In this document: piece after piece, positions 1 through 64,000 of the stretch
How the letters are laid out: each line of letters opens with the position of its first letter
Position numbering within the stretch: position 1 is the first letter of the stretch
Source of the DNA: Actinomycetes bacterium
GTDB lineage: Bacteria; Actinomycetota; JAHEXW01
Assembly: GCA_023251915.1 (NCBI GenBank)
Contig: JAHEXW010000004.1
Location: 26,733-90,732 of the forward strand
Direction of reading: 5' to 3'
DNA length: 64,000 nucleotides
Position numbers and translations under genes: made by a program
The notes under the pieces: model-generated
What the model saw: only the letters and a program-made list of their open reading frames with translations
The model's database searches: none
Told to the model about the DNA's origin: nothing

Positions 1-10
1 GGGTGATTCT

Positions 11-352
11 ATGTTCACCGTGCTTGCGGCTTTTACAGGTGTAGCTCTTCTGATAGGGATCCTCGGACCAAGCGTTCTTCAAGCGTTAGAGAAACATCAC
101 ATCGTGACCAATCCCCGCAAACGCGCTAGATGGGCGACGTACGCCGGTCTAATCATGTTCCTGCTGGCCTTGGTTTTGATAGGCTACCCTGCCTATCAGC
201 TGGATTCACTGGGCGTGGTCGTGTACGCGATGCCGCTGATTCTTCTCGCGGCCGCTCTGTACGCGATGATCATCTATGTGGGATTCTGGTTTGCCGACCG
301 CATGTGGACCCGTCGAATGACTCACCAGCAACGCCAAGCGATTCGCTCGTAG
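11..352 (+). CDS. hypothetical small integral membrane protein (about 3 TM helices)
   Basis: ORF track 113 aa with hydrophobic segments; GGGTGA upstream of the ATG. No family recognised. Confidence 0.45.
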   Translation: MFTVLAAFTGVALLIGILGPSVLQALEKHHIVTNPRKRARWATYAGLIMFLLALVLIGYPAYQLDSLGVVVYAMPLILLAAALYAMIIYVGFWFADRMWTRRMTHQQRQAIRS

Positions 353-441
353 AAACCGAGCGTACTTAAATAGTAATGTAGCTGCCGGTCTTTAGGCCAG
401 CAGGACGCCTGCCGACCTAAGGATCCGTAGCTAGGGTCGCG

Positions 442-726
442 CTATTTCTTCTCGTCGTCCTTCAGGTACTCGTCCAGCTTTTGATTAACAAAAGACAGCG
501 CGTCCTTAACTTCGCGTTTGACGTTGTCCGTAAACTCACCGCTCTTGACCTGTTTCTTGACGTCCGCGTAAGCGTTGGCGACGTCCTCGTTTATCTTCTT
601 GACCTCTTCACTCTGATGGGCCTTTTCGATCGCTTGTTGGATAAGCTTGCCCAGTTCTTTTAGCTTATCGCCAATCTCTTGCATGTCAGGCGCATCGGTG
701 GCCTTGGTTTCTTTATTCTCACTCAT
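442..726 (-). CDS. hypothetical Lys/Glu-rich coiled-coil small protein
   Basis: ORF 442..927 trimmed to the internal ATG at 726 (MSENKETK...), preceded by GGGAGG on the coding strand (rc of cctccc at 733-738). The upstream part of the ORF is Arg-rich junk overlapping the neighbouring gene. Confidence 0.5.
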   Translation of the reverse strand: MSENKETKATDAPDMQEIGDKLKELGKLIQQAIEKAHQSEEVKKINEDVANAYADVKKQVKSGEFTDNVKREVKDALSFVNQKLDEYLKDDEKK

Positions 727-1165
727 ACACATCCTCCCTAATGACCGCTCGGTCTCGAGCGATACCCCATAGTTCTTCCGAGCACGCGATGGCGTGCAAC
801 GCTTGCGACTTTGTCGCCGTGTCTTTGCCTTCGTATAGCCTTTCGTGCCGGGTGCGGCGAAAACGGTCGAAGCTGGCAATAAGCTCCTCGTGGCCTTTGC
901 CCAGCTCACTCTCCGTGAAGCGCACAATTGTCACGTGGTGGCCGCCGATAACCGGGCGCACGCCGTGGGCGAACATCATCGCCATGCCCGCCTTCAGCAT
1001 CGCTTCATACGCCGCGTCTCGCGCAAACCCGAAACGGTGCAACTTGATCAGCTCGCGAGCCGTATCGACGTCATTATACGAGCTGGTTAACAGGTCCTCA
1101 ATCTGTACCGGGTGAGGATGGAACCTTTTGACGGAACCGTCTCTAATCCAAGCTCTTAAGTTCAT
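719..1165 (-). CDS. HEPN-domain protein, putative toxin of a HEPN/MNT pair
   Basis: About 150 aa alpha-helical protein with an R-x5-H motif (RFRRTRH) near the C-terminus. It lies immediately downstream of, and overlaps, an MNT gene on the same strand. Start chosen at the ATG after GGTGGTGAG; GTG at 1174 is an alternative. Confidence 0.55.
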   Translation of the reverse strand: MNLRAWIRDGSVKRFHPHPVQIEDLLTSSYNDVDTARELIKLHRFGFARDAAYEAMLKAGMAMMFAHGVRPVIGGHHVTIVRFTESELGKGHEELIASFDRFRRTRHERLYEGKDTATKSQALHAIACSEELWGIARDRAVIREDVYE

Positions 1166-1742
1166 TCTCACCACCGATCAGCCAAACTTTGGCCGCCTCG
1201 GCGACGTTCAACACGAAGGCGTTGCTGTCCCGGACCGCCTCCCTGAATTCATCTGTAGACATGGCTGTATAGTTCACTTCTCGCTGCAGTGTCTTCTCCA
1301 CGTCTGACAAACTTCTGTTCAAGGTGCCGTGGTCGAAATCACCGACGATAAAGAGATCAATGTCGCTGCGAGCCGTTTCCTGACCGGCTGCGAATGAACC
1401 GTAGACAAACGCCAGGCGGATGCCGTTGATAGCTCGCAAGGCGGTGGTCAGCGAGCCGTATATTCCAACGGTCTTCGCGGTGATTCCGGTAATCTCCTGG
1501 AGCATCGGGTAATCGGGGTTGGCCTGATAAAACTTGAGGTTGCCAACCTTTTCGGACTTCAGAATGCCTAGATTCTCCAGGTAGATGAGCTCGCGCTGCA
1601 GGCTGCCGACGGATCCGCCCAGTATCTGATGCAGTTGCCGGGTGTAGTAACGGTCTTGGGGATTGGTCAGGAACAGAGCCAGCAGACGTTGCCGGAGCTT
1701 GGAACGAAACAAGCTGGTTGGTATGGCTAGAATGTTCTCCAT
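1143..1742 (-). CDS. winged-HTH plus minimal nucleotidyltransferase (MNT) protein, putative antitoxin/regulator
   Basis: The C-terminal half carries the nucleotidyltransferase G-S-x(9-13)-D-x-D motif (GSFAAGQETARSDIDLFIV). The N-terminal half looks like a wHTH. A TTG at 1763 is an alternative start. Confidence 0.55.
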   Translation of the reverse strand: MENILAIPTSLFRSKLRQRLLALFLTNPQDRYYTRQLHQILGGSVGSLQRELIYLENLGILKSEKVGNLKFYQANPDYPMLQEITGITAKTVGIYGSLTTALRAINGIRLAFVYGSFAAGQETARSDIDLFIVGDFDHGTLNRSLSDVEKTLQREVNYTAMSTDEFREAVRDSNAFVLNVAEAAKVWLIGGENELKSLD

Positions 1743-1892
1743 CGTGAGAACAATTGTACTCAAGCGTGAGAACAGAAGTCAAGAATTAAGAGTGACGAGA
1801 ATGCTCCTCCCTCTCCCTCTTGGGGAAAGGAATAGTCGGCTTGCGCAAACCCTAGAATTCTTTCTTCTTGCCGCTAGTGCCATAATGGGGAT

Positions 1893-4610
1893 ATGAAATC
1901 CATAGAGAAGAGCGGGCGGCCGGATCGGCCCGACGAGGCTATCTTACGCAACGGCCAAGCCTTGCGAATACGGCCGGTAGAACCGGACGACAAAATCAAG
2001 CTCAAGAGGCTTTTTAACCGAATGAGTCCTCTGACGAGCTACTTCCGCTGGCAATACGCCAAACACCAAACCGGGGACGAAGAAATCGCCCGCTTTACCG
2101 AAGCGAAACTGCCGGACGGCTGTGTCTATGTAGCAACCCAAGGCGAGGGCCGGCAAGAGAAAGTTCTGGCTGTTGCCAGCTATGACGCGTCGCCTGACAT
2201 GAAAAGCGCCGAGGTGACATTCGTCGTTGGCACCAGTTATCAAACCAGAGGCGTCGGAACGGCCTTGCTTGAGAAGTTGGTAGAGACGGCCGGTCAATAT
2301 AGAATCAAGCGGTTTGTCGCCCGTGTTTTGCCCGAAAACACGAGAATGCTGGCACTATTCGATCAAAGTGGCTTTAAAACGACCAAGAAATTCTCCGACG
2401 GCGTCTATCACATCTCACTCAATCTTGAGAAACAGGAAGAGTTCACGAAACGCCAGGCGGCGCGGGAACATATCGCGCGAACTGCCGGAGTTGGAACGTT
2501 TCTGTATCCGCATAGTATCGCGGTCATCGGCGCATCCCGGAACGCGGAGAGCGTGGGCGGCGCATTGTTCCACAACCTACTTAGCACCAACTTTAATGGG
2601 CCGGTATTTCCAATCAACCCTAACACCACTTCAGTCGCCGGCGTGCTGGCATATCCGACAGTCATGGACGTACCGAGTGATGTAGATCTGGCCGTTATCG
2701 TGGTTCCGGCCGATAAGGTTCTCGCCGTAGTGGACCAATGCGGCAAAAAAGGTGTCCGGGGGCTGGTAATAATTTCCGTCGGGTTCGGCGAAGCCGGTCC
2801 GGAGGGGCAGAAACGCGAACGGCAATTAAAAGCCAAGACGCTGGCTTACGGCATGCGCGTCATCGGCCCAAACTGCCTGGGCGTTCTAAACTCCGACCCG
2901 GAAGTACGGCTGAACGCGACATTCTCTCCCGTAACACCTCCGGCCGGCAACCTGAGCATCGGTACACAGAGCGGCGCCTTGGGCCTGGCGTTGCTGGATT
3001 ACGCCAACAACATCAACCTAGGAATCGCCGATTTTGTCAGCATCGGGAATCGGATCGACATTTCCAACAACGACCTTCTGGAATACTGGGAGGATGACGA
3101 GAAGACGGACTTGATCTTGCTTTACGTCGAATCTTTCGGGAATCCCTCTAGCTTTACGAGGATCGCCCGCCGCGTTTCACGAAAGAAGCCGATAATCGCC
3201 GTGAAGGCGGGCCGTTCAGAAGCCGGAGCGAGAGCCGCATCGTCACACACCGGTGCTCTGGCGGCGGCCGACGTTGGATCTGACGCTTTGTTCCGGCAGG
3301 CCGGAGTGATTAGAGTTAACACTATCGACGAGATGTTCGGTGTCTCGGCCGCCCTCGCCAACCAACCGGTTCCGAAGGGCCCCAATGTGGGTATCCTGAC
3401 CAACGCCGGCGGACCGGGGGTTCTGGTCGCCGACGCCTGCGAAGGCCTGGGCCTCAAGGTTCCGAAACTTTCCGCGGCGGCGCAAAAGAAACTTAAGGCT
3501 GTTCTGCCGGCCGAGGCAGCGGTTAGCAACCCGGTGGACATGATGGCCTCGGCGACGGCGGAATACTATAAGCAAACCCTGGCGGCGATGCTGGAAAATC
3601 CTGAGTTAGACGCCATTATCCTGATTTATATCCCGCCGCTTGTGACGCGCCCGGAAGACGTGGCCAGAGCAATCAAGGAAGTACTGAAAGACTACAAAGG
3701 CGATAAGCCGGTCCTGGCCAATTTTATGATGTCAGCCGGTTCTATGCCAGATCTAAAGATTGGCCCTGAACGTTATGTGCCGTCCTACGTTTTTCCGGAG
3801 AGCGCCGCCCAAGCCCTGGCACACACCTGGCATTATTCCCAATACCGCCAAGCGCCGGAAGGCATGACACCGGATTTCCCGGAAATAGTCGCCAACCACA
3901 CGAGATATAATTTCTTCCGCTCCAATCCGATTAGCGAGGCAGGCTCCTGGCTGTTGCCGGAAGCCGCAGCCGACCTGTTGCAAGAGTATGGTATCCCGAT
4001 GGTCGAGACACGAGTCGCGGAATCGGCCGCCGACGCGGCCAAGCAGGCGTCCGAACTGGGCTTCCCTGTGGCGCTCAAAGTAAGGTCGACAACCATTGTG
4101 CATAAAACGGATATCGGCGGGATTGCGCTTGGTTTGACCAGCGAGACAAGGGTCAAGGCAGCTTACAACAAGATGATGGTACACCTCAAGAAAGCGGGAC
4201 TGGTCGATCAGGCGAGAGGCGTTATAATCCAACCAATGACGTCGGAAGCCCAGGAAGTTATTGTCGGTATGTCACAAAACCCCATGTTCGGTCCGTTGCT
4301 GATGGTTGGCTTAGGCGGCGTGCACGTGGAGCTGCAAAAAGATGTGGCTTTTTCGCTGCAGCCTCTTACTGACGTCGACGTAGATTGGATGCTGAACCAA
4401 CTCAAAGGACTGCCTGTTCTGCAAGGCTGGCGCGGCGCTCCGATGAGGGATGTCAAAGCGCTTAAGGAGGTCCTCTTGCGTTTCTCTACGTTGATTGAGG
4501 ATTTCCCCGAGATAGCCGAGATTGAGATCAACCCCCTTATGGTAGGAAACGAAGGCCGCGGCTGCCGGGCGGTCGATGTCCGAATAAGGATGATTGCGAC
4601 CCCGCTATAG
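1893..4610 (+). CDS. Pat-type protein acetyltransferase candidate: N-terminal GNAT fused to NDP-forming acyl-CoA synthetase-like domains
   Basis: 905 aa. Residues about 60-190 carry a GNAT signature (Q/R-x-x-G-x-G/A: YQTRGVGTALLEKL). A CoA-binding Rossmann domain (IAVIGASRN...GPVFPINP) and a succinyl-CoA-synthetase-like ligase domain follow, then a C-terminal ATP-grasp. The domain order GNAT then ACS is the reverse of enterobacterial Pat/YfiQ. Confidence 0.75.
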   Translation: MKSIEKSGRPDRPDEAILRNGQALRIRPVEPDDKIKLKRLFNRMSPLTSYFRWQYAKHQTGDEEIARFTEAKLPDGCVYVATQGEGRQEKVLAVASYDASPDMKSAEVTFVVGTSYQTRGVGTALLEKLVETAGQYRIKRFVARVLPENTRMLALFDQSGFKTTKKFSDGVYHISLNLEKQEEFTKRQAAREHIARTAGVGTFLYPHSIAVIGASRNAESVGGALFHNLLSTNFNGPVFPINPNTTSVAGVLAYPTVMDVPSDVDLAVIVVPADKVLAVVDQCGKKGVRGLVIISVGFGEAGPEGQKRERQLKAKTLAYGMRVIGPNCLGVLNSDPEVRLNATFSPVTPPAGNLSIGTQSGALGLALLDYANNINLGIADFVSIGNRIDISNNDLLEYWEDDEKTDLILLYVESFGNPSSFTRIARRVSRKKPIIAVKAGRSEAGARAASSHTGALAAADVGSDALFRQAGVIRVNTIDEMFGVSAALANQPVPKGPNVGILTNAGGPGVLVADACEGLGLKVPKLSAAAQKKLKAVLPAEAAVSNPVDMMASATAEYYKQTLAAMLENPELDAIILIYIPPLVTRPEDVARAIKEVLKDYKGDKPVLANFMMSAGSMPDLKIGPERYVPSYVFPESAAQALAHTWHYSQYRQAPEGMTPDFPEIVANHTRYNFFRSNPISEAGSWLLPEAAADLLQEYGIPMVETRVAESAADAAKQASELGFPVALKVRSTTIVHKTDIGGIALGLTSETRVKAAYNKMMVHLKKAGLVDQARGVIIQPMTSEAQEVIVGMSQNPMFGPLLMVGLGGVHVELQKDVAFSLQPLTDVDVDWMLNQLKGLPVLQGWRGAPMRDVKALKEVLLRFSTLIEDFPEIAEIEINPLMVGNEGRGCRAVDVRIRMIATPL

Positions 4611-4620
4611 GCGGGGTTCG

Positions 4621-4649
4621 TTGACACGCATTCTGGCTCGTGTTATAAA
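4621..4649 (+). promoter_or_regulatory. sigma70-like promoter (TTGACA, 17 bp spacer, TATAAA) for the riboswitch operon
   Basis: TTGACA at 4621-4626 and TATAAA at 4644-4649 with exactly 17 bp between them. Confidence 0.6.
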
Positions 4650-4659
4650 AAGACAAATC

Positions 4660-4780
4660 GAATAGCGGTGTTCGGCGTCGTAGGGAAGCCTGTGGAAATC
4701 GGGCACGGTCGCGCCACTGTAACCGGGAGATCTGCGTTTACGCGGGTCTCAACGGGAGTCAGGAACCTAACCGAAACACC
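4660..4780 (+). promoter_or_regulatory. cobalamin (AdoCbl) riboswitch aptamer
   Basis: Conserved cores read directly: GGTG..CGG; AGGGAAGCC; GTGGAAATC; CGCGCCACTGTAACCGGGAG (B12 box GCCACTG at 4713-4719); GTCAGGAACCTAACC. The order and spacing match the RF00174 consensus as I remember it. It sits in the 5' leader of CDS 4899. Confidence 0.8.
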
Positions 4781-4827
4781 GGTGAACAGCTACTCTTCGC
4801 GAGATGAGAGGCGGCTTATTTTTATGT

Positions 4828-4858
4828 CCCTTCGAACGAAGCGTTCGAGGGGTTTTTT
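4828..4858 (+). terminator. intrinsic terminator / riboswitch expression platform
   Basis: CCCTTCGAAC-gaagc-GTTCGAGGGG followed by TTTTTT. It lies between the aptamer and the start codon. Confidence 0.7.
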
Positions 4859-4898
4859 ATTAACTGAAAATAGATTATTTGCGTCTAAAGGAGAAAAG

Positions 4899-5966
4899 AT
4901 GAAACGGTTTACCGCGGTGACATTGATCATCATGGTTGTTCTGCTGGCCTGGCCGGCGATCGGTGTCCTTGGCGATGTCTCGACGACCTCTGCTGTTAAT
5001 AAGGCGACGGCTTATTTACAGACACAACAACAAAACGACGGCAGCTATACCGAGTTTGACGGGCCGGTCAACGCAACTTGCGGCGCCGGGTTGGCAATCG
5101 CGGCGGCCGGTCTGGACGTCAACAACTGGAAGAAGTCCGGACTTTCAGGGATCGATTTTCTCCTCACGCAAAAGGACGCGTTAAGTAACGCCGCGGACGC
5201 GGACGCTAATTCCGCGAAGATCGCGCAGTTGGTTATGCTACTTGTGGCCAGCGGTAAAGACCCGCACGTTTTTGGCGGCGTCGATTGGGTGGCGATTCTG
5301 AGCGGGACACAAAACGCAGCAACCGGCGCCTATGGCACCGCGTTTATCCGGCACCCCTGGATAATGATGGCGCTGCACGCGGCGAACGAGACGATCCCCG
5401 CTAACGCGATAGACTTCCTTGTTGCCAACCAAGAGAGCAACGGCGGATTTGGCGTCAACGGTTTGGGCTCGGGTTCGGACACCAATACGACAGCGATCTG
5501 CCTGGAGGCGCTGGCGGCGGCCGGGGCGGCGAACGACTCGACAGTGGTTCAAAAAGCCGTTGCTTATCTGCACACTCAGCAGAATTCGGATGGCGGTTTT
5601 CCCTGGGCGAAGCCGTCGCCGTGGGGCACCGATTCCGACGCGAGCTCGACGTCGTGGGTAATCCAGGGATTAATCGCGGCCGGCGAGAACCACACCGGAC
5701 CGGATTGGACCGTATCCGGCCATACACCCGTCAGCTTTCTGCTCGGCATGCAGAACACTAGCGGCGCTTTCGGTTACCAGACAACCTGGTCAGACGACAA
5801 TCTAATGTGTACGTATCAAGCAATCCCCGCGCTTATGGGCAAGACGTTTCCGCTGGACTATACGGCGCCGGTAAGCGGCGATCCTAATCCGGTCACCGCG
5901 CCCGGAGGGACATCAACGCCAAATCCGGCGCAGGATCCTCCCTATCTGCCTTACACAGGCCGATGA
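4899..5966 (+). CDS. secreted alpha/alpha-toroid repeat protein (prenyltransferase/terpene-cyclase-like repeats) ending in LPYTG-R
   Basis: AAAGGAG RBS 7 nt upstream. Signal peptide MKRFTAVTLIIMVVLLAWPAIG. Four Q-x-x-x-(D/G)G-(S/G/A)-(F/Y) repeats (QQQNDGSY, QESNGGFG, QQNSDGGFPW, MQNTSGAFGY). The C-terminus is ...PPYLPYTGR followed by stop. Confidence 0.7.
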   Translation: MKRFTAVTLIIMVVLLAWPAIGVLGDVSTTSAVNKATAYLQTQQQNDGSYTEFDGPVNATCGAGLAIAAAGLDVNNWKKSGLSGIDFLLTQKDALSNAADADANSAKIAQLVMLLVASGKDPHVFGGVDWVAILSGTQNAATGAYGTAFIRHPWIMMALHAANETIPANAIDFLVANQESNGGFGVNGLGSGSDTNTTAICLEALAAAGAANDSTVVQKAVAYLHTQQNSDGGFPWAKPSPWGTDSDASSTSWVIQGLIAAGENHTGPDWTVSGHTPVSFLLGMQNTSGAFGYQTTWSDDNLMCTYQAIPALMGKTFPLDYTAPVSGDPNPVTAPGGTSTPNPAQDPPYLPYTGR

Positions 5967-6745
5967 GAATCGCAGCCCGGCTTGGCGCGTTCGCTGTAGC
6001 TGGATTACTGATCATCACATTTGGTGGTGTTGCCAAGGCGACGAGCTATGCCGGCTTGGTCATCAGGCACGGGGACGGTTCCGTCGTGACGCGATGTGTT
6101 TCGTTTGACGAGGCATCAATCTCAGGTATTGACCTTCTTTATCGGTCTGGCCTATCGATTGATGCGCCAACGTCCGGGTACGGCGCCTCGGTTTATGGGA
6201 TTGACGGTGAAGGCACCGCCGAGGATTGGAGCAGCGGTCGCGCGTCTTGGTCATATTGGCACCTGCGGGGCGCTTGGGTTTTCTCGCCCGTCGGGGCCAG
6301 CAGTTACAGCGTTAAACAGGGCGACGTTGAGGGATGGTCATGGGGACCACAGACCGGTCCGACGGCGCCCCCGGCATATTCTTTCGATGAGCTGTATCGC
6401 GACACGTTCGGCGACCCCGCCCCGGCGTCTCCTTCCGCGGGTGCGTCTCAACCTGCGACTGACGCGGCAACTTCTCCAACTTCCCCCGGTATTGCGAGCC
6501 CTGGCGCCACAGCGGGATCAAACGTCTCTGGCGCAAACAGCGTGGGCACGACCGCAAATCCGAGCCTGACTTCCGGCAATAAGACGGCCACCGCGACTGC
6601 CGCTGCCGTCCGGCGTCCGGTTGGCAAAAAGGGGCAACAGGATAACAATTTTTGGAACTACGCTTCGTTTGGAGTATTGTTAGCCGGTTTGAGCGCGGCG
6701 TTTGTCTACTATCAGCTCAAGAACAGGAAACCGACCAAGCCTTAG
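5963..6745 (+). CDS. secreted DUF4430-like (transcobalamin/intrinsic-factor beta-domain-like) protein with Pro/Ser/Thr linker and C-terminal TM anchor
   Basis: ATGA overlap with the upstream gene. Signal peptide MRIAARLGAFAVAGLLIITFGGVAKA. The core YGASVYGIDGEG...WSYWHLRGAWVFSPVGASSYSVKQGD resembles DUF4430 as I recall it. A low-complexity PASPSAGAS...TATATAAA linker follows, then a C-terminal hydrophobic helix and KNRKPTKP. Confidence 0.55.
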   Translation: MRIAARLGAFAVAGLLIITFGGVAKATSYAGLVIRHGDGSVVTRCVSFDEASISGIDLLYRSGLSIDAPTSGYGASVYGIDGEGTAEDWSSGRASWSYWHLRGAWVFSPVGASSYSVKQGDVEGWSWGPQTGPTAPPAYSFDELYRDTFGDPAPASPSAGASQPATDAATSPTSPGIASPGATAGSNVSGANSVGTTANPSLTSGNKTATATAAAVRRPVGKKGQQDNNFWNYASFGVLLAGLSAAFVYYQLKNRKPTKP

Positions 6746-7506
6746 TTGACCCTCACCTTAATAAAGTATTCTTTGCCATGCGGCCAGCGGTTCTGGAGGA
6801 ACCGGTACTTGGTTTCCCAGCGCGCAATCTTTGCCATCAATGATTTTGGCATAAAGGGCGTCCAGGTGCCGTAGGCGTAAGATCCCGCTATCTTGCCGAT
6901 CCGCCGGGCCTCTTTCTTGTACCACCAGTGGGTCCGATATTGATACTCCAGGGGCGGACGACCCTTGATCAGAGCGCGCAGCCAGCGTCCAAATGTAATC
7001 ATTACGCCGGTCGGGCTCCAGAGATCCTTAACGTGAAAGACTACAACGCCCCCTGGCTTCACGACACGCCCCAGCTCGGTCAGCATAAGGTCACTTTCTT
7101 CGGGATTCAGGTATTGTTGCACCGCGATGCTGATGGCCCGGTCGAAGCTGTTATCCTCATACGGCAGACCGGTAACATCACCGACTTCAATGGTGGTCTC
7201 AGCCGTAATGTTGGGTTCCTTTGCGATTCTCGCTTGGCAACGAGCCACCATAGCCGGCGAAAAATCTATAGCGGTAATGCGCGCTACCAATGAACCAAGC
7301 AAGATGATCTGGTCTCCGGCACCGCATCCAGCGTCCAGTATCCGGTCCTCAGGTTGCGGGTCGATCAACTTAATCAGCTCGCGGTCATGAAACGACTGGA
7401 CAGCCGGCGTCATTATCCTGTCGCCCCGAACGGCCTGATGGGGGTCGGCGACAGCCGCTTGGTCTTCCCAAAATGATTTCCACTTTAAATGCTCCTGTTC
7501 TGTCAT
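6742..7506 (-). CDS. class I SAM-dependent methyltransferase
   Basis: Motif I ILDAGCGAGDQI; about 250 aa with the Rossmann methyltransferase layout. Confidence 0.75.
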   Translation of the reverse strand: MTEQEHLKWKSFWEDQAAVADPHQAVRGDRIMTPAVQSFHDRELIKLIDPQPEDRILDAGCGAGDQIILLGSLVARITAIDFSPAMVARCQARIAKEPNITAETTIEVGDVTGLPYEDNSFDRAISIAVQQYLNPEESDLMLTELGRVVKPGGVVVFHVKDLWSPTGVMITFGRWLRALIKGRPPLEYQYRTHWWYKKEARRIGKIAGSYAYGTWTPFMPKSLMAKIARWETKYRFLQNRWPHGKEYFIKVRVN

Positions 7507-7563
7507 GGCTCAATTATACCCGTTCCAATATCACAGAAAGTGTCGAAAACTATCAAATATATC

Positions 7564-7592
7564 TTGACATATTGGAAAGAGTTAGATAAATT
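7564..7592 (+). promoter_or_regulatory. candidate promoter for flp (TTGACA, 17 bp spacer, TAAATT)
   Basis: TTGACA at 7564-7569; TAAATT at 7587-7592. Confidence 0.4.
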
Positions 7593-7666
7593 GGGAACTC
7601 CAAAGGATATGAATCAGGCAGGGGGCGTCCCCGTTTGCCGCACGGGGACGCCCGAGAGGAGAGGGT

Positions 7667-7840
7667 ATGAACAGGGTAAAGATGTTATTGGCAAGGGAAG
7701 ACGGACAGAGCACGACGGAGTATGCACTGGTTTTGCTAGCGGTTGTCGCCATCGCGGGTGTGCTTAGCAAGGTGGGAGTCGCGGGCATGACTGATTTCCT
7801 GACTGGCGTTTTCGCCAAATTAGTCGCGGGGATCAAGTAG
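7667..7840 (+). CDS. flp: Flp/Fap-family prepilin (57 aa, not in ORF track)
   Basis: MNRVKMLLAREDGQSTTEYALVLLAVVAIAGVL: the G/QSTTEY processing motif followed by a hydrophobic helix. GGAGAGGG RBS 6 nt upstream. Confidence 0.75.
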   Translation: MNRVKMLLAREDGQSTTEYALVLLAVVAIAGVLSKVGVAGMTDFLTGVFAKLVAGIK

Positions 7841-7842
7841 CG

Positions 7843-8235
7843 ATGTCCGGATCGGGTGAACAAGGCAGTATCTCGGTGGAGTTCGCGCTAGTCCTGCCCC
7901 TTGTTCTAATGGCGCTTCTCGCGGTCATTCAGACCGGAGTCGTGATGCGTGCTCACCTGATGGTGGCGCAAGCGGCGCGCGAGGGGGCCCGGCAAGCGAC
8001 AACCGCTACTAACGATGCGGAGATCGTTAAAGCCGCCACGCAGGCGGCCGCCGGCGCAAACAGCGACGTTTTATCGGTTACCTGGAATATGCCGGAGGGC
8101 GGACAGGCAGGTTCCCCAATAACCGTCTCGGCGCAAACGTCAGTTCCGTGTCTCTTCCCGTTGCTGGCCAGTGTCTGGCCGCACGCGTTTCAGGCAAAAG
8201 CGACAACCACGATGCGTCTGGAGAGAGACCGATGA
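7843..8235 (+). CDS. tadE: TadE-like pseudopilin
   Basis: N-terminal GSISVEFALVLPLVLMALLAV, the TadE motif. Confidence 0.7.
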   Translation: MSGSGEQGSISVEFALVLPLVLMALLAVIQTGVVMRAHLMVAQAAREGARQATTATNDAEIVKAATQAAAGANSDVLSVTWNMPEGGQAGSPITVSAQTSVPCLFPLLASVWPHAFQAKATTTMRLERDR

Positions 8236-8585
8236 CCGCATTACTAGCCGGATGCCTCGCCTTGGCGTTGGTATTTGTTCCGGTCACGGTGGATATCGGA
8301 ATCATTAATCGATCTCGCGCTCAAGCCGAAGCTACCGCGGACGCCGCCTCACTGGCGGCCGCCCAAGAAATGGTGAGTGGCGGTGATCTGGCCGCAGCCG
8401 CCGCTGAATACGTGGCGAAGAACGGCGGCGCCCTCAAGTCTGTCGTGGTCGAAGGCCGAAGCGTCGTCGTAACCGTGGAGGAGCCTTGCCAGACGATTTT
8501 GGCTGACCGCTTGGGTATAGAAGTTGGTCAGGCGCGGGGTAGAGGCAAAGCGGAACTGAAGGAATTCGATGAGCCGGATTATTAG
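8232..8585 (+). CDS. Tad/TadG-like Flp pilus-assembly protein (N-terminal TM)
   Basis: ATGA overlap with tadE. MTALLAGCLALALVFVPVTVDIG...AEATADAASLAAAQEM is typical of the TadE/G-like family. Start moved from the ORF-track 8148 to the ATG at 8232. Confidence 0.55.
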   Translation: MTALLAGCLALALVFVPVTVDIGIINRSRAQAEATADAASLAAAQEMVSGGDLAAAAAEYVAKNGGALKSVVVEGRSVVVTVEEPCQTILADRLGIEVGQARGRGKAELKEFDEPDY

Positions 8586-9738
8586 GGCTCGCCTTGCCGG
8601 GTCGTTGCTTCTCTTGGTTTTCGGGATGGGATGGGTCGTCATCGGCAAGAACGTTTTAGCTGGCGAAGTTACATTTGTTCGTCCGCTTAACGGGACGACC
8701 GTGTTGCGCTTTGGGCAAACATATACCGATACAACCTCGGGAAAGAAGCGGACTCATCGAGGAGTTGATATATCGGCGGGAGCACAAACGCGGATTACGG
8801 CGGCCGCGGCCGGCCGTGTCTCGTTCGCCGGTCATACACCGCTAGGGAATTGCGTCAGCGTGAAACATGTCAACGGGGTAAAGACAACGTATTTGCCGCT
8901 AGACAAGGTCGCTGTTAGTGCCGGTGATCAAGTTGGGCAAGGCCAGACGATCGGTTATGTCGCAGCCGCGGGCGACCCATCCTGTGCTTCGAGCCATGTC
9001 CACATCGGTGCCATCTTCGCCGCGAAATACATCGACCCGGAAACGCTATGGCGCGGGGAATTCCGAACGGATTTCAGTCGTTTAATAAGGCGCGCCGATA
9101 TTCCGCCCGCCGGCGTTGCCATCGCCTCGACCGGTAACAGTATCTCGACAGCCGGTCCACTGGCGACCGTTGCGCATAACGGCGTCTTCTCGTTTTTTAC
9201 GTGGCTGGCCGGTCTCTGGCGGGGGGCGCAAGGCTTTGTGGCACGCGGCTGGTCTGCCGGTACGGCGTTTCTGCGACGTTTGCTTGATATCGGCGCCAGC
9301 ACTTTTCACTGGTCTAAATCGCTTTGGAAATCAACGCTTTCATTATTTGGACGGCGCGCCTGCGTAGTCGGAAAGAGCAAAGCATTTTGGCCAGCGGTTC
9401 GCGATATTTCGCGATCGGGTATCGGTTATGGGTTAGGCCCGGCCGCACCAGCCGGTTGCCTTTGCCGGCTGGATCCCAGCGGTGACGCTACGTTTCCCGG
9501 AGACAGGGTGACGATTCTCTTAGACTTTGGGACCCGTGCCAGGGGGCTGGACGTCTTCAACAACGACGGCGTCAGGATACGGGTTGTCGAGCGCTGGGAA
9601 GGTAGCGCGCGCGAAATCTCGTGGACAGGCGAAGATGATTCCGGCCGGATCGTACCGAACGGTCTTTATACGATTATCGTGCGCCAAACCAACGGACCCG
9701 GCGCGGGCTGCTTAGTTGAGGTCAAATGGCACTCTTAG
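8569..9738 (+). CDS. M23 (LytM) family metallopeptidase with C-terminal FlgD-Ig-like domain
   Basis: HRGVDI ... GNCVSVKH ... SHVHIG matches the LytM H-x-x-x-D / H-x-H layout. The C-terminal TILLDFGTRARGLDVFNNDGVRIRVV...LYTIIV is FlgD-Ig-like. Confidence 0.75.
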   Translation: MSRIIRARLAGSLLLLVFGMGWVVIGKNVLAGEVTFVRPLNGTTVLRFGQTYTDTTSGKKRTHRGVDISAGAQTRITAAAAGRVSFAGHTPLGNCVSVKHVNGVKTTYLPLDKVAVSAGDQVGQGQTIGYVAAAGDPSCASSHVHIGAIFAAKYIDPETLWRGEFRTDFSRLIRRADIPPAGVAIASTGNSISTAGPLATVAHNGVFSFFTWLAGLWRGAQGFVARGWSAGTAFLRRLLDIGASTFHWSKSLWKSTLSLFGRRACVVGKSKAFWPAVRDISRSGIGYGLGPAAPAGCLCRLDPSGDATFPGDRVTILLDFGTRARGLDVFNNDGVRIRVVERWEGSAREISWTGEDDSGRIVPNGLYTIIVRQTNGPGAGCLVEVKWHS

Positions 9739-11024
9739 CAAGGAAGAGTATAGGGAGAATAGGGATTATTAGGAGTATAAGGAAACATGTCATTGCGAGG
9801 GAGCGTCGCGATCGCGGCAAGCTCATCGGGGTAAAGTGCCTCCCGGTATTCATAATCTCTATACTCCTAATACTCCCGCACCAGGCCCTTGCGTGGGGTT
9901 CCGTGACTCATGCCGCAATCTGCCGGGAGGCCGGCGGCAGCGAAGACTTTGTGTTGGGCGGTATCGCACCGGACATGATTGCACTACATTCTGTGACCAC
10001 GGGTGACTCCTCTTTTGACTACACGCATAACTATTTCGGTGAAGCGCGCGAGCCTGTGTTTGGCAAAATAATGGCGCAAGTGTCAGGTCAAGACTTTTCG
10101 CACGGTTGGGTCGCGCACCAGTTAGCCGATAGTGTGGTTCATGGACCGGACGGTTACTCGAATACAAAAACAGTCTTCGAGAACATCCCGGAAAAGTACA
10201 AACCGACACTTAGTCATGGCGCGGTTGAGCTGATTGTCGACGCGATCGTCCTAGACGAGCTCTATCATCGCAGCGTTGACCTGTGGGTGCCGGATAACGC
10301 AGAGCTTATCCATAGGTCCACCGTCCGTTTCTATAACAGCTACTTGTCCACGGACCTAAAGGTTCCGCGTGCCCACATTATTAACTGCCACACGGCTGCT
10401 GATTTGGCGTATCGCTGGGACTTGTGCTTGAACACCAACAAATACCTGGCTGAACTCATGCTGGAAGAGCCTTGGTTCGCGACCGTGCGTCGGCGCTTCG
10501 AGGACTTCAGACCTCTGTTCGCGCGCTCAGTGGCTCTTGTCGGCAGCCGTGCGTCGGTGACACGTCCTCCCCGCAAAGCCCCGGCCTCCGGCTGGGACAG
10601 GTGGGCCGAACTCTTACCGACCGCAGTCGCCCGTGCCGCGGAGGGCGAAGAGGGCGGAGAGGTTGGTGGAACCGGAGAGCCGGCCGGTTACTATCGATTC
10701 CTAGCGCAACTCGGTGAACGAGCGAAAAGAAACGGACACGGCCATATGACCAAGGAAAGCGTCCGGCAAGCTGCCGTCGAACTTGCCAACAGCAAAGAGA
10801 CGTCAGAGGAGGAAAAGGTTTGGTCGGCGGCAATGGCCGGTCTGACCGATAAACGCACGACTGATCTGCGCCAGGTCAGCCGCCTAATCAGGGAGGCGGG
10901 GAGGCGCTCGTCCGGGAACGGCGCCGCAGGCGGCCTAAAGGATGACGTTCTCCCCTATCTTCCTTGCGGCGCGGCTCTCGGTGTTGTGTTGGCCGCGCTT
11001 GTCTGGATGTTCAAGAAACGATGA
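9726..11024 (+). CDS. secreted zinc-dependent phospholipase C / P1-nuclease superfamily protein with sorting-signal-like C-terminus
   Basis: Signal peptide ending ALA; the predicted mature N-terminus WGSVTHAAI carries the N-terminal Trp that serves as a zinc ligand in this superfamily. His/Asp-rich helices follow. The C-terminal LPYLPCG is followed by 16 hydrophobic residues and KKR. The only in-frame start is 9726, so the N-terminal region is encoded through the palindromic repeat. Confidence 0.6.
   Translation: MALLARKSIGRIGIIRSIRKHVIARERRDRGKLIGVKCLPVFIISILLILPHQALAWGSVTHAAICREAGGSEDFVLGGIAPDMIALHSVTTGDSSFDYTHNYFGEAREPVFGKIMAQVSGQDFSHGWVAHQLADSVVHGPDGYSNTKTVFENIPEKYKPTLSHGAVELIVDAIVLDELYHRSVDLWVPDNAELIHRSTVRFYNSYLSTDLKVPRAHIINCHTAADLAYRWDLCLNTNKYLAELMLEEPWFATVRRRFEDFRPLFARSVALVGSRASVTRPPRKAPASGWDRWAELLPTAVARAAEGEEGGEVGGTGEPAGYYRFLAQLGERAKRNGHGHMTKESVRQAAVELANSKETSEEEKVWSAAMAGLTDKRTTDLRQVSRLIREAGRRSSGNGAAGGLKDDVLPYLPCGAALGVVLAALVWMFKKR
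9773..9871 (+). repeat. palindromic element (arms ATTATTAGGAGTATA / TATACTCCTAATACT) enclosing a GTCATTGCGAGG plus GC-hairpin unit
   Basis: Perfect 11-13 bp inverted arms at 9773-9787 and 9857-9871. The core GTCATTGCGAGG is at 9788-9799, followed by GAGCgtcgcgatcgcggcaaGCTC. Confidence 0.6.
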
Positions 11025-11038
11025 AAGGGGGTGATTAT

Positions 11039-11242
11039 ATGGATAACGCGTCCGAGTTGGGTCGGGTAAAACGAGATGACCAGGTTGACGTCGTCATTCG
11101 TAAGGGTGAGTTCATGGGCAAGGCTTACGTTGATATTCGCGAGTACCTAAAGGCTGACTCCTTCGAGGGGTTTACAAAACGGGGCATACGGATTCCGGCA
11201 GATTTGTACGCCGAGCTCGTTGCTCAAATGAACAAGTCATAA
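11039..11242 (+). CDS. PC4/Sub1-like ssDNA-binding small protein (YdbC-like)
   Basis: 67 aa, start at the ATG after AAAGGGGGTGA. KAYVDIREYLKADSFEGFTKRGIRIPADLYAELV resembles the PC4 motif ...DIREY...PTKKGISL.... Confidence 0.5.
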   Translation: MDNASELGRVKRDDQVDVVIRKGEFMGKAYVDIREYLKADSFEGFTKRGIRIPADLYAELVAQMNKS

Positions 11243-11346
11243 ACGCTATGATACAATTATGGCTGGACGCAGGGCTTTTGCCAGAGGACAATATTTGCGC
11301 TTCCTCTGGCAAAACTATTTTCACCGCGCCAGCGAAAGGGGTAAGC

Positions 11347-12630
11347 ATGGCAGACGAGTTCAAGGCTCCCATCGAGCCGGAGCAACAAACGGAGCAGGCA
11401 CCAACCGGCCTGCCGGAACAGCCCGTTCAAGATGAGTTCTCAATAGCCGATTCGCCGCCGACCGCGGCTGACACGGCTGGTAATGAAGAAATCCCTCTGG
11501 TCGACAAGGCGGCGTCCAAAGAAAAGCCGCCTAAGCAACCGAAACCGCCGAAACAACCAAAGCCACCGAAAGAGCCAAAACCACCCCGGCCGCCTAAAAC
11601 GCCGAAAACGGCCAAGGAAAAGGCAAAACAAAAAGCTCTCATGAAGAAGATAAGCATGATTGCCGCCATTGTCTTATTGTTGGCCGCGGCCGGCTTTGGC
11701 GCCTGGTATTATCTCATTCGCAGCGTTCCGGTCAACGTGACCGCTACGTTGGTTCTGCGGGGAACAGTGCGTGACGTTGTGAACGCGACTGGCAAGGTCG
11801 AAGCCAACCAGATGGTCCCCATATACGCGGTCCAAGACGATAGAGTCAGTGAAGTATTAGTAAAAGAAGGCGACTCGGTTATCTCCGGCCAGAACTTGGT
11901 AAAGCTGGATGGCGGGGGATTTGTCACGACGTCGATCGCCGGCAAGGTAACGAATATCGCTGTCCAGGCCGGTGACAAAGTGGTCGGCACTATTCAACCG
12001 CTGACGGCGGTCCCGACAACGCCTTCGACCACGACGCCGTCGACTACCAACCCGACCGCGACGACTCCCGCTACCACGGCGCCAACAACAACGACGCCAC
12101 AAATAACCAAGACGCCCACGTTGTTGATGACGGTCGCTAACATGGATCCGACTTACGTGGTTGCCAACGTTGACGAAACGGACATTTCTAAGATCAAAAT
12201 CGGGCAAAAGACCGAAATGACTCTGGATGCCTATCCGAACAAAATAATCCGAGGTGACGTAACCGAGATCGGCCTGGTGGCTACGGCGACCCAGACGGGA
12301 GGCACCGCTTTTCCAGTCAAGATCCGGGTTACCGAGGCTAAGGACATCGACCTGCGCATCGGCATGAGCGCCGACACTGATATTGTCATCAGAACGCGCG
12401 ACGACGCTCTCCGGGTTCCGGTTACAGCCGTCACCACGGACGGAGGCAAAGATGCCGTATATGTCGTCAAGAATAATTCCGCGGAGAAAACGACCATCAA
12501 GATCGGCTTGTTGAGCGGCGACTATTATGAGGTCTTGGCCGGCATCAACGAGGGTGAAGAGGTCGTCGTCAAAGGTATCGACAAGCTAAAGGGCGTGAGC
12601 AAGGCCGACGTGAAGGTCACGCGGCGGTAA
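11347..12630 (+). CDS. HlyD/MacA-family periplasmic adaptor with Pro/Lys-rich N-terminal region
   Basis: AAAGGGG RBS. N-terminal PKQPKPPK repeats, one TM helix, then a biotin-lipoyl/beta-barrel adaptor layout. It precedes MacB-like ATPase and permease genes. Confidence 0.65.
11527..11598 (+). repeat. tandem 18-bp (6-codon PPKQPK) repeats, about 4 copies
   Basis: ccgcctaagcaaccgaaa / ccgccgaaacaaccaaag / ccaccgaaagagccaaaa / ccaccccggccgcctaaa. Confidence 0.5.
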
Positions 12631-12631
12631 G

Positions 12632-13312
12632 ATGCTCGTTGTCGATGACCTGAGAAAAACCTACAAGCTGGAAGGTGTCGAAGTCGAGGCGCTGCGGGGT
12701 GTTACATTTCGTGTTCACCCCGGTGAGTTTGTGGCCATCATGGGGCCATCGGGCAGCGGCAAGTCGACCCTGATGAACCTGATCGGCTGTCTGGACCGCC
12801 CGACCTCCGGCACAATCGTTCTGGATGGCCAATTCACGTCCGACTTAACCGATAACCAGCTGGCTGGTGTACGCAACCAGAAGATAGGCTTTGTTTTCCA
12901 GAACTTCAACCTCTTAACGCGCGCCAGCGCGGTAAAAAACGTTGAACTCCCGTTGGTTTACGCCGGCATCGGACCGGGCGAGCGGCGTCACCGGGCGGAG
13001 AAAGCCTTAGAGGAAGTCGGTTTGGCCGACAGGATGTGGCACCGCCCTAATCAGCTGTCTGGCGGACAACAACAGCGAGTCGCCATCGCGCGGGCCCTGA
13101 GCGTTGACCCCGCGATTGTTCTAGCTGACGAGCCGACCGGCGCTTTGGATAGCAAGAGCGGCGACGAGATCATGGTCATCCTGAGCGAGCTAAACAAGCA
13201 AGGGAAGACGGTCATTCTAGTCACGCACGAGGAATATATCGCCAACTACACCAACAGGATAATCAGGATGAAGGACGGTCTGATCTTGTCTGATTCGGCG
13301 GTGGCGAAATGA
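12632..13312 (+). CDS. ABC transporter ATP-binding protein, MacB/LolD/FtsE family
   Basis: Walker [10 protein letters not shown], signature [15 protein letters not shown], Walker [12 protein letters not shown]. Confidence 0.85.
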
Positions 13313-14502
13313 GCCTGTTGGAAAGCTTCCGTCTGGCATTCGACGCTTTACGCGCCAACAAGCTGCGGGCCGGTCTAACAATGTTGGGCGTCATCATCGG
13401 TGTTATGGCAGTGATTCTCTTGGTCAGCATGGGCCAGGGCGTTACGGCGGAGATAACAGGCCAGGTCTCGGGCCTGGGTTCGAACCTGTTGTTCGTCATG
13501 CCCGGCCATTTCGATGTCAAAGATACATCAGGAACAGGTGGTATGCCGACCTACAAACTGCGTCCGGCCGATGTCGACATCATTAAACGGCGTTCCAGTC
13601 TGGCGGCTGGGGTCATCGGGATTATCGAAGCTCCGGTATCGATTGGCTTTAAGAATAGAACGACTAAAACGGTAGCCGTATGCACCAACGAAAGTTACCC
13701 CGATGTGATGACAAGGCCGATTGCTACCGGCCGTTTCCTGACTCAATCTCAAATCGCCGGAGCCCGTCATGTGACCGTGCTTGGCAAGACCGTGGTAGAT
13801 AATTTGTTCGGCAGTATCGATCCCATCGGCAAACAGATATCTATCGCCGGCCAGAAATACATCGTCGTCGGCACGATGTCCGAAAAAGGCATGATGATGG
13901 GCCAGGATTTTGACAACGGTGTTTATGTGCCGATCACTGTGGCCAATAACCTCGTCGGCCACGAACGGTTGAGTGAGATAGTCGTTAAGGCTAAGAGTGC
14001 CGACATGATTCCGGAAACCAAAAAAGAGATCGAGAACATCTTGCTCAAGAAGTATTCCAAGGACGATTTCACGGTCTTTAGCCAAGGCGAGACTTTGTCC
14101 ATAATGAATAATATTTTAGGTATCATGACCCTTATGTTGGCAGGCATAGCGAGCATATCCCTGCTGGTCGGCGGTATCGGCATCATGAACATAATGCTTG
14201 TGTCCGTGACCGAGCGCACCCGGGAGATAGGCATTCGCAAGGCAGTCGGCGCAAAAACGACGGATATTATGGTCCAGTTCATCATCGAAGCTGTTATGTT
14301 AAGTGCGCTCGGCGGCACCCTCGGCATTCTTTTAGGCGTCGGTGCGGCTTTGATAATTAATAACTGGCTGCCGGCTCAGATAAGCACCTGGTCGATTGTG
14401 TTAGCGTTTTGTTTCTCAGCTGGCGTCGGCGTCTTCTTCGGCGTTTATCCTGCCTGGAAAGCGGCCCGTCTTGACCCGATAGAGGCCTTGCGGTACGAGT
14501 GA
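13309..14502 (+). CDS. ABC transporter permease, MacB/FtsX family (periplasmic domain plus 4 TM)
   Basis: 397 aa. N-terminal TM, large extracytoplasmic domain, C-terminal FtsX-like TM bundle. ATGA overlap with the ATPase gene. Confidence 0.8.
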
Positions 14503-15176
14503 TGGAACCGGAGAGAATTCTCAAGCGCGACAAGAAATCAAAAAGGTCGTATACGGTTGGCGAAGAGATTGCCAACGCGATAACGCATGGCGTCGGTGTC
14601 GTCTTTTCGATTGTCGCGATGACGCTTTTGATCGTCACCGCTGTTTTGCACGGCGGAGACGGTTGGCGGTTGGCGGCGGCCGTCATTTACGGGTCGTCAC
14701 TGGTCATTGAGTACACGTTTTCGACCCTCTATCATAGTTTTCCCTGGTCAAAGATAAAGCACGTCTTTAAGATTCTGGATCACGCGGGTATCTATTTTCT
14801 TATCGCTGGCAGCTACACACCATTTATGCTGGTTACGCTGCGCGGCACGTCTATCGGCTTTTGGGTGTCCATTGGAATCTGGGCGTTTGCCGTCGCCGGC
14901 ATCTCAACCGAGGCCTTCTGGGTCTACCGGCCGAAATGGCTGGCGGCCGTTGTTTACGTAATCATGGGCTGGATCGCAGTCCTGGCAATCAAACCATTAA
15001 TTGCGCTAGCTCCGCCGCAAGCCGTTTGGTTGTTGATCGCGGGCGGTTTGTGTTACACGGTTGGCGCCGTAACCTATATTCCACGCCGCGTCCCCTATCT
15101 CCACGCCATCTGGCACCTCTTTGTCTTGGCCGGCAGCGTCCTGCACTTCCTTGCCGTCGTACTTTACGTTTTGTAA
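14499..15176 (+). CDS. hemolysin III / PAQR family membrane protein
   Basis: 7 TM; conserved HxxxH/LDHAGIYFLIAGSYTPF motif. Confidence 0.8.
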   Translation: MMEPERILKRDKKSKRSYTVGEEIANAITHGVGVVFSIVAMTLLIVTAVLHGGDGWRLAAAVIYGSSLVIEYTFSTLYHSFPWSKIKHVFKILDHAGIYFLIAGSYTPFMLVTLRGTSIGFWVSIGIWAFAVAGISTEAFWVYRPKWLAAVVYVIMGWIAVLAIKPLIALAPPQAVWLLIAGGLCYTVGAVTYIPRRVPYLHAIWHLFVLAGSVLHFLAVVLYVL

Positions 15177-15227
15177 AGGCTACGTAATAATTTAGTAACG
15201 TGACCGCATCGCGACGGGGGGTACAAC

Positions 15228-16163
15228 GTGTCTCTGCTGGAAGTAATCAATCTCACCAAGACATTCGATGCCAACACAGCCGTTGATGACGTAAGTTTCA
15301 CGGTTGAGGCGGGAGAGATATTTGGCCTGCTCGGCCCGAACGGCGCCGGTAAGTCGACTTTGATCGGGATGGTGTCGACCCTTCTCAAACCGACAAGGGG
15401 CGATATAGTCATCGACGGCCATAGTGTCGTCAAAGAGCCGATGGCAGTAAAGCGTTTGATTGGCGTTGTGCCGCAGGAGATTGCCCTATATCCAACCCTA
15501 ACCGCCCGAGAGAATCTTGATTTTTGGGGAAAAATGTACGGTTTGTCGCCTTCGGAGATTAAAGAGCGAGCTACCGACGTTTTGGAGATTGTCGGGCTGA
15601 CTGACCGTGCCGCTGAGAGAATCGACACCTACTCCGGCGGCATGAAACGCCGGATAAATATTGCCGCCGGTCTGCTGCATAGCCCCAAGGTGCTGTTTAT
15701 GGACGAACCGACCGTGGGCATCGATCCGCAAAGCCGGAACCACATTCTGGAAACGGTCAAACATCTCAACGAAGCCGGCCTGACCGTGATTTACACGAGC
15801 CACTACATGGAGGAAGTAGAATTCCTCTGCGATCGAATTGCGATTGTCGACAAAGGCAAGGTCATTGCCAGCGGTACCCAGAATGAACTGAGACTATTGG
15901 TTGGCAACAAAGACGTCATTCGAATCAAGGCGTTTGATATTCCGGAAGATGTCGCGGCTGATTTGGCGACGATCAAGGATGTTGATGGGGTGACCATAAA
16001 GGAGGGCGAGTTAGATATCCTCAGCCCGCGCGGGCGCGAGGTGCTGGCGTCCGTTATTAAGGCCTTAAATGACCGCCAGATAAAAATCGCGTCGGTTGAA
16101 GTCCAAGAGCCCGACCTGGAGAGTGTGTTTCTCCATTTAACGGGCCGAAGTCTTAGGGACTAG
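15228..16163 (+). CDS. ABC-2 type exporter ATP-binding protein
   Basis: GTG start. GPNGAGKST, YSGGMKRRINIAAGL, LFMDEPTVGID. Confidence 0.85.
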   Translation: MSLLEVINLTKTFDANTAVDDVSFTVEAGEIFGLLGPNGAGKSTLIGMVSTLLKPTRGDIVIDGHSVVKEPMAVKRLIGVVPQEIALYPTLTARENLDFWGKMYGLSPSEIKERATDVLEIVGLTDRAAERIDTYSGGMKRRINIAAGLLHSPKVLFMDEPTVGIDPQSRNHILETVKHLNEAGLTVIYTSHYMEEVEFLCDRIAIVDKGKVIASGTQNELRLLVGNKDVIRIKAFDIPEDVAADLATIKDVDGVTIKEGELDILSPRGREVLASVIKALNDRQIKIASVEVQEPDLESVFLHLTGRSLRD

Positions 16164-16169
16164 AAAGAT

Positions 16170-17378
16170 ATGCGACCTCTGGCAATCGCTCTTAGAGATA
16201 CTAAGATTATCGTACGTGATCGGCGGGCCCTCCTTATCCTGTTGGCAATGCCTCTAACAATCATCGCGATACTCGGCTTGGCACTGGGCAGTCTGTGGAG
16301 CGGAGAAGGTGCAATCAACAAGTTCGACGTCGCCGTCATAGACCACGACCACGGCAGTGCGTCAAAGGTATTCATCAACGACATTCTAAAGTCGCGGGAT
16401 ATGAAAAAAATCCTTTCCGTTACCGGTCCGACCGAAAAGCACGCGCGGGCATCCGTGGCCGACGGTGATCTGGCTGCCGCCATCATTATCCCGGCTGGTT
16501 TCTCCGCCGCGATCAATAAAGGCGAATCGGCGAAAATTGAGGTCATCGGCGATCCGGGACAACAGGTACGGGCGGGAGTCGTTCGGAGCGTCACCGAGTC
16601 TTTCGCGACTCACGCCAGCTCCGTCTTGATCAGCGTCAAAACATCAGTCGAAAGCCTTGTTGGGCAGGGTGCCGTCCCGCCGTCGCAGATTGTTGGTTTG
16701 TCTCAGACTCTGGCTGCTCAAGCCCAAACCGAATTGCATAAACCCCAGATCACGGTGGTGAAGAAGTCGACTGCTTCGGAAAAATCGGTGTCAGCCCTCC
16801 AGTATTACTCCGCGGGTATGGGAGTGATGTTCATCTTATTCGGTTCAATGTTTGGCGCGTTCTCCCTCTTGGATGAACGGCGTCAGATCACTCTGGCCAG
16901 AATGATGGCGGCGCCCGTCTCTCGTCTGGCCATCCTAAGCGGCAAGCTCGGCGGGGTATTCGTGATCGGCTCTCTGCAATTCGCTGTGATTGTCGCGTCA
17001 ACGCGCATACTATTCGGGGTTAACTGGGGCCCGTCGGTCGTGGGCGTGGTCGCGTTGGCGGCGGCAACGGTATTCGCGGCGACCGGAATGGCCATATTCA
17101 TCGCGTCGATTGCGAAAACGCAGGGGACGGCCGCGGGCCTATCACAGGGTTTGATTCAAGGGATGGCGGCTTTGGGCGGCTCGATGATACCGCTGTCGGT
17201 GATGCCTCCGGCGATGCAGAATTTCAGCAAGCTCACCATCAACTACTGGGCCATATCGGGTTTCAATGATCTTATGCTCGGCAAAGGCGCCGGCGCAATC
17301 ACAATTAATTGTCTGATTCTCATAGGCATCGCCATATTATTTATGGCTCTTGGCGTGGCGAGGTTCAGATATGAATAA
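16170..17378 (+). CDS. ABC-2 family permease
   Basis: N-terminal TM, extracytoplasmic loop, 5 C-terminal TM; the ABC-2 layout. Confidence 0.75.
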   Translation: MRPLAIALRDTKIIVRDRRALLILLAMPLTIIAILGLALGSLWSGEGAINKFDVAVIDHDHGSASKVFINDILKSRDMKKILSVTGPTEKHARASVADGDLAAAIIIPAGFSAAINKGESAKIEVIGDPGQQVRAGVVRSVTESFATHASSVLISVKTSVESLVGQGAVPPSQIVGLSQTLAAQAQTELHKPQITVVKKSTASEKSVSALQYYSAGMGVMFILFGSMFGAFSLLDERRQITLARMMAAPVSRLAILSGKLGGVFVIGSLQFAVIVASTRILFGVNWGPSVVGVVALAAATVFAATGMAIFIASIAKTQGTAAGLSQGLIQGMAALGGSMIPLSVMPPAMQNFSKLTINYWAISGFNDLMLGKGAGAITINCLILIGIAILFMALGVARFRYE

Positions 17379-18573
17379 GGTCTTTGCAATCGGCCGATTG
17401 ATGCTCCTAGAACAGGTTCGCAATCGCTCTTTCTGGTTACAGCTAATTTTTATCCCTCTCCTATTAACGCTGATCATGGGCATCGCGTTCGGAGGGACGA
17501 GCAGCGGCCCGAAACAAGTCAACCTGGCCGCCGCCGACAGCGACAAGACTGTTCTCTCTAGGATATTTTTAGCCCAGCTAAAGAAAGACAAGGTGTTCTC
17601 GGTCGCCACCGTGTCGGAGGCTGAGGCGCGCAGCCGGGTCAAGAAGGGAACGGTCGCAGGCGCGGTGATAATACCGGCAGGATATAGCGAGAGCGTTGTT
17701 TCCGGCGCCAAAGCCAGCGTGGAAGTCCTTAATACAGCCGGTGATAGCAGCGCCGTTCTTTTGTCTCAGGTAGTGACTGGGTTAACTGAGAGATACTCCG
17801 CCGACGCCTTCGCGGCGGCTAAGATAACAGCCGGACTGGCCGCGCATCGGTTTGGGATGACAACGGTCACCGAATGGGAAGAATCGTTTGAGGCGGCGGA
17901 TGCCAAGTGGAACCCACCCCCGGTCACAGTCGACGCCCATACCGTTACCCGGTCATTGGTCCGCGGCCGGAAAACACTTGCCGGCGGTTTTAATCAATCG
18001 TCTATGGGTTTTACGATTACTTTCATTATGTTCATGTTGGTCGGCGGTGCCGTCACGATTCTGGAAGACAGGCAAAAGGGAACATTGGGACGGCTGCTGA
18101 CGACGCCGACGGGTAAACCTACGTTTGTCGTTGGCAAGATGTTGGGAATGTTCGCGACCGCCGCCGTCCAGTCGACGATATTGATTGCGGCCGGGCGCTT
18201 CATCTTTAACGTCGATTGGGGCCGCGATCCACTGCCGTTGATTCTGCTGATGATTGCCTTTATCTTTAGCATCGCCTCGATGGGTATATTGATCGCTTCT
18301 CTGGCGCGGACAGCGTCACAGGCCAACGCCGCAACGCCTATTCTGTTGATTAGTATGGCCATGATTGGCGGCTGCTATTGGCCAATCGAAGTAACGCCGC
18401 CGTTCATGCAAACGGCGGCAAAATTCATACCGGCCGGATGGATGATGCGAGGACTAACTGACCTGATAACCAGAGGCTACGGCTGGGACGCGATCTGGCT
18501 TCCCGGGCTGGTCTTATTGGGCTTTGGCGTCGTCTTCCTGACCGCCGGGGTCGTTTTCTTGAAATATGAATAA
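17371..18573 (+). CDS. ABC-2 family permease (paralogue of the previous gene)
   Basis: Start at the ATG 9 nt after GAGG. Same architecture as the preceding permease. Confidence 0.7.
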   Translation: MNKVFAIGRLMLLEQVRNRSFWLQLIFIPLLLTLIMGIAFGGTSSGPKQVNLAAADSDKTVLSRIFLAQLKKDKVFSVATVSEAEARSRVKKGTVAGAVIIPAGYSESVVSGAKASVEVLNTAGDSSAVLLSQVVTGLTERYSADAFAAAKITAGLAAHRFGMTTVTEWEESFEAADAKWNPPPVTVDAHTVTRSLVRGRKTLAGGFNQSSMGFTITFIMFMLVGGAVTILEDRQKGTLGRLLTTPTGKPTFVVGKMLGMFATAAVQSTILIAAGRFIFNVDWGRDPLPLILLMIAFIFSIASMGILIASLARTASQANAATPILLISMAMIGGCYWPIEVTPPFMQTAAKFIPAGWMMRGLTDLITRGYGWDAIWLPGLVLLGFGVVFLTAGVVFLKYE

Positions 18574-18626
18574 GGTCCGAATCACTTCTTAACAAAGCCT
18601 GCTCGGAAGCGTGTCATAATCTTGTT

Positions 18627-19631
18627 ATGAACAAGGTGCCCCGCATGCCGTCCGTTGACTACTTTCGCGGTTTGGCCGTCGTATTAATGCTGCTCTACGA
18701 CTTCGTGCTGTTCTTCAGCAGCACACTCCCTCGCGTCTTACAGCACAGCCGACCAGATATGCTCTTGTTTGGCGACTTCATCGCACCATTCTTTCTGTTT
18801 ATCATGGGTCTGGCCTTACCTTTGTCCGTCAACAATAAGCGCGAGTCGGGTGTCTCTGAGAGGCAGATATTTTGGGGTGTCCTCCGGCGCGCGATCTTGC
18901 TACTCCTGATCGGTGTCCTGGTCGACGACTTGAGGTCGCCACTGCTTGGCGGAACAATTGGCTTGGGCGGGACCTATTACATAAAATGGGGCGTCCTGGA
19001 GGCGCTGGGCGTAAGCTACCTCGTGTCCTATATCATCATGCGCTTTGGGGCCAGGACAAGGTACGCGATAATCGCGGCAATTCTGGCTGCTTACGTTGGG
19101 CTAATGACCAACTCCTCGTTTGCCGCGTTCGTTCAGTCGCATTCGCACGGCAGCCCTTTGTCGGCTCTGACGTGGGCGAGCATTGCCGCTTTCGGAATGA
19201 TTGCCGGAGTGCGGCTTGTAAACAGTCGCGTGGACTACGAGAAGTATCTTTATCGGTTTGGCGCGACCCTCGTTATGATCGGCACCGTCCTCAGCCTCTT
19301 CGTTCCCGCTAGGAAAGAAATGGTCACTTCCAGCTACGCTCTGATTACCGCCGGCGGGTCGGCAATCGCCTTCATGTTCATGTATTACTTTATCGAGACG
19401 CGCGCTCTTCCTCGTGTCATAAAATGGCTAAGACCGCTATCTGACTTCGGCCGGGCCGCTTTGTTGGCATGGATTTTGCAGTATGCTGTCCCGGGCTATC
19501 TGATCTGGCGATTCCATACCTACGGCAAACTGGACGCATGGTTGGGGATACCGCTATCGGTGCTGATGATAGTCGTCGTGTGGCTGTTGATACGGGGGGC
19601 TGATCGCATCGGCTTCCGCCTGGCGGTCTGA
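18627..19631 (+). CDS. polytopic membrane protein, DUF1624 / HGSNAT-like acyltransferase family (tentative)
   Basis: N-terminal SVDYFRGLAVVLML motif typical of that family; about 9 TM. Confidence 0.4.
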   Translation: MNKVPRMPSVDYFRGLAVVLMLLYDFVLFFSSTLPRVLQHSRPDMLLFGDFIAPFFLFIMGLALPLSVNNKRESGVSERQIFWGVLRRAILLLLIGVLVDDLRSPLLGGTIGLGGTYYIKWGVLEALGVSYLVSYIIMRFGARTRYAIIAAILAAYVGLMTNSSFAAFVQSHSHGSPLSALTWASIAAFGMIAGVRLVNSRVDYEKYLYRFGATLVMIGTVLSLFVPARKEMVTSSYALITAGGSAIAFMFMYYFIETRALPRVIKWLRPLSDFGRAALLAWILQYAVPGYLIWRFHTYGKLDAWLGIPLSVLMIVVVWLLIRGADRIGFRLAV

Positions 19632-19637
19632 TGACGT

Positions 19638-20441
19638 CTACCTGAGGCCGGTAACCACCAGCGCGACGATCGTCCCTGCCAACAGTAGCCTATAGACGGC
19701 GAAAACCGCGAAACTGCTTTTCCGCAGATACTTGAGCAGGTATTTGATGCTCAGGTAGCCAACGATTGCGCTGACGCCGATTCCGATAAAGAAAGCCGCG
19801 TCGACTGTTCCGTGGACCAGCTTGCGTGCCTCGTATAGCGCCGCGCCAACTGTTATCGGCGCTGACAACAGGAACGAGAAACGCGCGGCGTCCTCGCGCT
19901 TGAAGTTTCTAAACAAGCTTGTGGTCATAGTTATCCCCGAACGCGACACGCCGGGAATGATCGCGATGGCCTGCGCCGTACCGACGAGGACCGCGTCCCA
20001 CACGCCTATGTGGTTTATGTCTTTGGTCTTCTTGCTCAGGCGGTCGGCAACATATAGCACAACGCCCATGACCGCTAGGGTGGCCGCAATCAGCAGCGGC
20101 GCCCGAAACGCCGCTTCCGCCTTCTTCTCCAACAGGGCGCCGAGCAGGCCGCCCGGAATCGACCCGATCAGCATGTACCAAGCGAATCGCTCATCAAAGG
20201 TAGTCGCTTTTCTCTTCGCCAGACTGGCAAACCAAGCCTTAACGATTCGCCACAGGTCATGCCAAAAAAATATAATGACGGCCAGCGCCGTACCGAAATG
20301 AAGAGCCGCGTCGAAGGCCAGGCCAGGATCAGGAAACTTGAGTAGCCAGGGCGTCAGGATAAGATGGGCCGAGGAACTGATAGGCAGAAATTCGCTCAAA
20401 CCCTGAACGATTCCCAAAATTATGGCGTGCCAAATGGTCAA
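19638..20441 (-). CDS. uppP: undecaprenyl-diphosphate phosphatase
   Basis: Signature GIVQGLSEFLPISSSAHLIL. Start trimmed to the TTG 5 nt after GGGGAG, giving MTIWHAIILGIVQGL. Confidence 0.85.
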   Translation of the reverse strand: MTIWHAIILGIVQGLSEFLPISSSAHLILTPWLLKFPDPGLAFDAALHFGTALAVIIFFWHDLWRIVKAWFASLAKRKATTFDERFAWYMLIGSIPGGLLGALLEKKAEAAFRAPLLIAATLAVMGVVLYVADRLSKKTKDINHIGVWDAVLVGTAQAIAIIPGVSRSGITMTTSLFRNFKREDAARFSFLLSAPITVGAALYEARKLVHGTVDAAFFIGIGVSAIVGYLSIKYLLKYLRKSSFAVFAVYRLLLAGTIVALVVTGLR

Positions 20442-20558
20442 AAGTGCTCCCCGTTTTGAAAGGATTGGACGATCGTCGCACAAAGCGACCGGTTAAGCGT
20501 AGCATTATGTGCAGCTTTCTTGCAGACTAGGTAGTATTAGAGTGCGAGGGGAGAGCGA

Positions 20559-21119
20559 ATGAACCATAGATGCTGCCGAAAGAAGATAAATCTGTTATTA
20601 CTAGCACTGGCTTGCGGCCTTGTCTTGGCTGGTTGCAAACCTGCGGCTAAGCCGGCAACCCCGACGGCCAAGCCTGTCGCACAAGCAAAACCGGTTACTG
20701 TAAATCCGATCAACAACGTGTCGACAAAACCTGGGCTGGTTATCTCAGATATTGAGGTCGAGGGAAACACAGATCCGGCGACGGGCAAGAACCTTAAGGA
20801 TCACCTGCAGTTGACGATTAATAATGGCACCATAGAGACGATGACCGGATTCGAGGTCTTCTATACGATGACTGACAAGAAAACCAAGAAAAGCGAGAGC
20901 TATTATCAGAAACTGACCGGGTTTCAGCTGGGTCCGGGGAGGGCGGCGACGCTCCATTTTGACGGCGGTAAAGGGCCGGGCCACTATCCCGAGAACAACA
21001 AATCCATATATCGCAAGTCAAGAAACGCCGTAGATTTCATGGTTGAAGTCAGCTGCGTGGGATTCCAGCCGGCGCCGGGTAAGGCGACTAAAACGGCGAG
21101 TTCTATGGACGGACTGTAG
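20559..21119 (+). CDS. hypothetical lipoprotein
   Basis: Signal peptide plus lipobox LVLAGC. Confidence 0.55.
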   Translation: MNHRCCRKKINLLLLALACGLVLAGCKPAAKPATPTAKPVAQAKPVTVNPINNVSTKPGLVISDIEVEGNTDPATGKNLKDHLQLTINNGTIETMTGFEVFYTMTDKKTKKSESYYQKLTGFQLGPGRAATLHFDGGKGPGHYPENNKSIYRKSRNAVDFMVEVSCVGFQPAPGKATKTASSMDGL

Positions 21120-21183
21120 AAAGTAAGGAGGAATAGCCATCAAAAAGTTTGAAAAAGAGGCCAGCCCCTTCGCCAAAGCCGGG

Positions 21184-22650
21184 TTGATTGTTGGGATATC
21201 CCTTTTTCTGGGTTGCCTCTTCGACTTTTTGATCTACGGCAAATTCCCCGGCTTGGCATTCCCGGTTTATGTCGCTCTAATCATCATGGGTCTTCTTGGT
21301 ATCACTTGGCTCTATGGAAGAACGACGACGAGCAGCGTTCTGTGGCTCCTGGTGCCCGTCTTCTTCTTTGCGGCGATGGTCTCGGTCCGCGCCAGCTTTC
21401 TGCTAACCGCCCTGAATCTGATAGCCGTTTTTCTGCTGCTGCTGCTGATCGCTCAAGTGGCCTTTAGCGAACCCCTGCAGACTTACCGCATCAAGGACTA
21501 TTTCAGGCTCGCGCTAGTGCCTTTCATGTATATCGTTTCATTATTCAAAACACTTGGAGACTTGGTCACGCTCCGCGGCGTCAAGGCAGACAAACGGACC
21601 ATGGCCCAGGTCGCGACGGGCATTGTCATAACGATTCCTCTCCTTGTTGTCTTTTCTCTGCTGTTCGCCTCGGCTGATTTAGTGTTCCAGAGGGCGCTGT
21701 CACAAATCGTGAGTTTCAGTATCGGGCCGGAGTTTGTTTTTCGAACGATCCTGATCTTCTTCGCTATGCTCGGTTTTACCGGAGCCTATTCATTTGTCTT
21801 TCGTAAGTCGGAGCCTGGTGTCGGCTTCCCGGGAGCGGTTCCGATCGCTAAAAAGACAGGCGGCTTCGGGCGTATCGAGGGCTCCATCCTCCTTGGATCA
21901 GTCAACGCGTTGTTTGGCGCTTTCATCTTGGTTCAGATCACATACCTGTTCGGGGGTCTTGGCAACATTTCCGGGCAAGGATTTACCTACGCCCAGTATG
22001 CGAGGAGAGGGTTTTTCGAGCTGGTCGCGGTCGCCGTGATAACGCTGGCGATGCTCCTGCTGATCGAGCGTTTCACGCCCAAGAACATGACTGGCCATTC
22101 CGGGTTGTTCAGAAGCTTGAGCACATTGCTCGTTGTCCAGGTCATGGTAATCATGGCCTCGTCGCTAACACGCATGTCGTTCTACGAGAACGCGTACGGT
22201 TTCACCGAACTGCGTCTCTACGTGCACGTGTTTATCTTCTTCATTGCGGCGGTTTATGTCGCTCTGCTGTACAAGATTCATATCGACAACCGTGAAGATA
22301 CGTTCACATTCAAAGTCTTTTTGTTGGTAGTTGCGTTCTTAGCCTTCATGAACGCGGTCAATCCGGACGCTTATATTGCCCGTCAAAACATGCAGAGATT
22401 TCGGCAAACCGGCAAGATCGACGCGGGTTATTTAGGCGGTTTATCTGACGACGCGTTGCCGGTGACGATATCCTTGCTGAAGAGCAAAGACGCGTCTGTC
22501 AGAGAAGAATATGCCAGTAGATTGCGCGACAGAGTTCGCGTGGAGCGAGGGCCGTTATTCTCTCGATGGCAATCGCTCAACTTATCACGCGTGAGAGCAA
22601 AAGAACTGATGCAGGAGAGCGATCAGGAAATGAAGAATTTGCTGCGCTGA
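21184..22650 (+). CDS. hypothetical polytopic membrane protein
   Basis: 488 aa, about 10 TM, no recognised family. The start is uncertain: a strong AAGGAGG at 21125-21131 is in frame but has no canonical start codon before the TTG at 21184. Confidence 0.5.
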   Translation: MIVGISLFLGCLFDFLIYGKFPGLAFPVYVALIIMGLLGITWLYGRTTTSSVLWLLVPVFFFAAMVSVRASFLLTALNLIAVFLLLLLIAQVAFSEPLQTYRIKDYFRLALVPFMYIVSLFKTLGDLVTLRGVKADKRTMAQVATGIVITIPLLVVFSLLFASADLVFQRALSQIVSFSIGPEFVFRTILIFFAMLGFTGAYSFVFRKSEPGVGFPGAVPIAKKTGGFGRIEGSILLGSVNALFGAFILVQITYLFGGLGNISGQGFTYAQYARRGFFELVAVAVITLAMLLLIERFTPKNMTGHSGLFRSLSTLLVVQVMVIMASSLTRMSFYENAYGFTELRLYVHVFIFFIAAVYVALLYKIHIDNREDTFTFKVFLLVVAFLAFMNAVNPDAYIARQNMQRFRQTGKIDAGYLGGLSDDALPVTISLLKSKDASVREEYASRLRDRVRVERGPLFSRWQSLNLSRVRAKELMQESDQEMKNLLR

Positions 22651-22694
22651 GGGTTTGTCACTCGATAGCAGTTCTGGGGACAGGCTAGCCCAAA

Positions 22695-23822
22695 CTAGTC
22701 TAACTTCTTGGTCTTGATTATTCTGTTTTGTTCGATCCAGACGATCCTGTTGTTGGCGGCGCAGTAGTCAAACGGATTGTCTCCCATTCCGGAATTGGCC
22801 TGTAATATTGCGATTCTGTTCGCCGTGCCCTGGCCGATAATGGGTAGTCTGTAGACTATCGCCTGAGGTTCTCGCTCGTCGAAGTAGAATATCAAGTTCT
22901 TTTTAGCATGGTCGAGATACAGTTTTCTGATGGAAACGGTATGCGACATATCGTGTAGGAATTCATCGATCCACAACGACGGTCGCTCAACGCTCCAAAG
23001 GCCCCTCTTTGTTTTTGTAGATATGTCGATGACGCTGATATTCAAAGAGGATAAACCTTGTTTCTCGTTAACGTAATAGACGTTATTACCATTCAAGACT
23101 GCAGTGATGAAATAGCCCCCGGAAGACTCAACGAGACTCGATGAGGTGTTTGTCTTTGTGTCCAATACAAGAAGGCTGTCTCCGACAGTCGTGTCCATGT
23201 TGCTCACCTTATAAACAAAATACCGTCCATCGTCGGACCACACCAGTCCGCCAATCCCCGCGCCCCTGATCAACTCGGTGTTCGCGGAGGAATCAACCTT
23301 GACTGTTTTAACAACTACGTAGTTGTTGTTATGTGCCTCGTACCACGCAATGTTATCGCTTTTCCATCCGCCCGGTGCTGCATCCGGTATCGTTGAAACG
23401 ATCTTCCCTGTCTTGACCTCAACAATGACTAGATCAAGTTTTGATGGGGCAGCAAATCCCGACTGCTGTTGTTCCACAACACGGGTAAACATCAGGTAAT
23501 TTCCTTTAGGAGAAACCGCAACTAGGTTTATGCCCCATGTTTTGATTCCGCGCGCTAAGAATTTCTTGCCACTAAGATTTGGTTTTTCGGAGTAGATGCG
23601 CGAATTCCAGGATTTTGGCCCATTGCCATAGATTTCAGCAGTATAAATCCGCTTGCCATCCGTCGCCCACGCGACGTTCCTGTATCCAGCAAATTTGGCG
23701 CTATCAGGGGGCTTCTTCTGTATGGTAGGTTTCTCGCCCCTAGCAGTGCATCCCGCAATTAAAATAATTGCCAGTAGTATGGCTAGAAAGGGGAAGGTCC
23801 TTCTGATATTCGACGATCTCAC
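22695..23822 (-). CDS. lipoprotein with beta-propeller (TolB/PD40-like) repeats; islet cargo
   Basis: Lipobox LIAGC. Repeated ...DG...Y.....G...I... blades. Local GC is clearly lower than the flanks. Confidence 0.5.
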   Translation of the reverse strand: MRSSNIRRTFPFLAILLAIILIAGCTARGEKPTIQKKPPDSAKFAGYRNVAWATDGKRIYTAEIYGNGPKSWNSRIYSEKPNLSGKKFLARGIKTWGINLVAVSPKGNYLMFTRVVEQQQSGFAAPSKLDLVIVEVKTGKIVSTIPDAAPGGWKSDNIAWYEAHNNNYVVVKTVKVDSSANTELIRGAGIGGLVWSDDGRYFVYKVSNMDTTVGDSLLVLDTKTNTSSSLVESSGGYFITAVLNGNNVYYVNEKQGLSSLNISVIDISTKTKRGLWSVERPSLWIDEFLHDMSHTVSIRKLYLDHAKKNLIFYFDEREPQAIVYRLPIIGQGTANRIAILQANSGMGDNPFDYCAANNRIVWIEQNRIIKTKKLD

Positions 23823-23855
23823 AGAGCAACTCCTCGCGCCGTTCGCGTTTGTAGA

Positions 23856-24509
23856 TCAACGCATATCTTTGGCGATTTTCAATAAGTCTTTCTCGTTCAG
23901 TTCGCCGGAGTCCGCAAAGAGCCTATATTCTATGCCCTTAACGACGAATGCGACTCTTGGTGAAACCCGATGCTTTTCATCTTCGAACTTCTGCGTTCCG
24001 CTTTTCATCACCATGTATTTCCGCACGCCGTCGTCCGCTACATCGTAGACTTGTCTTCTGCCGTCCGTGAACGACTCAGGTGATACTTCTGTAGGAAGAA
24101 TACTCTCGAATGTCTTGTTCTTGTCTCCGGAGGGGGTCGCGAAGAACTTCACTCCCGAGTCGAAAAGGATCCCAATGCCTACCCATTCTTTGGGTGCTTC
24201 CGCCTCTGTAAGACGAACGCGGACGATAGTGCCGAGCGCCTTGCTCGACGGGATGAGAATACCGTCCGCCGCCTTCTCTCGCGCGGTTACGAGCGGGATG
24301 CCAGGATTACTATCGTCATCGAGGATGTCGCCTACCAGAGGCAGCTCCCTACTTTCGACTGAATTGTTCTTCGAAGAGGCGTGAGCTGAATGTCTGGTTA
24401 GTAAAACGGGAGCCTTAGCGGAAGGCTTGATCGTGGCGAATGCTGCGGCAGACATCACGGCGATTGCGAGCAGCGCTAAGCCTCCGATTAACCAATTTGT
24501 TCTAGTCAT
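23856..24509 (-). CDS. hypothetical membrane-anchored exported protein; islet cargo
   Basis: N-terminal TM/signal, no family recognised, low GC. Confidence 0.45.
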   Translation of the reverse strand: MTRTNWLIGGLALLAIAVMSAAAFATIKPSAKAPVLLTRHSAHASSKNNSVESRELPLVGDILDDDSNPGIPLVTAREKAADGILIPSSKALGTIVRVRLTEAEAPKEWVGIGILFDSGVKFFATPSGDKNKTFESILPTEVSPESFTDGRRQVYDVADDGVRKYMVMKSGTQKFEDEKHRVSPRVAFVVKGIEYRLFADSGELNEKDLLKIAKDMR

Positions 24510-24534
24510 GAAAACACATCCTTTCTCTCCCTGG

Positions 24535-25371
24535 CTAGTGGATTTCGTAATTGTTGCAGTAGAGCCATTGCGCGTCGAACAGATGGTTTAGGAAGAATCC
24601 ATAAGGGGGATTTTGGTATTTGTCGTTGTTCTGCCACGGGCGCGGTGCATGTTTAGCTCCTGGCCAATAATAATATGTATCTGCGGCGTAGTATGAGCGG
24701 TACTGGGAGCGGTAGAATGTGCCATACCACGTGCCGGCGGGCGGATTGGGAGGAGGAGGAACGGCGGGTACCTCTGTGTCATCACGCTCGCATGCAAGGA
24801 TACTTCGCGAACTTACAATCCCGGTCCCTAAAAACGAGTAGACGGGTGTCCATATGTTGGTGTTAGGATCCCAGACGCTAACGTCGTATCGATCAGAAAG
24901 CGAGCCGCCTGGCCGGAATCTCGCGAGCAAGAACCCGTACCATCGTCCATTCACAAAGCCGATGTCTCGCACAACGATGTATCCCGGATGGTTCAAGCCA
25001 TCCATGAAGCCCTCATTATAGGTACCGTTTTTATATGAGACCACAAAGCCAATCGGATTCCTGAGCGGTATGCCGTTTATCCTTTTATTATACTCCCGCC
25101 CGACCTCAACGCAATCGCCATTGTCGCGCGCGGCTAGCGTCGAATTCACAAACTTGCTCGCATAGTTGGGAACTGGATTCCAGAAGTAGAGCTCGGTGAA
25201 CTGCCCATCGTTGAGCAGCCACACTCCATTAGGGTCTGAATCCCCGTAACCAGTATTAGCCATCAGAGTGCTTCCGTAATCTGAGGCGTACGCCTGGCCA
25301 GTAGAAAAAAGGAACATTGCTGTTACGAGTGACCAGCAAATAACGGTGCTTCTCCACCGTATGACCATCAT
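24535..25371 (-). CDS. hypothetical secreted protein (Tyr/Trp/Pro-rich C-terminus); islet cargo
   Basis: Signal peptide with AYA cleavage site. GGGAGGG RBS. AT-rich upstream region 25440-25560. Confidence 0.5.
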   Translation of the reverse strand: MMVIRWRSTVICWSLVTAMFLFSTGQAYASDYGSTLMANTGYGDSDPNGVWLLNDGQFTELYFWNPVPNYASKFVNSTLAARDNGDCVEVGREYNKRINGIPLRNPIGFVVSYKNGTYNEGFMDGLNHPGYIVVRDIGFVNGRWYGFLLARFRPGGSLSDRYDVSVWDPNTNIWTPVYSFLGTGIVSSRSILACERDDTEVPAVPPPPNPPAGTWYGTFYRSQYRSYYAADTYYYWPGAKHAPRPWQNNDKYQNPPYGFFLNHLFDAQWLYCNNYEIH

Positions 25372-25653
25372 CTTCCCTCCCTAGATTCCGCTTTGTCCAG
25401 ATGTCTTAACTCAAGACACACTGCTTGAGAACAGATAGGCGTTATATGCGATAGCGAGTGATGATATTAAAGTAATATTCATGCAAGGATAAGTCAAGGC
25501 ATAATAGTAAATATTATAAAGTCTCTTTATTAGCAGCATCATTGTTAATTATCTAAGTTATGTACATTTTTGAGACTTACCCCTTAACTGGACCTCACTC
25601 TCCAGTGAGAGGGAAATAAGGACAGCGGGGAATAATCGAAACTGACGGTCCCT

Positions 25654-26095
25654 GGTGGGCCCGTTCTCGGGCTTAGTCATCTGCATGTAGCGATCTACCA
25701 CGCACGAGATTAGCTGGCAAAGTGGGCCTCGTGTCAGTTCCTGCGATTTGGCTTGGCGGGCCGAATGCCAGGATGACCGTTCGCATGTTTCTGCCGCCCC
25801 AGGATGAACCGTTTACTGAAAGGTTTCCGCGACGGCTGGCCTGCCGGCCGTAGCGACCGAGAAGACGGAGGCCGTCAGGCTGGAGTTTGTCCGCGAAGGC
25901 TGGTGGGCCCGTTCTCGGACTTCGCCTCGCCTGTCAAAATGGGAGGTTGCTTCGTCACTTCATTCCTCGCAATGACCGAATGACGCGACCCTCGGTTGCT
26001 CACGACTCGAATATCGCTCCTTCGGACCGAGTTCGAGTCAAGCAAGGCAACATTTCTAGGAAATATCGGAAGATATTCCTCAGGGATGGTGGGCC
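25654..26095 (-). repeat. array of three degenerate copies of the tRNA-Ile 3' end (TGGTGGGCCC...), putative att-site remnants
   Basis: Plus-strand TGGTGGGCCCG at 25654 and 25901, and TGGTGGGCC at 26087. The first two share 22 nt. The copy at 26087 and the true tRNA end at 26286 are each followed by a hairpin (GGAAATATCggaaGATATTCC and AGAAATACC...GGTATTTCT). Confidence 0.5.
25941..25976 (-). repeat. GTCATTGCGAGG-family repeat copy (minus orientation)
   Basis: Plus strand gggaggttgcttcgtcacttcattcctcgcaatgac equals the rc of GTCATTGCGAGGaatgaaGTGACGAAGCAACCTCCC. Confidence 0.5.
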
Positions 26096-26143
26096 TCGGG
26101 ACTTTCAGGCACGATTCTTCCTGGATTTGAAAGCATCGTGAGG

Positions 26144-26185
26144 GCTTGCCGCGTCGGTCGCCTTGGGCGACCTCCTCGCAATGAC
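26144..26185 (-). repeat. GTCATTGCGAGG-family repeat copy with GGTCGCC-caa-GGCGACC hairpin (minus orientation)
   Basis: rc reads GTCATTGCGAGGaGGTCGCCcaaGGCGACCgaCGCGGCAAGC. It shares CGCGGCAAGC with the copy at 9788. Confidence 0.5.
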
Positions 26186-26285
26186 GCACTATTGCGCCCC
26201 CTGGCGCAAACCGTTCAAACAGACTCTCGAAACGCAAAATCCCTTAGAAATACCCACTGTGAAAGGTTGTGGTATTTCTAAGGGA

Positions 26286-26362
26286 TGGTGGGCCCGGACC
26301 GACTCGAACGGTCGACCTCACCCTTATCAGGGGTGCGCTCTAGCCAACTGAGCTACGGGCCC
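26286..26362 (-). tRNA. tRNA-Ile (anticodon GAT), CCA encoded
   Basis: rc is GGGCCCGTAGCTCAGTTGGCTAGAGCGCACCCCTGATAAGGGTGAGGTCGACCGTTCGAGTCGGTCCGGGCCCACCA. It forms a cloverleaf, with anticodon loop CT-GAT-AA and T-loop GTTCGAGTC. Confidence 0.9.
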
Positions 26363-26407
26363 AACGACAAAGTGAAATTATAGCACAGGAGTCCGGAAAC
26401 AGGCAGC

Positions 26408-27103
26408 CTATGACCGCATACGCAGCCGGCAGACCGTTCCCAGGGCTTTATAGATTTCGGTCCCAGATACCTTCGTTTCGCCCAGGCGGCGGTCGGCGTA
26501 ATGAATCGGCGTCTCGTCAATTTTCAGACCGGCTTGTTTGGCGCGATAGAGGATCTCCATCAGGAATGAGTAGCCGTCGGCCGTAAATGGCTGGCGGATT
26601 ATTTCTTCCAAAGCTTTCCGCCGGTAGCAGCGAAAACCCGAGGTGTTATCTCGTGTTCTTAGCCCGAGCAAGGTTGTTGCGACCATGTTGCCGCCGCTGC
26701 TCAATACCCGCCGCCACAAGCTGAAATCGACGCTGCCGTCGCCTACATACCGGGAACCGATCACGACATCGTTTCCGGCCTCCGCCATCTTCAATAACGC
26801 CGGAATGTGCGCCGGGTCATGCGACAGATCGGCGTCCATGGTTACAATCAGGTCAGCCTGGGGCAGCGCGGCGGCAAAGCCGGCCAGGTGTGCCGTGCCC
26901 AGGCCTTCCTTTCCGGCGCGATGCACAACGGTCATGTCACCGTCGGCGGCCGCCAGCCTGTCCGCGATGGCGCCCGTCCCGTCCGGCGAGTTGTCATCCA
27001 CGACGACAATCCGCATCGGCTGCTCAAGCCGCCGGATACCCTCTACCAGCAACGGGAGGTTCTCGAGTTCATTGTAGGTTGGAATGACAACAGCCGTCCT
27101 CAT
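26408..27103 (-). CDS. GT2 polyprenol-phosphate mannose synthase-like glycosyltransferase (DPM1/Ppm1 family)
   Basis: VVIPTYNELENL...VVVDDNSPDGT...DADLSHDP: GT2 DxD plus the DPM synthase pattern. Confidence 0.75.
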   Translation of the reverse strand: MRTAVVIPTYNELENLPLLVEGIRRLEQPMRIVVVDDNSPDGTGAIADRLAAADGDMTVVHRAGKEGLGTAHLAGFAAALPQADLIVTMDADLSHDPAHIPALLKMAEAGNDVVIGSRYVGDGSVDFSLWRRVLSSGGNMVATTLLGLRTRDNTSGFRCYRRKALEEIIRQPFTADGYSFLMEILYRAKQAGLKIDETPIHYADRRLGETKVSGTEIYKALGTVCRLRMRS

Positions 27104-28431
27104 GCCGTGACCTCTTTTGTCTGTCCGGCTCCGCGCGAGAAATTACCGAAATAGGCGAGAAACAGCAGCGTCGTCGCATAGTAGAAATAGTTGTTGTGCG
27201 TGAACCGAGAGACTATTACAAAAACAAATATCGTGAGGGCCGCGGCCGTCAGCATGACGGACATTGTATTGTCTTTGAACTGCCGCCAAGCCATCGCGAT
27301 TGACAGCGGCAGCAGAATCACCAGATATAGCAGGGACGACGGGAAGTAGGATTGGTCCGTTTTAACCAGGCCGGAAGCCAGCGCGGCGTGGCTGATGCCC
27401 CAACCGGCGATATGCCAGCTGGCTACGGCGGAACCGTAAGGATAGCGGACGATATCGTCGAAGAAGGCGTTAAGATTCCACAGCATCATCGGCAACCCGA
27501 AGACGGCGACGATGCCTCCAAGAACTAAGCATGTCTTCGCCAACGGGGTCCAAGAGCCATCGTTTTCGCGCCACATCCTGCGGCCTTGGCCATAGAGATA
27601 CAGCAGATAGAATGGCAAAAATATGATGACGAATTGCTTCGTTAGGAGGCCTATGCCGAGGAAGATGGCGGCTGGAATGTAGCGGCGTAGGGAGGTCAGA
27701 TAGACCGCCGCGACCAGGCACGCGGTAGCGACAATGTCGTTTGTGCCATAGACAAAATAGTATATTATCTCCGGATTTAGCGCGAAGACGATCACCAAGG
27801 CGCGCCTTAGCGTCGGGGCAGCGGGCAGTTTCCACAACACCAATATGGTAAACAAATAGAACAACAGGTACAGCATTCTCAAATCGAACCAACCCAACGA
27901 TGCCTTTACAAGCAAGAAGAAGGGTATAGGCAAAAGAAACGTCAGGGGCAGGTAGACGTAATGCTTTAGAGCGGGTGACTTATGATCGAACTTAAACAGC
28001 GGTGTCTTGTAGTAGTTTTCCACGTAAGGATTTTTGCCTCGTAGAATCATATTCATGGCCGCTTCTGTCTGAACGGCCGAATCAGTTATGCATGCAGCCG
28101 GCCCGATGGAATGGCGGAGCATGATCACGGTCACCATCGGCGTTACCGCGGCGACGATAATCAGCCCGGCCAGAATGCCCGTTTTCGCTCGATGTCCCCG
28201 TTTAGGGTCGCGGACAAAGAAATCAACAGCCACGTAGCCGGCGATACCCGCCAAAACGAGAAACGAACCGATATGCAGCCAGCGGTACGCGAGCGCATTT
28301 ACTGTTTGAATATACCGGCTGTACAGCAAGGAAATGGTAAGGATAAGGACAAGCAGGACGGTGTCCAAGCCTATCGGCAATTGAGATTCGCCAGTGGCAC
28401 CCATTGTTTGGTTTTCCGATTGTTCTGTCAT
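27100..28431 (-). CDS. GT-C fold integral-membrane glycosyltransferase (DUF2029-like mannosyltransferase, tentative)
   Basis: About 11 TM. ATGA overlap with the PPM synthase gene. Start trimmed to the ATG 5 nt after GAGGA (MTEQSEN...). Confidence 0.55.
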   Translation of the reverse strand: MTEQSENQTMGATGESQLPIGLDTVLLVLILTISLLYSRYIQTVNALAYRWLHIGSFLVLAGIAGYVAVDFFVRDPKRGHRAKTGILAGLIIVAAVTPMVTVIMLRHSIGPAACITDSAVQTEAAMNMILRGKNPYVENYYKTPLFKFDHKSPALKHYVYLPLTFLLPIPFFLLVKASLGWFDLRMLYLLFYLFTILVLWKLPAAPTLRRALVIVFALNPEIIYYFVYGTNDIVATACLVAAVYLTSLRRYIPAAIFLGIGLLTKQFVIIFLPFYLLYLYGQGRRMWRENDGSWTPLAKTCLVLGGIVAVFGLPMMLWNLNAFFDDIVRYPYGSAVASWHIAGWGISHAALASGLVKTDQSYFPSSLLYLVILLPLSIAMAWRQFKDNTMSVMLTAAALTIFVFVIVSRFTHNNYFYYATTLLFLAYFGNFSRGAGQTKEVTA

Positions 28432-28554
28432 TTGATCCTCACGGCGCGGCCCCCAACGCCAGACCCATTCTAGCATTGCCTGTTTGGTCGTTGCGACCTC
28501 GCGGCGCGGTCGGCTAGACTTAAGGACGATAACGCTAAACTTCAAGGAGGCATA

Positions 28555-29163
28555 ATGAGCCCAAGATTTCGTATGGCCGCGGTCGTCGCCACCGCGGTGT
28601 CCATTCTGGCCGTGTTCGCGGTAGCGTGCGGCGGCGCAAAATCCTTCGAGACGGATAAGGCGAATACCAAAATCACGGCGGCTAACGCGGATATCGATAA
28701 ATATAACGCCGTCCAAAAGACGATTGATTCAGACCAGGCGAAAATTAACGCCATGCCGGGAACACCCGAGGGTTTTGGCCAAATGACGCCATTTCTGACA
28801 GACATCGACACCAAGTTAAAGGAACAGAAGACCGACCTCGGAAAGGCAATCAAGGAATTTGAGGCCGGCAAGGCGCTGTACATACCGGGTGACTTCAAAA
28901 CGTATTTCCAGATGCTCATCGATGTCGCTAAAAAGCAGGAGGAGTCAATCGATCTGACGGCCCTGGCAAACCGGGAATACATAACAACATCGCAGACCAT
29001 GGTTGCCGGAACCGCCACTGAAGAAAGCTTAAGCGCAATCAAGGTCAAGGTAGACGATTTGGAGACTCGCGCCAAGAAAGCCGCCGACGATGCGCTGGCG
29101 CTAAAGGCAAAAGCGGATAAGTTCTACAAAGACCGCGCGTTGGCAAGCGGCGGCAACAAATAG
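28555..29163 (+). CDS. hypothetical lipoprotein (helical, Lys/Ala/Asp-rich)
   Basis: Lipobox AVACGG. AGGAGG RBS. Confidence 0.55.
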   Translation: MSPRFRMAAVVATAVSILAVFAVACGGAKSFETDKANTKITAANADIDKYNAVQKTIDSDQAKINAMPGTPEGFGQMTPFLTDIDTKLKEQKTDLGKAIKEFEAGKALYIPGDFKTYFQMLIDVAKKQEESIDLTALANREYITTSQTMVAGTATEESLSAIKVKVDDLETRAKKAADDALALKAKADKFYKDRALASGGNK

Positions 29164-29181
29164 CGTGATTGTGAGAGGCAT

Positions 29182-29892
29182 GTGTCAATAGAGGTTGAGA
29201 TCCGCCGCACGAACCGGCAGAAGAGCGTCGCGTTCGAGGTGCGGTTGCCTAATACAATGATCGTGTCGGCACCGCGCCGCCTGCCGGCCGGCACGATTCG
29301 GCAGCTGGCGGAAGAACGCCTGGAATGGGCCGCTAAACGCCTGCGCGCCATCGAGACCGCTTACGCGAGACATGGGTTGCCGAAACGATTTTCGGGCGGT
29401 GAGACCTTCTCATATCTGGGGCAAGACATTCTCCTAACGATAATTGTCGCGACCGGGTCGACTCGCAGCCGCGTTGAGCTAACCGGCGAACGTCTGCTGA
29501 TAACGATCAGAGCGGTTCCGGAAGAGGCTCAAGCGGACCTCGTTCGGGCGGCCCTCTTGAAATGGTACAAATCGGCCGCCAGCCAATGCTTGGACGCGGC
29601 TGTTGAACGGTGGGCGCCGGTTGTCGGCGCGCAGCCGAAGGCCGTCAAGGTCAGAAACCAGAGGCGCCGTTGGGGCAGCTGTTCGCATGACGGCAGCCTC
29701 AATTTTAACTGGCGCCTCGTGATGGCGCCGGCGGACATTCTCGATTACGTCGTTGTGCACGAATTGTGTCACTTGCGTGAACCAAACCACTCGAAACGTT
29801 ATTGGGACCTGGTGGCGCGCGCTATGCCGGAACACGCGCAACACCGCAAATGGCTGAAAGATAACGCGGTCCTCCTGGAATCTTGCGTATAA
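29182..29892 (+). CDS. YgjP/DUF45-family (M48-like, SprT-like) zinc metallopeptidase
   Basis: HELCHLREPNHS (HExxH) preceded by WGSCS..., typical of DUF45. GTG start. Confidence 0.65.
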   Translation: MSIEVEIRRTNRQKSVAFEVRLPNTMIVSAPRRLPAGTIRQLAEERLEWAAKRLRAIETAYARHGLPKRFSGGETFSYLGQDILLTIIVATGSTRSRVELTGERLLITIRAVPEEAQADLVRAALLKWYKSAASQCLDAAVERWAPVVGAQPKAVKVRNQRRRWGSCSHDGSLNFNWRLVMAPADILDYVVVHELCHLREPNHSKRYWDLVARAMPEHAQHRKWLKDNAVLLESCV

Positions 29893-29982
29893 GCCCTGAT
29901 TTTTAAAGCGCCGCAATAGAATGGTCGAAGAAAGATATAATAGCGATGGACGGCGCAAACCTAGAAAGGCGGGCTTTAGATC

Positions 29983-32121
29983 GTGATCAGACACGGCACG
30001 AATAGATCTCTGTGGACAGGCATTGGCCTCGCCGTTTTTGCTTTAGGCTACCTGGCTGTCTCCTACCTGCCCGTTTCATACCCGCTAAGGTACGTGACCC
30101 AGGGAGTTTACTTCTTAGCGGGATTGTTCACCGCCGCCGCTGTCACCGGATACGCCTTATTCCGGGCTACGCGCACCAACCGGTTCTTCTGGCTGGCCGT
30201 ATTCGGCGGGACGGTAATGTTCTTGGTTGCCGAGGCTTATTGGGTGTCATACGACATGCTGGCCGGCGGCGCCGCCGCGCCGCCTCATCCTTCCTTTACC
30301 GATATCGCCAACATCATCGGCTATATTTTCCTCTATATCGCGGTCATCTCAATGGCCCGGTTCAGCCGGTCCAACGCGGTCAGTAAGGCTCGCTACTTAA
30401 CAGACACCCTTATCGTCATCCTCTTTACGACCATTATCTACTGGGCGCTGATTCTGCAACCTATGCTGGCGGATACGAATCATAAGCTTGTCGACACGGT
30501 CTTTACCTCCCTCTATCAGCTCTTAGACATCGGTTTGCTGTTTGGCATCTTGGCCAATCTCTTTGGTTTCAAGGTCAGGAACTGGCGAGCATGGGAAGGC
30601 TACGTGGCCGGCGGGGTTGTCTTACATAGTGTCGCTGATTTCGGGTTCGCGATCCTCCAGGTCAACGGAACCTACAACATTGGTAACTTGTGGGCTAACA
30701 TGACCGACATCACCTGGCTGGCGGGGTATTTTTGCTTCGCTGTCGCGGGCATCATCTTCATGCGTAAGACCGAGGCGTTATCGACAGACGACGCCGGGGC
30801 GGAGACCCTGCGCGCTATCTCCAAGTGGCAAGAAGTCGTTGTCGTTGCTGTAATCGCGATCGGATTGCCGTTCTATGTTTTGCTCGGATTGAACGCCACC
30901 CTAGTCTCGGAGCGGTGGGTGTTTTCTATCACCGGCGTGGTCGCAATCGCCCTGGCCGTGCTCTGGGGGATATTAGTTATCCAAGAGAATAACCAGCTAT
31001 TGTCGGGTACCGTAATCGACCCAATTTCAGGTCTCTTTAACGCCGAATTCTATCGAGACCGCCTGGAAGCCGAGCTTAGCCGGGCAAAACGTTTTTCGGA
31101 GACACTGTGCGTGGTAATAATCGATATCAACGGTCTGGGTCAGGTCAACAACGTGTTCGGGTATACAGCCGGCGACCAGGTCTTGGCGGATCTGGGCGGA
31201 ATCATTAGGAAGGTTGTCCGTCTATCCGATGTTGCTTGCCGGGTCGGCGGCGATGAGTTCGGCCTGATCTTGCCAGAATCGGACAAACGAGAAGCTCTCA
31301 AATTATGTCACCTGATTCAGGCTGACCTGGTTGACAAACGAGGACCGGGAGAGCCGGACGTCACTTTGGCGTGGGGCATTGCCGGCTTCCCCCAAGATGC
31401 GACAGACAGCGTTGGCCTGATGAAGACGGCCGATAATGCCGTCTACTGGCATAAATTCTATGACAACACTCAGGTTTGCATGATAGACGAACAGGCGCCG
31501 CCGGCGATGTTTGATGAAGTAGACCGGAAGAACGAGGAAAAAGCCTATTTGAAAGCCATCATGGCCATGGCGGCCGCTGTTGACGCTCGCGATCCGTTTA
31601 CGAGGTTTCATTCTAAGAATGTGGCGCGCTATGCTCGCTTGCTCGCTGAGGAAATGGGGTTGCCGGACGAGCGGGTCAAGCTGGTCGAAACGGCCGCGCT
31701 GGTGCATGACGTCGGCAAGATAGGCATTCCCGATAAGATTCTGCGGAAGCCAGAGCCTTTGAGCGCGGAGGACCGCGTCTGGGTCAGAGAGCACCCGGCG
31801 CTGGGACAAAGAATGCTGGCCGCGTCAACCGTACCGGACATACTGCCCTGGATCGCGGCGCATCACGAACATTGGGACGGCGACGGTTATCCGGCCGGTC
31901 TTAAGGGTGAGCAGATACCGCTGGAGGCGGCCATTCTATCGGTTTGCGACGCCTACGAGGCGATGACGTCGGAACGTTCTTATCGCCCCGCGATGACGCA
32001 AGAGAGAGCGTTGCTGGAGATTGAGATCAACGCCAGTGTGATGTACCATCCCGTGGTCGCGCAGATGTTTGTCGGCATGATCAAGACACAAGCGGTGTCA
32101 GACCCGTCTACTAAAGCCTAG
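29983..32121 (+). CDS. membrane sensor with GGDEF diguanylate cyclase plus HD-GYP phosphodiesterase domains
   Basis: About 9 N-terminal TM. GGDEF intact (RVGGDEFGLIL). HD-GYP: HDVGKIGIP ... HHEHWDGDGYP. GTG start. Confidence 0.8.
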   Translation: MIRHGTNRSLWTGIGLAVFALGYLAVSYLPVSYPLRYVTQGVYFLAGLFTAAAVTGYALFRATRTNRFFWLAVFGGTVMFLVAEAYWVSYDMLAGGAAAPPHPSFTDIANIIGYIFLYIAVISMARFSRSNAVSKARYLTDTLIVILFTTIIYWALILQPMLADTNHKLVDTVFTSLYQLLDIGLLFGILANLFGFKVRNWRAWEGYVAGGVVLHSVADFGFAILQVNGTYNIGNLWANMTDITWLAGYFCFAVAGIIFMRKTEALSTDDAGAETLRAISKWQEVVVVAVIAIGLPFYVLLGLNATLVSERWVFSITGVVAIALAVLWGILVIQENNQLLSGTVIDPISGLFNAEFYRDRLEAELSRAKRFSETLCVVIIDINGLGQVNNVFGYTAGDQVLADLGGIIRKVVRLSDVACRVGGDEFGLILPESDKREALKLCHLIQADLVDKRGPGEPDVTLAWGIAGFPQDATDSVGLMKTADNAVYWHKFYDNTQVCMIDEQAPPAMFDEVDRKNEEKAYLKAIMAMAAAVDARDPFTRFHSKNVARYARLLAEEMGLPDERVKLVETAALVHDVGKIGIPDKILRKPEPLSAEDRVWVREHPALGQRMLAASTVPDILPWIAAHHEHWDGDGYPAGLKGEQIPLEAAILSVCDAYEAMTSERSYRPAMTQERALLEIEINASVMYHPVVAQMFVGMIKTQAVSDPSTKA

Positions 32122-32435
32122 TCCTCACCAACCGCCGGCCGGCGGAGCAGATTGCTGATATCCCTGAACAGATTCGAAGTCGGTTCGGCGACGACGCGTC
32201 CGATCGGGTGGCGCAGCCTGGCCCCCAAGAGCTGGCCGGTGAAGAACGCCAGAACAGATACCGGCAGGATCAGAAAACCGTAGCCGAATTCCCACCTCAT
32301 CAAGACGATAAAGGGTACGGTCGTGTGAACGGCCAGGATCCAATCGAGAGTGAATTTCTGTGTATTGCCTCGCCAGTAACCGAAAGGGATGTTCATCCCG
32401 AAAACCAGGCAGACATAAAGCAGTAGCTTAAGCAT
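32118..32435 (-). CDS. hypothetical small membrane protein
   Basis: 105 aa, 3 TM. Tail-to-tail 4-bp overlap with the sensor gene. Confidence 0.4.
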   Translation of the reverse strand: MLKLLLYVCLVFGMNIPFGYWRGNTQKFTLDWILAVHTTVPFIVLMRWEFGYGFLILPVSVLAFFTGQLLGARLRHPIGRVVAEPTSNLFRDISNLLRRPAVGED

Positions 32436-32507
32436 TATTTAATTGTAACACGCGCCGTCCGGGCGACCATTCTATCGAAGCAAGACGGCATGATATAATC
32501 AAGAATA

Positions 32508-33386
32508 ATGAATGACCCGCAAAACACCTACGAAGAGCCAAGTCCAGAAGAAGGCCGCCAGCGTTCGGGCACGAGGAAGCTGGTAAAGTATTCCAGCATG
32601 ACCGGTACGATTGTTCTCGCTATCCTGGCTTTGCTGATTGTGCCCAACCTGGTTGCATTCTCACCCGCCTATTGCGGCACCTGTCACGTTGATCAATACG
32701 CGGCTTGGACGCATGCGACACACAAAAACGTTACCTGCACCGATTGTCACATTCCCCGCGACACCTGGAGCGCTTTCAAGGCCCGGATCGGCATGTTGGA
32801 CAAGCTGGTTTATCTGACGGGCATGTACGCGACAAAACACAACGTTTTGGGCTTCGAGGCCGTGCCGCAAGACAACAACTGCAATTTCTGCCACAAAGCA
32901 AAGCGAAGCGTTACCCCGGCCGGAGATCTGATAATTCCGCACGCGTCTCATACGAAGCTACAGAAACTAAGGTGTGCCCAGTGCCACAAAGAGTTAGTGC
33001 ATAGCGCCGCGGCTAAGAATGGCCACAAGCCGTCAATGATCGGATGCTATCGTTGTCATGACGGCAAGACGGCGCCGAACAGCTGCAGCGTTTGTCATAC
33101 GGAGAAGGCGCTGCCGCCGGACCACAGGGCGGCGGATTGGCTAAGAACCCACAGTGACGTCCAAAAACGCGACCCGTCCTATTGTGACGGATGCCACGGC
33201 TGGGTAGCGGACTATTGTACGGAGTGCCATAAGCGCAAGCCCCGCAGTCATGACAAGACTTGGCCCCGAGCGCATCAGGGGCTAATGGCGACTGATCGGA
33301 AAGAGGGCTGCGCGAAATGTCACGGGACACAGAAGTGCCAAAGCTGTCACACCAAGACTACTAAGTTAGCGCCGCCGAAGGTATAG
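32508..33386 (+). CDS. membrane-anchored decahaem c-type cytochrome
   Basis: Ten CxxCH motifs (CGTCH, CTDCH, CNFCH, CAQCH, CYRCH, CSVCH, CDGCH, CTECH, CAKCH, CQSCH) in 292 aa. One N-terminal TM helix. Confidence 0.8.
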   Translation: MNDPQNTYEEPSPEEGRQRSGTRKLVKYSSMTGTIVLAILALLIVPNLVAFSPAYCGTCHVDQYAAWTHATHKNVTCTDCHIPRDTWSAFKARIGMLDKLVYLTGMYATKHNVLGFEAVPQDNNCNFCHKAKRSVTPAGDLIIPHASHTKLQKLRCAQCHKELVHSAAAKNGHKPSMIGCYRCHDGKTAPNSCSVCHTEKALPPDHRAADWLRTHSDVQKRDPSYCDGCHGWVADYCTECHKRKPRSHDKTWPRAHQGLMATDRKEGCAKCHGTQKCQSCHTKTTKLAPPKV

Positions 33387-33393
33387 TGTCTGG

Positions 33394-33801
33394 CTAGGTA
33401 ACCTTAATTGTAAAGGTCAGTGATTTTAGCGGCACGACGTCGGTTTCCCAGGGTTTCCCCAAATTCAACTTGATCTTAGTCTCACCCTGCTCCAGCGCCT
33501 TATAAATCCACGTGTGTTCACCCGGTGCGCCCGCCTTATCAGATGTCGACGCGTAGTATTGGTCGCTGACTTTCTCGACGACCCGCGTGTCCATGCCGTC
33601 CGCCTGGGACCAAACATAGCCGGTCGATTCGTCAGACTCCAGAACGATGTTGATTTCGTCGCCGGCTTTTAACTCGATTGTACTGCCCGAGTTTGCCTCG
33701 GTATATTTCTTGACAGCGCCTCCGCCGCAACCTGCAAGTACGATTGCCAACAACAGCAAAACAAGCCCTGTCGCCAAATGACTAAGTCTTTTGATGCTCA
33801 T
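33394..33801 (-). CDS. chagasin-family (MEROPS I42) cysteine-protease inhibitor lipoprotein
   Basis: Lipobox LAGCGG. STGYVW, GAPGEHTW and KPWE match the I42 NPTTGY / GAPG / RPW loops. Start trimmed to MSIKRL. Confidence 0.65.
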   Translation of the reverse strand: MSIKRLSHLATGLVLLLLAIVLAGCGGGAVKKYTEANSGSTIELKAGDEINIVLESDESTGYVWSQADGMDTRVVEKVSDQYYASTSDKAGAPGEHTWIYKALEQGETKIKLNLGKPWETDVVPLKSLTFTIKVT

Positions 33802-33958
33802 GAAAGCTCTCCCTTCGATGTAAGATTGCGCCGTAACGGTTACAAGCATATATTAATCAGAAATGCTTGTGCAACACCTCACGAGACCGGAGCAATTTGC
33901 GCAAAGCGATTGGTTCCCCCTAGAATGAACTATCAGCCTAAAGGCAAGAAAGGCGGTT

Positions 33959-34861
33959 ATGGAAAGTCTCCTGAGCTTCGGGCTCGAGATAATCAGATTT
34001 GTCCAACAAATTCATGGTCCGCACCTCGATTCTTTCTTTCGCGCTGTAACGTCGTTGGGCGGAGGCGAGATATACATCCTGCTTCTGCCGGTGTTCTTTT
34101 GGTGTGTTGACACCGGACTGGGAGCGCACGCGGGCTTCATTTTCTTGATTTCCAGCTACGTGGCCAACGGTCTCAAGGATTTATGGCAGCAACCGCGGCC
34201 GTTCCAGATCGATCCAACGGTTAAGCTAGCCGATGCCGCCGGCTATGGCCTGCCAAGCTTCCATGCCCTGGAGGCAACCGTCATGTGGGGAATATTCGCC
34301 ATCTGGTTAAAGAAGCCCTGGTTTTGGGTGCTGGCCGTGACCATGATGCTGCTGATCGGGTTTTCTCGTATCTATTTAGGCGTTCATTTTCCGACTGACA
34401 TTCTGGCGGGTTACGCTATCGGCGCGCTGTTTCTGTGGATGTACGTAACGGGAGGCCACACTTTCGAGCGGTGGCTGAAAGCACTGCCCTTTAAATGGCA
34501 GGTCGGCCTGTCATTCGCCGTACCGCTTGTCCTGGCGATCAGCCACCCGACCGATGACGTCATCCTGATCATGTCGGCATTCAGCGGTTTCTGCCTCGGC
34601 CTAGCCTGTCTTTACCGTTACTTTTCCTTCAGCGCGGCCGGACCGATCTGGCAGCGCGTAGCCCGCTTCATTGTTGGCGATATCGCCATATTGTTGCTCT
34701 ACGCCGCGCCGCGCCTGTTGGGCTTCGTCAACAACCCGGGCGCACTTCATTCCCCATTACGGTACCTGCACTACGGTGCTATCGGCGTCTGGATCACATT
34801 TGGCGGTCCTTGGCTGTTCCTGAAGCTGAAACTGGCGGGTCCGGCCCTTAAGGAGGCCTAA
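33959..34861 (+). CDS. PAP2-family phosphatase (membrane)
   Basis: KDLWQQPRP, PSFHAL, SRIYLGVHFPTDILAG: the three PAP2 motifs. Confidence 0.8.
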   Translation: MESLLSFGLEIIRFVQQIHGPHLDSFFRAVTSLGGGEIYILLLPVFFWCVDTGLGAHAGFIFLISSYVANGLKDLWQQPRPFQIDPTVKLADAAGYGLPSFHALEATVMWGIFAIWLKKPWFWVLAVTMMLLIGFSRIYLGVHFPTDILAGYAIGALFLWMYVTGGHTFERWLKALPFKWQVGLSFAVPLVLAISHPTDDVILIMSAFSGFCLGLACLYRYFSFSAAGPIWQRVARFIVGDIAILLLYAAPRLLGFVNNPGALHSPLRYLHYGAIGVWITFGGPWLFLKLKLAGPALKEA

Positions 34862-34862
34862 G

Positions 34863-35603
34863 GTGCCAAAAAGAAACCAGCTGGTGTGGTTTGCTGTTGC
34901 CTTGTTGGCTGCGTCCGCAGCTCTGTACACAATTCACTTTCTGATATTCCGCAGCCTCTCTCATATCCTCATTTACGGACTGGGCGAACTGGCATTTCTC
35001 CCTATTGAAGTGCTGATCGTGTCTCTCGTTATCGAGCGGTTGTTGACGGCCAGCGAACACCGGGCGATGCTCAACAAACTGAATATGGTTATTGGTGCCT
35101 TCTTCAGCGAAGTCGGCACCGAATTCATGCGTCGCATCTTCCTATTGGACCAGAACTTCGAACACATCAGCCAAAGTTTCCAAGTCACCCCGGATTGGCC
35201 AAACAAGAGGTTCGACACGACAGCCAACCAGGTTGCCGGCCTTGACTTCCGGATCAGGGTTGACTGCCCCGCGCTGGCTAGTCTGCAAGAATTCCTTGTA
35301 GGAAAGCGGGAGTTTATGTTGCGGCTTCTGGAAAACCCGAACCTTTTGGAGCACGAGTCTTTCAGCGAACTGTTGTGGGCGGTTTTCCATCTAACCGAGG
35401 AGCTGGAAGCGCGCAGTGACGTGTCGTGCCTGTCCGCCGCGGATCGAGACCACCTGGAAATCGACGCTAAACGGGCTTATGTCGCGGTGCTGACTGAATG
35501 GGTGAGATACATGAAACACCTTAAGACAGCGTACCCGTATCTGTTTGCCATGGCCGTGCGGATGAATCCGTTCAACCCGGCCGCGCGAGCCGAACTGCCT
35601 TAG
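34863..35603 (+). CDS. hypothetical membrane protein (2 N-terminal TM plus cytoplasmic domain)
   Basis: GTG start 6 nt after AAGGAGG. No family recognised. Confidence 0.5.
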   Translation: MPKRNQLVWFAVALLAASAALYTIHFLIFRSLSHILIYGLGELAFLPIEVLIVSLVIERLLTASEHRAMLNKLNMVIGAFFSEVGTEFMRRIFLLDQNFEHISQSFQVTPDWPNKRFDTTANQVAGLDFRIRVDCPALASLQEFLVGKREFMLRLLENPNLLEHESFSELLWAVFHLTEELEARSDVSCLSAADRDHLEIDAKRAYVAVLTEWVRYMKHLKTAYPYLFAMAVRMNPFNPAARAELP

Positions 35604-35662
35604 CGCTTGCACCGAGCATCTCCCTCAGTCTAGTATATAAACATAAGTTTATATATGGAGGA

Positions 35663-36151
35663 TTGTTGACCGCTACCTATAACCTAATCCTGCTCATAGT
35701 GTGCGCCCTTGGCCTGGGATGGTCCGCGGCTAAAAGTCCGGCTAAAACCAGGCAGGCTCTGCGCGTGGGTGGCCGCCAGTTTCTAAATGTCTTGCCGTTT
35801 TTGGTTGCCGTGTTCGTCCTGATCGGCGTCCTAGAGGTATTCGTGCCGCAGCGAATTGTCAGCCTCCTCATGGGCAGCGCTAGAGGCGTCTTGGCTCCGC
35901 TCTTTGCCTCAATTATTGGCGGCGTCATGTCAGGGCCGCCAGCCGCTTCGTATCCCATGGCTCAGTTTTTGCTGCGGCAGCATGCCGGTTTGGGCGCGGT
36001 CGCGACATTTCTTATCGCTTGGGTGGCTGTGGGGACGATTTCATTGCCCGTCGAGATCAAACTCTTGGGAGCGCGATTTGCTTGGACCCGTTGGGGGCTA
36101 ACGCTGATCTTTTCCATTATTTGCGGCGTCTTTATCGGATGGTTGTTATGA
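35663..36151 (+). CDS. DUF318-type permease, N-terminal half subunit
   Basis: TTG start after GGAGGA. 5 TM. Pairs with the next gene. Confidence 0.55.
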   Translation: MLTATYNLILLIVCALGLGWSAAKSPAKTRQALRVGGRQFLNVLPFLVAVFVLIGVLEVFVPQRIVSLLMGSARGVLAPLFASIIGGVMSGPPAASYPMAQFLLRQHAGLGAVATFLIAWVAVGTISLPVEIKLLGARFAWTRWGLTLIFSIICGVFIGWLL

Positions 36152-36666
36152 AAATGCGTCAATGGTTGACGGGTAACTGGCTGGTAGTTGTCATAGCGGC
36201 TCTGTTTATCGGTCTGGTTGCGTATAATGCGGCGGGCGCCGGGCGTGCGTTGGTTATCGGGGGGCAGACCATGGCCGGGATAGCGGTAATTCTGCTGACG
36301 GTCTTCATCTTTATGGGTCTATTTACCGTCTGGGTAAAGGAAGAGTCGATTGCGCGTCACTTGGGCGAGGAATCCGGGATAAAGGGATTACTTTACGGCA
36401 CCTTGATTGGAACCATCTTTCACGGCCCCCAGGTAAGTATCTTCCCGTTTCTGCGGTCTATGCGGGACAAAGGGGCGCGCCGCGGGGTACTCGTGGCGAT
36501 CGTCAGCGCGTTTTCCATCAAGATTCCGATGATACCGCTGGAGTTGGCATTAATGGGCGCTAAGTTTACGGTCGTCCACAATGTCCTGTTGTTTCTAACG
36601 GCCCCGATACTTGCGGTGATTATGGACGCGCTTCTACGCGAACGCCACGTGCCGTCGAGTAATTAG
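36148..36666 (+). CDS. DUF318-type permease, C-terminal half subunit
   Basis: ATGA overlap with the previous gene. 5 TM. Confidence 0.55.
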   Translation: MKMRQWLTGNWLVVVIAALFIGLVAYNAAGAGRALVIGGQTMAGIAVILLTVFIFMGLFTVWVKEESIARHLGEESGIKGLLYGTLIGTIFHGPQVSIFPFLRSMRDKGARRGVLVAIVSAFSIKIPMIPLELALMGAKFTVVHNVLLFLTAPILAVIMDALLRERHVPSSN

Positions 36667-37877
36667 GCGACCGGAAGGGTAAACGTAAACGTGCTGCCGG
36701 CGCCGGGTGTGCTGACGACGTTAACGTGCCCGCCGTGCGCTTCGACAAGCAATTTGGTGATCGCCAAGCCCATCCCAGTACCGCCGGTAGTTCTGGTGCG
36801 CGCCTGGTCGACGCGATAGAAGTGTTCAAAAATATAGGGCAGGTCGGCCGCTGGGATCCCTTCGCCGTTGTCCTTGACCGCGACCTCGACCATTTTGCCT
36901 CCTGTCGCCTTAGCCCCTATTTCAATCGTGCCTTCATCGGGCGTGTGGCGCAGGGCGTTGGTTATCAGGTTATAGAAAACCTGGGTCAAACGATCGGAGT
37001 CAGCGATGACCTCGGGCACTGATCCCGCGATCTTGACTGAGAGCGTTATCTTTTTTTCCTGCAGCATCGGCTGGAGCATCTCGACGACCTTAGTGGCCAA
37101 CGGTTTTAGCGCCATTGGCTTGACGTCCAACTTCAGCTGACCCGCTTCCGCTAGAGTAAGTTCTCGCAGGTCGTTCACTAGACGGTTTAGAAGCATCGTT
37201 TCGGTGTGCAGGGCGGCGATTTTCTCCGGAGTCGGATCCTGCACCCCGTCGAGAATCGCTTCTAAGTTGCCCTGGATGATAGTTAGCGGGGTCTTAAGCT
37301 CGTGCGCCACCCCGGCGAATAACTGCCGGTTCAGCTGCTGGTTTTTGTCCAAGGTCGCCGCCATTCCGTTAAATGTACCGGCTAGCTCGCCCAGTTCATC
37401 TTTTGTCGCAACGTTGATGCGGTGATCAAGTTTACCGGCCGCAATCTCCTTGGCCGCTTGGGACATGTGGCGAACCGGTGACATCAGACGGCGGGCGAAG
37501 ATTATTCCGGTCAGGCAGGCGATGATGATGACGACGGCCGCAGACCACCAAAGAGACTCATTGACGGCTCCCAAAAAGCGTTCTTCCGGCCCGCCCATGA
37601 TATGCCGCATTATTTGGCTCATCCCGGACGAGGTTTGCATGTTCGTGTCCGATTGTACTTTGGTCAGGGTGCCGTCGGGGTTGACTATGAAGGATGGAGG
37701 CTCTTCTCTCATATAGTCGTTGAACCGGTTGTTGATAGTGTAGTTGGCAAAAACCGCAACCAGCGCGACCGAGACTAACGCGATCCCGACCATGACGAAC
37801 GCCAGTTTTACGGTTAGGCTGCGGGGATTGGCGAGTCGCCACCGGTTCATTAAATTGTCGGGCCACCGGAGTTTCAT
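36663..37877 (-). CDS. sensor histidine kinase (TM, HAMP, HisKA, HATPase_c)
   Basis: H-box FAGVAHELKTPLT. N, G1 and G2 boxes present. Confidence 0.85.
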   Translation of the reverse strand: MKLRWPDNLMNRWRLANPRSLTVKLAFVMVGIALVSVALVAVFANYTINNRFNDYMREEPPSFIVNPDGTLTKVQSDTNMQTSSGMSQIMRHIMGGPEERFLGAVNESLWWSAAVVIIIACLTGIIFARRLMSPVRHMSQAAKEIAAGKLDHRINVATKDELGELAGTFNGMAATLDKNQQLNRQLFAGVAHELKTPLTIIQGNLEAILDGVQDPTPEKIAALHTETMLLNRLVNDLRELTLAEAGQLKLDVKPMALKPLATKVVEMLQPMLQEKKITLSVKIAGSVPEVIADSDRLTQVFYNLITNALRHTPDEGTIEIGAKATGGKMVEVAVKDNGEGIPAADLPYIFEHFYRVDQARTRTTGGTGMGLAITKLLVEAHGGHVNVVSTPGAGSTFTFTLPVA

Positions 37878-38566
37878 CGTTGTTCCTGTTCAAAACGGTA
37901 ACCGACACCGTAGACCGTTCCGATGAGGCGCGGGTTTTTCGGGTCCTCTTCGATTTTCTGTCGCAGGTTCTTGATATGAGCATCGATGGTGCGCTCGTAA
38001 CCCTCGAACGAATATCCCTGAATCTCCTCTACGAGCTGGAGGCGGGTAAAGACACGCCGCGGGCTGTCAGCGAGTGTTTCCAGAAGCTTAAACTCTGTGG
38101 GAGTCAGCTCAATTACTTCGCTGCCGCGTTTAACCTCGTGGCGAAGGGAATCGATTTCCAATCCGCCGGCTCTGATAACCGGGTTTTCGGACACTTCAGC
38201 TTCGGCGCGGCGTAAGACGGCGCGGACGCGCGCCACAACCTCGCGCGGCGAGAATGGTTTGGTGATGTAGTCGTCGGCGCCTAACTCGAGACCCACTATT
38301 TTGTCCGGCTCTTCGTCGCGCGCCGTCAGCATGATGATTGGAGTATTTGATTTGGCCCTGATCTCCCGGCAAACCTCATAGCCGTTCTTCTTGGGCAGCA
38401 TCAGGTCGAGCAGAATCAGGTCGGGTTGTTCCCGGTCCGCGGCCGCGAGAGCGGCCTCGCCGTCGGCCGCTGTCACGACAGCGTAACCCTCTTTTGCCAA
38501 ATAGGAATCAAGCAATTCAATAATGCGGGGTTCGTCGTCGACGACCAGGATTTTTTTAACGGCCAT
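37874..38566 (-). CDS. OmpR-family response regulator
   Basis: REC domain (DD...D...K) plus winged-helix C-terminus. ATGA overlap with the kinase gene. Confidence 0.85.
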   Translation of the reverse strand: MAVKKILVVDDEPRIIELLDSYLAKEGYAVVTAADGEAALAAADREQPDLILLDLMLPKKNGYEVCREIRAKSNTPIIMLTARDEEPDKIVGLELGADDYITKPFSPREVVARVRAVLRRAEAEVSENPVIRAGGLEIDSLRHEVKRGSEVIELTPTEFKLLETLADSPRRVFTRLQLVEEIQGYSFEGYERTIDAHIKNLRQKIEEDPKNPRLIGTVYGVGYRFEQEQR

Positions 38567-38685
38567 TGTGCGTGTCCTCTCCTTGATACAAGGTAGATAA
38601 TATCACTTTACCAGGGATGTTTGAAGAAACTATGAAGATGAGGCGAAGATGAGGAGCCCAAATAACCGTGTGCTAGAATTAGGGC

Positions 38686-39816
38686 ATGAAAATTGTCGCC
38701 TACGTAATACGTCCCGCCGAAGGCGGAATGCTAAAACACCTCCTTGACTTGATCGGCCGCCTGGACAGAGAGCGATTTACACCTATCGTTCTTAGCCCTC
38801 CGGGTAATAATCTGGAAGAACCGCTGGAGCGGCTGGGCATCGAGCTGATTGAAGTAGATATTGCCGACAAGCCGAACCTAGCCCGCGACGTCGGCTCGAT
38901 CGCCCGTTTAGCGACAGCCTTAACAGCGGTCGGCCCGGATATTATTCACGCGCATAGTAATAAAGCGGCTTTGTTAGTTGAGATGGCCGCTCGCCGCGGT
39001 TCCCTAGATGCGGCGGTCGTTTTCTCCGTGCATAATTTTCCCAGTTATCGCGGGACCGGCGGCCTCAAGCGGGCGATATCGTCACTAGCGTTGCGGCGCG
39101 TAATAAATGGCGCGGAGGTTGTCATCGCCGTATCGCAAAGCCTCAAAGACTCTCTGGTGGAACATGAGAGAGTTGATATATCCAAGATCACAGTCGTGCA
39201 CAACGGAATCGATAGCGGAACTTTCCACCCGGTTAAAGAGGCGGAAACGCGCCGGCTGCGCGATGCTCTGGGGCTGGCGCCCAATACGCCGGTGGTGGGA
39301 ACGGTCGGACGGCTTATTCCGTCCAAGGGCATGGATGTCTTGATACAGGCGGCGCCGGAGCTGGTTCACAAATTTCCGGGCTTGAAGATAATCATTGTCG
39401 GCTCGGGCCCGATGCAGCAATCGTTGCGGTCTACGGCCGCCGGTCTGGGGTTGAGTCGAGACATCGTATTCACCGGTCACGTGGCCGAACTGCTGCCTTA
39501 TTACGCGCTCTTTGATGTCTTCGCCTTACCGACAACAGCGGAGGCGTTCGGTATGACGGCAGTCGAGGCGATGCTGGCCGGCTGTCCTGTAGTGGCGAGC
39601 CGGACGGGCGGGTTATCGGAGATAATTGCCAATCGGGAAACCGGCCTGTTGGTACCGCCGGGTGATTCCGGCGCTTTGGCGGCGGCCATAAGAGCGCAGC
39701 TCACTGATACCAGGGCAGCTAGAAAGATGGCGGCGAGAGCGCAAACGGTTGCGCGTGAGCAGTTTTCCTTAACCAGAATGGTTGCTGAAACCGAGGCGAT
39801 CTACGATAGTCTCTAG
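38686..39816 (+). CDS. GT4-family glycosyltransferase
   Basis: C-terminal EAFGMTAVEAMLAGCPVVASRTGGLSEII (E-x7-E region). Confidence 0.8.
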   Translation: MKIVAYVIRPAEGGMLKHLLDLIGRLDRERFTPIVLSPPGNNLEEPLERLGIELIEVDIADKPNLARDVGSIARLATALTAVGPDIIHAHSNKAALLVEMAARRGSLDAAVVFSVHNFPSYRGTGGLKRAISSLALRRVINGAEVVIAVSQSLKDSLVEHERVDISKITVVHNGIDSGTFHPVKEAETRRLRDALGLAPNTPVVGTVGRLIPSKGMDVLIQAAPELVHKFPGLKIIIVGSGPMQQSLRSTAAGLGLSRDIVFTGHVAELLPYYALFDVFALPTTAEAFGMTAVEAMLAGCPVVASRTGGLSEIIANRETGLLVPPGDSGALAAAIRAQLTDTRAARKMAARAQTVAREQFSLTRMVAETEAIYDSL

Positions 39817-41216
39817 AAGAACTGAACGACGTCGATCCCCAATTCCCAAGGATCAATTACCCTGATTATCGACCGAACAAAAGCCTCCGCGTTTTCGGTC
39901 CGCTCGCTCATTTCCAGGATCGCGGCTTCCGCAGGATCGAGATGTTTGCCGTTCTCGTCGATTGCTATCTTGATGCGCGGCCGGGCGAGATCAGCGGTGT
40001 TTGTCTCGTAGACAACAGCGATTTCGCCGCTATCGAGGAGGACAACAGAACCGACGGGGTAGATGGATAATGTTTGCACGAACGCTTTCATGATTACCGG
40101 GTCGAACGTGCGTCCGGATTGTCTAATCATCTCTGCCAGAACTTGGTCGGGCAGCTTGCTGCCCTTAAAGGGCCGCATCGATGTGCCTGCTTCGTAACTG
40201 TCGGCGACCTGCACGATCCGGCTGAACAGGTGAGGCCTTTCCTTGTTGGTCAGCTTGGGGTAGCCTGATAGGTCATAACCGACGTGGTGTTCGTACGCGA
40301 CAACCATGGAAAGTTTATGCATCCCCGGCATCTGGCTGAGGATTTCAGCGCCCTCGATCGGGTGGCGCTTCATGACCTCGAATTCTTCCGGCGTCAACGG
40401 CATAGGCTTGGTTGTCAGGTCCTTGGGAACGTTGACCTTACCGATGTCGTGCAGCAACGCCGCGGCGCCTAGAATAGCCAGTTTGTCGTGTTCGAGCGAC
40501 AAATTATTGCCCAAGCTCAGGCAGAGGATACACGTGTTGACGGAGTGATAAAAGGTCGTTTCGTCGTAGCTCTTGATAACGGTCAGGCCGAGCAGGTTAA
40601 GGTGGTCGGTGAAGAGCGCCTCTGTCAAACCGCCGACAATCTTCTCGACCTTCTGTACGCTCACCCCTTGCCCGATCTTTGCGCTCTTCATTATGTCTTT
40701 AACCGCTGTTACCGCGGAGTTGTAGACTTCCTTGGCCGCTTTTGTTTCCGTTTCTTCATGCTCGATATCATCGGCTTCGGCGGCGGCGGAGCTGATAACA
40801 ATGTTGGGCGCGCCCCGGTTCTTCAGGCGGTTCGCCAGGCCGCCCTCATTTTCGAGCGTTTGCCTGTCGGTACACAAGGCGTCCATAAGGGCTTCGATCT
40901 CGGTTTCATCGATTCCTTTTAGGAAGGTGATGGCGCCGATGTCCATGGCAGCGCATTCCTTGATAAAGCCGGCGTAGGTGACGCTTTCGCGTATCAGGAG
41001 TTCACTTTCGATAAAGAGGTCGTCATCGTGCATCGCGTATGTGATGTCGCCCAGCTGATCCAAGAGACTGCTAAGGGAGCGGTGCAGACGTTTTGAACCG
41101 TCAAGGAGTTCCGGATGTTGGGCGGGATAAAGCAGTGTCTTGCGCTTTAGCGCGACCATTTGTTCGAAGACTATTTTTGCGTCTGCAAGTTGAGTGCTGT
41201 TCAGTGTCTTTGGCAT
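39813..41216 (-). CDS. HD-GYP domain protein with N-terminal DUF3391-like domain
   Basis: HDIGKVNVP ... HHVGYDLSGYP. Confidence 0.7.
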   Translation of the reverse strand: MPKTLNSTQLADAKIVFEQMVALKRKTLLYPAQHPELLDGSKRLHRSLSSLLDQLGDITYAMHDDDLFIESELLIRESVTYAGFIKECAAMDIGAITFLKGIDETEIEALMDALCTDRQTLENEGGLANRLKNRGAPNIVISSAAAEADDIEHEETETKAAKEVYNSAVTAVKDIMKSAKIGQGVSVQKVEKIVGGLTEALFTDHLNLLGLTVIKSYDETTFYHSVNTCILCLSLGNNLSLEHDKLAILGAAALLHDIGKVNVPKDLTTKPMPLTPEEFEVMKRHPIEGAEILSQMPGMHKLSMVVAYEHHVGYDLSGYPKLTNKERPHLFSRIVQVADSYEAGTSMRPFKGSKLPDQVLAEMIRQSGRTFDPVIMKAFVQTLSIYPVGSVVLLDSGEIAVVYETNTADLARPRIKIAIDENGKHLDPAEAAILEMSERTENAEAFVRSIIRVIDPWELGIDVVQFF

Positions 41217-41234
41217 CTATACCTCATCAATATA

Positions 41235-43256
41235 CTATACAGTATTGGCGGGGCGCAGCTGCGCAATCGCGCGTTGCGCCGTTTCTCTTAGAGACTTGGC
41301 CTTACTGCGAAAAGCTCGCTTCCGGGCGATTGCCTCCAGAACCGGCAGAGCCTGAGCGTCTCCGATTGCCCCTAGTGTCTGGATTGCCTGCAGCCGGTTG
41401 TCCAGATTTCGGAAGCGAAAATCGTTTTCGGACGCCAGCGCGGTCAATTTCGATATCGCTGCGGTCGCCTTGAGCGAGCCCAGCGCCAAGAACGCGGCTT
41501 CCCGGACATGTTCCGACTCGTCATCTAAGCTGACGGTTATCAGCGGGGCACCGGCAACGCCGCGGGACGACGCCAACGCGCGAATCGTCTCGACTCGCAC
41601 GCCTTCATCTTCGTGGCGCAGGGCCCGCTTTAGAATATCGGTCGCTCTGGGTTCGTCGAATTCACACACAACCCAGATGACGGCCTTGACTATCCTGGTG
41701 TCTCCCGTCAAACGGCGCTCGAATATCTCCATCGTTCCGTTGCTGACGTGGGCCGCTATCTTATAAAGCTTGCGCCGCTCTTCCGTATTGGTTTCCGCCG
41801 CGATCATATCCAGCAGGCCCGGAATAGCGCCAGGTCCGAGCATATCCATCATCGCTCGCCCGTATTTCTTCTCGTCCGGGTCCTGGCTTTTCATGGCCGC
41901 GGTCATGATTACGTCCATATTGGCCGCGTCCGCCAGCTTCAGCAGGGCATCCCGGGTTAGCGTTACCAGCTCGGGTGATGTTTTCATCAGCTGCTGGCCT
42001 TTGAGTCGCATTGCCTTCATCGACTTGGCCGCCAGCTCCAGACGATGTTCGCGGAAAAGATCAGCGACTGCTTCCGTTAAACTGTCCAAGATTTTCGTCA
42101 GGTGGGGACCGTCTTCCGTCTCAATGAGCATCTCAACCAACGTTTCAATTGCCTGTTCCTCAACGTCCTCCATCTGGATGGCCGCGATTTCTTCCTCGAC
42201 CGACGCCGCCACGGACGCGGGCAGATCGTCATAGAAGTGCGCGAATTCGAAGTAGACCTCTTCCGGGCTGAGGCGGATATCTTCCCCCGGCGGCGCGACC
42301 GTCGCGGGCTCGCCCGATTCCTGGTAACCGGCTGTTTGTTCGGCCGCCATGTTTAGGGCCTGGCTTAGCGCAGCCAGCAACTCCGGACCGAAATCCAGCG
42401 CGGCGAAACGTTCTTGCATCAGGTCTACAATCGGGTTCTTAAAGTCGTCGGCGAGTGTGGTTACGCCGGTGGTGATGTTTTCGAAAATCTCTTCCTTGTC
42501 CTCGACTCCGGCCCCGTTCGCGACCGATGCGATCGCCTCAATGGCGCCGGCAACATAGTCTGCGCGGCCCTCAAGACTGGGGTCGCCGTCGGCCGAAGCT
42601 GCTAAGTCGGACAGTTTTACGAGCAGTTTGGCGGTATTGACCGGCCCTTGTTTTGCGCGGAGGATGATTTTGTCGATCTCGTTGGCGGAAAGCTCGCCCT
42701 CGCGCAACAACATAAACATCTCTTCCGCCGATAAGATCTCATCATCGCTATCGCCAAAATCCAGCTCTTCAACCAGCTCGTCGGCGATTGCCTCGACCTC
42801 GAGCCGTTTGGCGACGATGTTTTGTACCCGCATCTCGTCGAGGATGTTCTCTATGCCGCCCCGGCGGCGCACTTCGTTCACATCAAGGGCCATCGCGTCC
42901 AAAAAGGAATCAAGCTCCTCATCCCGAACGATTTCGTTTATGAGAATGCTGGTTATCTGACGGTCATGAAGATGGGCCGCAAGGCCAAGATAGAAACCGC
43001 CGGCTGCCATCCCGTATTCCGTGCCTTCGACAATGATGCTGTCCCGGGTTACGCCGAACTTTAGAATCTCCCGGCCTTTCAGATAGTCGTGCAAGAGAGC
43101 GTAGAGATCGGTGCGCGCTTCCAGGCTCATGGGGTGCGAGGGGGAGTAAACGAGACTCTTCTTTATGGCTCCGTTGAAGGCCTTAAAAAGTGTGTCGAAA
43201 ATCTCTGTGTTCGCTGCGTTGGCGACGTTATCGTCCATGCGCTTAAGTGTAGACAT
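41235..43256 (-). CDS. HEAT/PBS-lyase repeat protein with N-terminal domain paralogous to that of the HD-GYP protein
   Basis: C-terminal HEAT-like repeats (...EGVRVETIRALA..., ...EHVREAAFLALG...). Start trimmed to MSTLKR to avoid overlap with nth. Confidence 0.55.
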   Translation of the reverse strand: MSTLKRMDDNVANAANTEIFDTLFKAFNGAIKKSLVYSPSHPMSLEARTDLYALLHDYLKGREILKFGVTRDSIIVEGTEYGMAAGGFYLGLAAHLHDRQITSILINEIVRDEELDSFLDAMALDVNEVRRRGGIENILDEMRVQNIVAKRLEVEAIADELVEELDFGDSDDEILSAEEMFMLLREGELSANEIDKIILRAKQGPVNTAKLLVKLSDLAASADGDPSLEGRADYVAGAIEAIASVANGAGVEDKEEIFENITTGVTTLADDFKNPIVDLMQERFAALDFGPELLAALSQALNMAAEQTAGYQESGEPATVAPPGEDIRLSPEEVYFEFAHFYDDLPASVAASVEEEIAAIQMEDVEEQAIETLVEMLIETEDGPHLTKILDSLTEAVADLFREHRLELAAKSMKAMRLKGQQLMKTSPELVTLTRDALLKLADAANMDVIMTAAMKSQDPDEKKYGRAMMDMLGPGAIPGLLDMIAAETNTEERRKLYKIAAHVSNGTMEIFERRLTGDTRIVKAVIWVVCEFDEPRATDILKRALRHEDEGVRVETIRALASSRGVAGAPLITVSLDDESEHVREAAFLALGSLKATAAISKLTALASENDFRFRNLDNRLQAIQTLGAIGDAQALPVLEAIARKRAFRSKAKSLRETAQRAIAQLRPANTV

Positions 43257-43312
43257 AAGCGGTGGATTTGGCAATTTGTGGTAGGCTTTTGTCAGGTTGG
43301 GAGGCTGCGGAA

Positions 43313-43948
43313 TTGGACACAAGGCAAAGAGCGATCGAAATAATCAAACGCCTAAGGGCCGTCTATCCAAACGCCAAGATAGCACTCAAATTCAGTAATA
43401 ACTGGGAGCTGCTTGTAGCGACGGAGTTATCGGCTCAATGCACGGACAAGAAAGTGAACGAAGTCACTGGGACATTGTTTAATAAATATCGAACAGTCGC
43501 CGATTATGCCCACGCCGGCGTCGCCGAGTTTGAGCAAGACATTAGGCCGACGGGTTTCTTTCGCAACAAGACGAAGAATATTATTGGCGCGGCGCAGATG
43601 GTCCTGACCGAGTTTGACGGGCAAGTGCCGCGCACGATGACGGAGATACTTCGCTTGCCGGGCGTCGCGCGCAAGACCGCGAACATTGTTCTGGGCAACG
43701 CGTACGGCGTCGTGGACGGGATAGCCGTCGATACTCATGTGCTGCGCCTGTCGCGCCGGTTGGGCCTCAGCGACGGCAAAACACCGGAGATGGTAGAGCG
43801 TGACCTCATGGCATTGTGGCCGAAAGATGACTGGTTTGGGGCGACCTACCTGGTGATTGAGCATGGTCGCGCCATCTGCACGGCCAAAAAACCGCAATGT
43901 GGGTCTTGCGTATTAAACGACATCTGTCCTTCCGCTTTCAAGGTCTGA
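43313..43948 (+). CDS. nth: endonuclease III
   Basis: HhH-GPD (LPGVARKTANIVL) and a 4Fe-4S cluster C-x6-C-x2-C-x5-C (CTAKKPQCGSCVLNDIC). TTG start 8 nt after GGGAGG; ATG at 43262 is an alternative. Confidence 0.8.
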   Translation: MDTRQRAIEIIKRLRAVYPNAKIALKFSNNWELLVATELSAQCTDKKVNEVTGTLFNKYRTVADYAHAGVAEFEQDIRPTGFFRNKTKNIIGAAQMVLTEFDGQVPRTMTEILRLPGVARKTANIVLGNAYGVVDGIAVDTHVLRLSRRLGLSDGKTPEMVERDLMALWPKDDWFGATYLVIEHGRAICTAKKPQCGSCVLNDICPSAFKV

Positions 43949-44014
43949 GCGATAACCGCCGAAGAAAACAATGTAAGGCCCATAATATTTGGAATCCGCG
44001 TTAAGGGAGCATGA

Positions 44015-45001
44015 GTGGGTTTGTTCGGAAAGGTCAAAAAACACAACGAGTCTATGTCGTCGCCGCCGGAGGTGCAGCAGCATTCGGCGGCCTTAGTGCG
44101 TTCAGCGTGCGACAAAATTAGAGCCGGGAAGATCGGACCTGCGGTCGCCGAGTTGGAGGAAGCCGTTAAAACCGACCCGGGTTGTTTCTCAGCCTGGGTT
44201 GAGCTAGGCGAAACTAACTGGACAATGGGGGACGCCGATGTAGCGCGCAACGCGTTAGCACACGCGCTTGAGCTGGAGCCAGACAATGTCAGAGCACTGG
44301 GATTAATGGGCGAGATATACCTGGACGCCGGCGACTTCAACACATCCTTGACCTATTTTCGCCGCGCCTTGTCGCAAAAGCCTGATCTTCTCAAGGGATG
44401 GGGTTTCTCCGGGGACACCTATCTAAAGACGGAGAGCTTCGAAAGCTCGCTCAAATGCTATGAACTGGCCCTGCAGGAAAGCCCGAATAACGCCGAAATA
44501 TGGCATTTAATGGGCGACACGTATTTGACACTGGATCGGCTTGAGGAAGCCTTGGCGGCCTACCGAAAGGTTGTCGATCTTAAGCCGGCATTCCTCGAAG
44601 CCAGACGCAGCTTGGCCTATATTCTTTGTAAGCTGGGCGACTATGAAAAAGCTTTGGTCGAATGTGAAGCGGCGTTGCGCACAGAACCTACCGACGCCAT
44701 GTCTTGGCGTTTGCTGGGGCAGACGCAACTTTCTCTCGGGCGGTATGAAGAGGCGGCGGCGTCTGCTCAGACTGCGATCGATATTAATCCTGAGGTTGCT
44801 GAGGCTTGGAGTCTGCGCGGACTGGCATTGTTTAACCTTGGTCGCTGCGCGGAGGCGGCGTCGTCGGCCCAGCGCGCTTTGAATCTCCAACCGGGCTTAC
44901 AGGAAGCGCTTATGGTCATGGGATTTGCCAACGCGTCCCTCGGCAACAAAAAGGCGGGCGCCAAGTATCTGGCCGAAGCCGACCGCGAAGTCCTAAAGTA
45001 A
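44015..45001 (+). CDS. TPR-repeat protein
   Basis: Nine or more 34-aa W-LG-Y / A-F-P repeats. GTG start. Confidence 0.75.
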   Translation: MGLFGKVKKHNESMSSPPEVQQHSAALVRSACDKIRAGKIGPAVAELEEAVKTDPGCFSAWVELGETNWTMGDADVARNALAHALELEPDNVRALGLMGEIYLDAGDFNTSLTYFRRALSQKPDLLKGWGFSGDTYLKTESFESSLKCYELALQESPNNAEIWHLMGDTYLTLDRLEEALAAYRKVVDLKPAFLEARRSLAYILCKLGDYEKALVECEAALRTEPTDAMSWRLLGQTQLSLGRYEEAAASAQTAIDINPEVAEAWSLRGLALFNLGRCAEAASSAQRALNLQPGLQEALMVMGFANASLGNKKAGAKYLAEADREVLK

Positions 45002-45029
45002 CCCACAGCCGCGGGACCACAGACCACAC

Positions 45030-45068
45030 GACCACAGAGCCTCTGTTGTCTGTTGACTGTGGTCTTTC
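45030..45068 (+). terminator. hairpin terminator candidate after the TPR gene
   Basis: GACCACAG ... CTGTGGTC plus TTTCT. It sits inside ACCACAGACCACACGACCACAGAG iterations. Confidence 0.35.
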
Positions 45069-45073
45069 TGGTC

Positions 45074-45101
45074 CTCTTCGTCTTGCCTTAGCCTCCGACA
45101 G
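45074..45101 (+). promoter_or_regulatory. candidate promoter for rpiB-rpe (TTGCCT, 16 bp spacer, TATAAT)
   Basis: TTGCCT at 45074-45079; TATAAT at 45096-45101. Confidence 0.45.
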
Positions 45102-45143
45102 CGATATAATTGGCTTGTCAATTGTTATTCCAAAGGGGTCAAA

Positions 45144-45590
45144 TTGATTTATTTAGGCGCTGACCACGGTGGATACGACCTAAAGGAAAAGATCAAGGCT
45201 CATCTTGCGGGCCTTAAGATTGCCGTATCCGACTTGGGCGCGTTTGACGAGGAGCCCAGTGATTATCCTGACTACGCCTTTGCCGTTGCTGAGAAAGTGC
45301 GCGACGGGGGCGCAGATGATTTCGGCATTCTTGTCTGCACCACCAGCATCGGGACCTGCGTCGCTGCCAATAAGATCAAGGGTGTCCGAGGGGCGGTCGG
45401 CTATACGGAGCACGCCGTTGAACAGGCCCGCGATCACGTAGACGCCAACGTTCTTTGCCTCGGAGCCGAGGAAATCGATCACGACGCGGCCGTCAGGATG
45501 GTCGACATATTCCTAAATACTCATTTTTCGGGCGCCGAAAGGCATGTCAGGCGCCTAAGCAAGATTCAGCAGCGGGAGCAGGAGGAGTAG
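45144..45590 (+). CDS. rpiB: ribose-5-phosphate isomerase B
   Basis: MIYLGADHGGYDLKEKI...; TTG start. Confidence 0.85.
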   Translation: MIYLGADHGGYDLKEKIKAHLAGLKIAVSDLGAFDEEPSDYPDYAFAVAEKVRDGGADDFGILVCTTSIGTCVAANKIKGVRGAVGYTEHAVEQARDHVDANVLCLGAEEIDHDAAVRMVDIFLNTHFSGAERHVRRLSKIQQREQEE

Positions 45591-46259
45591 TTGCGCGTCA
45601 CGCCCGCTGTTCTCGCCAACGACCTCACGACATTCGGCCAACTGATCGAAGTCTCGGAGACGTTCACCGACTACGTTCAGATTGATATCATGGACGGCGT
45701 TTTCGTACCCTCAACGGGTATCGGTATCTCCGACCTGGCAGGCGTGAAAACGCTCTTGAAGAGCGAGGCTCATCTTATGGTCGCCCATCCGGAAGATTGG
45801 TTGGAGGCTGTGGCTAATTTCGGCAGCGAGGAAGTGATCTTCCATTACGAGGCAGTCGCCGATCCAGAAGCAACAATCTCGTTGCTGCGTGACACCGATT
45901 TCCGTGCCGGTTTGGCGATTAACCCCGATACTCCGGTAGGTGAATTCTTGTCGTTGGCCGACTCCGTGGACACTGTGATGTTCATGGCCGTTCACCCCGG
46001 TTTCTACGGCGCGCCGTTCATACCGGCTGTGCTCGACAAGATCAAGGACCTGCGGGCTCAACGGCCCTTTCTAAATATCGGGATAGACGGCGGGATGAAT
46101 CTGGAGACGGCCGGTCTGGCCGGAGACGCAGGCGTAGACTTTGTCTGCGTCGGCAGTGCCATTTTCAAGGCGCCCGATCCGGCCCACGCGTATTGCCAAC
46201 TTAAGGCCAGTTTGAACCGTTCGGCTACAAACCCAGCAGACGTTCGGGATTGCGACTGA
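45591..46259 (+). CDS. rpe: ribulose-phosphate 3-epimerase
   Basis: DIMDGVFVP, HLMV, GIDGG motifs. TTG start abutting the rpiB stop. Confidence 0.8.
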   Translation: MRVTPAVLANDLTTFGQLIEVSETFTDYVQIDIMDGVFVPSTGIGISDLAGVKTLLKSEAHLMVAHPEDWLEAVANFGSEEVIFHYEAVADPEATISLLRDTDFRAGLAINPDTPVGEFLSLADSVDTVMFMAVHPGFYGAPFIPAVLDKIKDLRAQRPFLNIGIDGGMNLETAGLAGDAGVDFVCVGSAIFKAPDPAHAYCQLKASLNRSATNPADVRDCD

Positions 46260-47004
46260 GAACCAAATCGGCTTCCGCGCCCAGAATTCGTTCCACGACG
46301 GCGCGATCGGCGGCATGATCGCCGAAGGGATAGTCGGACCCGAACACGACCCGCTCCACTCCGATCTTGTTGATCAAAGCCGCGAACTCATCATCCGAAA
46401 TATTTCCCGGCACATGCGCGGTGTCGTACCAGACGTTGGCGTAGCCCAAAACCAGGTCCAGGCGGTCCCAGGTGCGAAAGCCGCCCAGATGGGAGAGGAC
46501 TATCGTTAAGTCCGGGAACGCGTCAAGCACGGGAACAAAATGTTCCGGCTGACTGAATTCCCCCTTGAACCCGCTCTCCTCGTCACCGGCGTGAAACACA
46601 ACGATCAAACCGAGGTCGGCTGCTTTGCGGTACATGGGTAGTAAGCGCGGATCATTCGGGAAGACGCGTTGGGCGTTCGGTTGGATCTTTAGGCCCCGAA
46701 GACCTAAACCAGGGAACCTGTCGAGCTCCGCCGGGTCGTTATCGGGGTGGATGCCCCCGAACGGGATGATTTTGTCGGACTGCCGCGCCAGGTCGGCGTA
46801 CCAATCGTTTAGCTTGATGTGATCGGGCTTGGTCGCGATCGGCAGAACCACCGCTTTGTCGAAGCCGCCCGCGTCTAGTGAAGCCGTTAAGGCGGCTAGC
46901 GTGGCATCGTGAACGCGTTTGACCCCGTAGAAGTTCTCGATGCTGGATATAACCTTGTCGGCGATGGCATCCTGATATATGTGCGCGTGGGTATCGATGA
47001 TCAT
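46225..47004 (-). CDS. amidohydrolase-2 family TIM-barrel metal-dependent hydrolase
   Basis: MIIDTHAHIY..., His/Asp metal ligands. Confidence 0.65.
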   Translation of the reverse strand: MIIDTHAHIYQDAIADKVISSIENFYGVKRVHDATLAALTASLDAGGFDKAVVLPIATKPDHIKLNDWYADLARQSDKIIPFGGIHPDNDPAELDRFPGLGLRGLKIQPNAQRVFPNDPRLLPMYRKAADLGLIVVFHAGDEESGFKGEFSQPEHFVPVLDAFPDLTIVLSHLGGFRTWDRLDLVLGYANVWYDTAHVPGNISDDEFAALINKIGVERVVFGSDYPFGDHAADRAVVERILGAEADLVLSRNPERLLGL

Positions 47005-47069
47005 GAGATTATCATAGCAGTCCGCATACGGTCGGCGTGAAGGTTTGATTTGCTATAATTGACCTTCGT

Positions 47070-47144
47070 GGGGGTGTAGCTCAGCGGGAGAGCGCTGCCT
47101 TTGCAAGGCAGATGTCGGGGGTTCGATTCCCCCCACCTCCACCA
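47070..47144 (+). tRNA. tRNA-Ala (anticodon TGC), CCA encoded
   Basis: GGGGGTGTAGCTCAG...CTTTGCAAG...GGTTCGATTCC...CACCTCCACCA. Carries the Ala-identity G3:U70 pair. TATAAT at 47054-47059 is 10 nt upstream. Confidence 0.9.
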
Positions 47145-47299
47145 TCCTTCGCTGATGAACTCCGGCTTCCGCCTCCGTTCTCTCGGACGCTACGAATGGC
47201 AGGCCATCATTTGTCCAATTGCGAAGAATGTCCTGCGTAGCTCCTTAATGCCGGAGCTTCAGCGGAGGCTAGTGATAGCGAAGTAGGACATAACGTGAC

Positions 47300-47974
47300 T
47301 TAATCCAGCAGCCGTTCGAGGCCGTCAAGAATGATGTTTAGCCCGAATTCGAAATCGGCGCTCTCATCATAGCCGGCGGTCATCGCATAATCGACGACCA
47401 TTTCCCTAAGGAACGGATACTCATCCGCCGGTATTGCTTTTAAGAACAACTCCGCGATTTCTTCGGGCTTCATATCGCCGTCGACAGACATGTTGAGCTG
47501 CTGCCGGCCGAAGCCGTAAATATAGCTGTCGAGGAGCGAAAACGCGCGCGCGGCCACCTCTAAGGTAAACCCCGCTTGCCGGAGCGTTCCCAATACCCAA
47601 TCAAAGTAGTGAAGCCGCGCCGGTCCGCTGCTCTCGCGCGAGTCGATGAGACCGCTCGCCCACGGGTGGCGAGAGAAGACCGACTGGGCCGAGACTGCCC
47701 TCCGGCGCATAGCCTCTTTCCAATCGACCGGGTCAGAAGGAAGGTCGATCTCGCTCACCACGATATCCATCATGCCGTCGAGTATGTCGTCCTTATTAGC
47801 TACATGGTTATATAGCGACATCGCTTCGACACCTAATCTCAGGCCGAGCTCCCGCATAGTGAGTGAATCGATGCCGTTCTCGTCGGCAAGCGATACGGCG
47901 GCTCTTAGCACCCGTTCCCTGGTGAGTGGTTCTCGGGACTTGGGACTTTGAGCGCGATTGGTCGGCACAGGCAT
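47300..47974 (-). CDS. TetR-family transcriptional regulator
   Basis: N-terminal HTH LTRERVLRAAVSLADENGIDSLTMRELGLRLGV. Confidence 0.85.
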   Translation of the reverse strand: MPVPTNRAQSPKSREPLTRERVLRAAVSLADENGIDSLTMRELGLRLGVEAMSLYNHVANKDDILDGMMDIVVSEIDLPSDPVDWKEAMRRRAVSAQSVFSRHPWASGLIDSRESSGPARLHYFDWVLGTLRQAGFTLEVAARAFSLLDSYIYGFGRQQLNMSVDGDMKPEEIAELFLKAIPADEYPFLREMVVDYAMTAGYDESADFEFGLNIILDGLERLLD

Positions 47975-48037
47975 TTTCTCCTTCTAGATACTTGACAGAC
48001 TTACAACGTAAGTTTATCATACTTACATGATAAGTAT

Positions 48038-48778
48038 ATGGCATACATGTCCGCGCGGGAAGCGCAACATGTCCAAGCAAAGGAGGAGACCAAAGTGAAT
48101 TCATTTGCCAGTGGAAGTTCGCGGCAGCGGCAGGTTGGAGGTCTTGCGGCGTTATATCTAGCAGCGGCTTATTTGGTGGCGATGCCGTACTTCATTATAT
48201 TCGTGAAGTACCGCGACGTTGTGGATCCCTTTAAGAAGGTGGCATTGCTTGTGGCTAATCATAACAGCATGCGGGCCATGTATCTGATCACATACGTCGT
48301 TTTCGGTATCGTCTTGGCCATGTTGGCGCTGGCGCTTTACGCGCGTCTTAAGGATGATGCCCCGATATTGGCCCAAGCGGCAACGGTCACGGGGCTCATA
48401 TGGGCCGTCGTGCTTGTCGCTAGCGGGATGATCTTCAATGCCGGTGTAGCGGCGGTCGTTGGACTACAGGCCACAAGTCCGGGTCAGGCCGTTGCTGCCT
48501 GGCAAGCAATCGAGCCGGTGGCTGAAGGCCTTGGGGGTTCGGGCGGCGAGCTTCTCGGCGGCCTGTGGGTAATGCTTGTGAGCCTGGCCGCGCTACGCAC
48601 CGGGAGGCAGCCCAAGGCGTTGAACTGGCTTGGAGTGGCTATCGGCGCCGCAGGCGTCCTATCGGTCGTGCCGCCGTTAAAGGATTTAGCCTTTGGCTTT
48701 GGGTTATTGCAGATCGCGTGGTTCATTTGGCTGGGCATTATCATGCTGCGCCGCCCTAAGGCGCTACCTTCAGAGTGA
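48038..48778 (+). CDS. DUF4386-like membrane protein (divergent from TetR)
   Basis: 6 TM; this family is typically paired with a TetR gene. Confidence 0.5.
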   Translation: MAYMSAREAQHVQAKEETKVNSFASGSSRQRQVGGLAALYLAAAYLVAMPYFIIFVKYRDVVDPFKKVALLVANHNSMRAMYLITYVVFGIVLAMLALALYARLKDDAPILAQAATVTGLIWAVVLVASGMIFNAGVAAVVGLQATSPGQAVAAWQAIEPVAEGLGGSGGELLGGLWVMLVSLAALRTGRQPKALNWLGVAIGAAGVLSVVPPLKDLAFGFGLLQIAWFIWLGIIMLRRPKALPSE

Positions 48779-50582
48779 CGGTTGTGCCTTGGTCAACCTT
48801 TGTCCCAGCGGACACGCTTTGGCTCCAGACGTATCCGGAGACGATACCTGGTTTTGCCTGAGACACCAGTGTGGCGACTAAACCGCGGTCTTGGAGCCAA
48901 GTCTGCGCAGCCGCTCCGGTCATGCCCTCGGCCACAAAGTCGATCAAAGTGACCGATTTAGGGCCCTTGCTGACGGTTATCGTAACGGTCGAGCCTTTCT
49001 TGGCTTTGGCTCCGGCCGCCGGCGTTTGCTTGATTACGTGATCTTTGGCAATCGTATCGCTAAAATCGTCAAAGCGGTCGACCTTGAATCCGGCGTCCGT
49101 CAAGATGCTGGTCGCTGCGTCCACGGTGTTGTTTACGACATCCGGAACGTCTACGCTCTCGATGCCTTTACTGACGACAATATCGACGCTGCCGCCTTTG
49201 GCCATCTTGGCGCCGGGCTTCGGTGACTGGCTAATGATCTGGCCTTCGGCGACGGTGTCGCTGTATCCTTCCGAGACGTTGCCCAAGGTTAGGCCGGCTT
49301 TCTTTAACAAGGCTTCAGCTTCACTTTGAGTTTTGCCGGTCATGTCGGGCGCGTTGACCGTCTCTAGGCCCTTGCTCATGACGACGGTAATGGTATAGCC
49401 CTTCTTTGTCTTTTCGCCGGCTGTCGGGGTTTGGCTGACCACCCGTCCCGGGGCGACGTTATCATTGAAGACCTCTCGCTCAACCTTCAGCTTCAGTCCG
49501 GCGGCCTTCGCCGCGCTTTGCGCCTGGCTAAGAGTCTTGCCTTTTAAGTCCGGAACGACGACTGACGGTCCGTTGAGCAGGGTATAGGCCAATGCGGCTC
49601 CCCCAAGGAGCAACAAGACGGCGCCCGCGATTATTGCGGCGATCAGACCTTTTTTGGGCTTGCGCTCTGTCCGTGCCGCGGGCCGCGGTCGCTGGGCCGC
49701 CATCGTTCGGGTCATATCGGAAGAATCGCCGGCGATTGGGACGGTGCCCATGATTTTGACAGGCAGGCCTTCAATCACGCGCTTGAGATCGTCCCGCAAC
49801 GCCTCGGCCGACCGGTAGCGGTCGGCGGGATTCTTCGCCATCGCCTTTAGGATCACTGCCTCCAGACTTTCCGGCACCGCGGCGAACACATGACGCGGCG
49901 GCAGCGGCGTATCGTTGATGTGCTTTAGAGCTACCGCGACCGGGTTCTCACCGCGGAACGGAAGCTCGCCCGTGGCCATCTCGTAAATAACAACACCCAA
50001 AGAATAGATGTCCGTTGTTGGGTCGATAACACTGCCTTGCGCCTGTTCGGGGGATATATAGTGGGCGGTTCCCAGAATGGCGCCGGTACGGGTCATAGTG
50101 GAAGTCGAGCCGGCTCTGGCGATACCGAAATCGGTTACCTTGATCTCGCCTGTTTCCGTGATGATCACGTTTTGCGGCTTAATGTCGCGATGGATGATCT
50201 CATGCTGGTGGGCGAATTCCATCGCCTTAGCGATCTGCATCGCGATATGAACGACCTTCTCGGTCGATAAGGGCGCGTCTTTCTGGATGAGTTTCTTCAG
50301 CGTCACGCCCTTGACGTATTCCATAACGATAAAGTAGACGCCGTCTTCCTGCCCGACGTCGTAGATGCTGACAATGTTGGGATGATTCAGCTTGGCGGCC
50401 GCGCGGGCTTCGCGCCGAAAACGCTCCAGGAAGCCTTCGTCGGTGGCAAACTGCTTATGTAGTATCTTAAGCGCGACGATTCGCCCCAGCTCGAGATCCT
50501 CGGCCCTGTAGACGTCGGCCATGCCGCCGCCGCCGATTTTCTCGATAACTCTATAGCGTTTATTGAATACCGCTTCGTTCAA
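48756..50582 (-). CDS. pknB: Ser/Thr protein kinase with four PASTA domains
   Basis: Kinase subdomains (GGGGMADVY, HRDIKPQN, DFGIA, SPEQ), one TM, and four repeated approximately 65-aa PASTA units. Confidence 0.9.
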   Translation of the reverse strand: MNEAVFNKRYRVIEKIGGGGMADVYRAEDLELGRIVALKILHKQFATDEGFLERFRREARAAAKLNHPNIVSIYDVGQEDGVYFIVMEYVKGVTLKKLIQKDAPLSTEKVVHIAMQIAKAMEFAHQHEIIHRDIKPQNVIITETGEIKVTDFGIARAGSTSTMTRTGAILGTAHYISPEQAQGSVIDPTTDIYSLGVVIYEMATGELPFRGENPVAVALKHINDTPLPPRHVFAAVPESLEAVILKAMAKNPADRYRSAEALRDDLKRVIEGLPVKIMGTVPIAGDSSDMTRTMAAQRPRPAARTERKPKKGLIAAIIAGAVLLLLGGAALAYTLLNGPSVVVPDLKGKTLSQAQSAAKAAGLKLKVEREVFNDNVAPGRVVSQTPTAGEKTKKGYTITVVMSKGLETVNAPDMTGKTQSEAEALLKKAGLTLGNVSEGYSDTVAEGQIISQSPKPGAKMAKGGSVDIVVSKGIESVDVPDVVNNTVDAATSILTDAGFKVDRFDDFSDTIAKDHVIKQTPAAGAKAKKGSTVTITVSKGPKSVTLIDFVAEGMTGAAAQTWLQDRGLVATLVSQAKPGIVSGYVWSQSVSAGTKVDQGTTVTLKVAP

Positions 50583-50620
50583 AAATCCTCCCTTGTGTCA
50601 CGAGTAGTATATACGTGGAG

Positions 50621-52021
50621 CTAGGGGCTTTTCAAAGCCTCATCCAAGAGCGCCCGGACGATCGGTCCGGCTGAGCCTGACCCCGTACCTCCGTTCTCAA
50701 CAATAACAGCAATCGCAATCTGCGGATTGTCCGCCGGGGCGAATGCGACAAACCAACCATGAGTCTGGCCGGGAATCCCTGTTTCAGCGGTGCCTGTCTT
50801 TGAGGCGACTCTTATGCCGGGTATGTTGACTACACTGCCGAAGCCTTCTTGGGTCACGCCCACCATCATATCGGTCAGGGTAGCCGCGGCCGGGGCCGAT
50901 ATCGCTTGCTCCCGCTCGCTGGTACCGGCGGTGCGGACTACCATGCCTTTAGCATCCTTGATCAGGCTGACTACATAAGGATTCATTGAGACACCGTCAT
51001 TCGCAATCGCGGCGGTAGCCAAGGCCATCTCAAACGGATTGGTAACCGTTTTGGCTTGACCGATAGCCGTCCAGGCGACGTCAACCTCGTCCATCGCGCT
51101 GGGACGTTTGACCCGGCTGATCTTAACCGGTATGTCAAAAGGGATCTCAGTATTGAAACCGAACTTGGAGGCGTATTGGAACAGCCGGTTTGCGCCGAGC
51201 TTCAAGCCGACTTGAGCGAAGACCGTGTTCACCGAAAACTCAAGGGCCTCCTTGAATGTGACCCGCCCGAACACCCGGTCGTTGAGGTTTTTTACCGTCG
51301 TTCCCATTACCTCCAGCGAGCCCGTGTCGTCAAAGGTGTCGGTCGGGCGGTAGATTCCTTCTTCCAACGCGGCGCCGGCTGTGATGATTTTGAACGTCGA
51401 ACCGGGCGCATAGGCGCCTTCGGTCGCGCGATTTACCAGGGGCGCATTGGCGTCTGCCGTGATAACCGTCCACGACGAATCGACCTCGTTGAGATCGAAC
51501 GACGGCGACGAAGCCATGGCCAACACCGCGCCGGTTTTGGGATCCAAGGCCACCACAGCGCCTTTTTGCCCAGCCAGCCCTGCCTCGGCGACTTTCTGCA
51601 GGCGAGTATCGAGGGTCAACGTTAGACTGCCGCCGCGCTTCTCGGGCCGTTTGAATTTCCGTGTCAGGTCCGTGATGAACCCGGCGCTGTCCGTACCTAG
51701 CAGGTAATCGTCATATGTCTTCTCCAGACCGCTGTTGTGGTAGCGATAACTGGAATAGCCGATAAGCTGCGCTGCCATCGCGCCTTGCGGATACTGTCGC
51801 TCGTAGTGATTGCCGACCTTGCGGCTGGTTGCTAAGACAATCCCGTCGGCGCTGGTGATTTGACCTCGCTCTGTCGTCCGCGCGGTTTCCGCGGCGCGAG
51901 TGTTAGCCGGGTTGGAGGCCAAATCCTTGCCCTGGAAAAGAACGATATAAGAGACATTCAATACGAGAAGCGCAAACATACCCAAAAAGACGAGTGTGAT
52001 GACGCGTATTTGCCGGTTCAT
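50621..52021 (-). CDS. pbpA: penicillin-binding protein 2-like transpeptidase
   Basis: STFK (PGSTFKII), SVN and KTGTA motifs. Confidence 0.85.
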   Translation of the reverse strand: MNRQIRVITLVFLGMFALLVLNVSYIVLFQGKDLASNPANTRAAETARTTERGQITSADGIVLATSRKVGNHYERQYPQGAMAAQLIGYSSYRYHNSGLEKTYDDYLLGTDSAGFITDLTRKFKRPEKRGGSLTLTLDTRLQKVAEAGLAGQKGAVVALDPKTGAVLAMASSPSFDLNEVDSSWTVITADANAPLVNRATEGAYAPGSTFKIITAGAALEEGIYRPTDTFDDTGSLEVMGTTVKNLNDRVFGRVTFKEALEFSVNTVFAQVGLKLGANRLFQYASKFGFNTEIPFDIPVKISRVKRPSAMDEVDVAWTAIGQAKTVTNPFEMALATAAIANDGVSMNPYVVSLIKDAKGMVVRTAGTSEREQAISAPAAATLTDMMVGVTQEGFGSVVNIPGIRVASKTGTAETGIPGQTHGWFVAFAPADNPQIAIAVIVENGGTGSGSAGPIVRALLDEALKSP

Positions 52022-53322
52022 TTAATCTCGCTCGCTTCTTCGATGGATTGATTGGAGACTTTCAACAATAATCCGAGCAGGATAAAGTTGGACAAAATCG
52101 AACTGCCGCCGTAGCTCAAGAACGGCAGCGTTATGCCGGTCAGCGGGACCAACCGGGTGACGCCTCCGATAATGACAAACGTTTGAATGGCAAAAACAGC
52201 CGTGAGGCCAACGGCCAAGAGTTTGCCGAAGTCGTCGGCCGTCTTGTTGGCGATGTTCAGCCCGCGGCCTACAAACGCGAGGTAGATTGTAATAACCGCG
52301 ATGACGCCAACGAGCCCGATCTCCTCTCCAAAGGCGCTGAAGATAAAATCCGTCGTAACAACAGGAATTAGAGTCGGATAGCCACGTCCCAAGCCGGCGC
52401 CCCAGATACCTCCGCTCCCCAGTGCGAACAATGACTGCACCAGCTGGTAGCTCTTGCCGGCCGGGTCGGACCAGGGATTGAGCCAGATTTGAATGCGGGT
52501 CGCGACGTGGCTGAAGGCCCGGGCCGCAAACGTTGCGCCGCCGACGAACAAGACGCTGCCGATGGCGACGTACAATCCCCGGTTGGTCGCGACATATAGC
52601 ATGACGAGGAATAGGCCGAAGAAGAGCAAGCTGGCTCCGATGTCTTTCTGGATTACCAACAGACCGAGCGAAACGAGCCAAAACAGAAGCATCGGGCCGA
52701 GGTGTTTAGGGTCGGGAACACTGACGCGGCCGATCTTGCGGGTGAAGACACTCAAGAGTTCGCGCTTCTCGCTCAGATAGGCGGCGAAAAAGATGACAAT
52801 CAAAATCTTGGCAATTTCGGAGGGCTGGAAACTGAACGGGCCGAGGTTCCACCACAGATTGGGCTCCAGGAAGCCGGCGCCGAAGCGTATCGTTGAAAAC
52901 AAGAGTACTAAACCGGTCAGTCCGAGCAGATACTTATAGTTGGCCAATGAGCGATAGTTCTTAAAGCGTGCGACCAGTACGATAAGGATGATGTTGCCGA
53001 CCGCCACCCAGGCGAGTTGGCGCCATGCCAGAGTCAGGTCGAGGCGGTAGATCATCGTCAGGCTCAACCCGGTCAACAGGGCCGCGAGCGGCAGCAGCAG
53101 CGGGTCGGCATGGGGCGCAAAAACGCGCAAGGCAAGATGCGAGGCGAGGTACAACAACGTGTAAATGAGGGCCGCAGCGATAATTACCGTGGCGCCCAAG
53201 CGCGGCGCTGAAACTTGCGTTGCCGCCAGGGCCGCACCGGCGAGCAAGAGCGCACCGGCAAGGAGCTTTAGTTCCCTGTTTCGTCGGGGCGATTTAATCA
53301 CCCGCGGGCTCCCTTGGTTCAA
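52018..53322 (-). CDS. rodA: SEDS-family peptidoglycan polymerase (RodA/FtsW)
   Basis: 10 TM; the conserved SEDS loop. Confidence 0.85.
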   Translation of the reverse strand: MNQGSPRVIKSPRRNRELKLLAGALLLAGAALAATQVSAPRLGATVIIAAALIYTLLYLASHLALRVFAPHADPLLLPLAALLTGLSLTMIYRLDLTLAWRQLAWVAVGNIILIVLVARFKNYRSLANYKYLLGLTGLVLLFSTIRFGAGFLEPNLWWNLGPFSFQPSEIAKILIVIFFAAYLSEKRELLSVFTRKIGRVSVPDPKHLGPMLLFWLVSLGLLVIQKDIGASLLFFGLFLVMLYVATNRGLYVAIGSVLFVGGATFAARAFSHVATRIQIWLNPWSDPAGKSYQLVQSLFALGSGGIWGAGLGRGYPTLIPVVTTDFIFSAFGEEIGLVGVIAVITIYLAFVGRGLNIANKTADDFGKLLAVGLTAVFAIQTFVIIGGVTRLVPLTGITLPFLSYGGSSILSNFILLGLLLKVSNQSIEEASEIK

Positions 53323-54025
53323 TCAAGATCAGCGTAATGTTATCTTCGCCGCCGGCATCCAGAGCCGCTTGCACGAGATTATCGGCGGCATCGTCTAAAT
53401 TAGCGGCATTGTTGATAATGTCCCGAATCACGTCCGGCTCAAGCTTGGCTGACAGGCCGTCAGAACAGAGCAGAATGATGTCGCCCGGCTTACCAGGCCA
53501 GCGGGAAACGTCGGCGGTCACAGTCGGGTATGTACCGAGCGCCCTGGTTATCACGTGCTTGAGCGGGTGAATCCGGGCCAACTCTTCGTCAATCTCGCCG
53601 CGGGCAATCATTTCTTGTACCAAGGTGTGGTCAACGGTCCATTGCGTAAGGTGGCCGTCGCGCAGCAGATAGGCCCGGCTGTCGCCCACCTGAGCCAGAA
53701 ACAGCTCGTCGCCGTCGATATAAGCGGCCGTAAGCGTTGTTCCCATGCCGGCATAGGCTCTTTTGCGCGCGGCTGCGGCGTGAACAGCGTCGTTCGCAGC
53801 TCCTACCGCGGCAACCAATGCGTCCGCGACGGCTTCACCTGGCGTTTCTTCAGGGGGCGGACCGAAAGCGGCGGCAAAAGTTTCCAGAGCCAAGGCGCTG
53901 GCGATTTCCCCGGCGTTGTGTCCGCCCATCCCGTCCGCGACGGCGAACAAACGGCCGTCCGCCAACCAAGAGTCCTCGTTTATTTCGCGCAGTTTCCCAA
54001 TATCAGAACGGGTCACGTATTTCAT
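53294..54025 (-). CDS. pstP: PP2C-family Ser/Thr phosphatase
   Basis: ADGMGGH..., DGDELFLAQVGDSRAYL, LCSDGL. Confidence 0.85.
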   Translation of the reverse strand: MKYVTRSDIGKLREINEDSWLADGRLFAVADGMGGHNAGEIASALALETFAAAFGPPPEETPGEAVADALVAAVGAANDAVHAAAARKRAYAGMGTTLTAAYIDGDELFLAQVGDSRAYLLRDGHLTQWTVDHTLVQEMIARGEIDEELARIHPLKHVITRALGTYPTVTADVSRWPGKPGDIILLCSDGLSAKLEPDVIRDIINNAANLDDAADNLVQAALDAGGEDNITLILIEPREPAGD

Positions 54026-54504
54026 TACATCTTCACCTGGAAAATCGTGTCCCCGATCTTGATCTTCAACCCGTTCTTTAGCCGCACCGGTTCGGTCACC
54101 CGGTCGTGCCCGATGAAAGTTCCATTAGTGCTGCCCAGATCCATCAACCACCATTCGTCCAACTTCTTTATGATGCGGCTGTGTTGATGGCTGACCAAAG
54201 GGTCGCGCAAAACGATTTCCGTCTCGGTCGAGCGCCCGATAGTCACGATGTCAGTCAGTGGATAAATGCGCCCCGGATTGACGAAATCGCTTTTGACCAC
54301 TTCTAACGCCGCGTTTTCCGCCGGACGCGCCCGGCGCTTTTGTTCCATCGCTTCGCGCGCCTCACTATACGGAACGGGACGCTCATAGATGTCGATATAG
54401 ATGGCCCTGACTACACGGCCCAGAAATACATACAGGAGGATAACAAACGCCAGGTTGATTAGAGTCACGTAGCCGGGCGCCACGCTAAAACCGCCGGAAG
54501 ACAA
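54025..54504 (-). CDS. fhaB: FHA-domain protein FhaB/FipA-like (N-terminal TM)
   Basis: C-terminal FHA (GR..E..I.L.D..VS..HA.I...). Confidence 0.8.
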   Translation of the reverse strand: MSSGGFSVAPGYVTLINLAFVILLYVFLGRVVRAIYIDIYERPVPYSEAREAMEQKRRARPAENAALEVVKSDFVNPGRIYPLTDIVTIGRSTETEIVLRDPLVSHQHSRIIKKLDEWWLMDLGSTNGTFIGHDRVTEPVRLKNGLKIKIGDTIFQVKM

Positions 54505-55165
54505 AAACGACTTCGCCGGCGCCGATCTTGTCGCCGTCTTTCAATTCGATCTCGGCGACGCGTTTTCCGTTGACGAATGTCCCGTTGGTGGCCCCAAGGT
54601 CGGAGAGGAAGAAGCGCCCGTCTCTCGCCGTGATTTCGGCGTGATGCCGGGAGAGACTGGGATCGGGCACAGGAACGTCGTTGGATGCCAGCCGTCCGAT
54701 GGTAGCGCGGCCCGGACCAAGCAAGAAAGTCTCGCCCTCTTCTTGACCGAGCAACATCGTCAACGACGCCAGCGCTTCGAGACCGTCTTGTTTGGCGGGC
54801 GTCACCAGGCGCGCGTCCACGTCGACCAAGCCCGCCGGTTGGTTCGCGTCTTCCGCTAAGATTATGACGGGCACGCCCAGCATTACATAGCCCTTTTCTT
54901 TCCGGCGCTTGTCCAAAAAGGTGGTCAGCTCGTTGATTAAGCGATCAGTGAAGTCGATCATAGCCGCCAGATCGGCAGGATTTAGCCGGGCAGTGTATTC
55001 GTTAGGTATGTAGATTTTCGAGACTCCGACCGTTCGGCCGGACTCCATTGCCCGGTCCAACTTCTTGGCAATTTCTATGGGCTGGACTCCGGACTTGAAA
55101 CCCTTGGCAAAAGCGCCCTCAACGGTCCGCTCTAGCTTGGCTTCCAGGTCTTTAAGTAGGCTCAC
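54485..55165 (-). CDS. fhaA: FhaA-like protein (DUF3662 plus FHA)
   Basis: N-terminal MSLLKDLEAKLERTVEGAF...; C-terminal FHA. Confidence 0.8.
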   Translation of the reverse strand: MSLLKDLEAKLERTVEGAFAKGFKSGVQPIEIAKKLDRAMESGRTVGVSKIYIPNEYTARLNPADLAAMIDFTDRLINELTTFLDKRRKEKGYVMLGVPVIILAEDANQPAGLVDVDARLVTPAKQDGLEALASLTMLLGQEEGETFLLGPGRATIGRLASNDVPVPDPSLSRHHAEITARDGRFFLSDLGATNGTFVNGKRVAEIELKDGDKIGAGEVVFVFRRF

Positions 55166-56952
55166 TCTTCGTCCTCGTCATCGTCGTCTTCGATTGCTGT
55201 CAGGCCGAAAGAACGGCGCGGCAACGCCGCCAGCAGGCCTACAGGTAGTATAAGTGAAGCCAGCCAGCTTTTCAGGAGCACATCTATATAAGCGGGGCTC
55301 CAGTGGACGGCTGTCATGATAGCCAGTTCGCCGACCAAAAGAAGGACAGCTCCCGCGGCTAAAGCCTTTGCGTCGCCCGACAGCGAACGCCGTTTCGAGA
55401 AGAAACTGACCAAGGCGGCCACAGCGGCCCATAAAAATGCCTGGGTAAGCAGGGCGGGAGCTCGCCCAAAGGGTCGGATGAATGTGGCTATGGCTGTCGC
55501 CGGGTTCAACGAGCCGGCAAGCTCATGTTTCAGCCCGAAGGTATTCGCGAGAGCGACAAAGTGAATTACGTTTGAGTTAAATAGATCAAATGTCACCACA
55601 GCCAGGCCGCCTAAGAATCCCAAGCCGGCGGCAACCAAGGGACTCCAAAACAACCCCGCGAAGAGAGGATAACTCAATCCGATGCCGGCGATGGAAGACA
55701 GAGGCGCCAGGAATGCGAATACCGTCTTGGCCGGTTTGGCCAGCCAAAACGACAGCATCCAGAGAAATATGATTATCATGACGATGACCGAGACAACAAG
55801 CGAATAGTCGGCGAGAGGCAGAAATAAGATTGCCAGGCCGGCGGCCAATCCGACGCGCGGAAACAACAGCGCCAGAGCCGCGTATGTGAACGGCAGAACC
55901 GCCTGTATCTCGCCGGCGTAGAATCCTGTTTTTGAGAGGAAGAAAGACAGGAATATCGTTCCGAAGATCGCGTTGGCGACACGTTCGACCGCGGATCGAT
56001 GTTTGGCTAGCCAACCGGCGACGGCTTCCTTGGCGTCGGAAAGAGCCCCGATAAATGGTCCCAAGGGTCCGTCATATTCGGTTACTTCGACCGGCAAGCC
56101 GGATGCGGCTAGCTTGTACAGCGGCTTTATGACTTTTCGGCTGGGCGCTTTGGCGTCTCTCATGCTCTCCAGGTAATGACGCAGAATCGTAACATCATCC
56201 AGCCGCTGGGTTCGCGTCTTCTCCAGCGTTCGCAAAATCAAGCTTTCCAGGTCGCGTGAGATGTGGGTGTTCAGTTCTGATGGCGGTTGGGGGTCTAGGT
56301 TGGTGATCTTAAAGACGATGCCCGCCGGGGTGGCGGAGCCGAACGGAGAGACGCCGGTCAGCATCTCGTACAAAACCACGCCTAAAGAAAAAACGTCGGT
56401 CCGGGCATCAACGCGCCCGCCTTTGGCCTGTTCCGGAGACATATATGCGAATGTTCCCAACACATCGCCGGCCGCCGTCATGGTCGACGAGGCCAGACGG
56501 GCGATGCCAAAGTCTGTTACTTTGACACTGCCGTCTTTGGTGATCATTATGTTTTCCGGCTTAATGTCACGGTGAACGATGTCCATCGCGTGCGCCGCTT
56601 CCAGCGCGTCGGCTATCTGGATCGCGATGTCCAAGCCTTCCTCGATTGCCAGCGGTGACTTCGCTGCCAGGACCTTAGATAGTGGTACGCCGTCGATATA
56701 TTCCATGATCAGGTAATAGTAGCGGTCGTCTTTTTCCAAATCGAATACCGTGACGACGTTGGGATGATTGAGCTGTCCGGCAGCCCTCGCCTCGGTTAAC
56801 GTGCGGTCTGAGGTCTTGGAAGAAAGGTCGATACGCTTGACCGCTACGGTACGGTTCATCAGAGTGTCTTCCGCCCGAAAAACCTCGCCGTAACCGCCTC
56901 GTCCGATGCTTTCTATGATGCGGTATCTGTCCAGGACCATTGCTTCTGTCAT
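55162..56952 (-). CDS. Ser/Thr protein kinase with C-terminal polytopic membrane domain (about 10 TM)
   Basis: Kinase subdomains I-XI in the first 270 aa. The last 300 aa are highly hydrophobic. Confidence 0.8.
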   Translation of the reverse strand: MTEAMVLDRYRIIESIGRGGYGEVFRAEDTLMNRTVAVKRIDLSSKTSDRTLTEARAAGQLNHPNVVTVFDLEKDDRYYYLIMEYIDGVPLSKVLAAKSPLAIEEGLDIAIQIADALEAAHAMDIVHRDIKPENIMITKDGSVKVTDFGIARLASSTMTAAGDVLGTFAYMSPEQAKGGRVDARTDVFSLGVVLYEMLTGVSPFGSATPAGIVFKITNLDPQPPSELNTHISRDLESLILRTLEKTRTQRLDDVTILRHYLESMRDAKAPSRKVIKPLYKLAASGLPVEVTEYDGPLGPFIGALSDAKEAVAGWLAKHRSAVERVANAIFGTIFLSFFLSKTGFYAGEIQAVLPFTYAALALLFPRVGLAAGLAILFLPLADYSLVVSVIVMIIIFLWMLSFWLAKPAKTVFAFLAPLSSIAGIGLSYPLFAGLFWSPLVAAGLGFLGGLAVVTFDLFNSNVIHFVALANTFGLKHELAGSLNPATAIATFIRPFGRAPALLTQAFLWAAVAALVSFFSKRRSLSGDAKALAAGAVLLLVGELAIMTAVHWSPAYIDVLLKSWLASLILPVGLLAALPRRSFGLTAIEDDDDEDEE

Positions 56953-57009
56953 AGGTCAAGGGTATCAGCCGGTATGTTATAATACAAATCGTTCCAAACG
57001 CGAACGAAC

Positions 57010-57096
57010 GCCCCCGTGGCGGAATTGGTAGACGCGCTACGTTCAGGGCGTAGTAGCCGTAGGGCTGTGCTGGTTCAAATCCAGTCGGGGGCACCA
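57010..57096 (+). tRNA. tRNA-Leu (anticodon CAG), long variable arm, CCA encoded
   Basis: GCCCCCGTGGCGGAATTGGTAGACGCG CTACG-TTCAGGG-CGTAG ... GGTTCAAATCC ... CGGGGGCACCA. Confidence 0.9.
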
Positions 57097-57116
57097 TCCA
57101 ACTGACAAGGAGTCTC

Positions 57117-58166
57117 ATGGCGTATAGCAGGGGAACCCTGTCATACCGACAAAAACGTAAGCCCATCTTCAATCCCCGGGTGATCATTGTTGTCTTGGTC
57201 ATCGTCTTCTTATTGCTGTGTTTGATCGGCCGCGGCACCTTCAGCCGCATCGGTTGCAGCAACGATACCAGCGCAATCCAGAACTACGTCAATCAGGTCA
57301 AGAAGATCGCTGAACGTACCAACAAGGTCGGGACCGATTTTGCCGATTTGCGCAACAATATCAAGTCTCTGGCCAGGAAGGACCTGCAGACGAAGCTGAA
57401 CAAAATGGCGAAGGACAGCGCCACGATAACCGGCGACGCCAAGAAGATAGAGGTTCCGACAGAGATGGCGGACGCGAACGAATACTTGCTGGTGGCGTTG
57501 GAGCTGCGGACCACCGCCTTGGAGAGCTACCAACCGGCCATCTTCAACGCCTTGGGCGATACCGACTTGGAAGTCTCGGCTAAACAGGTCAGCTTGTCTC
57601 TGCGGGACATTGCCTTTAGCGATCGGGCTTTCGGGCTATTTAAAGACGCGGCTCAAAAGGTATTGAAGTCCAAAGACATCACATTCGTGTCAGCGCCGGC
57701 GTCGGTGTTTCTGACGGTCGACGGGGAATACGAGGCGGCTAATGTCTTGCAGTTCCTCCAAGCGATTAAAACTTCAGCGCCCGACCTGACTGAAACGCAC
57801 GGCATCGCCATCTCGGAAGTTGTCCTCGATCCGGCCGCGACGGCCGATAATAACGGTATCGGCTCTCTGCCCAGCACCACTACGGTCAGTGTGTCGGTGA
57901 CGATTGAAAACCAGGGTAATCAGCTTGAGGTAAACGTTCCGGTTGTCGCGACGCTTAAGTCGGAAACCCAACCGAAGCCACAACTGAAGAAGGCTACCAT
58001 CGCGTCTTTAGCGCCGGGTGAGAAAAAGACAATCAAGATAACAGGACTGACGCCGACAAAAGGCGATATCGTTAACATGCTGACGATTCAAGCGGGACCG
58101 GTTCCGAAAGAGAAGTTCTTGGACAATAACATGAGTGAGATTAAATTTACCGTTGCCGTGAAGTAG
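57117..58166 (+). CDS. hypothetical membrane-anchored protein with C-terminal CARDB/Ig-like domain
   Basis: AAGGAG RBS. One TM. Helical region, then a beta-rich C-terminus (TVSVSVTIENQGNQ...). Confidence 0.5.
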   Translation: MAYSRGTLSYRQKRKPIFNPRVIIVVLVIVFLLLCLIGRGTFSRIGCSNDTSAIQNYVNQVKKIAERTNKVGTDFADLRNNIKSLARKDLQTKLNKMAKDSATITGDAKKIEVPTEMADANEYLLVALELRTTALESYQPAIFNALGDTDLEVSAKQVSLSLRDIAFSDRAFGLFKDAAQKVLKSKDITFVSAPASVFLTVDGEYEAANVLQFLQAIKTSAPDLTETHGIAISEVVLDPAATADNNGIGSLPSTTTVSVSVTIENQGNQLEVNVPVVATLKSETQPKPQLKKATIASLAPGEKKTIKITGLTPTKGDIVNMLTIQAGPVPKEKFLDNNMSEIKFTVAVK

Positions 58167-58168
58167 AC

Positions 58169-59293
58169 TTAGTCGCGTATCGCGGCGCCGTAGACCTCTT
58201 TGAAAGACCGACCGTGTTGGCGAGCCGCCGCCGCGACATCCTCGAACTCGGGTCGAACCGACACTAAACCCCCGCCAAACCAGCCTTTCTTAACCCTTAG
58301 GTCGCCGAATTCCGTGGTCACCGTAATCGTCTCCCGATGCAGTGCCAACCTTGACACGTTAGAAATCCGTAGTCCCAGGGTGCCTGTTTCGCGGAAGAAC
58401 GCGTCGATGATCGCCGCGTCGCGGCCAACCTCACACAGACAGCTCAGCACAAACGCGGGCCGCCCCTTTTTCATGATTACGGGCGTGTACCAAACGTCCA
58501 ATGCACCCGCTCCAAACAGGCGATCCATAGCGTAGGCGAGCGCTTCCGGGGTGAGGTCGTCGATATTTGATTCCATCATCAGCACCGTCTCGTCCGCCTG
58601 GCCTGGCGCCTCCGTCGGCGCGTCTCCCAGCATCAGCCGCAGAACGTTAGGCTGGTCCGTCTCAGCGTCGCCGGCGCCGTATCCAACCTGCTGTAAGGTC
58701 ATGGGGGGTAGGGCGGCGGGCTGTTCCGCTAGCGTTTTGGCGATCGCCACTCCCGTTGGTGTGACATTCTCCAAACCCAAATCATAAAGGGCGACGGCCA
58801 TTCCTTTTAGCATGTGAGCAGTCGCCGGAGCCGCCCGGCTGGCGGTAATCGTGGAAACATAGAGCTTGTCGATATTCAGCAGGTCAAGGCAGACAGCCGT
58901 TCCGGTCACGTCGATTATCGCGTCGACCGCCCCGACTTCGTGAAAATGAACGGTCGCGGGCACCTGGCCGTGGGCCGCGCCCTCGGCCGTCGCCAGCGTC
59001 TCAAACACGTGTGCCGCCTGTTGCTTGGCTCGGGCCGACAGACGGCTGCCGGCTATGATCTTCAGGATATCCAGCAACTTTCGCTCGACCGGCTCGGACT
59101 TGTCGATAACGTCAACCTTCGTCGCGGCCAGTCCGGATTTCTTTACCCCGCGGACGTTTATTTCCCAGCCCGCCAGATTAAGTTTGGCCAATTCGTTCCG
59201 GAGTTGTTGCGGGTCGACGCCCGCGTCCACGAACGCGCCCAAGAGCATGTCGCCGCTGATACCACCCATACAATCCAAGTAAGCAATCTTCAT
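58169..59293 (-). CDS. larC: LarC-family nickel-pincer cofactor biosynthesis protein (nickel insertion, DUF111)
   Basis: MKIAYLDCMGGISGDMLLGAFVDAGV, the N-terminal LarC signature. Confidence 0.75.
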   Translation of the reverse strand: MKIAYLDCMGGISGDMLLGAFVDAGVDPQQLRNELAKLNLAGWEINVRGVKKSGLAATKVDVIDKSEPVERKLLDILKIIAGSRLSARAKQQAAHVFETLATAEGAAHGQVPATVHFHEVGAVDAIIDVTGTAVCLDLLNIDKLYVSTITASRAAPATAHMLKGMAVALYDLGLENVTPTGVAIAKTLAEQPAALPPMTLQQVGYGAGDAETDQPNVLRLMLGDAPTEAPGQADETVLMMESNIDDLTPEALAYAMDRLFGAGALDVWYTPVIMKKGRPAFVLSCLCEVGRDAAIIDAFFRETGTLGLRISNVSRLALHRETITVTTEFGDLRVKKGWFGGGLVSVRPEFEDVAAAARQHGRSFKEVYGAAIRD

Positions 59294-59304
59294 AGACGCG
59301 CTAC

Positions 59305-59340
59305 GTCATTGCTAGGAGCGCAGTGACGAAGCAACCTCCC
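59305..59340 (+). repeat. GTCATTGCGAGG-family repeat copy (variant GTCATTGCTAGG) between larC and larB
   Basis: GTCATTGCTAGGAgcgcaGTGACGAAGCAACCTCCC. Confidence 0.5.
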
Positions 59341-59341
59341 C

Positions 59342-60118
59342 TCATCCTATAGTCTGCTTGTTTATGGTTGCCGCGATGTACCCGGCGCCGAACCCGTTGT
59401 CGATGTTGACGACACTGACGCCGGGAGCGCAGCTGGTTAGCATACCTAAAAGCGCTGTGACACCGCCGAAACTGGCTCCGTAGCCGACGCTCGTTGGAAC
59501 CGCGATAACCGGGCATGACGCCACACCGCCGACCAGACTGGGTAAGGCGCCCTCCATGCCGGCGACCGCTACTATGGCCCGCGCTTCGTTGATGATATCG
59601 AGGTTGGCAAAAAGCCGGTGTGCACCGGCCACACCTGCGTCGTATACGCGAGTCACCTTCGCGCCCATCGTCTCCGCTGTAAAGGCGGCTTCCTCGGCTA
59701 TCGGCATATCGGTTGTGCCGGCCGAAATGACAACAACATTGCCGACCGCGAGCACCTGATCCCGCCCGGGTATGACAACTAAACGGGCGACCGCGTGATA
59801 GATTGCTGTCGGAGCGCCCGCGAGCGCTGCCGCGAACGCGGCTGCGTCAGCTTTAGTGAGCATGACCGGCTGGCCGTGACGCGCCAGTTCAACTACGATT
59901 TTGGTAATCTGCGCGGGGGTTTTGCCGGGACAGTAGACAACTTCGGAAAAGCCGCAGCGCAGGGAACGGTGGTTGTCTATCTTGGCGTCACCCAGGTCCT
60001 CGTAAGGCATGCCCTTGAGGCGCTCGACCGCGGCTTCCACTGACACGCTGCCAGCCTGAATGTCTCTAAGTAGTTTTTCTATCTGTGTCTTATCCATTTT
60101 CACGCTCAACGCCATCAA
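59342..60118 (-). CDS. larB: LarB (PurE-like P2CMN synthase for the NPN cofactor)
   Basis: PurE-like fold, VVVISAGTTDMP ... AVAGMEGALPS... The start may be M8 at 60097. Confidence 0.75.
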   Translation of the reverse strand: MMALSVKMDKTQIEKLLRDIQAGSVSVEAAVERLKGMPYEDLGDAKIDNHRSLRCGFSEVVYCPGKTPAQITKIVVELARHGQPVMLTKADAAAFAAALAGAPTAIYHAVARLVVIPGRDQVLAVGNVVVISAGTTDMPIAEEAAFTAETMGAKVTRVYDAGVAGAHRLFANLDIINEARAIVAVAGMEGALPSLVGGVASCPVIAVPTSVGYGASFGGVTALLGMLTSCAPGVSVVNIDNGFGAGYIAATINKQTIG

Positions 60119-60989
60119 AACGCTCTACGTCATTGCGAGGAGCCTGGTTTCTAGGCGACGAAGCAACCTCCCGAGAAGCAACCTCACTATTCATGCTCCC
60201 CATCTTATAACCAGTTGAGGCGATTTCGATGCGGGCAAAATCCAAGTCGCATAGAAAGGAGTTGACTGCCGACCAGTCCGCGTGCAAGGCCGGCACTTGC
60301 TCCGGCGCCACCTCGATGCGGGCTTCGATATCATCGAGCAGACGGAGGCGAACATTACGAAAGCCGCGCTCCCGCAGAAATGTCTCGCCCCGGTTGATTC
60401 TCATGAGGCGGCTGGACGTAACTCGGCGGCCGAAAGCGATACGGCTGGCCAGACACGGCGCAGCTTCCCGGTCCCAGTTGGGTAACCCGAGGGCTCGAGC
60501 CAACTCTCGCACGGCCTGTTTGTCTAGTCCGGCTTCCAGCAAGGGATGGACTATGCCCATCTCCCGAGCGGCCTCCAGCCCCGGGCGGGTGTCGGACAGG
60601 TCGTCGACGTTGACTCCTTCGAGAATGGCGACAACATTGGATCCTGTTGCCACCTTCATCATGTCCGAGTACATTTGCCGCCGGCAATGATAGCAGCGGT
60701 CCGTATTATTGGCCGCGGCGGCCTCAATTTCCAGGAAACTTGCGCAGATTACCCGATGGCTGACGTCGAGCTGTTCGGCCAGACGGACAGCCTGATCAAT
60801 ATCAGAATCAGGGGTTACTTCGGTCTGCCAAGTGACCGCGGTAAGGTCGCCCGCCAAAGCGTCGCGCGCGGCTGCCAGCAAAAGCGCGCTGTCGGTTCCT
60901 CCGGAAAAGGCGACGATGGCGCCGGGATGGGGTTCTATGCGGTGTTTAAGCAGTTCATAACGTTTATCAACCAACATAAGCATCATCAT
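60090..60989 (-). CDS. larE: LarE (PP-loop ATP pyrophosphatase, sacrificial sulfur transferase)
   Basis: PP-loop VAFSGGTDSALL. The C-terminal about 30 aa (…ASREVASSPRNQAPRND…) are encoded through the repeat element and are probably non-native. Confidence 0.75.
   Translation of the reverse strand: MMMLMLVDKRYELLKHRIEPHPGAIVAFSGGTDSALLLAAARDALAGDLTAVTWQTEVTPDSDIDQAVRLAEQLDVSHRVICASFLEIEAAAANNTDRCYHCRRQMYSDMMKVATGSNVVAILEGVNVDDLSDTRPGLEAAREMGIVHPLLEAGLDKQAVRELARALGLPNWDREAAPCLASRIAFGRRVTSSRLMRINRGETFLRERGFRNVRLRLLDDIEARIEVAPEQVPALHADWSAVNSFLCDLDFARIEIASTGYKMGSMNSEVASREVASSPRNQAPRNDVERFDGVERENG
60129..60172 (+). repeat. GTCATTGCGAGG-family repeat copy at the larB/larE junction
   Basis: GTCATTGCGAGGAgcctggtttctaggcGACGAAGCAACCTCCC, followed by a partial GAGAAGCAACCTC duplication. 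Confidence 0.5.
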
Positions 60990-61053
60990 ATACTATGGCG
61001 AGCGGCTCAAACAACGCCAAACGGTTATGCTAAAATGATGTTTACCTTTTGAC

Positions 61054-61545
61054 ATGGGAGGAAAACTTATCTTGAGCTCGGCAATAGCGCTCGTCGTTCT
61101 GGCAATATTCTTGGTCGCCGTAATCGTTTGGGTCGGCCTGATTTCCTACAATCTCGGTCTGATCAGGCGGAATCAACGGATATTGACCAGGGGAATGACT
61201 GACAATACACTGCAAGAGATCCTGGCACAACATTTCGTTCGCGTTGACGGTTTGGAAGACCGCATCGCGCAAGCTGAGCAGAACATCGATGTTCTTCACA
61301 ATATTCAGCTGGACGCCGTGCAAAGGATAGGACTTGTGCGCTACGACGCGTTTAGCGACATGGGCGGAGAGCTGTCGTTTGCCCTGGCTTTGCTCAACGA
61401 ACACGGCGATGGAATCGTCGTCAGCACGATCATCGGCCGGGCCGATAACAGGACGTACGCCAAGCAAGTCCGCGGCGGCCGAGCGATGATTCAACCGTCG
61501 GCGGAAGAAACGGCGGCCATTAACCAAGCCATGGGCGGGAGGTAG
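61054..61545 (+). CDS. DUF4446-like membrane-anchored protein
   Basis: One N-terminal TM plus a coiled region. Alternative TTG start at 61072, 9 nt after GGGAGG. Confidence 0.5.
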   Translation: MGGKLILSSAIALVVLAIFLVAVIVWVGLISYNLGLIRRNQRILTRGMTDNTLQEILAQHFVRVDGLEDRIAQAEQNIDVLHNIQLDAVQRIGLVRYDAFSDMGGELSFALALLNEHGDGIVVSTIIGRADNRTYAKQVRGGRAMIQPSAEETAAINQAMGGR

Positions 61546-61547
61546 AA

Positions 61548-62372
61548 ATGAAAATCGGATATCTGGGACCTCAAGGGACGTTCGCCGAAGAAGCTGGTTT
61601 GGCCGCCTTTAACTTTAAGGAAGCCGACCTGATACCGTTTGCTAGTGTTGCCGAGGTCATTACGGCGGTCGAGGCGGGCTCGATCTCTGACGGTATAGTG
61701 CCGATCGAGAATTCGATCGAGGGCTCATTCAACGTAACGCTTGATATGCTGGCGTTCGAGACAAATATTTTCATTGAACGCGAGGTCATCGTCCCTATCA
61801 AGCAGAACCTGCTAGCCAAGCCGGGAGTGTCGCTTGCTGATGTTACGGCCGTTGTTTCGCAACCGCACGCCATCGCCCAGTGTCGCCAGTTCTTGGCTGC
61901 CAACTTGCCGAACGCTGCCATGGAGGCTGCCAACAGCACGGCGGAAGCCGCTAAAATCGTATCTGAAGAAGACGGTCATCGAGCGGCCATCGGAACCGCG
62001 TTGGCGGCCAAGCTATACGGGCTGGACGTCTTGGCCGAGGATATCGAAGACTACAAGCAAAACCAGACCAGGTTTGTCATGCTGGGGAAAAACAAAGTAG
62101 CGCGGACCGGAAACGATAAGACGACAATCGTTATCATGCCGCACGAGGACCGGCCGGGGATATTGCTGCAGATCCTGCAGGAGTTCGCCTTTCGCTTCAT
62201 CAATCTATCGAAGATCGAATCCCGGCCGAGCAAGCGCGCTTTGGGCGAGTACATATTCTTCGTCGACATGGACGGACATATCGAGGATAAGGTTATCGCT
62301 GACGCGTTCAAGTGCCTCGGCTGCCGGTTCACTGACGTCAAGTTCCTGGGTTCATATCCCAAGGCCGAGTAG
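61548..62372 (+). CDS. pheA: prephenate dehydratase (PDT plus ACT domains)
   Basis: MKIGYLGPQGTFAEEA...; C-terminal ACT domain. Confidence 0.85.
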   Translation: MKIGYLGPQGTFAEEAGLAAFNFKEADLIPFASVAEVITAVEAGSISDGIVPIENSIEGSFNVTLDMLAFETNIFIEREVIVPIKQNLLAKPGVSLADVTAVVSQPHAIAQCRQFLAANLPNAAMEAANSTAEAAKIVSEEDGHRAAIGTALAAKLYGLDVLAEDIEDYKQNQTRFVMLGKNKVARTGNDKTTIVIMPHEDRPGILLQILQEFAFRFINLSKIESRPSKRALGEYIFFVDMDGHIEDKVIADAFKCLGCRFTDVKFLGSYPKAE

Positions 62373-63656
<1,284 letters not shown>

Positions 63657-63786
63657 GTTAGTAAGAGCAGAAGGGGGGTGTCTTGAATGCCAAGGTTCAC
63701 CATTCCGAGAGTAGCGCACTGCGATAAGGGCTGTATAGTCTAGTCCTGAGCACGACGCGAAACTGCTCATCACTCTAACTTTTAAA

Positions 63787-63818
63787 GGGTCGCGCTTTTC
63801 GAGCTGCGGCCCTTTTTA
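63787..63818 (+). terminator. intrinsic terminator after serS
   Basis: GGGTCGC-(12 nt loop)-GCGGCCC followed by TTTTT. Confidence 0.6.
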
Positions 63819-63841
63819 TGTTAGAATCTTTATTCATGCAT

Positions 63842-63917
63842 GCGCCCGTAGCTCAATGGATAGAGCGCCGGACTACGAATCCGTAGGTTGGAGGTTCGAC
63901 TCCTCTCGGGCGCACCA
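63842..63917 (+). tRNA. tRNA-Arg (anticodon ACG), CCA encoded
   Basis: GCGCCCGTAGCTCAATGGATAGAGCG CCGGA-CTACGAA-TCCGT ... GGTTCGACTCC ... CGGGCGCACCA. Confidence 0.85.
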
Positions 63918-63962
63918 ATTCTTAAGATGATCGACTATTTCTAACAGATCGTCTTAAGAATT
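63918..63962 (+). repeat. 11-bp inverted repeat (ATTCTTAAGA ... TCTTAAGAAT) immediately 3' of tRNA-Arg
   Basis: Read directly. It is followed at 63975-63992 by an inverted partial copy of the tRNA-Arg T-arm region (rc GGTTGGAGGTTC). Confidence 0.45.
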
Positions 63963-64000
63963 GATTTCCCAGGTGAGAACCTCCAACCTGAGGGGGATTA

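Follow-up and report, generated by a model that had tools for sequence, protein, structure and literature searches.

A REP-like repeat at the apex of a locus-specific palindrome in the leader-coding region of a PLC-like gene

Gene organization and the predicted leader

We analyzed a 64,000-nucleotide stretch of DNA from an Actinomycetes bacterium (contig JAHEXW010000004.1; hereafter the window), in which a plus-strand gene for a putatively secreted enzyme resembling phospholipase C (PLC) follows a gene for an M23 peptidase (8569-9738, plus strand; Pfam PF01551, 77 bits) with a FlgD-Ig-like C-terminal domain. The end of the peptidase gene (..E V K W H S stop, with the TAG at 9736-9738) contains both the Shine-Dalgarno sequence (GAGG, 9718-9721) and the start codon (ATG, 9726-9728) of the PLC-like gene on the plus strand. 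The resulting overlap suggests translational coupling of the two genes, and the order M23 peptidase, PLC-like enzyme and PC4 is kept at all orthologous loci.

The 432-codon open reading frame of the PLC-like gene is intact, and all family-invariant residues are retained. Its product was identical from the NCBI, ENA and Logan gene callers, and independent assemblies returned an identical locus sequence. The mature enzyme (9894-11024, plus strand) ends in an LPYLPC motif, a membrane-spanning segment and a KKR tail, and has the fold of zinc-dependent phospholipase C and S1-P1 nuclease. Proteins of this fold are helical zinc enzymes, in which the Trp at the mature N-terminus helps to bind the metal.

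The predicted signal peptide occupies 56 codons (9726-9893, plus strand) and consists of an n-region (residues 1-38; 12 K/R and 2 D/E, net charge +10), the h-region LPVFIISILLIL and the c-region PHQALA. Cleavage is predicted before W57, which is preceded by A-L-A, and AxA followed by WG.. at this site is conserved among orthologues. By inspection, the leader has the charge, the h-region and the small residues at -3/-1 of a Sec-type signal peptide; both its 38-residue n-region and its total length of 56 residues are unusually long. A Tat signal, suggested by ERRDRGK, was also considered and was rejected by inspection, as neither the motif nor its distance to the h-region fits.

Palindromic arms and a dispersed core repeat

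The initial annotation had described 9760-9875 as a mini-element whose perfect inverted arms enclose a dispersed core and a GC hairpin. The arms do exist, at slightly different positions: ATTATTAGGAGTATA lies at 9765-9779 rather than at 9773, TATACTCCTAATACT lies at 9860-9874 rather than at 9857, and the two are complementary at 14 of 15 positions, that is, not perfectly. The perfect segment is TATTAGGAGTATA (13 nt; 9767-9779 and 9860-9872), and the best extended pair covers 9762-9779 and 9860-9877 (18 nt, 94%). The arms are also larger than had been noted. The left arm (9742-9783, plus strand) comprises four 9-nt units, GAGTATAGG, GAGAATAGG, GATTATTAG and GAGTATAAG, which read ..SIG RIG IIR SIR K and form the codons of the basic n-region. 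The right arm (9846-9877, plus strand) consists of about three inverted 9-nt units within the codons V F I I S I L L I L P and, as had been proposed, encodes the hydrophobic core of the signal peptide. Three-residue repeats homologous to the left arm occur in orthologues (KSTKSTRITKSTK, ITRITKSTK and EIMKSMRIIGSIK), and a periodic h-region like the right arm is also present in two loci without a left arm (L004 and L005). A YSIRK-like string in the n-region, RSIRK, was taken as a by-product of the unit AGT ATA AGG AAA.

The predicted fold of 9740-9885 reaches -56 kcal/mol (z = -4.9 against dinucleotide shuffles). In the window, the arm 9-mer is clustered at the PLC-like locus only; no further copy of the arms was found in the window or, outside the orthologous sites, in 146 fetched loci, and no target-site duplication or other direct repeat flanks the arms plus core at this locus. 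Changes in the two halves of the signal-peptide coding sequence, which correspond to the arms, are correlated, an observation that may outweigh the main finding of this study.

Between the arms lies a REP-like singlet (9787-9825, plus strand) with a TGTC tag, an ATTGC..GCAA outer stem, a GAGG internal loop, an inner hairpin and a diverged 3' half, which encodes about residues 21-34 (HVIARERRDRGKLI). Its core, GTCATTGCGAGG, is located at 9789-9800, and the complete motif can be written as GTCATTGCGAGG-hairpin-GACGMRGCAA. The inner hairpin (GTCGC-GATC-GCGGC, 9805-9818, plus strand) is the GC hairpin recognized earlier, and its position covaries across the repeat family. The core is indeed dispersed, with five copies at no more than one mismatch in the window versus 0.32 expected. 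A covariance model trained on 85 units, all from other genomes, found exactly these five sites: one inside the 3' end of a minus-strand LarE open reading frame (60127-60171, plus strand; 47.8 bits), two downstream of tRNA-Ile (26141-26187 and 25942-25978, minus strand; 45.3 and 43.0 bits), one between two minus-strand genes (59303-59339, plus strand; 34.4 bits) and, as the weakest, the copy at 9787-9825 (23.2 bits, with a rough E-value of about 8e-4 from a shortened calibration). All five are singlets. The tag is TGTC at 9788-9791, CGTC in the copies at 59303, 60127 and 26187, and GGTC in the copy at 25978; the tails are CCTCC, and CTCA at 9822-9825. The other four copies have unrelated flanks and lack the arms, which argues against arms and core as one repeated unit.

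The motif of this family is near-identical in very many bacterial phyla. Its inner hairpin covaries, with 68 double-change cells versus 24.6 in shuffles, none of 500 of which scored as high. A set of 136 units from other genomes has mutually unrelated flanks; the base before GTC is C in about 63% of them, and TCCA follows GCAA in 56 (family consensus ..GCAATCCAG). An inverted partner is located within 140 nt for 88 of the 136 units (head-to-head pairs), and the common form of the family is two inverted units that pair into a long hairpin across a spacer of 0-73 nt; singlets resemble decayed halves of such doublets. The units fall within long open frames less often than random positions do (0.36 versus 0.79). 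A search of Rfam with 9650-9950 in E-value mode returned nothing beyond noise at E > 3, and at the gathering threshold no match was obtained at the other window copies; 12 loci with typical doublets gave none either. Full-text literature searches with the core and its reverse complement returned unrelated primers only (one, in PMC8066302, was checked directly). A core motif that is near-identical across phyla, absent from Rfam and built around a covarying hairpin may itself outweigh the main finding. The GAGGA/GACGAA loop was also compared with k-turn and hammerhead-like structures; by inspection, strand lengths and conserved residues did not fit. General targeting of palindromes by the family was dropped as an explanation, since complementarity between the flanks of 47 singlets did not exceed that of mismatched flanks (p = 0.65). 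For doublets it was slightly higher, possibly owing to imprecise boundaries.

Orthologous loci and the translation start

The orthologue set comprised 13 loci (97.7 kb); a metagenome scan for further orthologues gave two useful loci (L011 and L012), and the sample for covariation is small. In the closest orthologue (L002, 65% identical), the left-arm units are directly followed by an ATG and the h-region, without the core. This core-less palindrome folds strongly as well (z = -5.3 against dinucleotide shuffles and -4.7 against codon shuffles). Because L002 has the palindrome without the core, the arms are not transposon ends. Moreover, the h-region, i.e. the right arm, is found in all orthologues and is ancestral.

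Across the 97.7 kb, significant matches to the covariance model occur only at this junction, in three orthologues: L006 (inverted, 29 bits), L011 (26.9 bits; same site, orientation and frame as in the window) and L010 (partial, 16.4 bits). The mature proteins of L006 and L007 are 85% identical, and the repeat is present in L006 only; L010 has about 81 extra nt at the palindrome apex compared with its sister L024. The copies in the window and in L011 could stem from one old event rather than from independent insertions.

ATG 9726 is the sole in-frame ATG, GTG or TTG upstream of the mature Trp at 9894, in line with the earlier statement that only one reading frame is available for the N-terminus. 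The 15-nt context around it, GAGGTCAAATGGCAC, is identical at the start in L005, where there is zero intergenic DNA and the sole upstream alternative is a TTG deep within the M23 coding sequence. At 12 of the 13 orthologous loci an overlapping ATG shares its frame with the mature Trp; the distance between the two is a multiple of three in all 12, with 11 distinct lengths. The N-terminal extensions contain no stop in 318 codons, versus 25 and 20 stops in the other two frames. In L005, L007, L008 and L025, the overlapping ATG is the only start that leaves a complete leader. Judged from these sequences, the annotated start at ATG 9726 is very probably correct, and the other option of the initial annotation, a wrong N-terminus with an unusual start, is not borne out by the context shared with L005 or by the stop-free frame in 12 loci. 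Because the frame is open from ATG 9726, the repeat would be translated as about 13 residues of the cleaved 56-residue leader.

A second ATG at the palindrome apex, behind AAGGA, opens an out-of-frame open reading frame of 15 codons in the window (MSLRGSVAIAASSSG followed by a stop at 9832-9834; 9787-9834, plus strand) and may serve as a decoy start; the apex ATG is in frame in L002, L010, L011 and L024. Gene callers disagree on the starts of PLC-like genes: for L002 the fourth in-frame ATG was chosen, and P0013 is truncated in NCBI. The comparative frame test used here settles the choice of start where gene callers differ, which is a lesson for annotation.

A probable composite origin and comparison with known systems

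We consider it probable (roughly three chances in four) that 9760-9875 is a composite of a locus-specific palindrome and an unrelated REP-like singlet at its apex, translated from ATG 9726. Of this, the sequences show the insertion relative to L002, the membership of the core in a dispersed family, the conserved frame and the absence of stops. In the palindrome, n-region codons of the GAGTATAGG type are the reverse complement of h-region codons of the CCTATACTC type; it appears to predate the insertion and is present without the insert in the closest relative. The singlet of about 39 nt, (C/T)GTC-ATTGCGAGG-[covarying hairpin]-GACGMRGCAA-tail, lies at the apex. Translation would start within the last M23 codons, probably in a coupled manner, and the ribosome would read left arm, repeat and right arm in one frame, so that the repeat would contribute about 13 extra, mostly basic residues (HVIARERRDRGKL) to a Sec-type leader cut before Trp57. 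The n-region presumably needs only positive charge and is discarded, and may therefore be like intergenic DNA for repeats, survival being limited to in-frame, stop-free insertions. With a permissive, discarded n-region, the occurrence of related repeats at precisely the same position in four orthologues would be understandable, and the coincidence of repeat and palindrome apex would be accounted for solely by such a permissive site. We prefer this explanation because palindrome targeting was not found for singlets. Accepting the composite, the earlier proposal of an exapted MITE/REP-like element holds in so far as coding sequence contains a REP-like repeat that is very probably translated; the anatomy of MITE ends does not apply, and describing the repeat as tolerated in a permissive segment that is cleaved off is more apt than calling it exapted.

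Several other explanations were weighed. That the AT-rich arms are the terminal inverted repeats of a MITE-like element, inserted whole with the core inside, is suggested by the 18-nt, 94% inverted repeat around a dispersed core. This origin is extremely improbable and is refuted by L002, which carries the arms without the core; the ancestral right arm, the confinement of the arms to the orthologous sites, the arm-free copies of the core elsewhere and the lack of a visible target-site duplication also speak against it, and neither terminal repeats travelling with the unit nor such a duplication, the marks of a MITE, were found. If instead the N-terminus were wrong, 9739-9830 would be an untranslated leader carrying the REP as a post-transcriptional element, with a non-canonical start near the h-region (e.g. 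ATC 9825). Such a start would give a leader of textbook length (M-GVKCLPVFIISILLILPHQALA), and PMC3733652 makes the case that REPs placed at predicted N-termini are often in fact extragenic. However, neither ATG/GTG/TTG nor a Shine-Dalgarno-like sequence precedes 9825, the frame and its stop-free stretch are kept from the overlapping ATG in 12 loci, and in four loci this ATG is the only start for a complete leader, so that we regard the idea as improbable. It is also very improbable that the gene is crippled, having lost an ancestral start at the apex ATG (9787, since shifted out of frame), and that the enzyme is no longer made or exported. The four orthologues with an in-frame apex ATG have it behind a purine-rich stretch (the left-arm end), and in the window this ATG runs out of frame into a stop; however, the 432-codon frame with its invariant residues is intact, the upstream ATG is in frame, and independent assemblies agree on the sequence.

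A further reading is compatible with the composite and adds a function for the arms. The palindrome might be a conserved functional mRNA hairpin that pairs n- and h-region codons, with the REP copy as a passenger in its apical loop; its role could be, for example, to make PLC-like translation dependent on ribosomes from the M23 gene, or to affect mRNA stability. Against a second null model, with codons shuffled within each half, the hairpin is significant, with z = -3.5 in the window, -4.7 in L002, -3.6 in L024, -3.3 in L026, -2.4 in L007 and -2.1 in L009. Moreover, arm sequences vary between lineages yet remain complementary: in L024, GAGTACGA/TCGTACTC and GAGTACTA/TAGTACTC form perfect helices at the place of GAGTAT/ATACTC in the window, and the arms of L009 pair as AAAAACCAAA/TTTGGTTTTT. 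The sense-strand hairpin contains several G-U pairs and zero A-C pairs. However, not every locus has the hairpin (L004 and L005 lack the left arm, and L008, L010, L011 and L025 are not significant), no terminator-like U-run follows it, and the genetic code itself makes basic codons, which are rich in purines, complementary to hydrophobic codons, which are rich in pyrimidines. In addition, template-switch mutagenesis at quasi-palindromes (the Ripley model), an established mutational mechanism and not an element, could hold the arms complementary without selection; it matches the Thr/Ile changes in the n-region that track Val/Ile changes in the h-region. A functional hairpin is a tentative possibility that we hold to be less probable than its absence, and the stronger claim, of a selected mRNA structure in this secreted-enzyme family that gates translation to ribosomes from the upstream peptidase gene, seems rather unlikely. 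If such selection were real, the n-region would be partly an antisense shadow of the h-region (Thr/Ile tracking Val/Ile), and the hairpin loop would be the only harmless landing place for REPs, used at least three times.

Returning to the composite, its core resembles the published CGTC-tagged REPs, a comparison made by described features and not by consensus sequence. As described in PMC3733652 (Di Nocera, De Gregorio, Rocco 2013, BMC Genomics 14:522), CGTC-tagged REPs comprise four families, CGTC-1 to CGTC-4; they have TGTC and CCTC variants of an unpaired 5' tag, a single 8-9 bp stem whose first two positions are complementary A-T, a 4-5 nt loop and a short, unpaired 3' tail, mostly CCA; they form mainly extragenic head-to-head dimers, and no dedicated transposase is known for them. 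The same paper describes CGTC- and GTAG-tagged REPs inside open reading frames, often N-terminal, as well as REPs within palindromes. Like the CGTC-REPs so described, the core family has an unpaired CGTC/TGTC tag and a stem beginning A-T/T-A (ATTGC..GCAAT), and is dispersed over several phyla mainly as extragenic head-to-head pairs. Its tail is of the CCA type in the family consensus, with TCCA in 56 of 136 units, but CCTCC or CTCA in the window copies. Unlike them, it lacks the single 8-9 bp stem and has an outer stem of 4-5 bp (ATTGC/GCAAT, the first A-T being lost in the window copies), a purine-rich internal loop (GAGGA/GACGAA) and a second, covarying hairpin of variable length. REPINs (Bertels and Rainey 2011, PMC3116915) are GTAG-tagged, depend on an associated RAYT gene and pass vertically from parent to offspring within genera. 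The common form of the core family, two inverted units making a long hairpin, is REPIN-like; unlike REPINs, the core is near-identical across many phyla, and the copy at 9787-9825 is a singlet.

Rickettsia palindromic elements (RPEs), of which Ogata et al. wrote in 2000, are reportedly inserted in frame in protein genes and translated, and are tolerated where the protein fold is left undisturbed. The repeat at 9787-9825 is, like them, a small palindromic insert in frame and, on our reading, translated. RPE-1 is about 100-150 bp long and is reportedly confined to one lineage, whereas the insert described here is about 39 nt long and lies in a removed leader, so that, unlike an RPE, it need not even fit the mature fold. 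A cleaved n-region may thus act as a neutral landing strip on which in-frame, stop-free, non-acidic inserts survive. This is fairly ordinary selfish DNA tolerated in coding sequence, of a kind already known from intragenic REPs and the Rickettsia RPEs, and the locus shows clearly, through comparison of orthologues, how short selfish repeats can come to lie within genes.

The probable translated leader of the PLC-like gene

The palindromic segment at 9760-9875, in the 5' end of the PLC-like gene, is a REP-type singlet lying in frame inside a long leader peptide predicted to be cleaved off, where it occupies the apex of a palindrome that is older and specific to this gene. The initial annotation, which proposed either a mini-element bounded by its arms or a misplaced N-terminus, had seen something real but assembled it wrongly: it is neither an arm-bounded MITE nor a mis-annotated start.

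The reading-frame claim of that annotation was borne out: no canonical start other than ATG 9726 shares the frame of the mature Trp codon at 9894. This ATG, overlapping the upstream M23 peptidase gene, is present in 12 of 13 orthologous loci; the other, L004, has a GTG overlapping the stop codon instead. With frames and stops counted on the DNA, independently of gene calls, the ATG-to-Trp distance is divisible by three in 12/12 loci, at 11 distinct lengths (69 to 213 nt), and the N-extensions (318 codons) contain 0 stops in the gene frame versus 25 and 20 in the other two. The overlapping ATG is the sole start leaving a complete leader in the window, L005, L007, L008 and L025. L005 has no intergenic DNA and no alternative usable start; its gene begins at an ATG within the final M23 codons, in a context (GAGGTCAAATGGCAC) identical to window 9718-9732. 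The extensions also have in common, in a single frame, a basic motif that repeats every 3 residues (SIG RIG IIR SIR K; KSTKSTRITKSTK; ITRITKSTK; EIMKSMRIIGSIK). Since the frame is conserved, free of stops and marked by this shared motif, the segment is very probably translated and the annotated 432-residue product, given alike by NCBI, ENA and Logan, very probably right; a wrong N-terminus or unusual start is at odds with an in-frame overlapping ATG and a stop-free extension across 12 loci.

The predicted leader of 56 residues comprises an n-region of 38 residues (12 K/R, 2 D/E), followed by LPVFIISILLIL as h-region and by PHQ-ALA preceding Trp57; the repeat contributes about residues 21-34 (HVIARERRDRGKLI). 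The motif AxA/WG[SA][IV]TH is conserved throughout the orthologues. In the PLC-like fold, as established for B. cereus PLC, the mature N-terminal Trp binds zinc, so the enzyme would need a cleaved leader. The ATG at the palindrome apex (window 9787, preceded by AAGGA) is in frame in L002, L010, L011 and L024; that of the window is out of frame, opens a 15-codon ORF ending at 9834, and may be a decoy start.

Several further features of this family were observed. The n-region at 9774-9788 contains RSIRK, from the AGT ATA AGG AAA unit, whose likeness to the YSIRK motif found in certain Gram-positive signal peptides is probably coincidental. In orthologue L011 (contig Ga0265292_1000002), the NCBI start of protein P0013 (MIALNS..) falls inside the mature enzyme, while the DNA at 2360-2519 is complete from the overlapping ATG through the extension and h-region to AQA/WGS; the start is probably a mis-call due to the repeat-bearing extension. 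At the other end, the whole family has a conserved C-terminal (F)LPxLP(C/G) motif, after which come a hydrophobic segment and a basic tail (columns 460-496 of the family alignment A1; LPYLPCGAALGVVLAALVWMFKKR at about 10930-11021 in the window), which looks like a putative sorting or anchoring signal.

The core as a REP-like dispersed repeat

The core GTCATTGCGAGG is indeed dispersed, as the initial annotation held, with five occurrences in the window against 0.32 expected. A covariance model built from 85 units, window units excluded, matches exactly five sites in the window, at 47.8, 45.3, 43.0, 34.4 and 23.2 bits, the last (E about 8e-4) being the copy at 9787-9825. Scanning one genome per species for GTCATTGCGAGG-N(3-33)-GACGMRGCAA gave at least 120 stretches, and carriers among the matches listed include Alpha- and Gammaproteobacteria, Bacteroidota, Chloroflexota, Patescibacteria, Planctomycetota, Zixibacteria, Nitrospirota, Melainabacteria, Firmicutes and others. 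The 136 units among these listed matches share conserved 5' and 3' parts, (C/T)GTCATTGCGAGGA and GACGAAGCAATCCAG respectively, around a middle hairpin that varies in length and sequence and is often the GCGAAGC mini-hairpin. The hairpin covaries strongly (68 double-change cells, where shuffles give 24.6 and 0 of 500 reach that number; every slid control lower). An inverted partner lies at most 140 nt away for 88 of the 136, and units are rarer in long open frames than random positions are (0.36 vs 0.79). The repeat had no match in Rfam, and full-text literature searches with the core sequence returned nothing relevant.

As characterized by Di Nocera et al. (2013; PMC3733652), the CGTC-tagged REP superfamily has a CGTC/TGTC tag, stems starting A-T and a CCA tail, occurs mostly as head-to-head dimers in several phyla with no dedicated transposase, and has some copies in ORFs, often N-terminal, and some families within palindromes. 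This architecture corresponds to that of the core repeat, but the internal loop and second hairpin of the latter differ from the published 8-9 bp stem and 4-5 nt loop, and its spread among the matches listed exceeds the five phyla given there. Because of the stem and loop mismatch, and since the published families were compared by their described architecture, we call the core REP-like, CGTC type, and assign it no named family.

The motif also has a conserved purine-rich internal loop, and among the matches listed (L027-L146) it is nearly identical from Bradyrhizobium, Pedobacter and Chryseobacterium to Patescibacteria, Chloroflexota, Planctomycetota, Zixibacteria, Melainabacteria and Oscillospiraceae. 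A second instance of the core within an ORF is the LarE-like gene (60090-60989, minus strand; repeat region 60090-60190), whose residues up to 267 (..GSMN) cover the NCBIfam LarE model from end to end; its 32 further residues (SEVASREVASSPRNQAPRNDVERFDGVERENG, then stop) are a reverse-strand reading of the repeat copy 60127-60171 plus spacer, and the ORF end overlaps the start of the next gene. Downstream of tRNA-Ile (26286-26362), the minus-strand stretch 25888-26294 contains three recurrences of the final ~22 nt of the tRNA region (GGCCCACCATCCCT..), spaced 186 and 199 nt apart. Two of the units in between each carry a small hairpin and one repeat copy; the array resembles a tandem duplication, or else the remains of stacked attachment sites. 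A cobalamin riboswitch at 4656-4790 (plus strand; 35.7 bits versus an Rfam gathering threshold of 31.5) is unrelated to the insertion.

Arms and core in orthologous loci

The arm sequences first reported are present a few bases from the positions assigned, at 9765-9779 and 9860-9874, and their complementarity is 14/15 rather than perfect. They also extend further: the left arm consists of four 9-nt units of GAGTATAGG type and the right of about three inverted units. The segment folds with z -4.9 against dinucleotide shuffles and z -3.5 when codons are shuffled inside each half.

Fourteen relatives were identified and DNA was obtained for 12 further loci, all keeping the gene order M23 peptidase, PLC-like, PC4. 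L002, the closest orthologue having a long contig (65% identity), reads ..GAGATTATGAA GAGTATGAG GATTATAGG GAGTATAAA AATG CTCTTGG TTTTTATAATCCCTATGCTCTTTATAATCCTAATACTCCCC.. at the junction, that is, left-arm units and right arm as in the window with no sequence in between, and folds more strongly (z -5.3 against dinucleotide and z -4.7 against codon shuffles). L004 and L005 are without the left arm and retain the periodic right arm, which is simply the signal-peptide h-region. The arm sequence and its 9-mer form no cluster elsewhere in the 64-kb window; across 146 loci, the arm-related GGAGTATAR exceeds one copy at orthologous sites only, and the other four cores in the window have unrelated flanks. 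It follows that the arms are not the ends of a transposon. In L002 the core is lacking and the arms are already there; what sets the window apart from L002 is an insertion into the apex of a palindrome that existed before it.

Palindrome evolution and repeated use of the junction

With codons shuffled separately in the n- and h-parts, pairing is significant in the window, L002, L024, L026, L007 and L009 (z -2.1 to -4.7), not significant in L008, L010, L011 and L025, and absent from L004 and L005. Arm sequences vary by lineage while complementarity is kept. In place of the GAGTAT/ATACTC of the window, L024 forms two perfect helices, GAGTACGA/TCGTACTC and GAGTACTA/TAGTACTC; since the arms differ yet remain complementary, the Thr/Ile choice in the n-region goes with the Val/Ile choice in the h-region. 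L009 and L026 have arms of AAAAACCAAA/TTTGGTTTTT type. Such complementarity might reflect a selected mRNA hairpin with a function, for example forcing coupling to the M23 gene, which we consider rather unlikely. It could also be a quasi-palindrome kept neutrally by template switching plus codon-inherent complementarity, as purine-rich basic codons and pyrimidine-rich hydrophobic codons have built-in complementarity.

The N-extensions at L009 6532-6660 and L026 1266-1380 are long runs of short tandem repeats rich in K/N/Q/P (AAACCAAAAACC.. and AATAAACAATAAACC..), which are reverse-complementary to the h-region codons TTTGGTTTTTGT..; this gives the n-region/h-region antisense relation seen in the window, made from different material.

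In 97.7 kb of 13 orthologous loci, the repeat model has no significant match outside this junction. Within it, L006 carries an inverted copy (5013-5058, 29 bits) and, after it, another hairpin repeat of a different kind; L011 carries a copy in the orientation and frame of the window (2406-2446, 26.9 bits), and L010 a partial one (170-188, 16.4 bits) whose outer stem appears altered on both sides (CTTCGA../..TCGAGAAG). Carriers belong to three different clades, each with non-carriers; L006 and L007 have wholly different extensions on mature proteins 85% identical, and L010 is about 81 nt longer at the apex than its sister L024. These patterns point to at least two independent events, and probably three or more. 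The second hairpin repeat of L006 (5090-5130, CCCTCTCCCTTGGAGGGGAGAGGGCTGGGGTGAGGGT), adjoining the inverted copy, is read in frame as PLPWRGEGWGEG.

General targeting of palindromes by the repeat family was considered, and singlets showed none when tested. The simplest account is therefore a permissive site plus selection: in an operon packed this tightly few stretches would tolerate an insert, and the junction would be one of them, with selection retaining only in-frame insertions without stops.

The added interest of this singlet insertion is that the same site has been used repeatedly in orthologues and that the two halves of the leader coding sequence evolve in correlation. In-frame palindromic elements are known from Rickettsia (RPEs). 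Intragenic REPs, too, are already on record (PMC3733652), and the present case thus belongs to a known kind.

Follow-up and report, generated by a model that had tools for sequence, protein, structure and literature searches.

A short repeat recurs at five places in the window, the whole 64-kb stretch of DNA analysed here, and two of its copies lie in the lar operon. This locus raises the question of what kind of element the repeat is, and how it spread. Our analyses make it probable that the five copies are Ssn-related motifs (SRM), which are hairpin repeats like the NTS (Neisseria Transformation Sequence) that accompany Ssn GIY-YIG nucleases. The kind is already known, as SRM and Ssn were published in 2025 (Chenal et al., PMC11893778), where these repeats are described as hairpins formed in single-stranded DNA that Ssn nucleases cleave. 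The observations on which our assignment is based are the architecture of the repeat, its covariation, its distribution across phyla and its close tie to a GIY-YIG gene.

Five copies in the window

A search of both strands of the 64-kb window for GTCATTGCKAGG, allowing at most one mismatch, returned exactly five matches. Dinucleotide-preserving shuffles gave a mean of 0.71 and none of 100 reached five, confirming the dispersed short repeat that the first-pass annotation had reported. The pattern GTCATTGC[G/T]AGG occurs five times versus 0.7 expected by chance, and the right end GACGAAGCAACCTCCC three times versus 0.09, at 25941-25956 (-), 59325-59340 (+) and 60157-60172 (+). The copies had been divided into two subtypes, but they share a single architecture and differ in their inner hairpins and in a diverged right arm. 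An unpaired GTC stands 5' of the palindrome in all five, and a C directly follows the palindrome, giving the ends GCAAC-C (copies B, D and E) or GCAAG-C (copies A and C).

Copy A (9789-9822, + strand; core match 9789-9800), whose true start is 9789 rather than the 9788 given before, reads GTCATTGCGAGG-GAGCGTCGCGATCGC-GGCAAGC. Its left arm is canonical, its right arm is diverged (GCG-GCAAG-C versus GAA-GCAAT-C), and its site is probably between an M23 peptidase gene (8569-9738) and the gene that follows. Copy B (25941-25976, - strand; core match 25965-25976) reads GTCATTGCGAGG-AATGAAGT-GACGAAGCAACC(TCCC), with the inner mini-hairpin AT-GAA-GT and, immediately upstream, a partial duplicate of its 5' end (GTCATTCG). 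Copy C (26144-26185, - strand; core match 26174-26185) is located about 100 nt downstream of tRNA-Ile and reads GTCATTGCGAG-G-GA-GGTCGCC-CAA-GGCGACC-GA-C-GCG-GCAAG-C, with a 7-bp inner stem and, like copy A, a diverged right arm. The copies at 9789 and 26185 share the end GCGGCAAGC, which follows a GC-rich palindrome or hairpin. Copy D (59305-59340, + strand; core match 59305-59316) is the GCTAGG variant and reads GTCATTGCTAGG-AGCGCAGT-GACGAAGCAACC(TCCC). Copy E (60129-60172, + strand; core match 60129-60140) is followed at 60173-60185 by 13 nt that partially duplicate its right end and, departing from the first-pass annotation, has GCGACGAAGC at the place of GTGACGAAGC in copies B and D.

The window copies look partly decayed. 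Their outermost stem pair is mismatched, with A.C or A.G for the consensus A-T, such that four of the five base pairs are formed; relative to the family consensus, GCG replaces GAA in copies A and C, and TAG replaces GAG in copy D. The nearest-neighbour DNA folding energies, calculated for both strands, are no better than those of shuffles for three of the five copies, although these rules are poor at modelling GNA loops and tandem G.A pairs.

Copies D and E are located at the larC/larB and larB/larE junctions, as had been noted, within a set of genes on the - strand: larC (58169-59293; nickel insertion protein), larB (59342-60097; AIR carboxylase-like, with 100% identity to P0001) and larE (60090-60989; PP-loop ATPase family). 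Copy D lies between the larC start (59293) and the larB stop codon (59342-59344), fills nearly the whole 48-nt spacer, in antisense orientation relative to the lar genes. Copy E resides inside the 3' end of larE, where together with its 13-nt duplicate (60129-60185) it forms a 57-nt in-frame insertion that adds 19 residues, EVASREVASSPRNQAPRND. LarE had been credited with a non-native C-terminal tail; instead, its native end (..ENG*) is retained, as is the overlap with the larB start. In the relative L452, larB and larC overlap (ATGA) and the element is absent at both lar junctions, while L451 and L452 hold no copies in total; this polarizes the lar events as insertions. The larE gene thus carries a tolerated 19-residue insertion, and the repeat explains spurious peptide tails in annotation, such as ..APRND.. 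and ..EVAS... At present, the only effect of the window copies is probably the hairpin they add to the DNA and mRNA of the lar operon.

Hairpin architecture and covariation of the family

In the design common to the family, Y-GTC precedes the stem ATTGC (5 bp), after which come a purine loop of GA/GAA, an inner hairpin that varies, GCAAY and lastly C. Among 398 distinct copies, conservation extends from Y(-1)-GTC to GCAA-Y-C-Y and is bounded by random flanks; C or T precedes the GTC in 94% of these copies, and C follows the stem in 97%. The arms are 3 to 45 nt apart, and in the commonest forms, of 24 and 30 nt, the tip is exactly GC-GNA-GC with tandem G.A pairs beneath. Doublets or tandem arrays sometimes occur. 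At homologous sites the copies are near-identical, with flanks about 25% diverged, and compensatory swaps are present.

Both stems covary. The outer stem is ATTGC/GCAAT in 225 copies, ATCCT/AGGAT in 195 and ATTCT/AGAAT in 176, the further arms ATTCC, ATCCC, ATGCT and ATTTC were also found, and GTC...GAG...CGA(A)...C is kept in every arm subfamily. In the inner stem, 52 cells are changed on both sides, versus 16 +/- 3.4 in shuffles (0 of 500 as high), and 81.7% of the cells are paired, versus 18-50% when the partners are slid; a further analysis agreed.

Covariation of this sort would also be expected of a structured cis-acting RNA governing mRNA stability, processing or translation, with the conserved loops as a protein-binding site. 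Many copies have a stop codon or ribosome-binding site only a few nucleotides away, copies take up almost the whole spacer between co-transcribed genes, and orientation is uniform inside single phage-like contigs, all of which would suit an RNA. However, the orientation bias relative to genes that was to be checked is missing over co-directional gene pairs, where 68 family copies are in the same sense and 73 are antisense. Moreover, only one strand forms the G.A loops, the minimal loop GC-GNA-GC is a stable hairpin of the DNA type and not of the RNA type, and Rfam yielded no family for the window and the canonical viral loci, at either gathering or permissive thresholds. The Neisseria meningitidis SsnA also does not bind RNA (PMC11893778). 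A cis-acting RNA is therefore unlikely, while a passive side effect on mRNA is possible. We rejected a hammerhead or k-turn reading of GAG...CGAA: the CUGAUGA core and the 3-nt bulge are both absent, and the strands flanking the inner stem pair together, which leaves no three-way junction. A full-text literature search with the repeat as DNA or RNA strings retrieved unrelated primers only.

ATTGC and GCAAT form inverted repeats, and presence or absence varies between relatives, as could be the case for a MITE (miniature transposon) derived from an ordinary insertion sequence, or for a double-stranded regulator site. Nevertheless, an inter-arm distance ranging so widely fits a dimeric regulator site poorly, the neighbours show no recurring target-site duplication or transposase, and an element of 24-50 nt is much shorter than MITEs. 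We regard both of these options as extremely improbable. When 888 copies were screened for empty sites, a single imprecise case emerged.

Distribution and the link to a GIY-YIG nuclease gene

The repeat had been proposed to be lineage-specific, a proposal at odds with its distribution. The window's own variant has at least 120 matches in reference genomes, from about 12 phyla among the matches listed, and the general form occurs in at least 120 IMG/VR viral contigs. In phage-like contigs rich in the element, copies are present between most structural genes, with one orientation per genome. Clustering of the neighbouring genes at loci chosen via the element produced phage structural proteins only and no prominent GIY-YIG cluster, indicating that most copies are far from any ssn gene.

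The partner emerged at 80 loci for which homology to a GIY-YIG protein of 106 aa, and not the element, was the sole basis of selection. At these loci, copies number 2.15 per kb up to 150 nt away from the gene versus 0.07 per kb beyond 1.5 kb, a difference of about 30-fold, and a copy is found inside the 150-nt limit at 50 of the 80. The favoured layout is an inverted bracketing, with a '+' copy upstream of the gene and a '-' copy downstream. The partner protein is about 100 aa long and has PF01541 as its one domain; it gave a weak, sub-threshold NCBIfam match and no PDB match. Ssn is defined by the CDD family cd10448. No GIY-YIG or ssn-like ORF is present in the 64-kb window, nor in the relatives L451 and L452.

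The identity of this partner bears directly on the earlier proposal of a REP/BIME-type element mobilised by a RAYT. The repeat is a short imperfect palindrome, mainly intergenic, multicopy and sometimes in doublets or tandem arrays, and its general resemblance to REPs in concept is also raised in the discussion of PMC11893778. On the other hand, its conserved 5' foot is Y-GTC-A and the GTAG/GTGG of REPs is absent. With E. coli RayT as the seed, jackhmmer found no match in the window, where the presence of a RAYT gene had been an item to check, and five in the element-bearing loci, which total about 4.3 Mb; the gene enriched beside the element is the GIY-YIG nuclease. Furthermore, REP families are genus-specific, whereas here about 22 conserved bases remain constant across phyla. 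The RAYT reading is thus largely refuted and very improbable. What survives of the REP/BIME comparison is the picture of intergenic hairpins tied to a nuclease gene; the foot and the partner differ. A false lead is thereby removed, since the repeat is neither a lineage marker nor a RAYT system, but a local sample of a hairpin family that crosses phyla and whose enzyme partner is of a known type.

Comparison with Ssn and other known systems

If the copies are SRM, as we consider probable, the strand beginning GTCATT... would fold as single-stranded DNA into a hairpin with the outer stem ATTGC/GCAAY. Above this stem there would be one or two purine internal loops, with GA opposite GAA and often a second GA/GA, and the innermost part would be a stem-loop of any sequence, reduced in the smallest copies to the DNA mini-hairpin GC-GNA-GC. 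The feet of the hairpin would be the unpaired GTC on the 5' side and the C directly 3' of the stem. The Ssn enzyme may bind the folded single strand and cut a few nucleotides upstream. Solitary copies, such as those in the window, would descend from an SRM-ssn-SRM unit as non-autonomous elements that spread into intergenic spaces and, once, in frame into larE. We infer that Ssn acts, or once acted, on the window copies and that their spread is Ssn-dependent. The same two feet matter in N. meningitidis, where GTC is most important for cutting by SsnA and the 3' C for its binding; SsnA binds the single strand in its folded form, cleaves it a few nucleotides further upstream, and does not act on double-stranded DNA, RNA or the reverse strand (PMC11893778).

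The published SRM search string, HGTCWYN(0-2)YYVSBRHN(0-5)WNVSBRGN(0-2)RNCYNB (Chenal et al., PMC11893778), matches none of the five window copies, and the canonical ATTGC, ATTCT and ATCCT forms also fail, while the NTS itself, used as a control, matches; the string is a search aid drawn from 29 genomes and not a biochemical definition. As it misses a very common variant, censuses probably underestimate both the repeats and the enzyme/site pairs. More tentatively, the GA-loop branch, to which the arms ATTGC, ATTCT, ATCCT and others belong, may be a large, uncounted arm of Ssn/SRM, perhaps with its own GIY-YIG clade, and may have a role at single-stranded DNA stages in phage or host biology. 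If so, the part played by these hairpins in single-stranded DNA stages would be wider than natural transformation in Neisseria.

Three known systems can be compared with the present family. The d(GCGNAGC) DNA mini-hairpin is extra-stable (Hirao and colleagues; review PMC13037366), but it is a structural motif and not a genetic element, and here it only caps a larger conserved hairpin, as a tip that can be exchanged. REP/REPIN elements are likewise intergenic hairpins that are read as single-stranded DNA, have a conserved unpaired foot beside the stem, and occur both around a cognate nuclease gene and as many orphan copies; in contrast, the nuclease here has the GIY-YIG fold, and RAYTs have the HUH/Y1 fold (IS200/IS605-like Y1 transposases). 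The closest counterpart is the NTS, CGTCATTCCCGCGMAVGCGGGAATCYRG, a subset of dRS3 that is found in the layout NTS-ssnA-NTS (PMC11893778). The stem differs in detail, as it is continuous in the NTS (ATTCCCGCG/CGCGGGAAT), whereas here ATTGC/GCAAY is combined with GA/GAA (often GA/GA) loops and a free inner hairpin. Unlike the NTS, many GA-loop copies reside in phage-like contigs, and the window host appears to be an Actinomycetota-like MAG. Nonetheless, SRM/NTS and the present repeats have in common the frame of C or T, GTC, a stem starting with AT and ending with AT, and then C-Y. In both cases, they are hairpins of 20-50 nt that are multicopy, mainly intergenic and spread across many phyla, and at the family level, as the window is devoid of ssn, their copies bracket a gene for a single-domain GIY-YIG protein of about 100 aa.

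A hairpin family with a maintained fold

The repeat is genuine, and its copies make up a family of hairpins. Five copies of the 12-mer GTCATTGCKAGG are present in the window, at 9789 (+), 25976 (-), 26185 (-), 59305 (+) and 60129 (+), against a mean of 0.71 after shuffling, and none of 100 shuffled windows held five; the 16-mer GACGAAGCAACCTCCC follows three of these copies (chance expectation 0.09). The first-pass annotation gave the right count and places, its first coordinate being one base off.

Our comparison of 398 distinct copies revealed conservation from the pyrimidine before GTC through GCAA-Y-C-Y, with random flanks outside. Printing and folding the copies gave a common plan: GTC, a stem ATTGC, a GA loop facing GAA, a G-C pair and in many copies another GA/GA loop, then a stem-loop of any sequence, GCAAY and C. 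The commonest forms measure 24 nt and 30 nt and carry the tip GC-GNA-GC, a known extra-stable DNA mini-hairpin (PMC13037366). All five window copies, A (9789-9822, +), B (25941-25976, -), C (26144-26185, -), D (59305-59340, +) and E (60129-60172, +), conform to this plan. B and D have a 2-bp tip with a G.T pair, and D reads TAG instead of the consensus GAG. In A and C, the latter with a 7-bp inner stem, the right arm has diverged to GCG-GCAAG-C (GCG instead of GAA), a form also present in Planctomycetota doublets. The two subtypes proposed earlier, both visible on reading the sequence, are therefore one architecture.

Several observations indicate that the fold is maintained. Sister subfamilies with compensatory outer stems, ATTCT/AGAAT and ATCCT/AGGAT, exist in large numbers (at least 176 and 195 copies, respectively, among the matches listed), and ATTCC, ATCCC, ATGCT and ATTTC arms were found as by-catch; GTC, GAG, CGA(A) and the C at the 3' side are retained in all sister subfamilies, and different subfamilies co-occur on the same contigs. 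Covariation of the inner helix was measured in gapless alignments of equal-length copies, with 500 shuffles and slid partners as controls. Both sides have changed in six of the seven pairs; 52 cells are changed on both sides, compared with 16 ± 3.4 after shuffling (0/500 shuffles as high), and 82% of cells are paired, compared with 18-50% with slid partners. A second alignment gave the same picture. Homologous copies in related contigs are near-identical despite roughly 25% divergence of their flanks, and some pairs differ by compensatory swaps.

Several other features were noted. Partial duplicates of one element end directly adjoin full copies at 60173-60185 (GAGAAGCAACCTC after copy E) and 25977-25986 (GTCATTCG before copy B), and also at loci L150, L153, L006 and L164, a pattern suggestive of slippage or of new insertions landing repeatedly on copies already present. 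Copy A is enclosed by an 18-nt inverted repeat (9762-9779/9860-9877, 94% complementary), with three GAGTATAGGGA-like direct repeats at 9746-9783; the segment 9746-9877 thus surrounds it with a further palindromic element, which is unrelated to the repeat family. Within 25650-26362, the tRNA-Ile 3' end (GGCCCACCA and following bases, minus strand) recurs three more times downstream of its gene, at 26082-26095, 25896-25909 and about 25652-25665, spaced by roughly 190-250 nt. Copies B and C lie inside these ~200-nt modules, an arrangement suggestive of serial att-type duplication or of a module duplicated in tandem. Upstream of the ORF at 4668-5966, at 4656-4790 (+), is a cobalamin riboswitch (Rfam RF00174, 35.7 bits).

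Distribution and the lar operon

The family had looked lineage-specific in the first-pass annotation. The pattern GTCATTGCGAG-N(4-34)-CGAAGCAA has at least 120 matches in IMG/VR, with 184 copies among the matches listed, and the window variant GTCATTGCGAGG-N(4-34)-GACGAAGCAACC has at least 120 in GTDB species genomes, the matches listed covering Alpha-, Beta- and Gammaproteobacteria, Acidobacteriota, Bacteroidota, Chloroflexota, Planctomycetota, Cyanobacteria, Gemmatimonadota, Actinomycetota, KSB1, FCPU426 and others. It is therefore not confined to one lineage.

Copies D and E do lie at the larC/larB and larB/larE junctions, as first noted. On the minus strand, larE spans 60989-60090, larB 60097-59342 and larC 59293-58169; D fills the 48-nt larB-larC spacer, and E sits within the 3' end of the larE reading frame. 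The window's LarB has an identical counterpart on a 92.6-kb NCBI contig. The nearest relatives are 73-80% identical, one being labelled Actinomycetota, and L451 shares with the window the order serS-pheA-DUF4446-larEBC and an FHA/PP2C/RodA/PBP/PknB cluster. In the relative L452, larB overlaps larC (ATGA), and the larE product terminates in GSMNSGRNEIEHGNG and a stop, compared with GSMNS-[EVASREVASSPRNQAPRND]-VERFDGVERENG and a stop in the window. Judged from this comparison, copy E and its 13-nt partial duplicate make up a 57-nt in-frame insertion; since larE retains its native stop and the larB overlap, this replaces the earlier claim of a non-native C-terminal tail. A search of L451 and L452 found no copies of the element. 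The larE/larB and larB/larC junctions of L451 (73% identical), 180 nt and 145 nt long (9822-10000 and 10814-10958), are packed with another type of repeat, in which CATCTCT/ATAATCTCT is abundant, and contain no Ssn-related motif (SRM). The lar junctions seem prone to gathering small elements.

Strand preference and the GIY-YIG partner

The element shows no orientation bias relative to genes: between co-directional neighbours it was sense 68 times and antisense 73 times. Only the GTCATT strand forms the purine loops, the element has no match in Rfam, and orientation is uniform inside individual phage-like contigs. Together, these observations suggest a strand-specific property that resides in the DNA and not in the transcript. 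In the phage-like IMG/VR contigs L015, L038, L003 and L070, a copy lies between most structural genes, often a few nucleotides from the ribosome-binding site, the shared orientation being sense to the genes in some contigs and antisense in others.

Neighbour clustering around loci selected by the element yielded no recurrent enzyme. Locus L225 has a 106-aa GIY-YIG ORF amid a nest of copies, its protein consisting of one PF01541 domain. In 80 metagenome loci chosen solely by homology to this protein, element density was 2.15 per kb within 150 nt of the GIY-YIG gene, 0.95 at 150-500 nt, 0.11 at 500-1500 nt and 0.07 beyond 1500 nt. A copy lay within 150 nt in 50 of the 80, the favoured layout being a plus copy upstream and a minus copy downstream. 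Two of these loci (L507, L522) also carry RayT/IS200-like ORFs a few kb from the ssn-like gene.

The 64-kb window contains no GIY-YIG ORF, and no RAYT either, a partner that the first-pass annotation had proposed to look for. Its REP/BIME-like label holds for a dispersed hairpin family, REP-like by analogy only. The window copies are slightly off consensus, with a mismatched outer pair; given this and the lack of both genes in the window, they may be decaying orphans.

Relation to Ssn-related motifs

The Neisseria Transformation Sequence (NTS), CGTCATTCCCGCGMAVGCGGGAATCYRG, is a subset of the dRS3 repeats (Chenal et al. 2025, PMC11893778), and its relatives in other phyla were named SRMs. NTS/SRM copies border ssnA, whose 94-aa product is a single-domain GIY-YIG protein (CDD family cd10448), in an NTS-ssnA-NTS layout likened to an insertion sequence. 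The substrate of SsnA is the folded single strand, which it binds and cuts upstream of the fold; the enzyme is inactive on duplex DNA, RNA and the reverse strand. The palindrome's three 5'-flanking bases have the most weight in cutting, and the C just 3' has the most weight in binding. In N. meningitidis, the system reduces transformation by NTS-bearing DNA (PMC11893778).

The frame Y-GTC-AT...AT-C-Y and the gene association of the present family fit this published description. However, the family differs from the published SRM pattern in its purine internal loops and free inner hairpin. The published search string matches NTS but fails on all five window copies, as it does on the canonical ATTGC, ATTCT and ATCCT forms; near L225-type genes, it finds two sites, both gene-adjacent, compared with 100 sites of the purine-loop ("GA-loop") type. 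The purine loops and free inner hairpin thus mark a branch outside the published pattern. Given the matching frame and GIY-YIG association, the repeat probably belongs with the 2025 Ssn-related motifs, being a structural form of them overlooked by the published pattern.

Follow-up and report, generated by a model that had tools for sequence, protein, structure and literature searches.

A three-gene envelope cassette next to tRNA-Ile(GAT) is probably a small genomic islet that is not bracketed by the repeated tRNA ends

The DNA 3' of the tRNA-Ile(GAT) gene in the window (the whole stretch of 64,000 nucleotides that was analysed) raises the question of whether its three neighbouring genes are the cargo of a decayed integrative element, as a first-pass annotation had proposed. 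Open reading frames bore out the description of three co-directional minus-strand genes at 22695-25371, hereafter p375, p217 and p278 (Table 1). The gaps between them are 33 and 25 nt, and each gene is preceded by a Shine-Dalgarno-like sequence. We infer that they form one operon for exported envelope proteins, the envelope role being predicted. The genes had been said to end at tRNA-Ile; instead, it is the 5' end of the operon that faces the tRNA, at a distance of 914 nt. An AT-rich promoter region had also been described. The low GC was confirmed (0.377 at 25300-25599), but a consensus promoter scan upstream of the operon found no match, so the operon promoter is predicted only. On the left, the gene encoding a DUF4153 membrane protein was used as the synteny anchor shared with relatives. 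On the right, the GT2 gene is co-directional with a GT87 gene, and its copy in relative L004 is 64% identical.

Table 1 Features of the locus. L004 and L005 are two of the nearest available relatives; L011 is another genome carrying cassette genes.
Feature	Position	Strand	Details
DUF4153 membrane protein (left flank)	21184..22650	+	Pfam E 8e-80; convergent with operon
p375 ORF, 375 aa	22695..23822	-	
p217 ORF, 217 aa	23856..24509	-	
p278 ORF, 278 aa	24535..25371	-	
AT-rich region upstream of operon	25400..25600	-	TTGACT-containing promoter-like block, common to L011 homologue (alignment)
Spacer unit u3, 248 nt	25653..25900	-	unrelated to u1/u2 except last 22 nt AAGCCCGAGAACGGGCCCACCA
tRNA-end copy c3	25653-25674	-	end of u3
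Spacer unit u2, 186 nt	25901..26086	-	degenerate hairpin copy; REP-like element 25942-25976; ends in AAGTCCGAGAACGGGCCCACCA
tRNA-end copy c2	25901-25922	-	end of u2
Spacer unit u1, 199 nt	26087..26285	-	terminator hairpin; partial REP-like element 26173-26185; ends in AAGTCCCGAGGCCCACCA
tRNA-end copy c1	26087-26095	-	end of u1
16-bp hairpin, then TTTTGCGTTT	26239..26286	-	inverted repeat, 100% complementary
tRNA-Ile(GAT), encoded CCA	26286..26362	-	ARAGORN; Rfam tRNA 68.5 bits; orthologue of L004/L005 tRNA-Ile
tRNA-Ile extended -10 promoter element TGTGCTATAAT	26377..26387	-	read from sequence; predicted function
GT2 glycosyltransferase (right flank)	26408..27103	-	Pfam E 1.8e-33; immediately upstream of tRNA

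The three products had been described as a beta-propeller lipoprotein, a membrane-anchored protein and a secreted Tyr/Trp-rich protein, and most of this description stood. The p375 protein carries the lipobox LIAGC. The propeller part of its annotation corresponds to a single Pfam match to PD40 below the cutoff (E 0.0012, 19.1 bits versus 20.9), and the sequence is consistent with a lipoprotein that may have a PD40/TolB-like beta-propeller. No relative of p375 was found by sequence in the PDB, and its homologues were limited to two, plus one in the genome L010. The p217 protein has one N-terminal hydrophobic helix. It is predicted to be membrane-anchored through its N-terminus and, from structural comparison, to display an ectodomain like Mog1, PsbP, DcrB and the PknH sensor domain, with low Foldseek TM-scores (0.2-0.3). 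Unlike the known Mog1/PsbP-like envelope domains (PknH sensor, DcrB, LpqN, RseB/MucB), p217 gave no family match at the sequence level. The p278 protein has a signal peptide (AYA/S), contains 8.6% Tyr and 4.0% Trp and is also Asn-rich; it is predicted to be a secreted, aromatic-rich, all-beta protein, and its AlphaFold model is poor (pLDDT 45.8). Four homologues of p278 were found among 5.8 billion proteins. Searches of Pfam, NCBIfam, PHROGs and the PDB returned no match, and p278 belongs to no known family.

Analysis of the spacer confirmed that the tRNA-Ile 3' end is repeated downstream. Apart from the tRNA itself (26286), the 9-mer GGCCCACCA has three minus-strand occurrences, at 26087, 25901 and 25653, and the window contains no others; the total is four copies within 710 nt when about 0.5 were expected per window. 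No extra copies were found for the ends of the other three tRNAs of the window. The copies match tRNA-Ile over 9-11 nt only and the sequence upstream of each is not tRNA-like. A shared non-tRNA arm, AAGYCCGAG, lies just upstream of every one of them (11-nt core). The 0.63-kb spacer from tRNA to operon is made of three non-coding units of 199, 186 and 248 nt (u1 to u3), each ending in the tRNA end. Units u1 and u2 were homologous along their length, with a global alignment z of 6.0 (4.2 without the last 22 nt); Tandem Repeats Finder reported no array in the spacer. REP-like copies were also found elsewhere in the window, at 9789, 59305 and 60129. Judged from their alignment, u1 and u2 arose by tandem duplication of the trailer of the tRNA itself, which consists of the terminator hairpin and a genome-wide REP-like element, and have since diverged.

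The hairpin at the 3' end of tRNA-Ile is likely to be its native terminator. In L004 and L005, tRNA-Ile carries the same hairpin immediately 3', and the TGTGCTATAAT element upstream of the gene was also kept in both (alignment). Because the adjacent hairpin is orthologous to the terminator of these spacer-less relatives, no element junction is visible at the tRNA 3' end. The three genes are not bracketed either, since all tRNA-end copies are on the tRNA side of the operon, in the spacer; no further copy was found between 17144 and 25653, even with 2 mismatches in 11. The "classic" footprint of a tRNA-targeted island did not survive this analysis: the genes lie outside all tRNA-to-fragment intervals, and the fragments delimit non-coding DNA only.

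The GC3 and tetranucleotide analyses suggested in the first-pass annotation showed that the operon is atypical within the 64 kb, the window serving as the only composition baseline for the host. The GC3 values of p375, p217 and p278 were 0.559, 0.583 and 0.591, compared with an average of 0.656 (sd 0.037; z -1.7 to -2.6), which makes them the lowest, second lowest and fourth lowest of the 62 ORFs counted as genes; the ORF at 25875-26237 was omitted from this ranking as probably spurious. Base-composition-normalised tetranucleotide usage at the operon ranked 1 and 2 (z 3.75 and 3.36) among 123 sliding 3-kb windows. The composition is thus atypical in the manner of a horizontally acquired islet, with a modest GC3 shift (0.07-0.10 below the mean). 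In the same gene order, overall GC was 0.472, 0.521 and 0.515 (mean 0.557, sd 0.025, 63 ORFs). The operon had been described as AT-richer than everything else, which is true of the p375 gene only; p217 and p278 (GC about 0.52) are on par with their left neighbours at 20559-22650 (GC 0.517). Genes of the p375 family have a nearly equal GC across four genomes, with constant GC1 and GC2, and the dip may therefore partly reflect the amino-acid composition of the family or a shared origin. In all other genomes, the GC3 of the p278 and p217 homologues is higher (0.63-0.75), so the low GC3 found here is not a family trait.

The synteny comparison, also suggested earlier, indicated that the cassette is not at this locus in the five nearest available relatives (L003 to L007): the DUF4153 gene was recovered at 67-73% identity, and the cassette was absent from the recovered stretches. 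The ABC transporter flank was kept in L004, L005 and L007, and the GT87-GT2 pair also in L004. In L004 and L005, tRNA-Ile is followed by a different gene of low GC3. The content of the interval between GT2 and the ABC transporter genes differed in every relative examined, and the housekeeping gene uppP was also rearranged. The cassette is therefore absent from the relatives' locus and present elsewhere (L009, L010, L011 and L013), as for an islet. This absence is weak evidence, because identity to the relatives is only about 70%, and at such amino-acid identity synteny is commonly lost without transfer.

Outside the window, the cassette was found with a conserved order (p278-p217-p375) in few metagenomic genomes and at a different locus in each. 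Its distribution is extremely sparse: a set of 5.8 billion proteins yielded 3 to 5 clusters. L010 contains two blocks, p278-p217 and p278-p217-p375-p217; L009 contains p217-p375. In L011, the p278-p217 pair is flanked by a TspO gene on one side and a fragment of an IS3-family transposase on the other; in L013, it follows a P-type ATPase gene. The cassette GC3 in L010 was 0.61-0.75 versus 0.35-0.43 for all nine neighbour genes, and the two copies have sharp ends that are common to both. Since its composition in L010 is unmistakably foreign, the cassette moves between lineages. No cassette homologue was found on plasmid, phage or viral contigs, and no intact tRNA was found next to the cassette in any other genome; tRNA-like sequence near it was limited to a pseudo-tRNA and a T-arm fragment in L010. 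A p375 paralogue, 48% identical, was found among housekeeping genes from the same samples. GT2 and GT-C glycosyltransferases were observed near the cassette in this window and in L010, the two contigs long enough to show neighbours; this proximity hints at a link between the cassette and envelope glycosylation.

We lean towards the hypothesis that the region beside the tRNA is a rearrangement hotspot and that the three genes in it are an accessory operon subject to horizontal exchange. The locus would probably be an ordinary small genomic islet, its cassette passed between bacteria, and we infer horizontal acquisition in this particular genome. According to this hypothesis, a rare conserved cassette is exchanged horizontally among a few uncultivated bacteria and would here have settled 3' of tRNA-Ile(GAT), within the variable GT2-to-ABC interval. 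The 0.63-kb spacer would not be the border of the island. Most likely, a single copy of the tRNA end first arose downstream, as an old attachment-site scar or by partial duplication, and was later amplified through slippage or unequal crossing-over with the tRNA 3' end.

It is doubtful that an integrative element inserted at the tRNA-Ile 3' end left the three genes as cargo and later lost its integrase and distal attachment site by deletion. The three tRNA-end copies would in this case be scars left each time a related element integrated, with CGGGCCCACCA and its AAGYCCGAG arm as a candidate att sequence. The correct orientation of the downstream fragments and their common arm agree with such a history, and the same pattern occurs in the tandem ssrA islands of Dehalococcoides, some without integration modules (PMC3146451). 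The atypical operon also fits, as do the different low-GC3 gene 3' of tRNA-Ile in L004 and L005 and, in L010, a pseudo-tRNA and a T-arm/acceptor fragment beside the end of a cassette block. However, the genes lie beyond every fragment with no degenerate copy on their far side, the identity block is limited to 9-11 nt, and the other cassette loci all lack an intact tRNA. The reported absence of an integrase was confirmed: no integrase domain was found among the genes between roughly 14 and 35 kb, and six-frame ORFs of 25380-26290 gave no Pfam match, hence no detectable integrase remnant. As the hairpin is native and u1 and u2 are duplicates of this native trailer, local duplication is simpler than three independent integrations, each decayed to about 190 nt. 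Less probable still is a version in which the cassette is a recombinase-less mobile module moved in trans by tRNA-3'-end integrases, the units of about 200 nt ending in AAGYCCGAGAACGGGCCCACCA being CIME-like miniature att-bearing elements accreted in tandem. If true, the locus would capture hitch-hiking without an integrase, in a bacterial lineage about which little is known.

We consider a native operon with vertical inheritance rather improbable. In that case, its low GC and odd oligonucleotide usage would result from the unusual amino-acid composition of its proteins and from weak expression, the relatives would differ by rearrangement or loss, and the repeats would be an unrelated local duplication. 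The cassette homologues of L011 are 68% identical to those of the window, about as diverged as the core genes of L007 from the same metagenome (50-68%; DUF4153 68%, ABC proteins 50-67%), and the GC of L011 and L007 is 0.514 and 0.516. This similarity fits vertical descent, provided that L011 and L007 are one organism. In agreement with vertical descent, a promoter-like block is common to the window and L011, GC1 and GC2 of the p375 family are constant, its paralogue sits in a housekeeping context, and the whole GT2-to-ABC interval is rearranged among relatives, uppP included. This explanation is at odds with GC3, which is largely independent of amino acids and is lowest in the window at the operon, and with a normalised tetranucleotide signature that is the most deviant. 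The higher GC3 of p278 and p217 homologues elsewhere, the plainly foreign cassette of L010 and the handful of clusters among billions of proteins also argue against it.

If the hypothesis of horizontal exchange is right, the locus is a further example of a small accessory islet at a hotspot linked to a tRNA, from an uncultivated lineage of which hardly any relatives have been sequenced. It also brings to light a previously unnamed three-protein envelope cassette that is found again in a few other genomes and is clearly passed from lineage to lineage. A tRNA, a repeated tRNA end and low GC are insufficient to call an integrative element, because the repeats found here are largely duplicated trailer and do not delimit cargo.

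Islander defines a tRNA island as cargo between a tRNA and a displaced fragment, with a tyrosine integrase and a length of 2-200 kb (PMC4383910). The locus shares with these islands an intact target tRNA at one end (26286-26362), downstream same-orientation copies of its 3' end (at 26087, 25901 and 25653, 9-11 nt each) and atypical DNA absent from relatives. It differs from them in that the operon lies beyond the last fragment, no tyrosine integrase is present, and the tRNA-to-fragment intervals measure 0.2-0.25 kb (0.63 kb in total) versus the 2-kb minimum (PMC4383910). In a cis-mobilizable or decayed island, attL and attR would surround the cargo; here, att-like copies were found on the tRNA side only.

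Some of the tandem ssrA islands of Dehalococcoides have no integration module and are possible cis-mobilizable elements, and a gene-dense "fixed" region beyond the last ssrA repeat is a suspected old island (PMC3146451). Similarly to these islands, the locus contains a direct-repeat array of the 3' end of a tRNA-like gene, a conserved non-aligning motif before each repeat, and accessory genes just past the last one. The Dehalococcoides repeats are 20 bp long, with genes in the kilobases that separate them, and a serine-recombinase module is retained in many of the islands (PMC3146451). In contrast, the units of the spacer are about 200 nt long and gene-free, and two of them are plain tRNA-trailer duplicates. 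The trailer of the E. coli tyrT tRNA-Tyr gene is tandemly repeated in 178-bp units, each with the last 19 nt of the tRNA, as described in the literature of 1978-1981. Compared with tyrT, the units of the spacer are highly diverged and include a REP-like insertion, and u3 shares the last 22 nt only. Like tyrT, the locus has units of about 190 nt directly 3' of the tRNA, each ending in the tRNA 3' end, with u1 and u2 homologous to each other.

Composition analysis of the three minus-strand operon genes p278, p217 and p375 indicated that they are atypical for the window, although modestly so. Against a baseline of 63 long ORFs (GC 0.557; GC3 mean 0.656, sd 0.037), GC was 0.472 for p375, 0.521 for p217 and 0.515 for p278. 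Their GC3 values (0.559, 0.583 and 0.591, respectively) held ranks 1, 2 and 4 counted from the lowest of 62 ORFs accepted as genes, with ORF 25875-26237 excluded as probably spurious; a rough calculation from these ranks put the chance of three adjacent genes all lying in the bottom four at about 0.006. Tetranucleotide usage normalised for base composition was most deviant at 23501-26500 (z 3.75), followed by 22501-25500 (z 3.36), among 123 sliding windows. This GC-independent measure agrees with GC3. The first-pass annotation described all three genes as AT-richer than everything else in the window, which holds for p375 but not for p217 and p278, whose GC equals that of their two left neighbours (0.517). 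GC in the region 25300-25599 was 0.377. Homologues of p278 and p217 had a GC3 of 0.63-0.75 in every other genome versus 0.58-0.59 in the window, and the low value found here is therefore no family trait.

The operon starts 914 nt downstream of tRNA-Ile on the same strand, with gaps of 25 nt (p278/p217) and 33 nt (p217/p375) and a Shine-Dalgarno-like sequence before each gene. p278 carries a cleavable signal peptide, and Tyr, Trp and Asn make up 8.6%, 4.0% and 8.3% of its residues; p217 has one hydrophobic helix at its N-terminus and p375 has a lipobox (LIAGC). Searches of Pfam, NCBIfam and PHROGs returned no family for p217 or p278 and a single sub-threshold match, PD40, for p375; profile searches of PDB sequences returned nothing for p375 or p278. 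The p278 structure model was unreliable (pLDDT 45.8) and was set aside for fold search. The proposed description of the products as three envelope proteins draws on the export signals and a single fold; the beta-propeller assigned to p375 is only a lead, given by the one PD40 match below threshold.

Coordinates of the features of the locus and gene content of the other loci carrying the cassette (the conserved p278-p217(-p375) set)
Feature	Coordinates	Strand	Basis or content	Flanks
tRNA-Ile(GAT)	26286-26362	-	ARAGORN + Rfam	
Spacer unit u1	26087-26285	-	ends in AAGTCC...GCCCACCA motif	
Spacer unit u2	25901-26086	-	ends in AAGTCC...GCCCACCA motif	
REP-like element, spacer copies	25942-25976; 26173-26185	-	sequence	
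REP-like element, other copies	9789-9801; 59305-59340; 60129-60171	+	sequence	
p278	24535-25371	-	278 aa; ORF	
p217	23856-24509	-	217 aa; ORF	
p375	22695-23822	-	375 aa; ORF	
DUF4153 membrane-protein gene	21184-22650	+	convergent with operon	
Contig L010 (GCA_902810715.1)	4151-6155; 7472-11545		p278-p217, native-looking DUF4352 gene, p278-p217-p375-p217	EamA/GT2 and PMT_2
Contig L011			p278-p217, 68% identity	TspO gene, IS3-family transposase C-terminus (named from reading translations)
Contig L013			p278-p217	after P-type ATPase gene (named from reading translation)
Contig L009			p217-p375	

The non-coding spacer between tRNA-Ile and the operon holds three further same-strand copies of the tRNA's final 9 nt (GGCCCACCA), at 26087, 25901 and 25653 (copies c1, c2 and c3), and the rest of the 64 kb has none; the copies at 25901 and 25653 extend to 11 nt of tRNA match (CGGGCCCACCA). 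First-order Markov simulations gave 0.5 expected copies per window, both strands combined, and none of the three remaining tRNAs in the 64 kb had extra copies of its end. The repetition of the tRNA 3' end reported by the first-pass annotation is thus real. All copies lie inside the spacer, where they set gene-free intervals of 199, 186 and 248 nt (units u1, u2 and u3). The tRNA match is confined to the last 9-11 nt, and the preceding 66 nt of each copy could not be aligned to the tRNA (z -1.4 to 1.5); a reading of the units as decayed tRNA genes was rejected. A relaxed ARAGORN search of the spacer returned only implausible intron-containing calls, and Rfam the real tRNA alone. A non-tRNA arm, AAG(T/C)CC(C)GAG, is common to the three copies, with c2 and c3 identical at 21 of 22 positions; the resulting motif (AAGYCCGAGAACGGGCCCACCA) is a putative attachment-site-like scar.

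Units u1 and u2 open with related hairpins (TCCCTnAGnAATA...) and share a REP-like element at offsets 100 and 110. Their global alignment reached z 6.0 relative to shuffled sequences; with the last 22 nt removed, z was 4.2. Judged by these similarities, u1 and u2 are most probably diverged tandem duplicates of the tRNA trailer; u3 has its last 22 nt in common with u2 and nothing else. Tandem Repeats Finder detected no tandem array. Compared with shuffled controls, the spacer had the more stable fold (z -3.1), as a series of hairpins would predict. The REP-like element (CGTCATTGCGAGGA...variable...GACGAAGCAACCTCC) is dispersed in several intergenic regions of the window.

Sampling of the lineage is sparse. 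A search of a species-level genome collection gave one non-syntenic match (31% identity, titled Chloroflexota), and two scans of JGI metagenome contigs gave nothing. Protein searches with the DUF4153 protein identified five relatives at 67-73% identity, and their contigs (L003-L007) were retrieved. The flanks are conserved: one consists of HlyIII and the ABC transporter genes, the other of GT2, GT87, a lipoprotein gene and YgjP. None of the five loci encodes a homologue of p278, p217 or p375. In the window, the minus-strand GT87 and GT2 genes lie upstream of tRNA-Ile, GT2 directly preceding it with no gene between, and the spacer, the operon, an inverted DUF4153 gene, a lipoprotein gene, uppP and an acyltransferase gene lie 3' of it. 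In L004 tRNA-Ile has the same orientation, but all content from GT2 to the ABC genes is different: seven unrelated genes and then DUF4153 lie upstream of the tRNA, and a single DUF2341/LamG gene, whose GC3 (0.50) is the contig's lowest, lies downstream. L005 is arranged like L004; in both (L004 11565-12934, L005 2389-3800), tRNA-Ile lies 31 nt past DUF4153 on the same strand and is followed by the DUF2341/LamG gene, with no extra tRNA-end copies and no tRNA fragment beyond that gene. DUF4153 adjoins the ABC genes in L007, and L003 and L006 differ again. No single inversion interconverts the window and L004 arrangements, and this possibility was ruled out. The GT2-to-ABC interval is a rearrangement hotspot, in which different, compositionally odd genes lie 3' of tRNA-Ile in different genomes.

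The tRNA-Ile genes of the window and L004 (11565-11641) show compensatory differences in both the T-stem (GACCG/CGGTC versus GGTGG/CCACT) and the acceptor stem (G7-C66 versus A7-T66); c2 and c3 bear the window-type acceptor sequence (CGGGCCC). After the five relatives, identity to the DUF4153 protein falls to about 50%, and those of the more distant homologues with a named source are Patescibacteria (CPR), which hints at an older inter-phylum transfer of this gene. In the Logan assembly of SRR14366756, contigs L001 and L016 end within the tRNA (window 26300-26334) and overlap there by about 35 nt. A conserved tRNA sequence that also occurs in another context of the sample explains the break; in the ENA and NCBI assemblies the sequence is continuous through tRNA-Ile. 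A presence/absence polymorphism, considered on the basis of contigs with an identical GT2 protein, was rejected, as the Logan break within the tRNA provides no evidence of an alternative junction.

Homologues of the operon proteins are rare: among 5.8 billion proteins, two were found for p375 and four for p278, and the p217 family had 31 representatives at E<=1e-3. Gene order within the cassette is conserved, and its location is not. Composition in L010 is the most telling evidence: GC3 of the cassette genes was 0.61-0.75 versus 0.35-0.43 in all nine neighbours; being foreign there, the cassette crosses lineage boundaries. The two L010 units have sharp ends common to both, and their non-coding leader of about 350 nt is 94-97% identical versus 78-87% for the coding parts, a pattern suggestive of either gene conversion or conservation of a regulatory RNA; Rfam returned no match in the leader. 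A T-arm/acceptor fragment (GGTTCGAATCCTTACTCCTGCCA; 11622-11644, + strand) lies at the GC drop that ends the high-GC block on the right, and a pseudo-tRNA (11700-11784, - strand) was called at the same point with relaxed ARAGORN settings only. No intact tRNA was found at the other cassette loci. A p375 paralogue (P0122, on an ENA ERZ27297709 contig), 48% identical and from the same two samples as the window, follows coaX in a housekeeping neighbourhood; it precedes three Pfam-less proteins (190, 308 and 306 aa) and then shikimate dehydrogenase and GreA genes. The REP-like element also occurs on contig L008 (1-40), upstream of the p375 paralogue, which suggests that L008 and the window come from the same genome.

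In the window (26408-28431, GT87) and in L010 (1368-2306 and 12275-13900, PMT_2), which represent unrelated genomes and are the only carrier contigs long enough to display neighbours, the cassette lies near a GT2 and a glycosyltransferase of GT-C type. This proximity may reflect a functional link to envelope glycosylation or coincidence, two cases being insufficient to choose. The GT87 ORF (538 aa, 27100-28716) probably starts further in, as gene callers predicted 443 aa (start at about 28431); with the shorter form, about 120 nt would separate it from the divergent lipoprotein gene at 28555.

On balance, we favour by a little the reading that the three genes for exported proteins form an accessory operon, belong to a rare cassette that is exchanged horizontally, and lie in a tRNA-adjacent hotspot; operon and tRNA would be separated by a partly duplicated trailer bearing att-like tRNA-end copies. 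The first-pass annotation instead saw a decayed integrative element that had lost its integrase, and its observation was confirmed, and its interpretation supported, in part. Such an island would account for the tRNA-end copies beside an operon of unusual composition. A search of 17144-25653 found no distal attachment site (11-mer with <=2 mismatches; 22-mer with <=6 mismatches), and six-frame ORFs of 25380-26290, screened for a decayed integrase, had no Pfam match at all. A perfect 16-bp hairpin with a T-run right after tRNA-Ile (26239-26286) is orthologous to the post-tRNA hairpin of L004 and L005, which marks the tRNA-proximal flank as native DNA rather than an integrated element's arm; the extended -10 promoter (TGTGnTATAAT) that precedes the tRNA is likewise conserved. 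tblastn searches of plasmid and phage collections gave no match for p278, p217 or p375, and no homologue was found in the viral contigs searched. An 18-nt motif present on two viral contigs (same sequence, no tRNA at the match) was dismissed as coincidence, the count being close to chance by a rough estimate that assumes a collection of about 6e10 bases. We regard the decayed island as unlikely.

A purely vertical origin of the operon appears slightly less likely still, given the foreign composition of the cassette in L010. Differences among the relatives at this locus are weak evidence for transfer at about 70% protein identity. One metagenome yielded both L011 and L007, whose GC matches (0.514 and 0.516); the L011 cassette is 68% identical to that of the window and core genes are 50-68% identical, a similar divergence. 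GC1, GC2 and GC3 of p375-family genes are nearly constant across four genomes. Together, this divergence and the constant GC are some evidence against recent transfer into the window's genome.

The tyrT gene of E. coli has a repeated trailer, described in the older literature, and the putative duplicated-trailer units u1 and u2 resemble it. By the Islander definition (PMC4383910), a tRNA island is at least 2 kb long, carries an integrase and is enclosed between a tRNA and a cognate end fragment that is correctly oriented and correctly placed. The window locus has the tRNA and the end fragment, but tests showed that the genes are not enclosed by tRNA and fragment, that no integrase is present and that the intervals are shorter than 2 kb; the tRNA-island footprint initially claimed did not hold. 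The nearest published counterpart is the ssrA locus of Dehalococcoides. There the ssrA 3' end is repeated in arrays of 20-bp copies, each of which follows a conserved motif that does not align to ssrA; some islands are without integration modules, and an old island that has become fixed may account for a gene-rich region past the final repeat (PMC3146451). Unlike at that locus, the units in the window are gene-free, and u1 and u2 are probably duplicated trailer. The likeness lies in the shared non-tRNA arm, which keeps the idea of an integration scar alive for the founding copy.

Follow-up and report, generated by a model that had tools for sequence, protein, structure and literature searches.

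Short displaced copies of a tRNA-Ile 3' end, consistent with stacked recombination junctions, downstream of the intact gene in an uncultured bacterial lineage

Introduction

The Islander work on genomic islands at tRNA genes names three crossover subsites of tRNA-targeting tyrosine integrases within these genes, namely the anticodon loop, the T loop and the T/acceptor junction (PMC4383910). Integration regenerates the tRNA gene and moves its old end, together with the flank that followed it, beyond the insert; to be accepted by Islander, an island must hold an integrase and measure 2-200 kb (PMC4383910). Tandem arrays arise at such loci, as later events can enter at either core (PMC7192596), and the att core may be of considerable length, being 44 bp in the PYG1 case (PMC9897764). 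Cis-mobilizable elements (CIMEs) have lost the genes for integration and transfer and have kept attL and attR, so that decay may be followed by accretion (PMC5704250, referencing Pavlovic 2004 and Bellanger 2011).

In this work, we analysed a stretch of DNA of 64,000 nucleotides (hereafter, the window) from an uncultured lineage, with Chloroflexota providing its best protein matches. Within it, an intact tRNA-Ile gene is followed downstream by three or four short copies of its own end (9-11 nt), all co-oriented with the gene and separated by the non-coding units U3, U2 and U1 (Table 1). The array resembles the attR sites described for Islander and TIGER (PMC4383910, PMC7192596, PMC9897764) in that it consists of 3' tRNA pieces, located downstream and co-oriented, with a boundary at a crossover subsite; further likenesses are a tRNA apparently regenerated with a new flank, serial cores, and a relative with an uninterrupted junction of tRNA and flank. 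Unlike those islands, which span 2-200 kb, the present locus has neither an integrase between the tRNA and the fragments nor cargo genes, its units measure 175-237 bp, roughly one tenth of the 2-kb minimum, and its core is 9-11 nt long, compared with the tens of nt that are typical; the Islander filters would thus discard every unit described here.

With the CIMEs and the site-specific accretion of the ICESt1/ICESt3 family, the locus shares cores that flank each gene-less unit and a tandem stacking of units, differing from them in that one unit type is the terminator region of the host tRNA itself. The described CIMEs are larger than these units and still carry genes. Single tRNA pseudogenes or decayed tandem tRNA genes would likewise present a tRNA 3' end including its CCA, but the fragments correspond to the last 9-11 nt only, with no detectable homology to the T-arm or the tRNA body. 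The units recall MITE and REP repeats, being short, non-coding and intergenic, and U2 and U3 carry copies of an interspersed repeat; in contrast to such repeats, they have no terminal inverted repeats, occur in the window at this tRNA only, and are flanked by a tRNA end, not by a generic target duplication.

Results

The tRNA-Ile gene, its promoter box and its terminator

The repeated core of the array is the last 11 nt of the tRNA-Ile gene, CGGGCCCACCA, which comprises the 7-nt acceptor 3' strand, the discriminator A and the encoded CCA. The promoter-like box upstream of the gene, in the form TGTG(C/T)TATAAT, stands at an equal distance from the tRNA in five related contigs (L125, L127, L128, L141 and L142); it was left unscored by our promoter consensus scan because it has no accompanying -35 box. 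In the same way, the hairpin that follows the gene (module H) was missed by a simple terminator scan on account of its 16-nt loop. This hairpin begins on the terminal A of the CCA and is directly followed by UUUUG, and it combines the features of an intrinsic terminator, namely a stable stem-loop, a U-run and a conserved structure. When the 16-bp stem was compared over L127, L128, U3 and U2, 6 of its 16 pairs were found to be compensatory and 93.8% of the cells to be paired, and this compensatory pairing in four sequences identifies module H as the conserved terminator of tRNA-Ile.

An initial annotation of this DNA had described perfect hairpins after both the tRNA end and the copy at 26087. 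The one at the tRNA is indeed perfect; its counterpart at 26087 (module H') is not, since it has suffered a 12-nt loop deletion, 4 of its 16 pairs are broken and the T-run is missing.

Table 1. Features of the tRNA-Ile locus, listed along the tRNA strand (window coordinates)
Feature	Position	Strand	Sequence or length	Basis and remarks
Extended -10 box, promoter-like	26377..26387	(-)	TGTGCTATAAT	About 15 nt upstream of tRNA-Ile; by sequence reading
tRNA-Ile(GAT) with encoded CCA	26286..26362	(-)		ARAGORN; Rfam RF00005, 68.5 bits, match 26289-26362
Module H, tRNA-Ile terminator	26239..26286	(-)	Perfect 16-bp hairpin	Inverted repeat; fold z = -3.8
Unit U3	26098..26285	(-)	188 nt	Terminator hairpin, degenerate interspersed repeat copy (26140-26187) and right end ...GAAAGTCCC
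Fragment 3	26087..26097	(-)	GAGGCCCACCA	9 nt match the tRNA end, then 13 nt of common 3' flank
Module H', decayed paralogue of the terminator hairpin	26052..26087	(-)		Alignment and pair counts; fold z = -2.7
Unit U2	25912..26086	(-)	175 nt	H', interspersed repeat copy (25941-25977) and right end GCGAAGTCCGAGAA
Fragment 2 with left motif	25900..25922 (core 25901-25911)	(-)	AAGTCCGAGAA + CGGGCCCACCA + G	One arm of the 23-nt direct repeat
Module G	25834..25900	(-)	67 nt	Directly after an intact, identical tRNA-Ile in L125
Unit U1	25664..25900	(-)	237 nt, GC 0.60	Module G and unrelated sequence, with left motif CTAAGCCCGAGAA at the end
Short fragment, probable older short type	25722..25731	(-)	CGAGGCCCAC	10-mer of fragment 3 minus the final CA
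Fragment 1 with left motif	25652..25674 (core 25653-25663)	(-)	AAGCCCGAGAA + CGGGCCCACCA + G	Outermost junction

Displaced copies of the tRNA-Ile 3' end

Along the tRNA strand, the locus reads tRNA, U3, fragment 3, U2, fragment 2, U1 (with the short fragment inside it), fragment 1 and the AT-rich promoter region of a gene for a 278-aa protein. The exact 11-mer CGGGCCCACCA has three copies in the 64 kb (25653-25663, 25901-25911 and the tRNA end itself), all on the tRNA strand, and TGGTGGGCCC is exact at 25653, 25901 and 26286. The motif array proposed in the initial annotation, with copies at 25654, 25901, 26087 and 26286, is therefore real, with two corrections: the first copy starts at 25653, and the copy at 26087 (TGGTGGGCCT) carries one mismatch, the stretch that it has in common with the tRNA end being only GGCCCACCA. 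When the 3' flank is counted as well, fragment 3 and the true tRNA end agree at 20/22 nt. A further copy assigned to 25716 also exists (GTGGGCCTCG), its true position being 25722-25731, and the 10-mer CGAGGCCCAC has two copies in the window, both of them inside the array (fragment 3 and this short fragment).

The longer identity that had been reported for the two distal copies was borne out: fragments 1 and 2 have 22/23 nt in common, AAG[Y]CCGAGAACGGGCCCACCAG (= CTGGTGGGCCCGTTCTCGG[G/A]CTT), and the 18-mer CGAGAACGGGCCCACCAG at the core of this direct repeat gives 2 matches against 0.05 expected. Within this stretch, the segment GCCCG-AGAA-CGGGC is able to form a 5-bp hairpin ahead of CCACCA. 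A search of the whole window for the 10-mer with up to one mismatch gave 6 matches against 4.4 expected, that is, no enrichment in number; what makes the array significant is that the copies are exact, clustered and on one strand, and that longer contexts are common to them.

The boundary of the copies is sharp. Fragments 1 and 2 and the acceptor 3' strand start on the same base, at the T-stem/acceptor junction, and no similarity to the tRNA body was detected in the 40-70 nt upstream of the fragments (anchored p = 0.10, 0.83 and 0.92). Regarding the sequences on either side of the cores, the right-hand one is common to the tRNA end and fragment 3, and the left-hand one to fragments 3, 2 and 1; by analogy with tandem att arrays, the former would fit a P' side and the latter a P side. 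The window has three more tRNA genes, and a search for displaced ends of this kind found none for them.

Units between the cores

Between units U3 and U2 there is collinear homology (global alignment against shuffled sequences, z = 5.3), with a divergence to roughly 50-60% identity overall. Each opens with a hairpin right behind the CCA and closes with a right end resembling that of the other unit (GAAAGTCCC and GCGAAGTCCGAGAA), and each holds one copy of an interspersed repeat of the genome, GTCATTGCGAGGA...GACGAAGCAACCTCC, a sequence for which a literature search returned unrelated primer matches only. Apart from the common end motif AAGYCCGAGAA, U1 displays no significant similarity to either of them. 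The spacings in the array are 199, 186 and about 181 nt, and Tandem Repeats Finder reported nothing over the array.

The orthologous locus in related contigs

The orthologous tRNA-Ile locus was read in contigs from three relatives, L125, L127 and L128. In all three, a DUF4153 gene is located immediately upstream of tRNA-Ile; in the window, the DUF4153 gene sits 3.7 kb from tRNA-Ile and is convergent with it, the protein being 69% identical to that of L127 and 67% identical to that of L128. In L127 and L128, the sequence after tRNA-Ile is module H, a hairpin with homology to the beginning of U3. L125, the single metagenome match to the 3' half of tRNA-Ile, has a tRNA sequence identical to that of the window followed by module G; here, BLAST aligned positions 493-571 of L125 with window positions 25911-25834 (86% identity over 79 nt). 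Between L125 and the window, the G flank alone is 84% identical, compared with 64% for the 5' flank and 72% (DNA) for the neighbouring gene, and this higher identity would fit a module that is more recently shared or constrained.

Two flank modules are thus found beside an intact tRNA-Ile in relatives and beside displaced fragments in the window. Module G has the intact tRNA on its left in L125, and AAGTCCGAGAA plus the core in the window; module H has the intact tRNA-Ile on its left in the window, L127 and L128, and GAAAGTCCCGA plus the core at its second occurrence in the window. The uninterrupted state of tRNA and G serves as the reference and was found in one relative only, L125; the corresponding junction in the present genome would read GGTCCGGGCCCACCAGCCTTCGCGG. 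In the window, the tRNA body and the G flank stand further apart than in L125, by 374 nt and an 11-nt repeat; with three comparator loci, this difference would fit an insertion in the window as well as a deletion in L125. The same array of fragments was sought in the relatives, as the initial annotation had suggested, and it is absent from the orthologous locus in L125, L127 and L128, with no extra tRNA-end copy over the 1.9-5.9 kb downstream of the gene.

The surroundings of tRNA-Ile are rearranged and variable between relatives. In the closest relatives (runs SRR30681717 and SRR30681611), whose GT2 is 81% identical, the order from GT2 to tRNA-Ile is kept and the contigs stop inside the tRNA. 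Among species-representative genomes, the best GT2 match was at 55%, in MAGs of Chloroflexota/Anaerolineae, and none had tRNA-Ile downstream. On the other side of the array, the cluster of genes for 278-, 217- and 375-aa proteins has a lower GC content and no Pfam family, and the 71% orthologue of the 278-aa gene, in contig L122, lies in a different context with no tRNA.

Assembly support

The array is no artefact of assembly. From run SRR14366756, a second assembler produced a Logan contig that is 100% identical to the window over 14163-26300, and in an ENA contig the flanking genes lie 1040 nt apart, as they do in the window. Logan contigs break inside tRNA-Ile, indicating some graph ambiguity at the gene; the branching lies 15 nt ahead of the tRNA end. 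The cores of 9-11 nt are far below the assembly k-mer and would hence be unable to join assembly paths. Accordingly, a concatenation by the assembler of alternative 3' flanks from co-existing strains is close to negligible in probability: the metagenomic origin of the data and the breaks inside the tRNA would allow for it, but the segment from 25372 to 26300 lies within the one identical Logan contig, the ENA assembly has equal spacing, and the cores are too short to join paths. The repeats therefore survive in a second assembly, a check on which their reality had been made to depend.

Other feature classes

Several other classes of feature were considered for the fragments and the units and, tandem repeats apart, were rejected. 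The extra copies had been said not to be tRNA genes, with which ARAGORN and Rfam agree: both (Rfam with E up to 10) recover the real tRNA-Ile alone, neither detects a pseudogene, and no homology to the tRNA body was detected upstream. Known RNA families are likewise missing, as Rfam is empty besides tRNA-Ile across 24000-28000 (E up to 10), and the fragment-bearing segments fold no better than shuffled sequences (z = -0.5 to -1.4), which speaks against structured small RNAs. Promoter-like sites were absent from the array in the consensus scan. Protein-coding content was dismissed, given that the ORFs of the array are short, with read-through peptides typical of the interspersed repeat; none inside the array is credible, and the only one scanned (120 aa) had no Pfam match. 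Neither a MITE nor a transposon with inverted ends is indicated, the unit ends having no terminal inverted repeats and the unit-end motif being confined to the array, and as regards a tandem repeat, Tandem Repeats Finder was negative, U3 and U2 are homologous and U1 is unrelated to them.

We also searched for the genes and donors that an integrated element might have left. Across the window, the 30 ORFs scanned included no integrase, transposase or other mobile-element gene, their domains being of housekeeping type or unknown. An attP source was sought by pattern scan in viral contigs, which yielded zero or only chance matches with no tRNA context, and by blastn in phages and plasmids, which gave no match.

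Discussion

The array is real, non-random and of a known kind, consisting of displaced tRNA-gene ends, and on present evidence it does not represent a new type of system. Most likely it is a genome scar of an ordinary type that is unusually small, has no cargo and is duplicated in part; specifically, we give somewhat better than an even chance to its being a stack of recombination junctions retained at the 3' end of tRNA-Ile. Stacked attR-like sites left by serial integration and excision had been one of two readings offered by the initial annotation, and the attR part of it is the best supported, since the module downstream of each fragment adjoins an intact tRNA-Ile in some relative and the boundary falls at a crossover subsite. 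Furthermore, modules H and G are exchanged at one fixed nucleotide position, which is the signature of site-specific recombination, and the fragments are 3'-terminal, co-oriented and downstream of the tRNA, which is the configuration that integration produces. The excision part of the proposal does not stand: precise excision leaves no scar, so the fragments are better regarded as retained junctions than as excision scars. The absence of an integrase and of cargo also departs from that proposal, as does the mutual homology of U3 and U2, owing to which the two may be a duplication of the terminator region instead of two independent integrations. There is no need to suppose that U3 and U2 were ever mobile, given that L127 and L128, which have no distal fragment, possess module H as their native terminator.

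Under the reading as retained junctions, repeated recombination at one fixed point, the T-stem/acceptor junction, would account for the common core CGGGCCCACCA. In each event, the tRNA would be regenerated with a new 3' flank, and the old tRNA end with its then flank would be displaced downstream as an attR-type junction, laid out as the right end of the element (AAGYCCGAGAA), the core and the former flank. The agent would most likely be a tRNA-targeting tyrosine integrase encoded beyond the window, and the pieces of 175-237 bp between the cores would be gene-less remnants, comparable to decayed, att-only cis-mobilizable elements. U3 and U2 may be copies of one unit bearing the terminator of the tRNA itself, their doubling having probably occurred by unequal exchange between the flanking cores, either integrase-mediated or through replication slippage; the junction of a circular unit would read AAGTCCGAGAA-CGGGCCCACCA-TCCCTTAG. 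What the sequences show directly are the fragments with their sharp boundary and the two flank modules, both also present beside intact tRNA-Ile in relatives; that an integrase was involved, in which order the events took place and that nothing but the working terminator has a function today are inferences.

A more active version of these events is improbable in our judgement, namely that the units of 175-240 bp are gene-less, att-only miniature integrative elements still moved in trans by a tRNA-Ile-specific integrase encoded elsewhere or, more remotely still, that the hairpin and CCACCA junctions are themselves used as acceptor-end mimics. A unit would then comprise a replacement tRNA terminator (P' side) and the right end AAGYCCGAGAA beside the 11-nt core, and its amplification and swapping at the tRNA end would make it an integrase-dependent analogue of MITEs. 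Should the units still be mobile, they would represent an unusually small form of integrase-dependent element.

The main competitor of the retained junctions, clearly less probable than they are and nonetheless to be taken seriously, dispenses with mobile elements altogether: local replication slippage or unequal exchange at short direct repeats, independent of any recombinase, would have doubled the 3' end of the tRNA together with the DNA that follows it and, in relatives, deleted it, the copies diverging afterwards. The collinear homology of U3 and U2 (z = 5.3) in a layout of repeat, unit, repeat, unit and repeat is what such duplication would leave, the spacings of 199, 186 and about 181 nt are alike, module H is a native terminator in relatives, the window is free of integrase genes, and the state of tRNA and G in L125 could be obtained by deletion between two 11-nt repeats. 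Local duplication does not account, however, for the source of the first displaced tRNA end, nor for the recurrence of AAGYCCGAGAA plus core at the end of U1, a unit without relationship to the other two. It also leaves unexplained why H and G, two non-homologous modules, each stand, in different lineages, beside the intact tRNA-Ile of the orthologous locus, and why cores of 11-23 nt are near intact in units diverged to roughly 50-60% identity; Tandem Repeats Finder, moreover, detected no tandem array. Quite unlikely, in turn, is an origin in tandem full-length tRNA-Ile genes with their own flanks, whose 5' parts would have decayed or been deleted. Each fragment does have the full acceptor 3' strand and ACCA, and the flank behind it is one that elsewhere belongs to an intact tRNA-Ile, and homologous recombination of tandem copies could give the single-copy states of the relatives. 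Against this, similarity to the tRNA body is undetectable upstream (p = 0.10, 0.83 and 0.92), ARAGORN and Rfam (E up to 10) find no pseudogene, the non-tRNA motif AAGYCCGAGAA occupies the place where a T-arm would stand, and the units of 175-237 nt, although long enough for a 77-nt gene, contain none that can be recognised.

A function for the fragments themselves, as acceptor-end mimics (5-bp hairpin plus CCACCA) transcribed together with the tRNA or downstream of it that act as processing signals, as decoys for enzymes or toxins, or as small RNAs, appears slightly less probable again than decayed tandem genes. The other reading of the initial annotation, a family of transcripts mimicking the tRNA end, belongs here and was not upheld, as there is no Rfam match, significant fold or promoter-like site, nor copies in the three relatives. 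The core is intact within units that are diverged or unrelated, a short helix that ends in a CCACCA tail is possible in fragments 1 and 2, and the core-adjacent region of fragment 3 agrees at 20/22 nt, compared with roughly 50-60% for the whole unit, all of which would fit such a function. But the folds equal those of shuffled sequences (z = -0.5 to -1.4), the fragments belong to no Rfam family and are absent at the orthologous locus in three relatives, the array has no promoter-like site, and a strong, conserved terminator separates the tRNA from the fragments.

Signatures such as this one are discarded by island finders by design, having no integrase and measuring <2 kb, and the number of mini-stacks may consequently be underestimated. 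Annotation, too, can be misled by them, with spurious ORFs running over the units and confusion about where the tRNA truly ends. In the present lineage, the array marks the tRNA-Ile gene as a recombination hot spot, and the core CGGGCCCACCA, the candidate element-side motif AAGYCCGAGAA and the sequence AAGYCCGAGAACGGGCCCACCA provide handles for finding the integrase or the element in the full genome. The locus further shows that a tRNA terminator is exchangeable as a module at the CCA end; in L127, the terminator hairpin finishes right at the stop codon of the convergent gene.

Rearrangement of the tRNA-Ile locus

Comparison of gene order with related contigs indicates that the tRNA-Ile locus has undergone repeated rearrangement in this lineage. 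A DUF4153 gene lies directly 5' of the orthologous tRNA-Ile in three relatives (L125, L127 and L128); in the window, this gene is found 3.7 kb from the tRNA, beyond the array of tRNA 3'-end copies on the opposite side and in convergent orientation, and its place is taken by a GT2 (polyprenol-phosphate mannosyltransferase-like) gene, an arrangement shared with two relatives whose GT2 is 81% identical (L141 and L142). Immediately beyond the outermost fragment, a cluster of three genes possibly represents variable, island-like cargo: its GC content is lower than that of the window (0.44-0.50 vs 0.55), no Pfam family was assigned other than a PD40 match below threshold, a 71% orthologous pair occurs in a different context in a relative (L122), and two paralogous clusters of this type are present on a single contig of GCA_902810715.1 (L124).

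Downstream of the tRNA-Ile in L125, where module G (the 67-nt flank of fragment 2 in the window) directly follows the intact, identical tRNA, the next genes would encode, if our by-eye reading of the sequence is correct, a putative AbrB/SpoVT-type antitoxin and a PIN-domain toxin. A pair of this kind would match the usual cargo of mobile islands, a hint that module G may form the left end of a larger L125 element.

In the k=31 Logan assembly of run SRR14366756, the tRNA-Ile is interrupted by the ends of two contigs (L082 and L001), the 3' break lying 15 nt before the tRNA end. This position implies that the sample contains another sequence having GGTCCGGGCCCACCA and 15 nt of the terminator hairpin directly 3' of the tRNA, and diverging just beyond, which could correspond to a strain variant or to an additional junction. 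Regarding an RNA-mediated (reverse-transcribed) origin, the CCA in the array fragments does not point to it, since the 3' CCA is gene-encoded in all four tRNA genes of the window.

Coordinates of features at the tRNA-Ile locus and of the repeats and other tRNA genes
Feature	Sequence	Position	Strand
Three-gene cluster (375 + 217 + 278 aa)	window	22695-25371	minus
DUF4153 gene	window	21184-22650	
DUF4153 gene	L125	1-375	
DUF4153 gene	L127	6001-7533	
DUF4153 gene	L128	903-2357	
Putative antitoxin and toxin genes	L125	880-1600	
Logan contig ends (L082, L001) within tRNA-Ile	window	26300/26301; 26333/26334	
tRNA genes with encoded CCA	window	26286-26362; 47070-47144; 57010-57096; 63842-63917	
Interspersed repeat, outside array	window	9786-9830; 59303-59341; 60127-60185	
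Interspersed repeat, within array	window	25941-25977; 26140-26187	
GGCACCCACCCCTTAATCCCCTCCCCTCAAGGG... repeat	L125	775-835	
GGCACCCACCCCTTAATCCCCTCCCCTCAAGGG... repeat	L129	4625-4680	

Short intergenic repeats

Also interspersed in intergenic DNA of the window is a short repeat in which a variable hairpin links GTCATTGCGAGGA to GACGAAGCAACCTCC; a variant form reads GCGGCAAGC(Y)C. Outside the array, the repeat separates genes of a larB/larC/larE-like operon and follows a peptidase gene. The 12-nt core of the repeat, GTCATTGCGAGG, was absent from all 140 other loci compared, and a literature search for the repeat returned unrelated primer matches only. A second short repeat (GGCACCCACCCCTTAATCCCCTCCCCTCAAGGG...) is common to the related contigs L125 and L129, in opposite orientations, being located downstream of the tRNA-Ile and of DUF4153, respectively.
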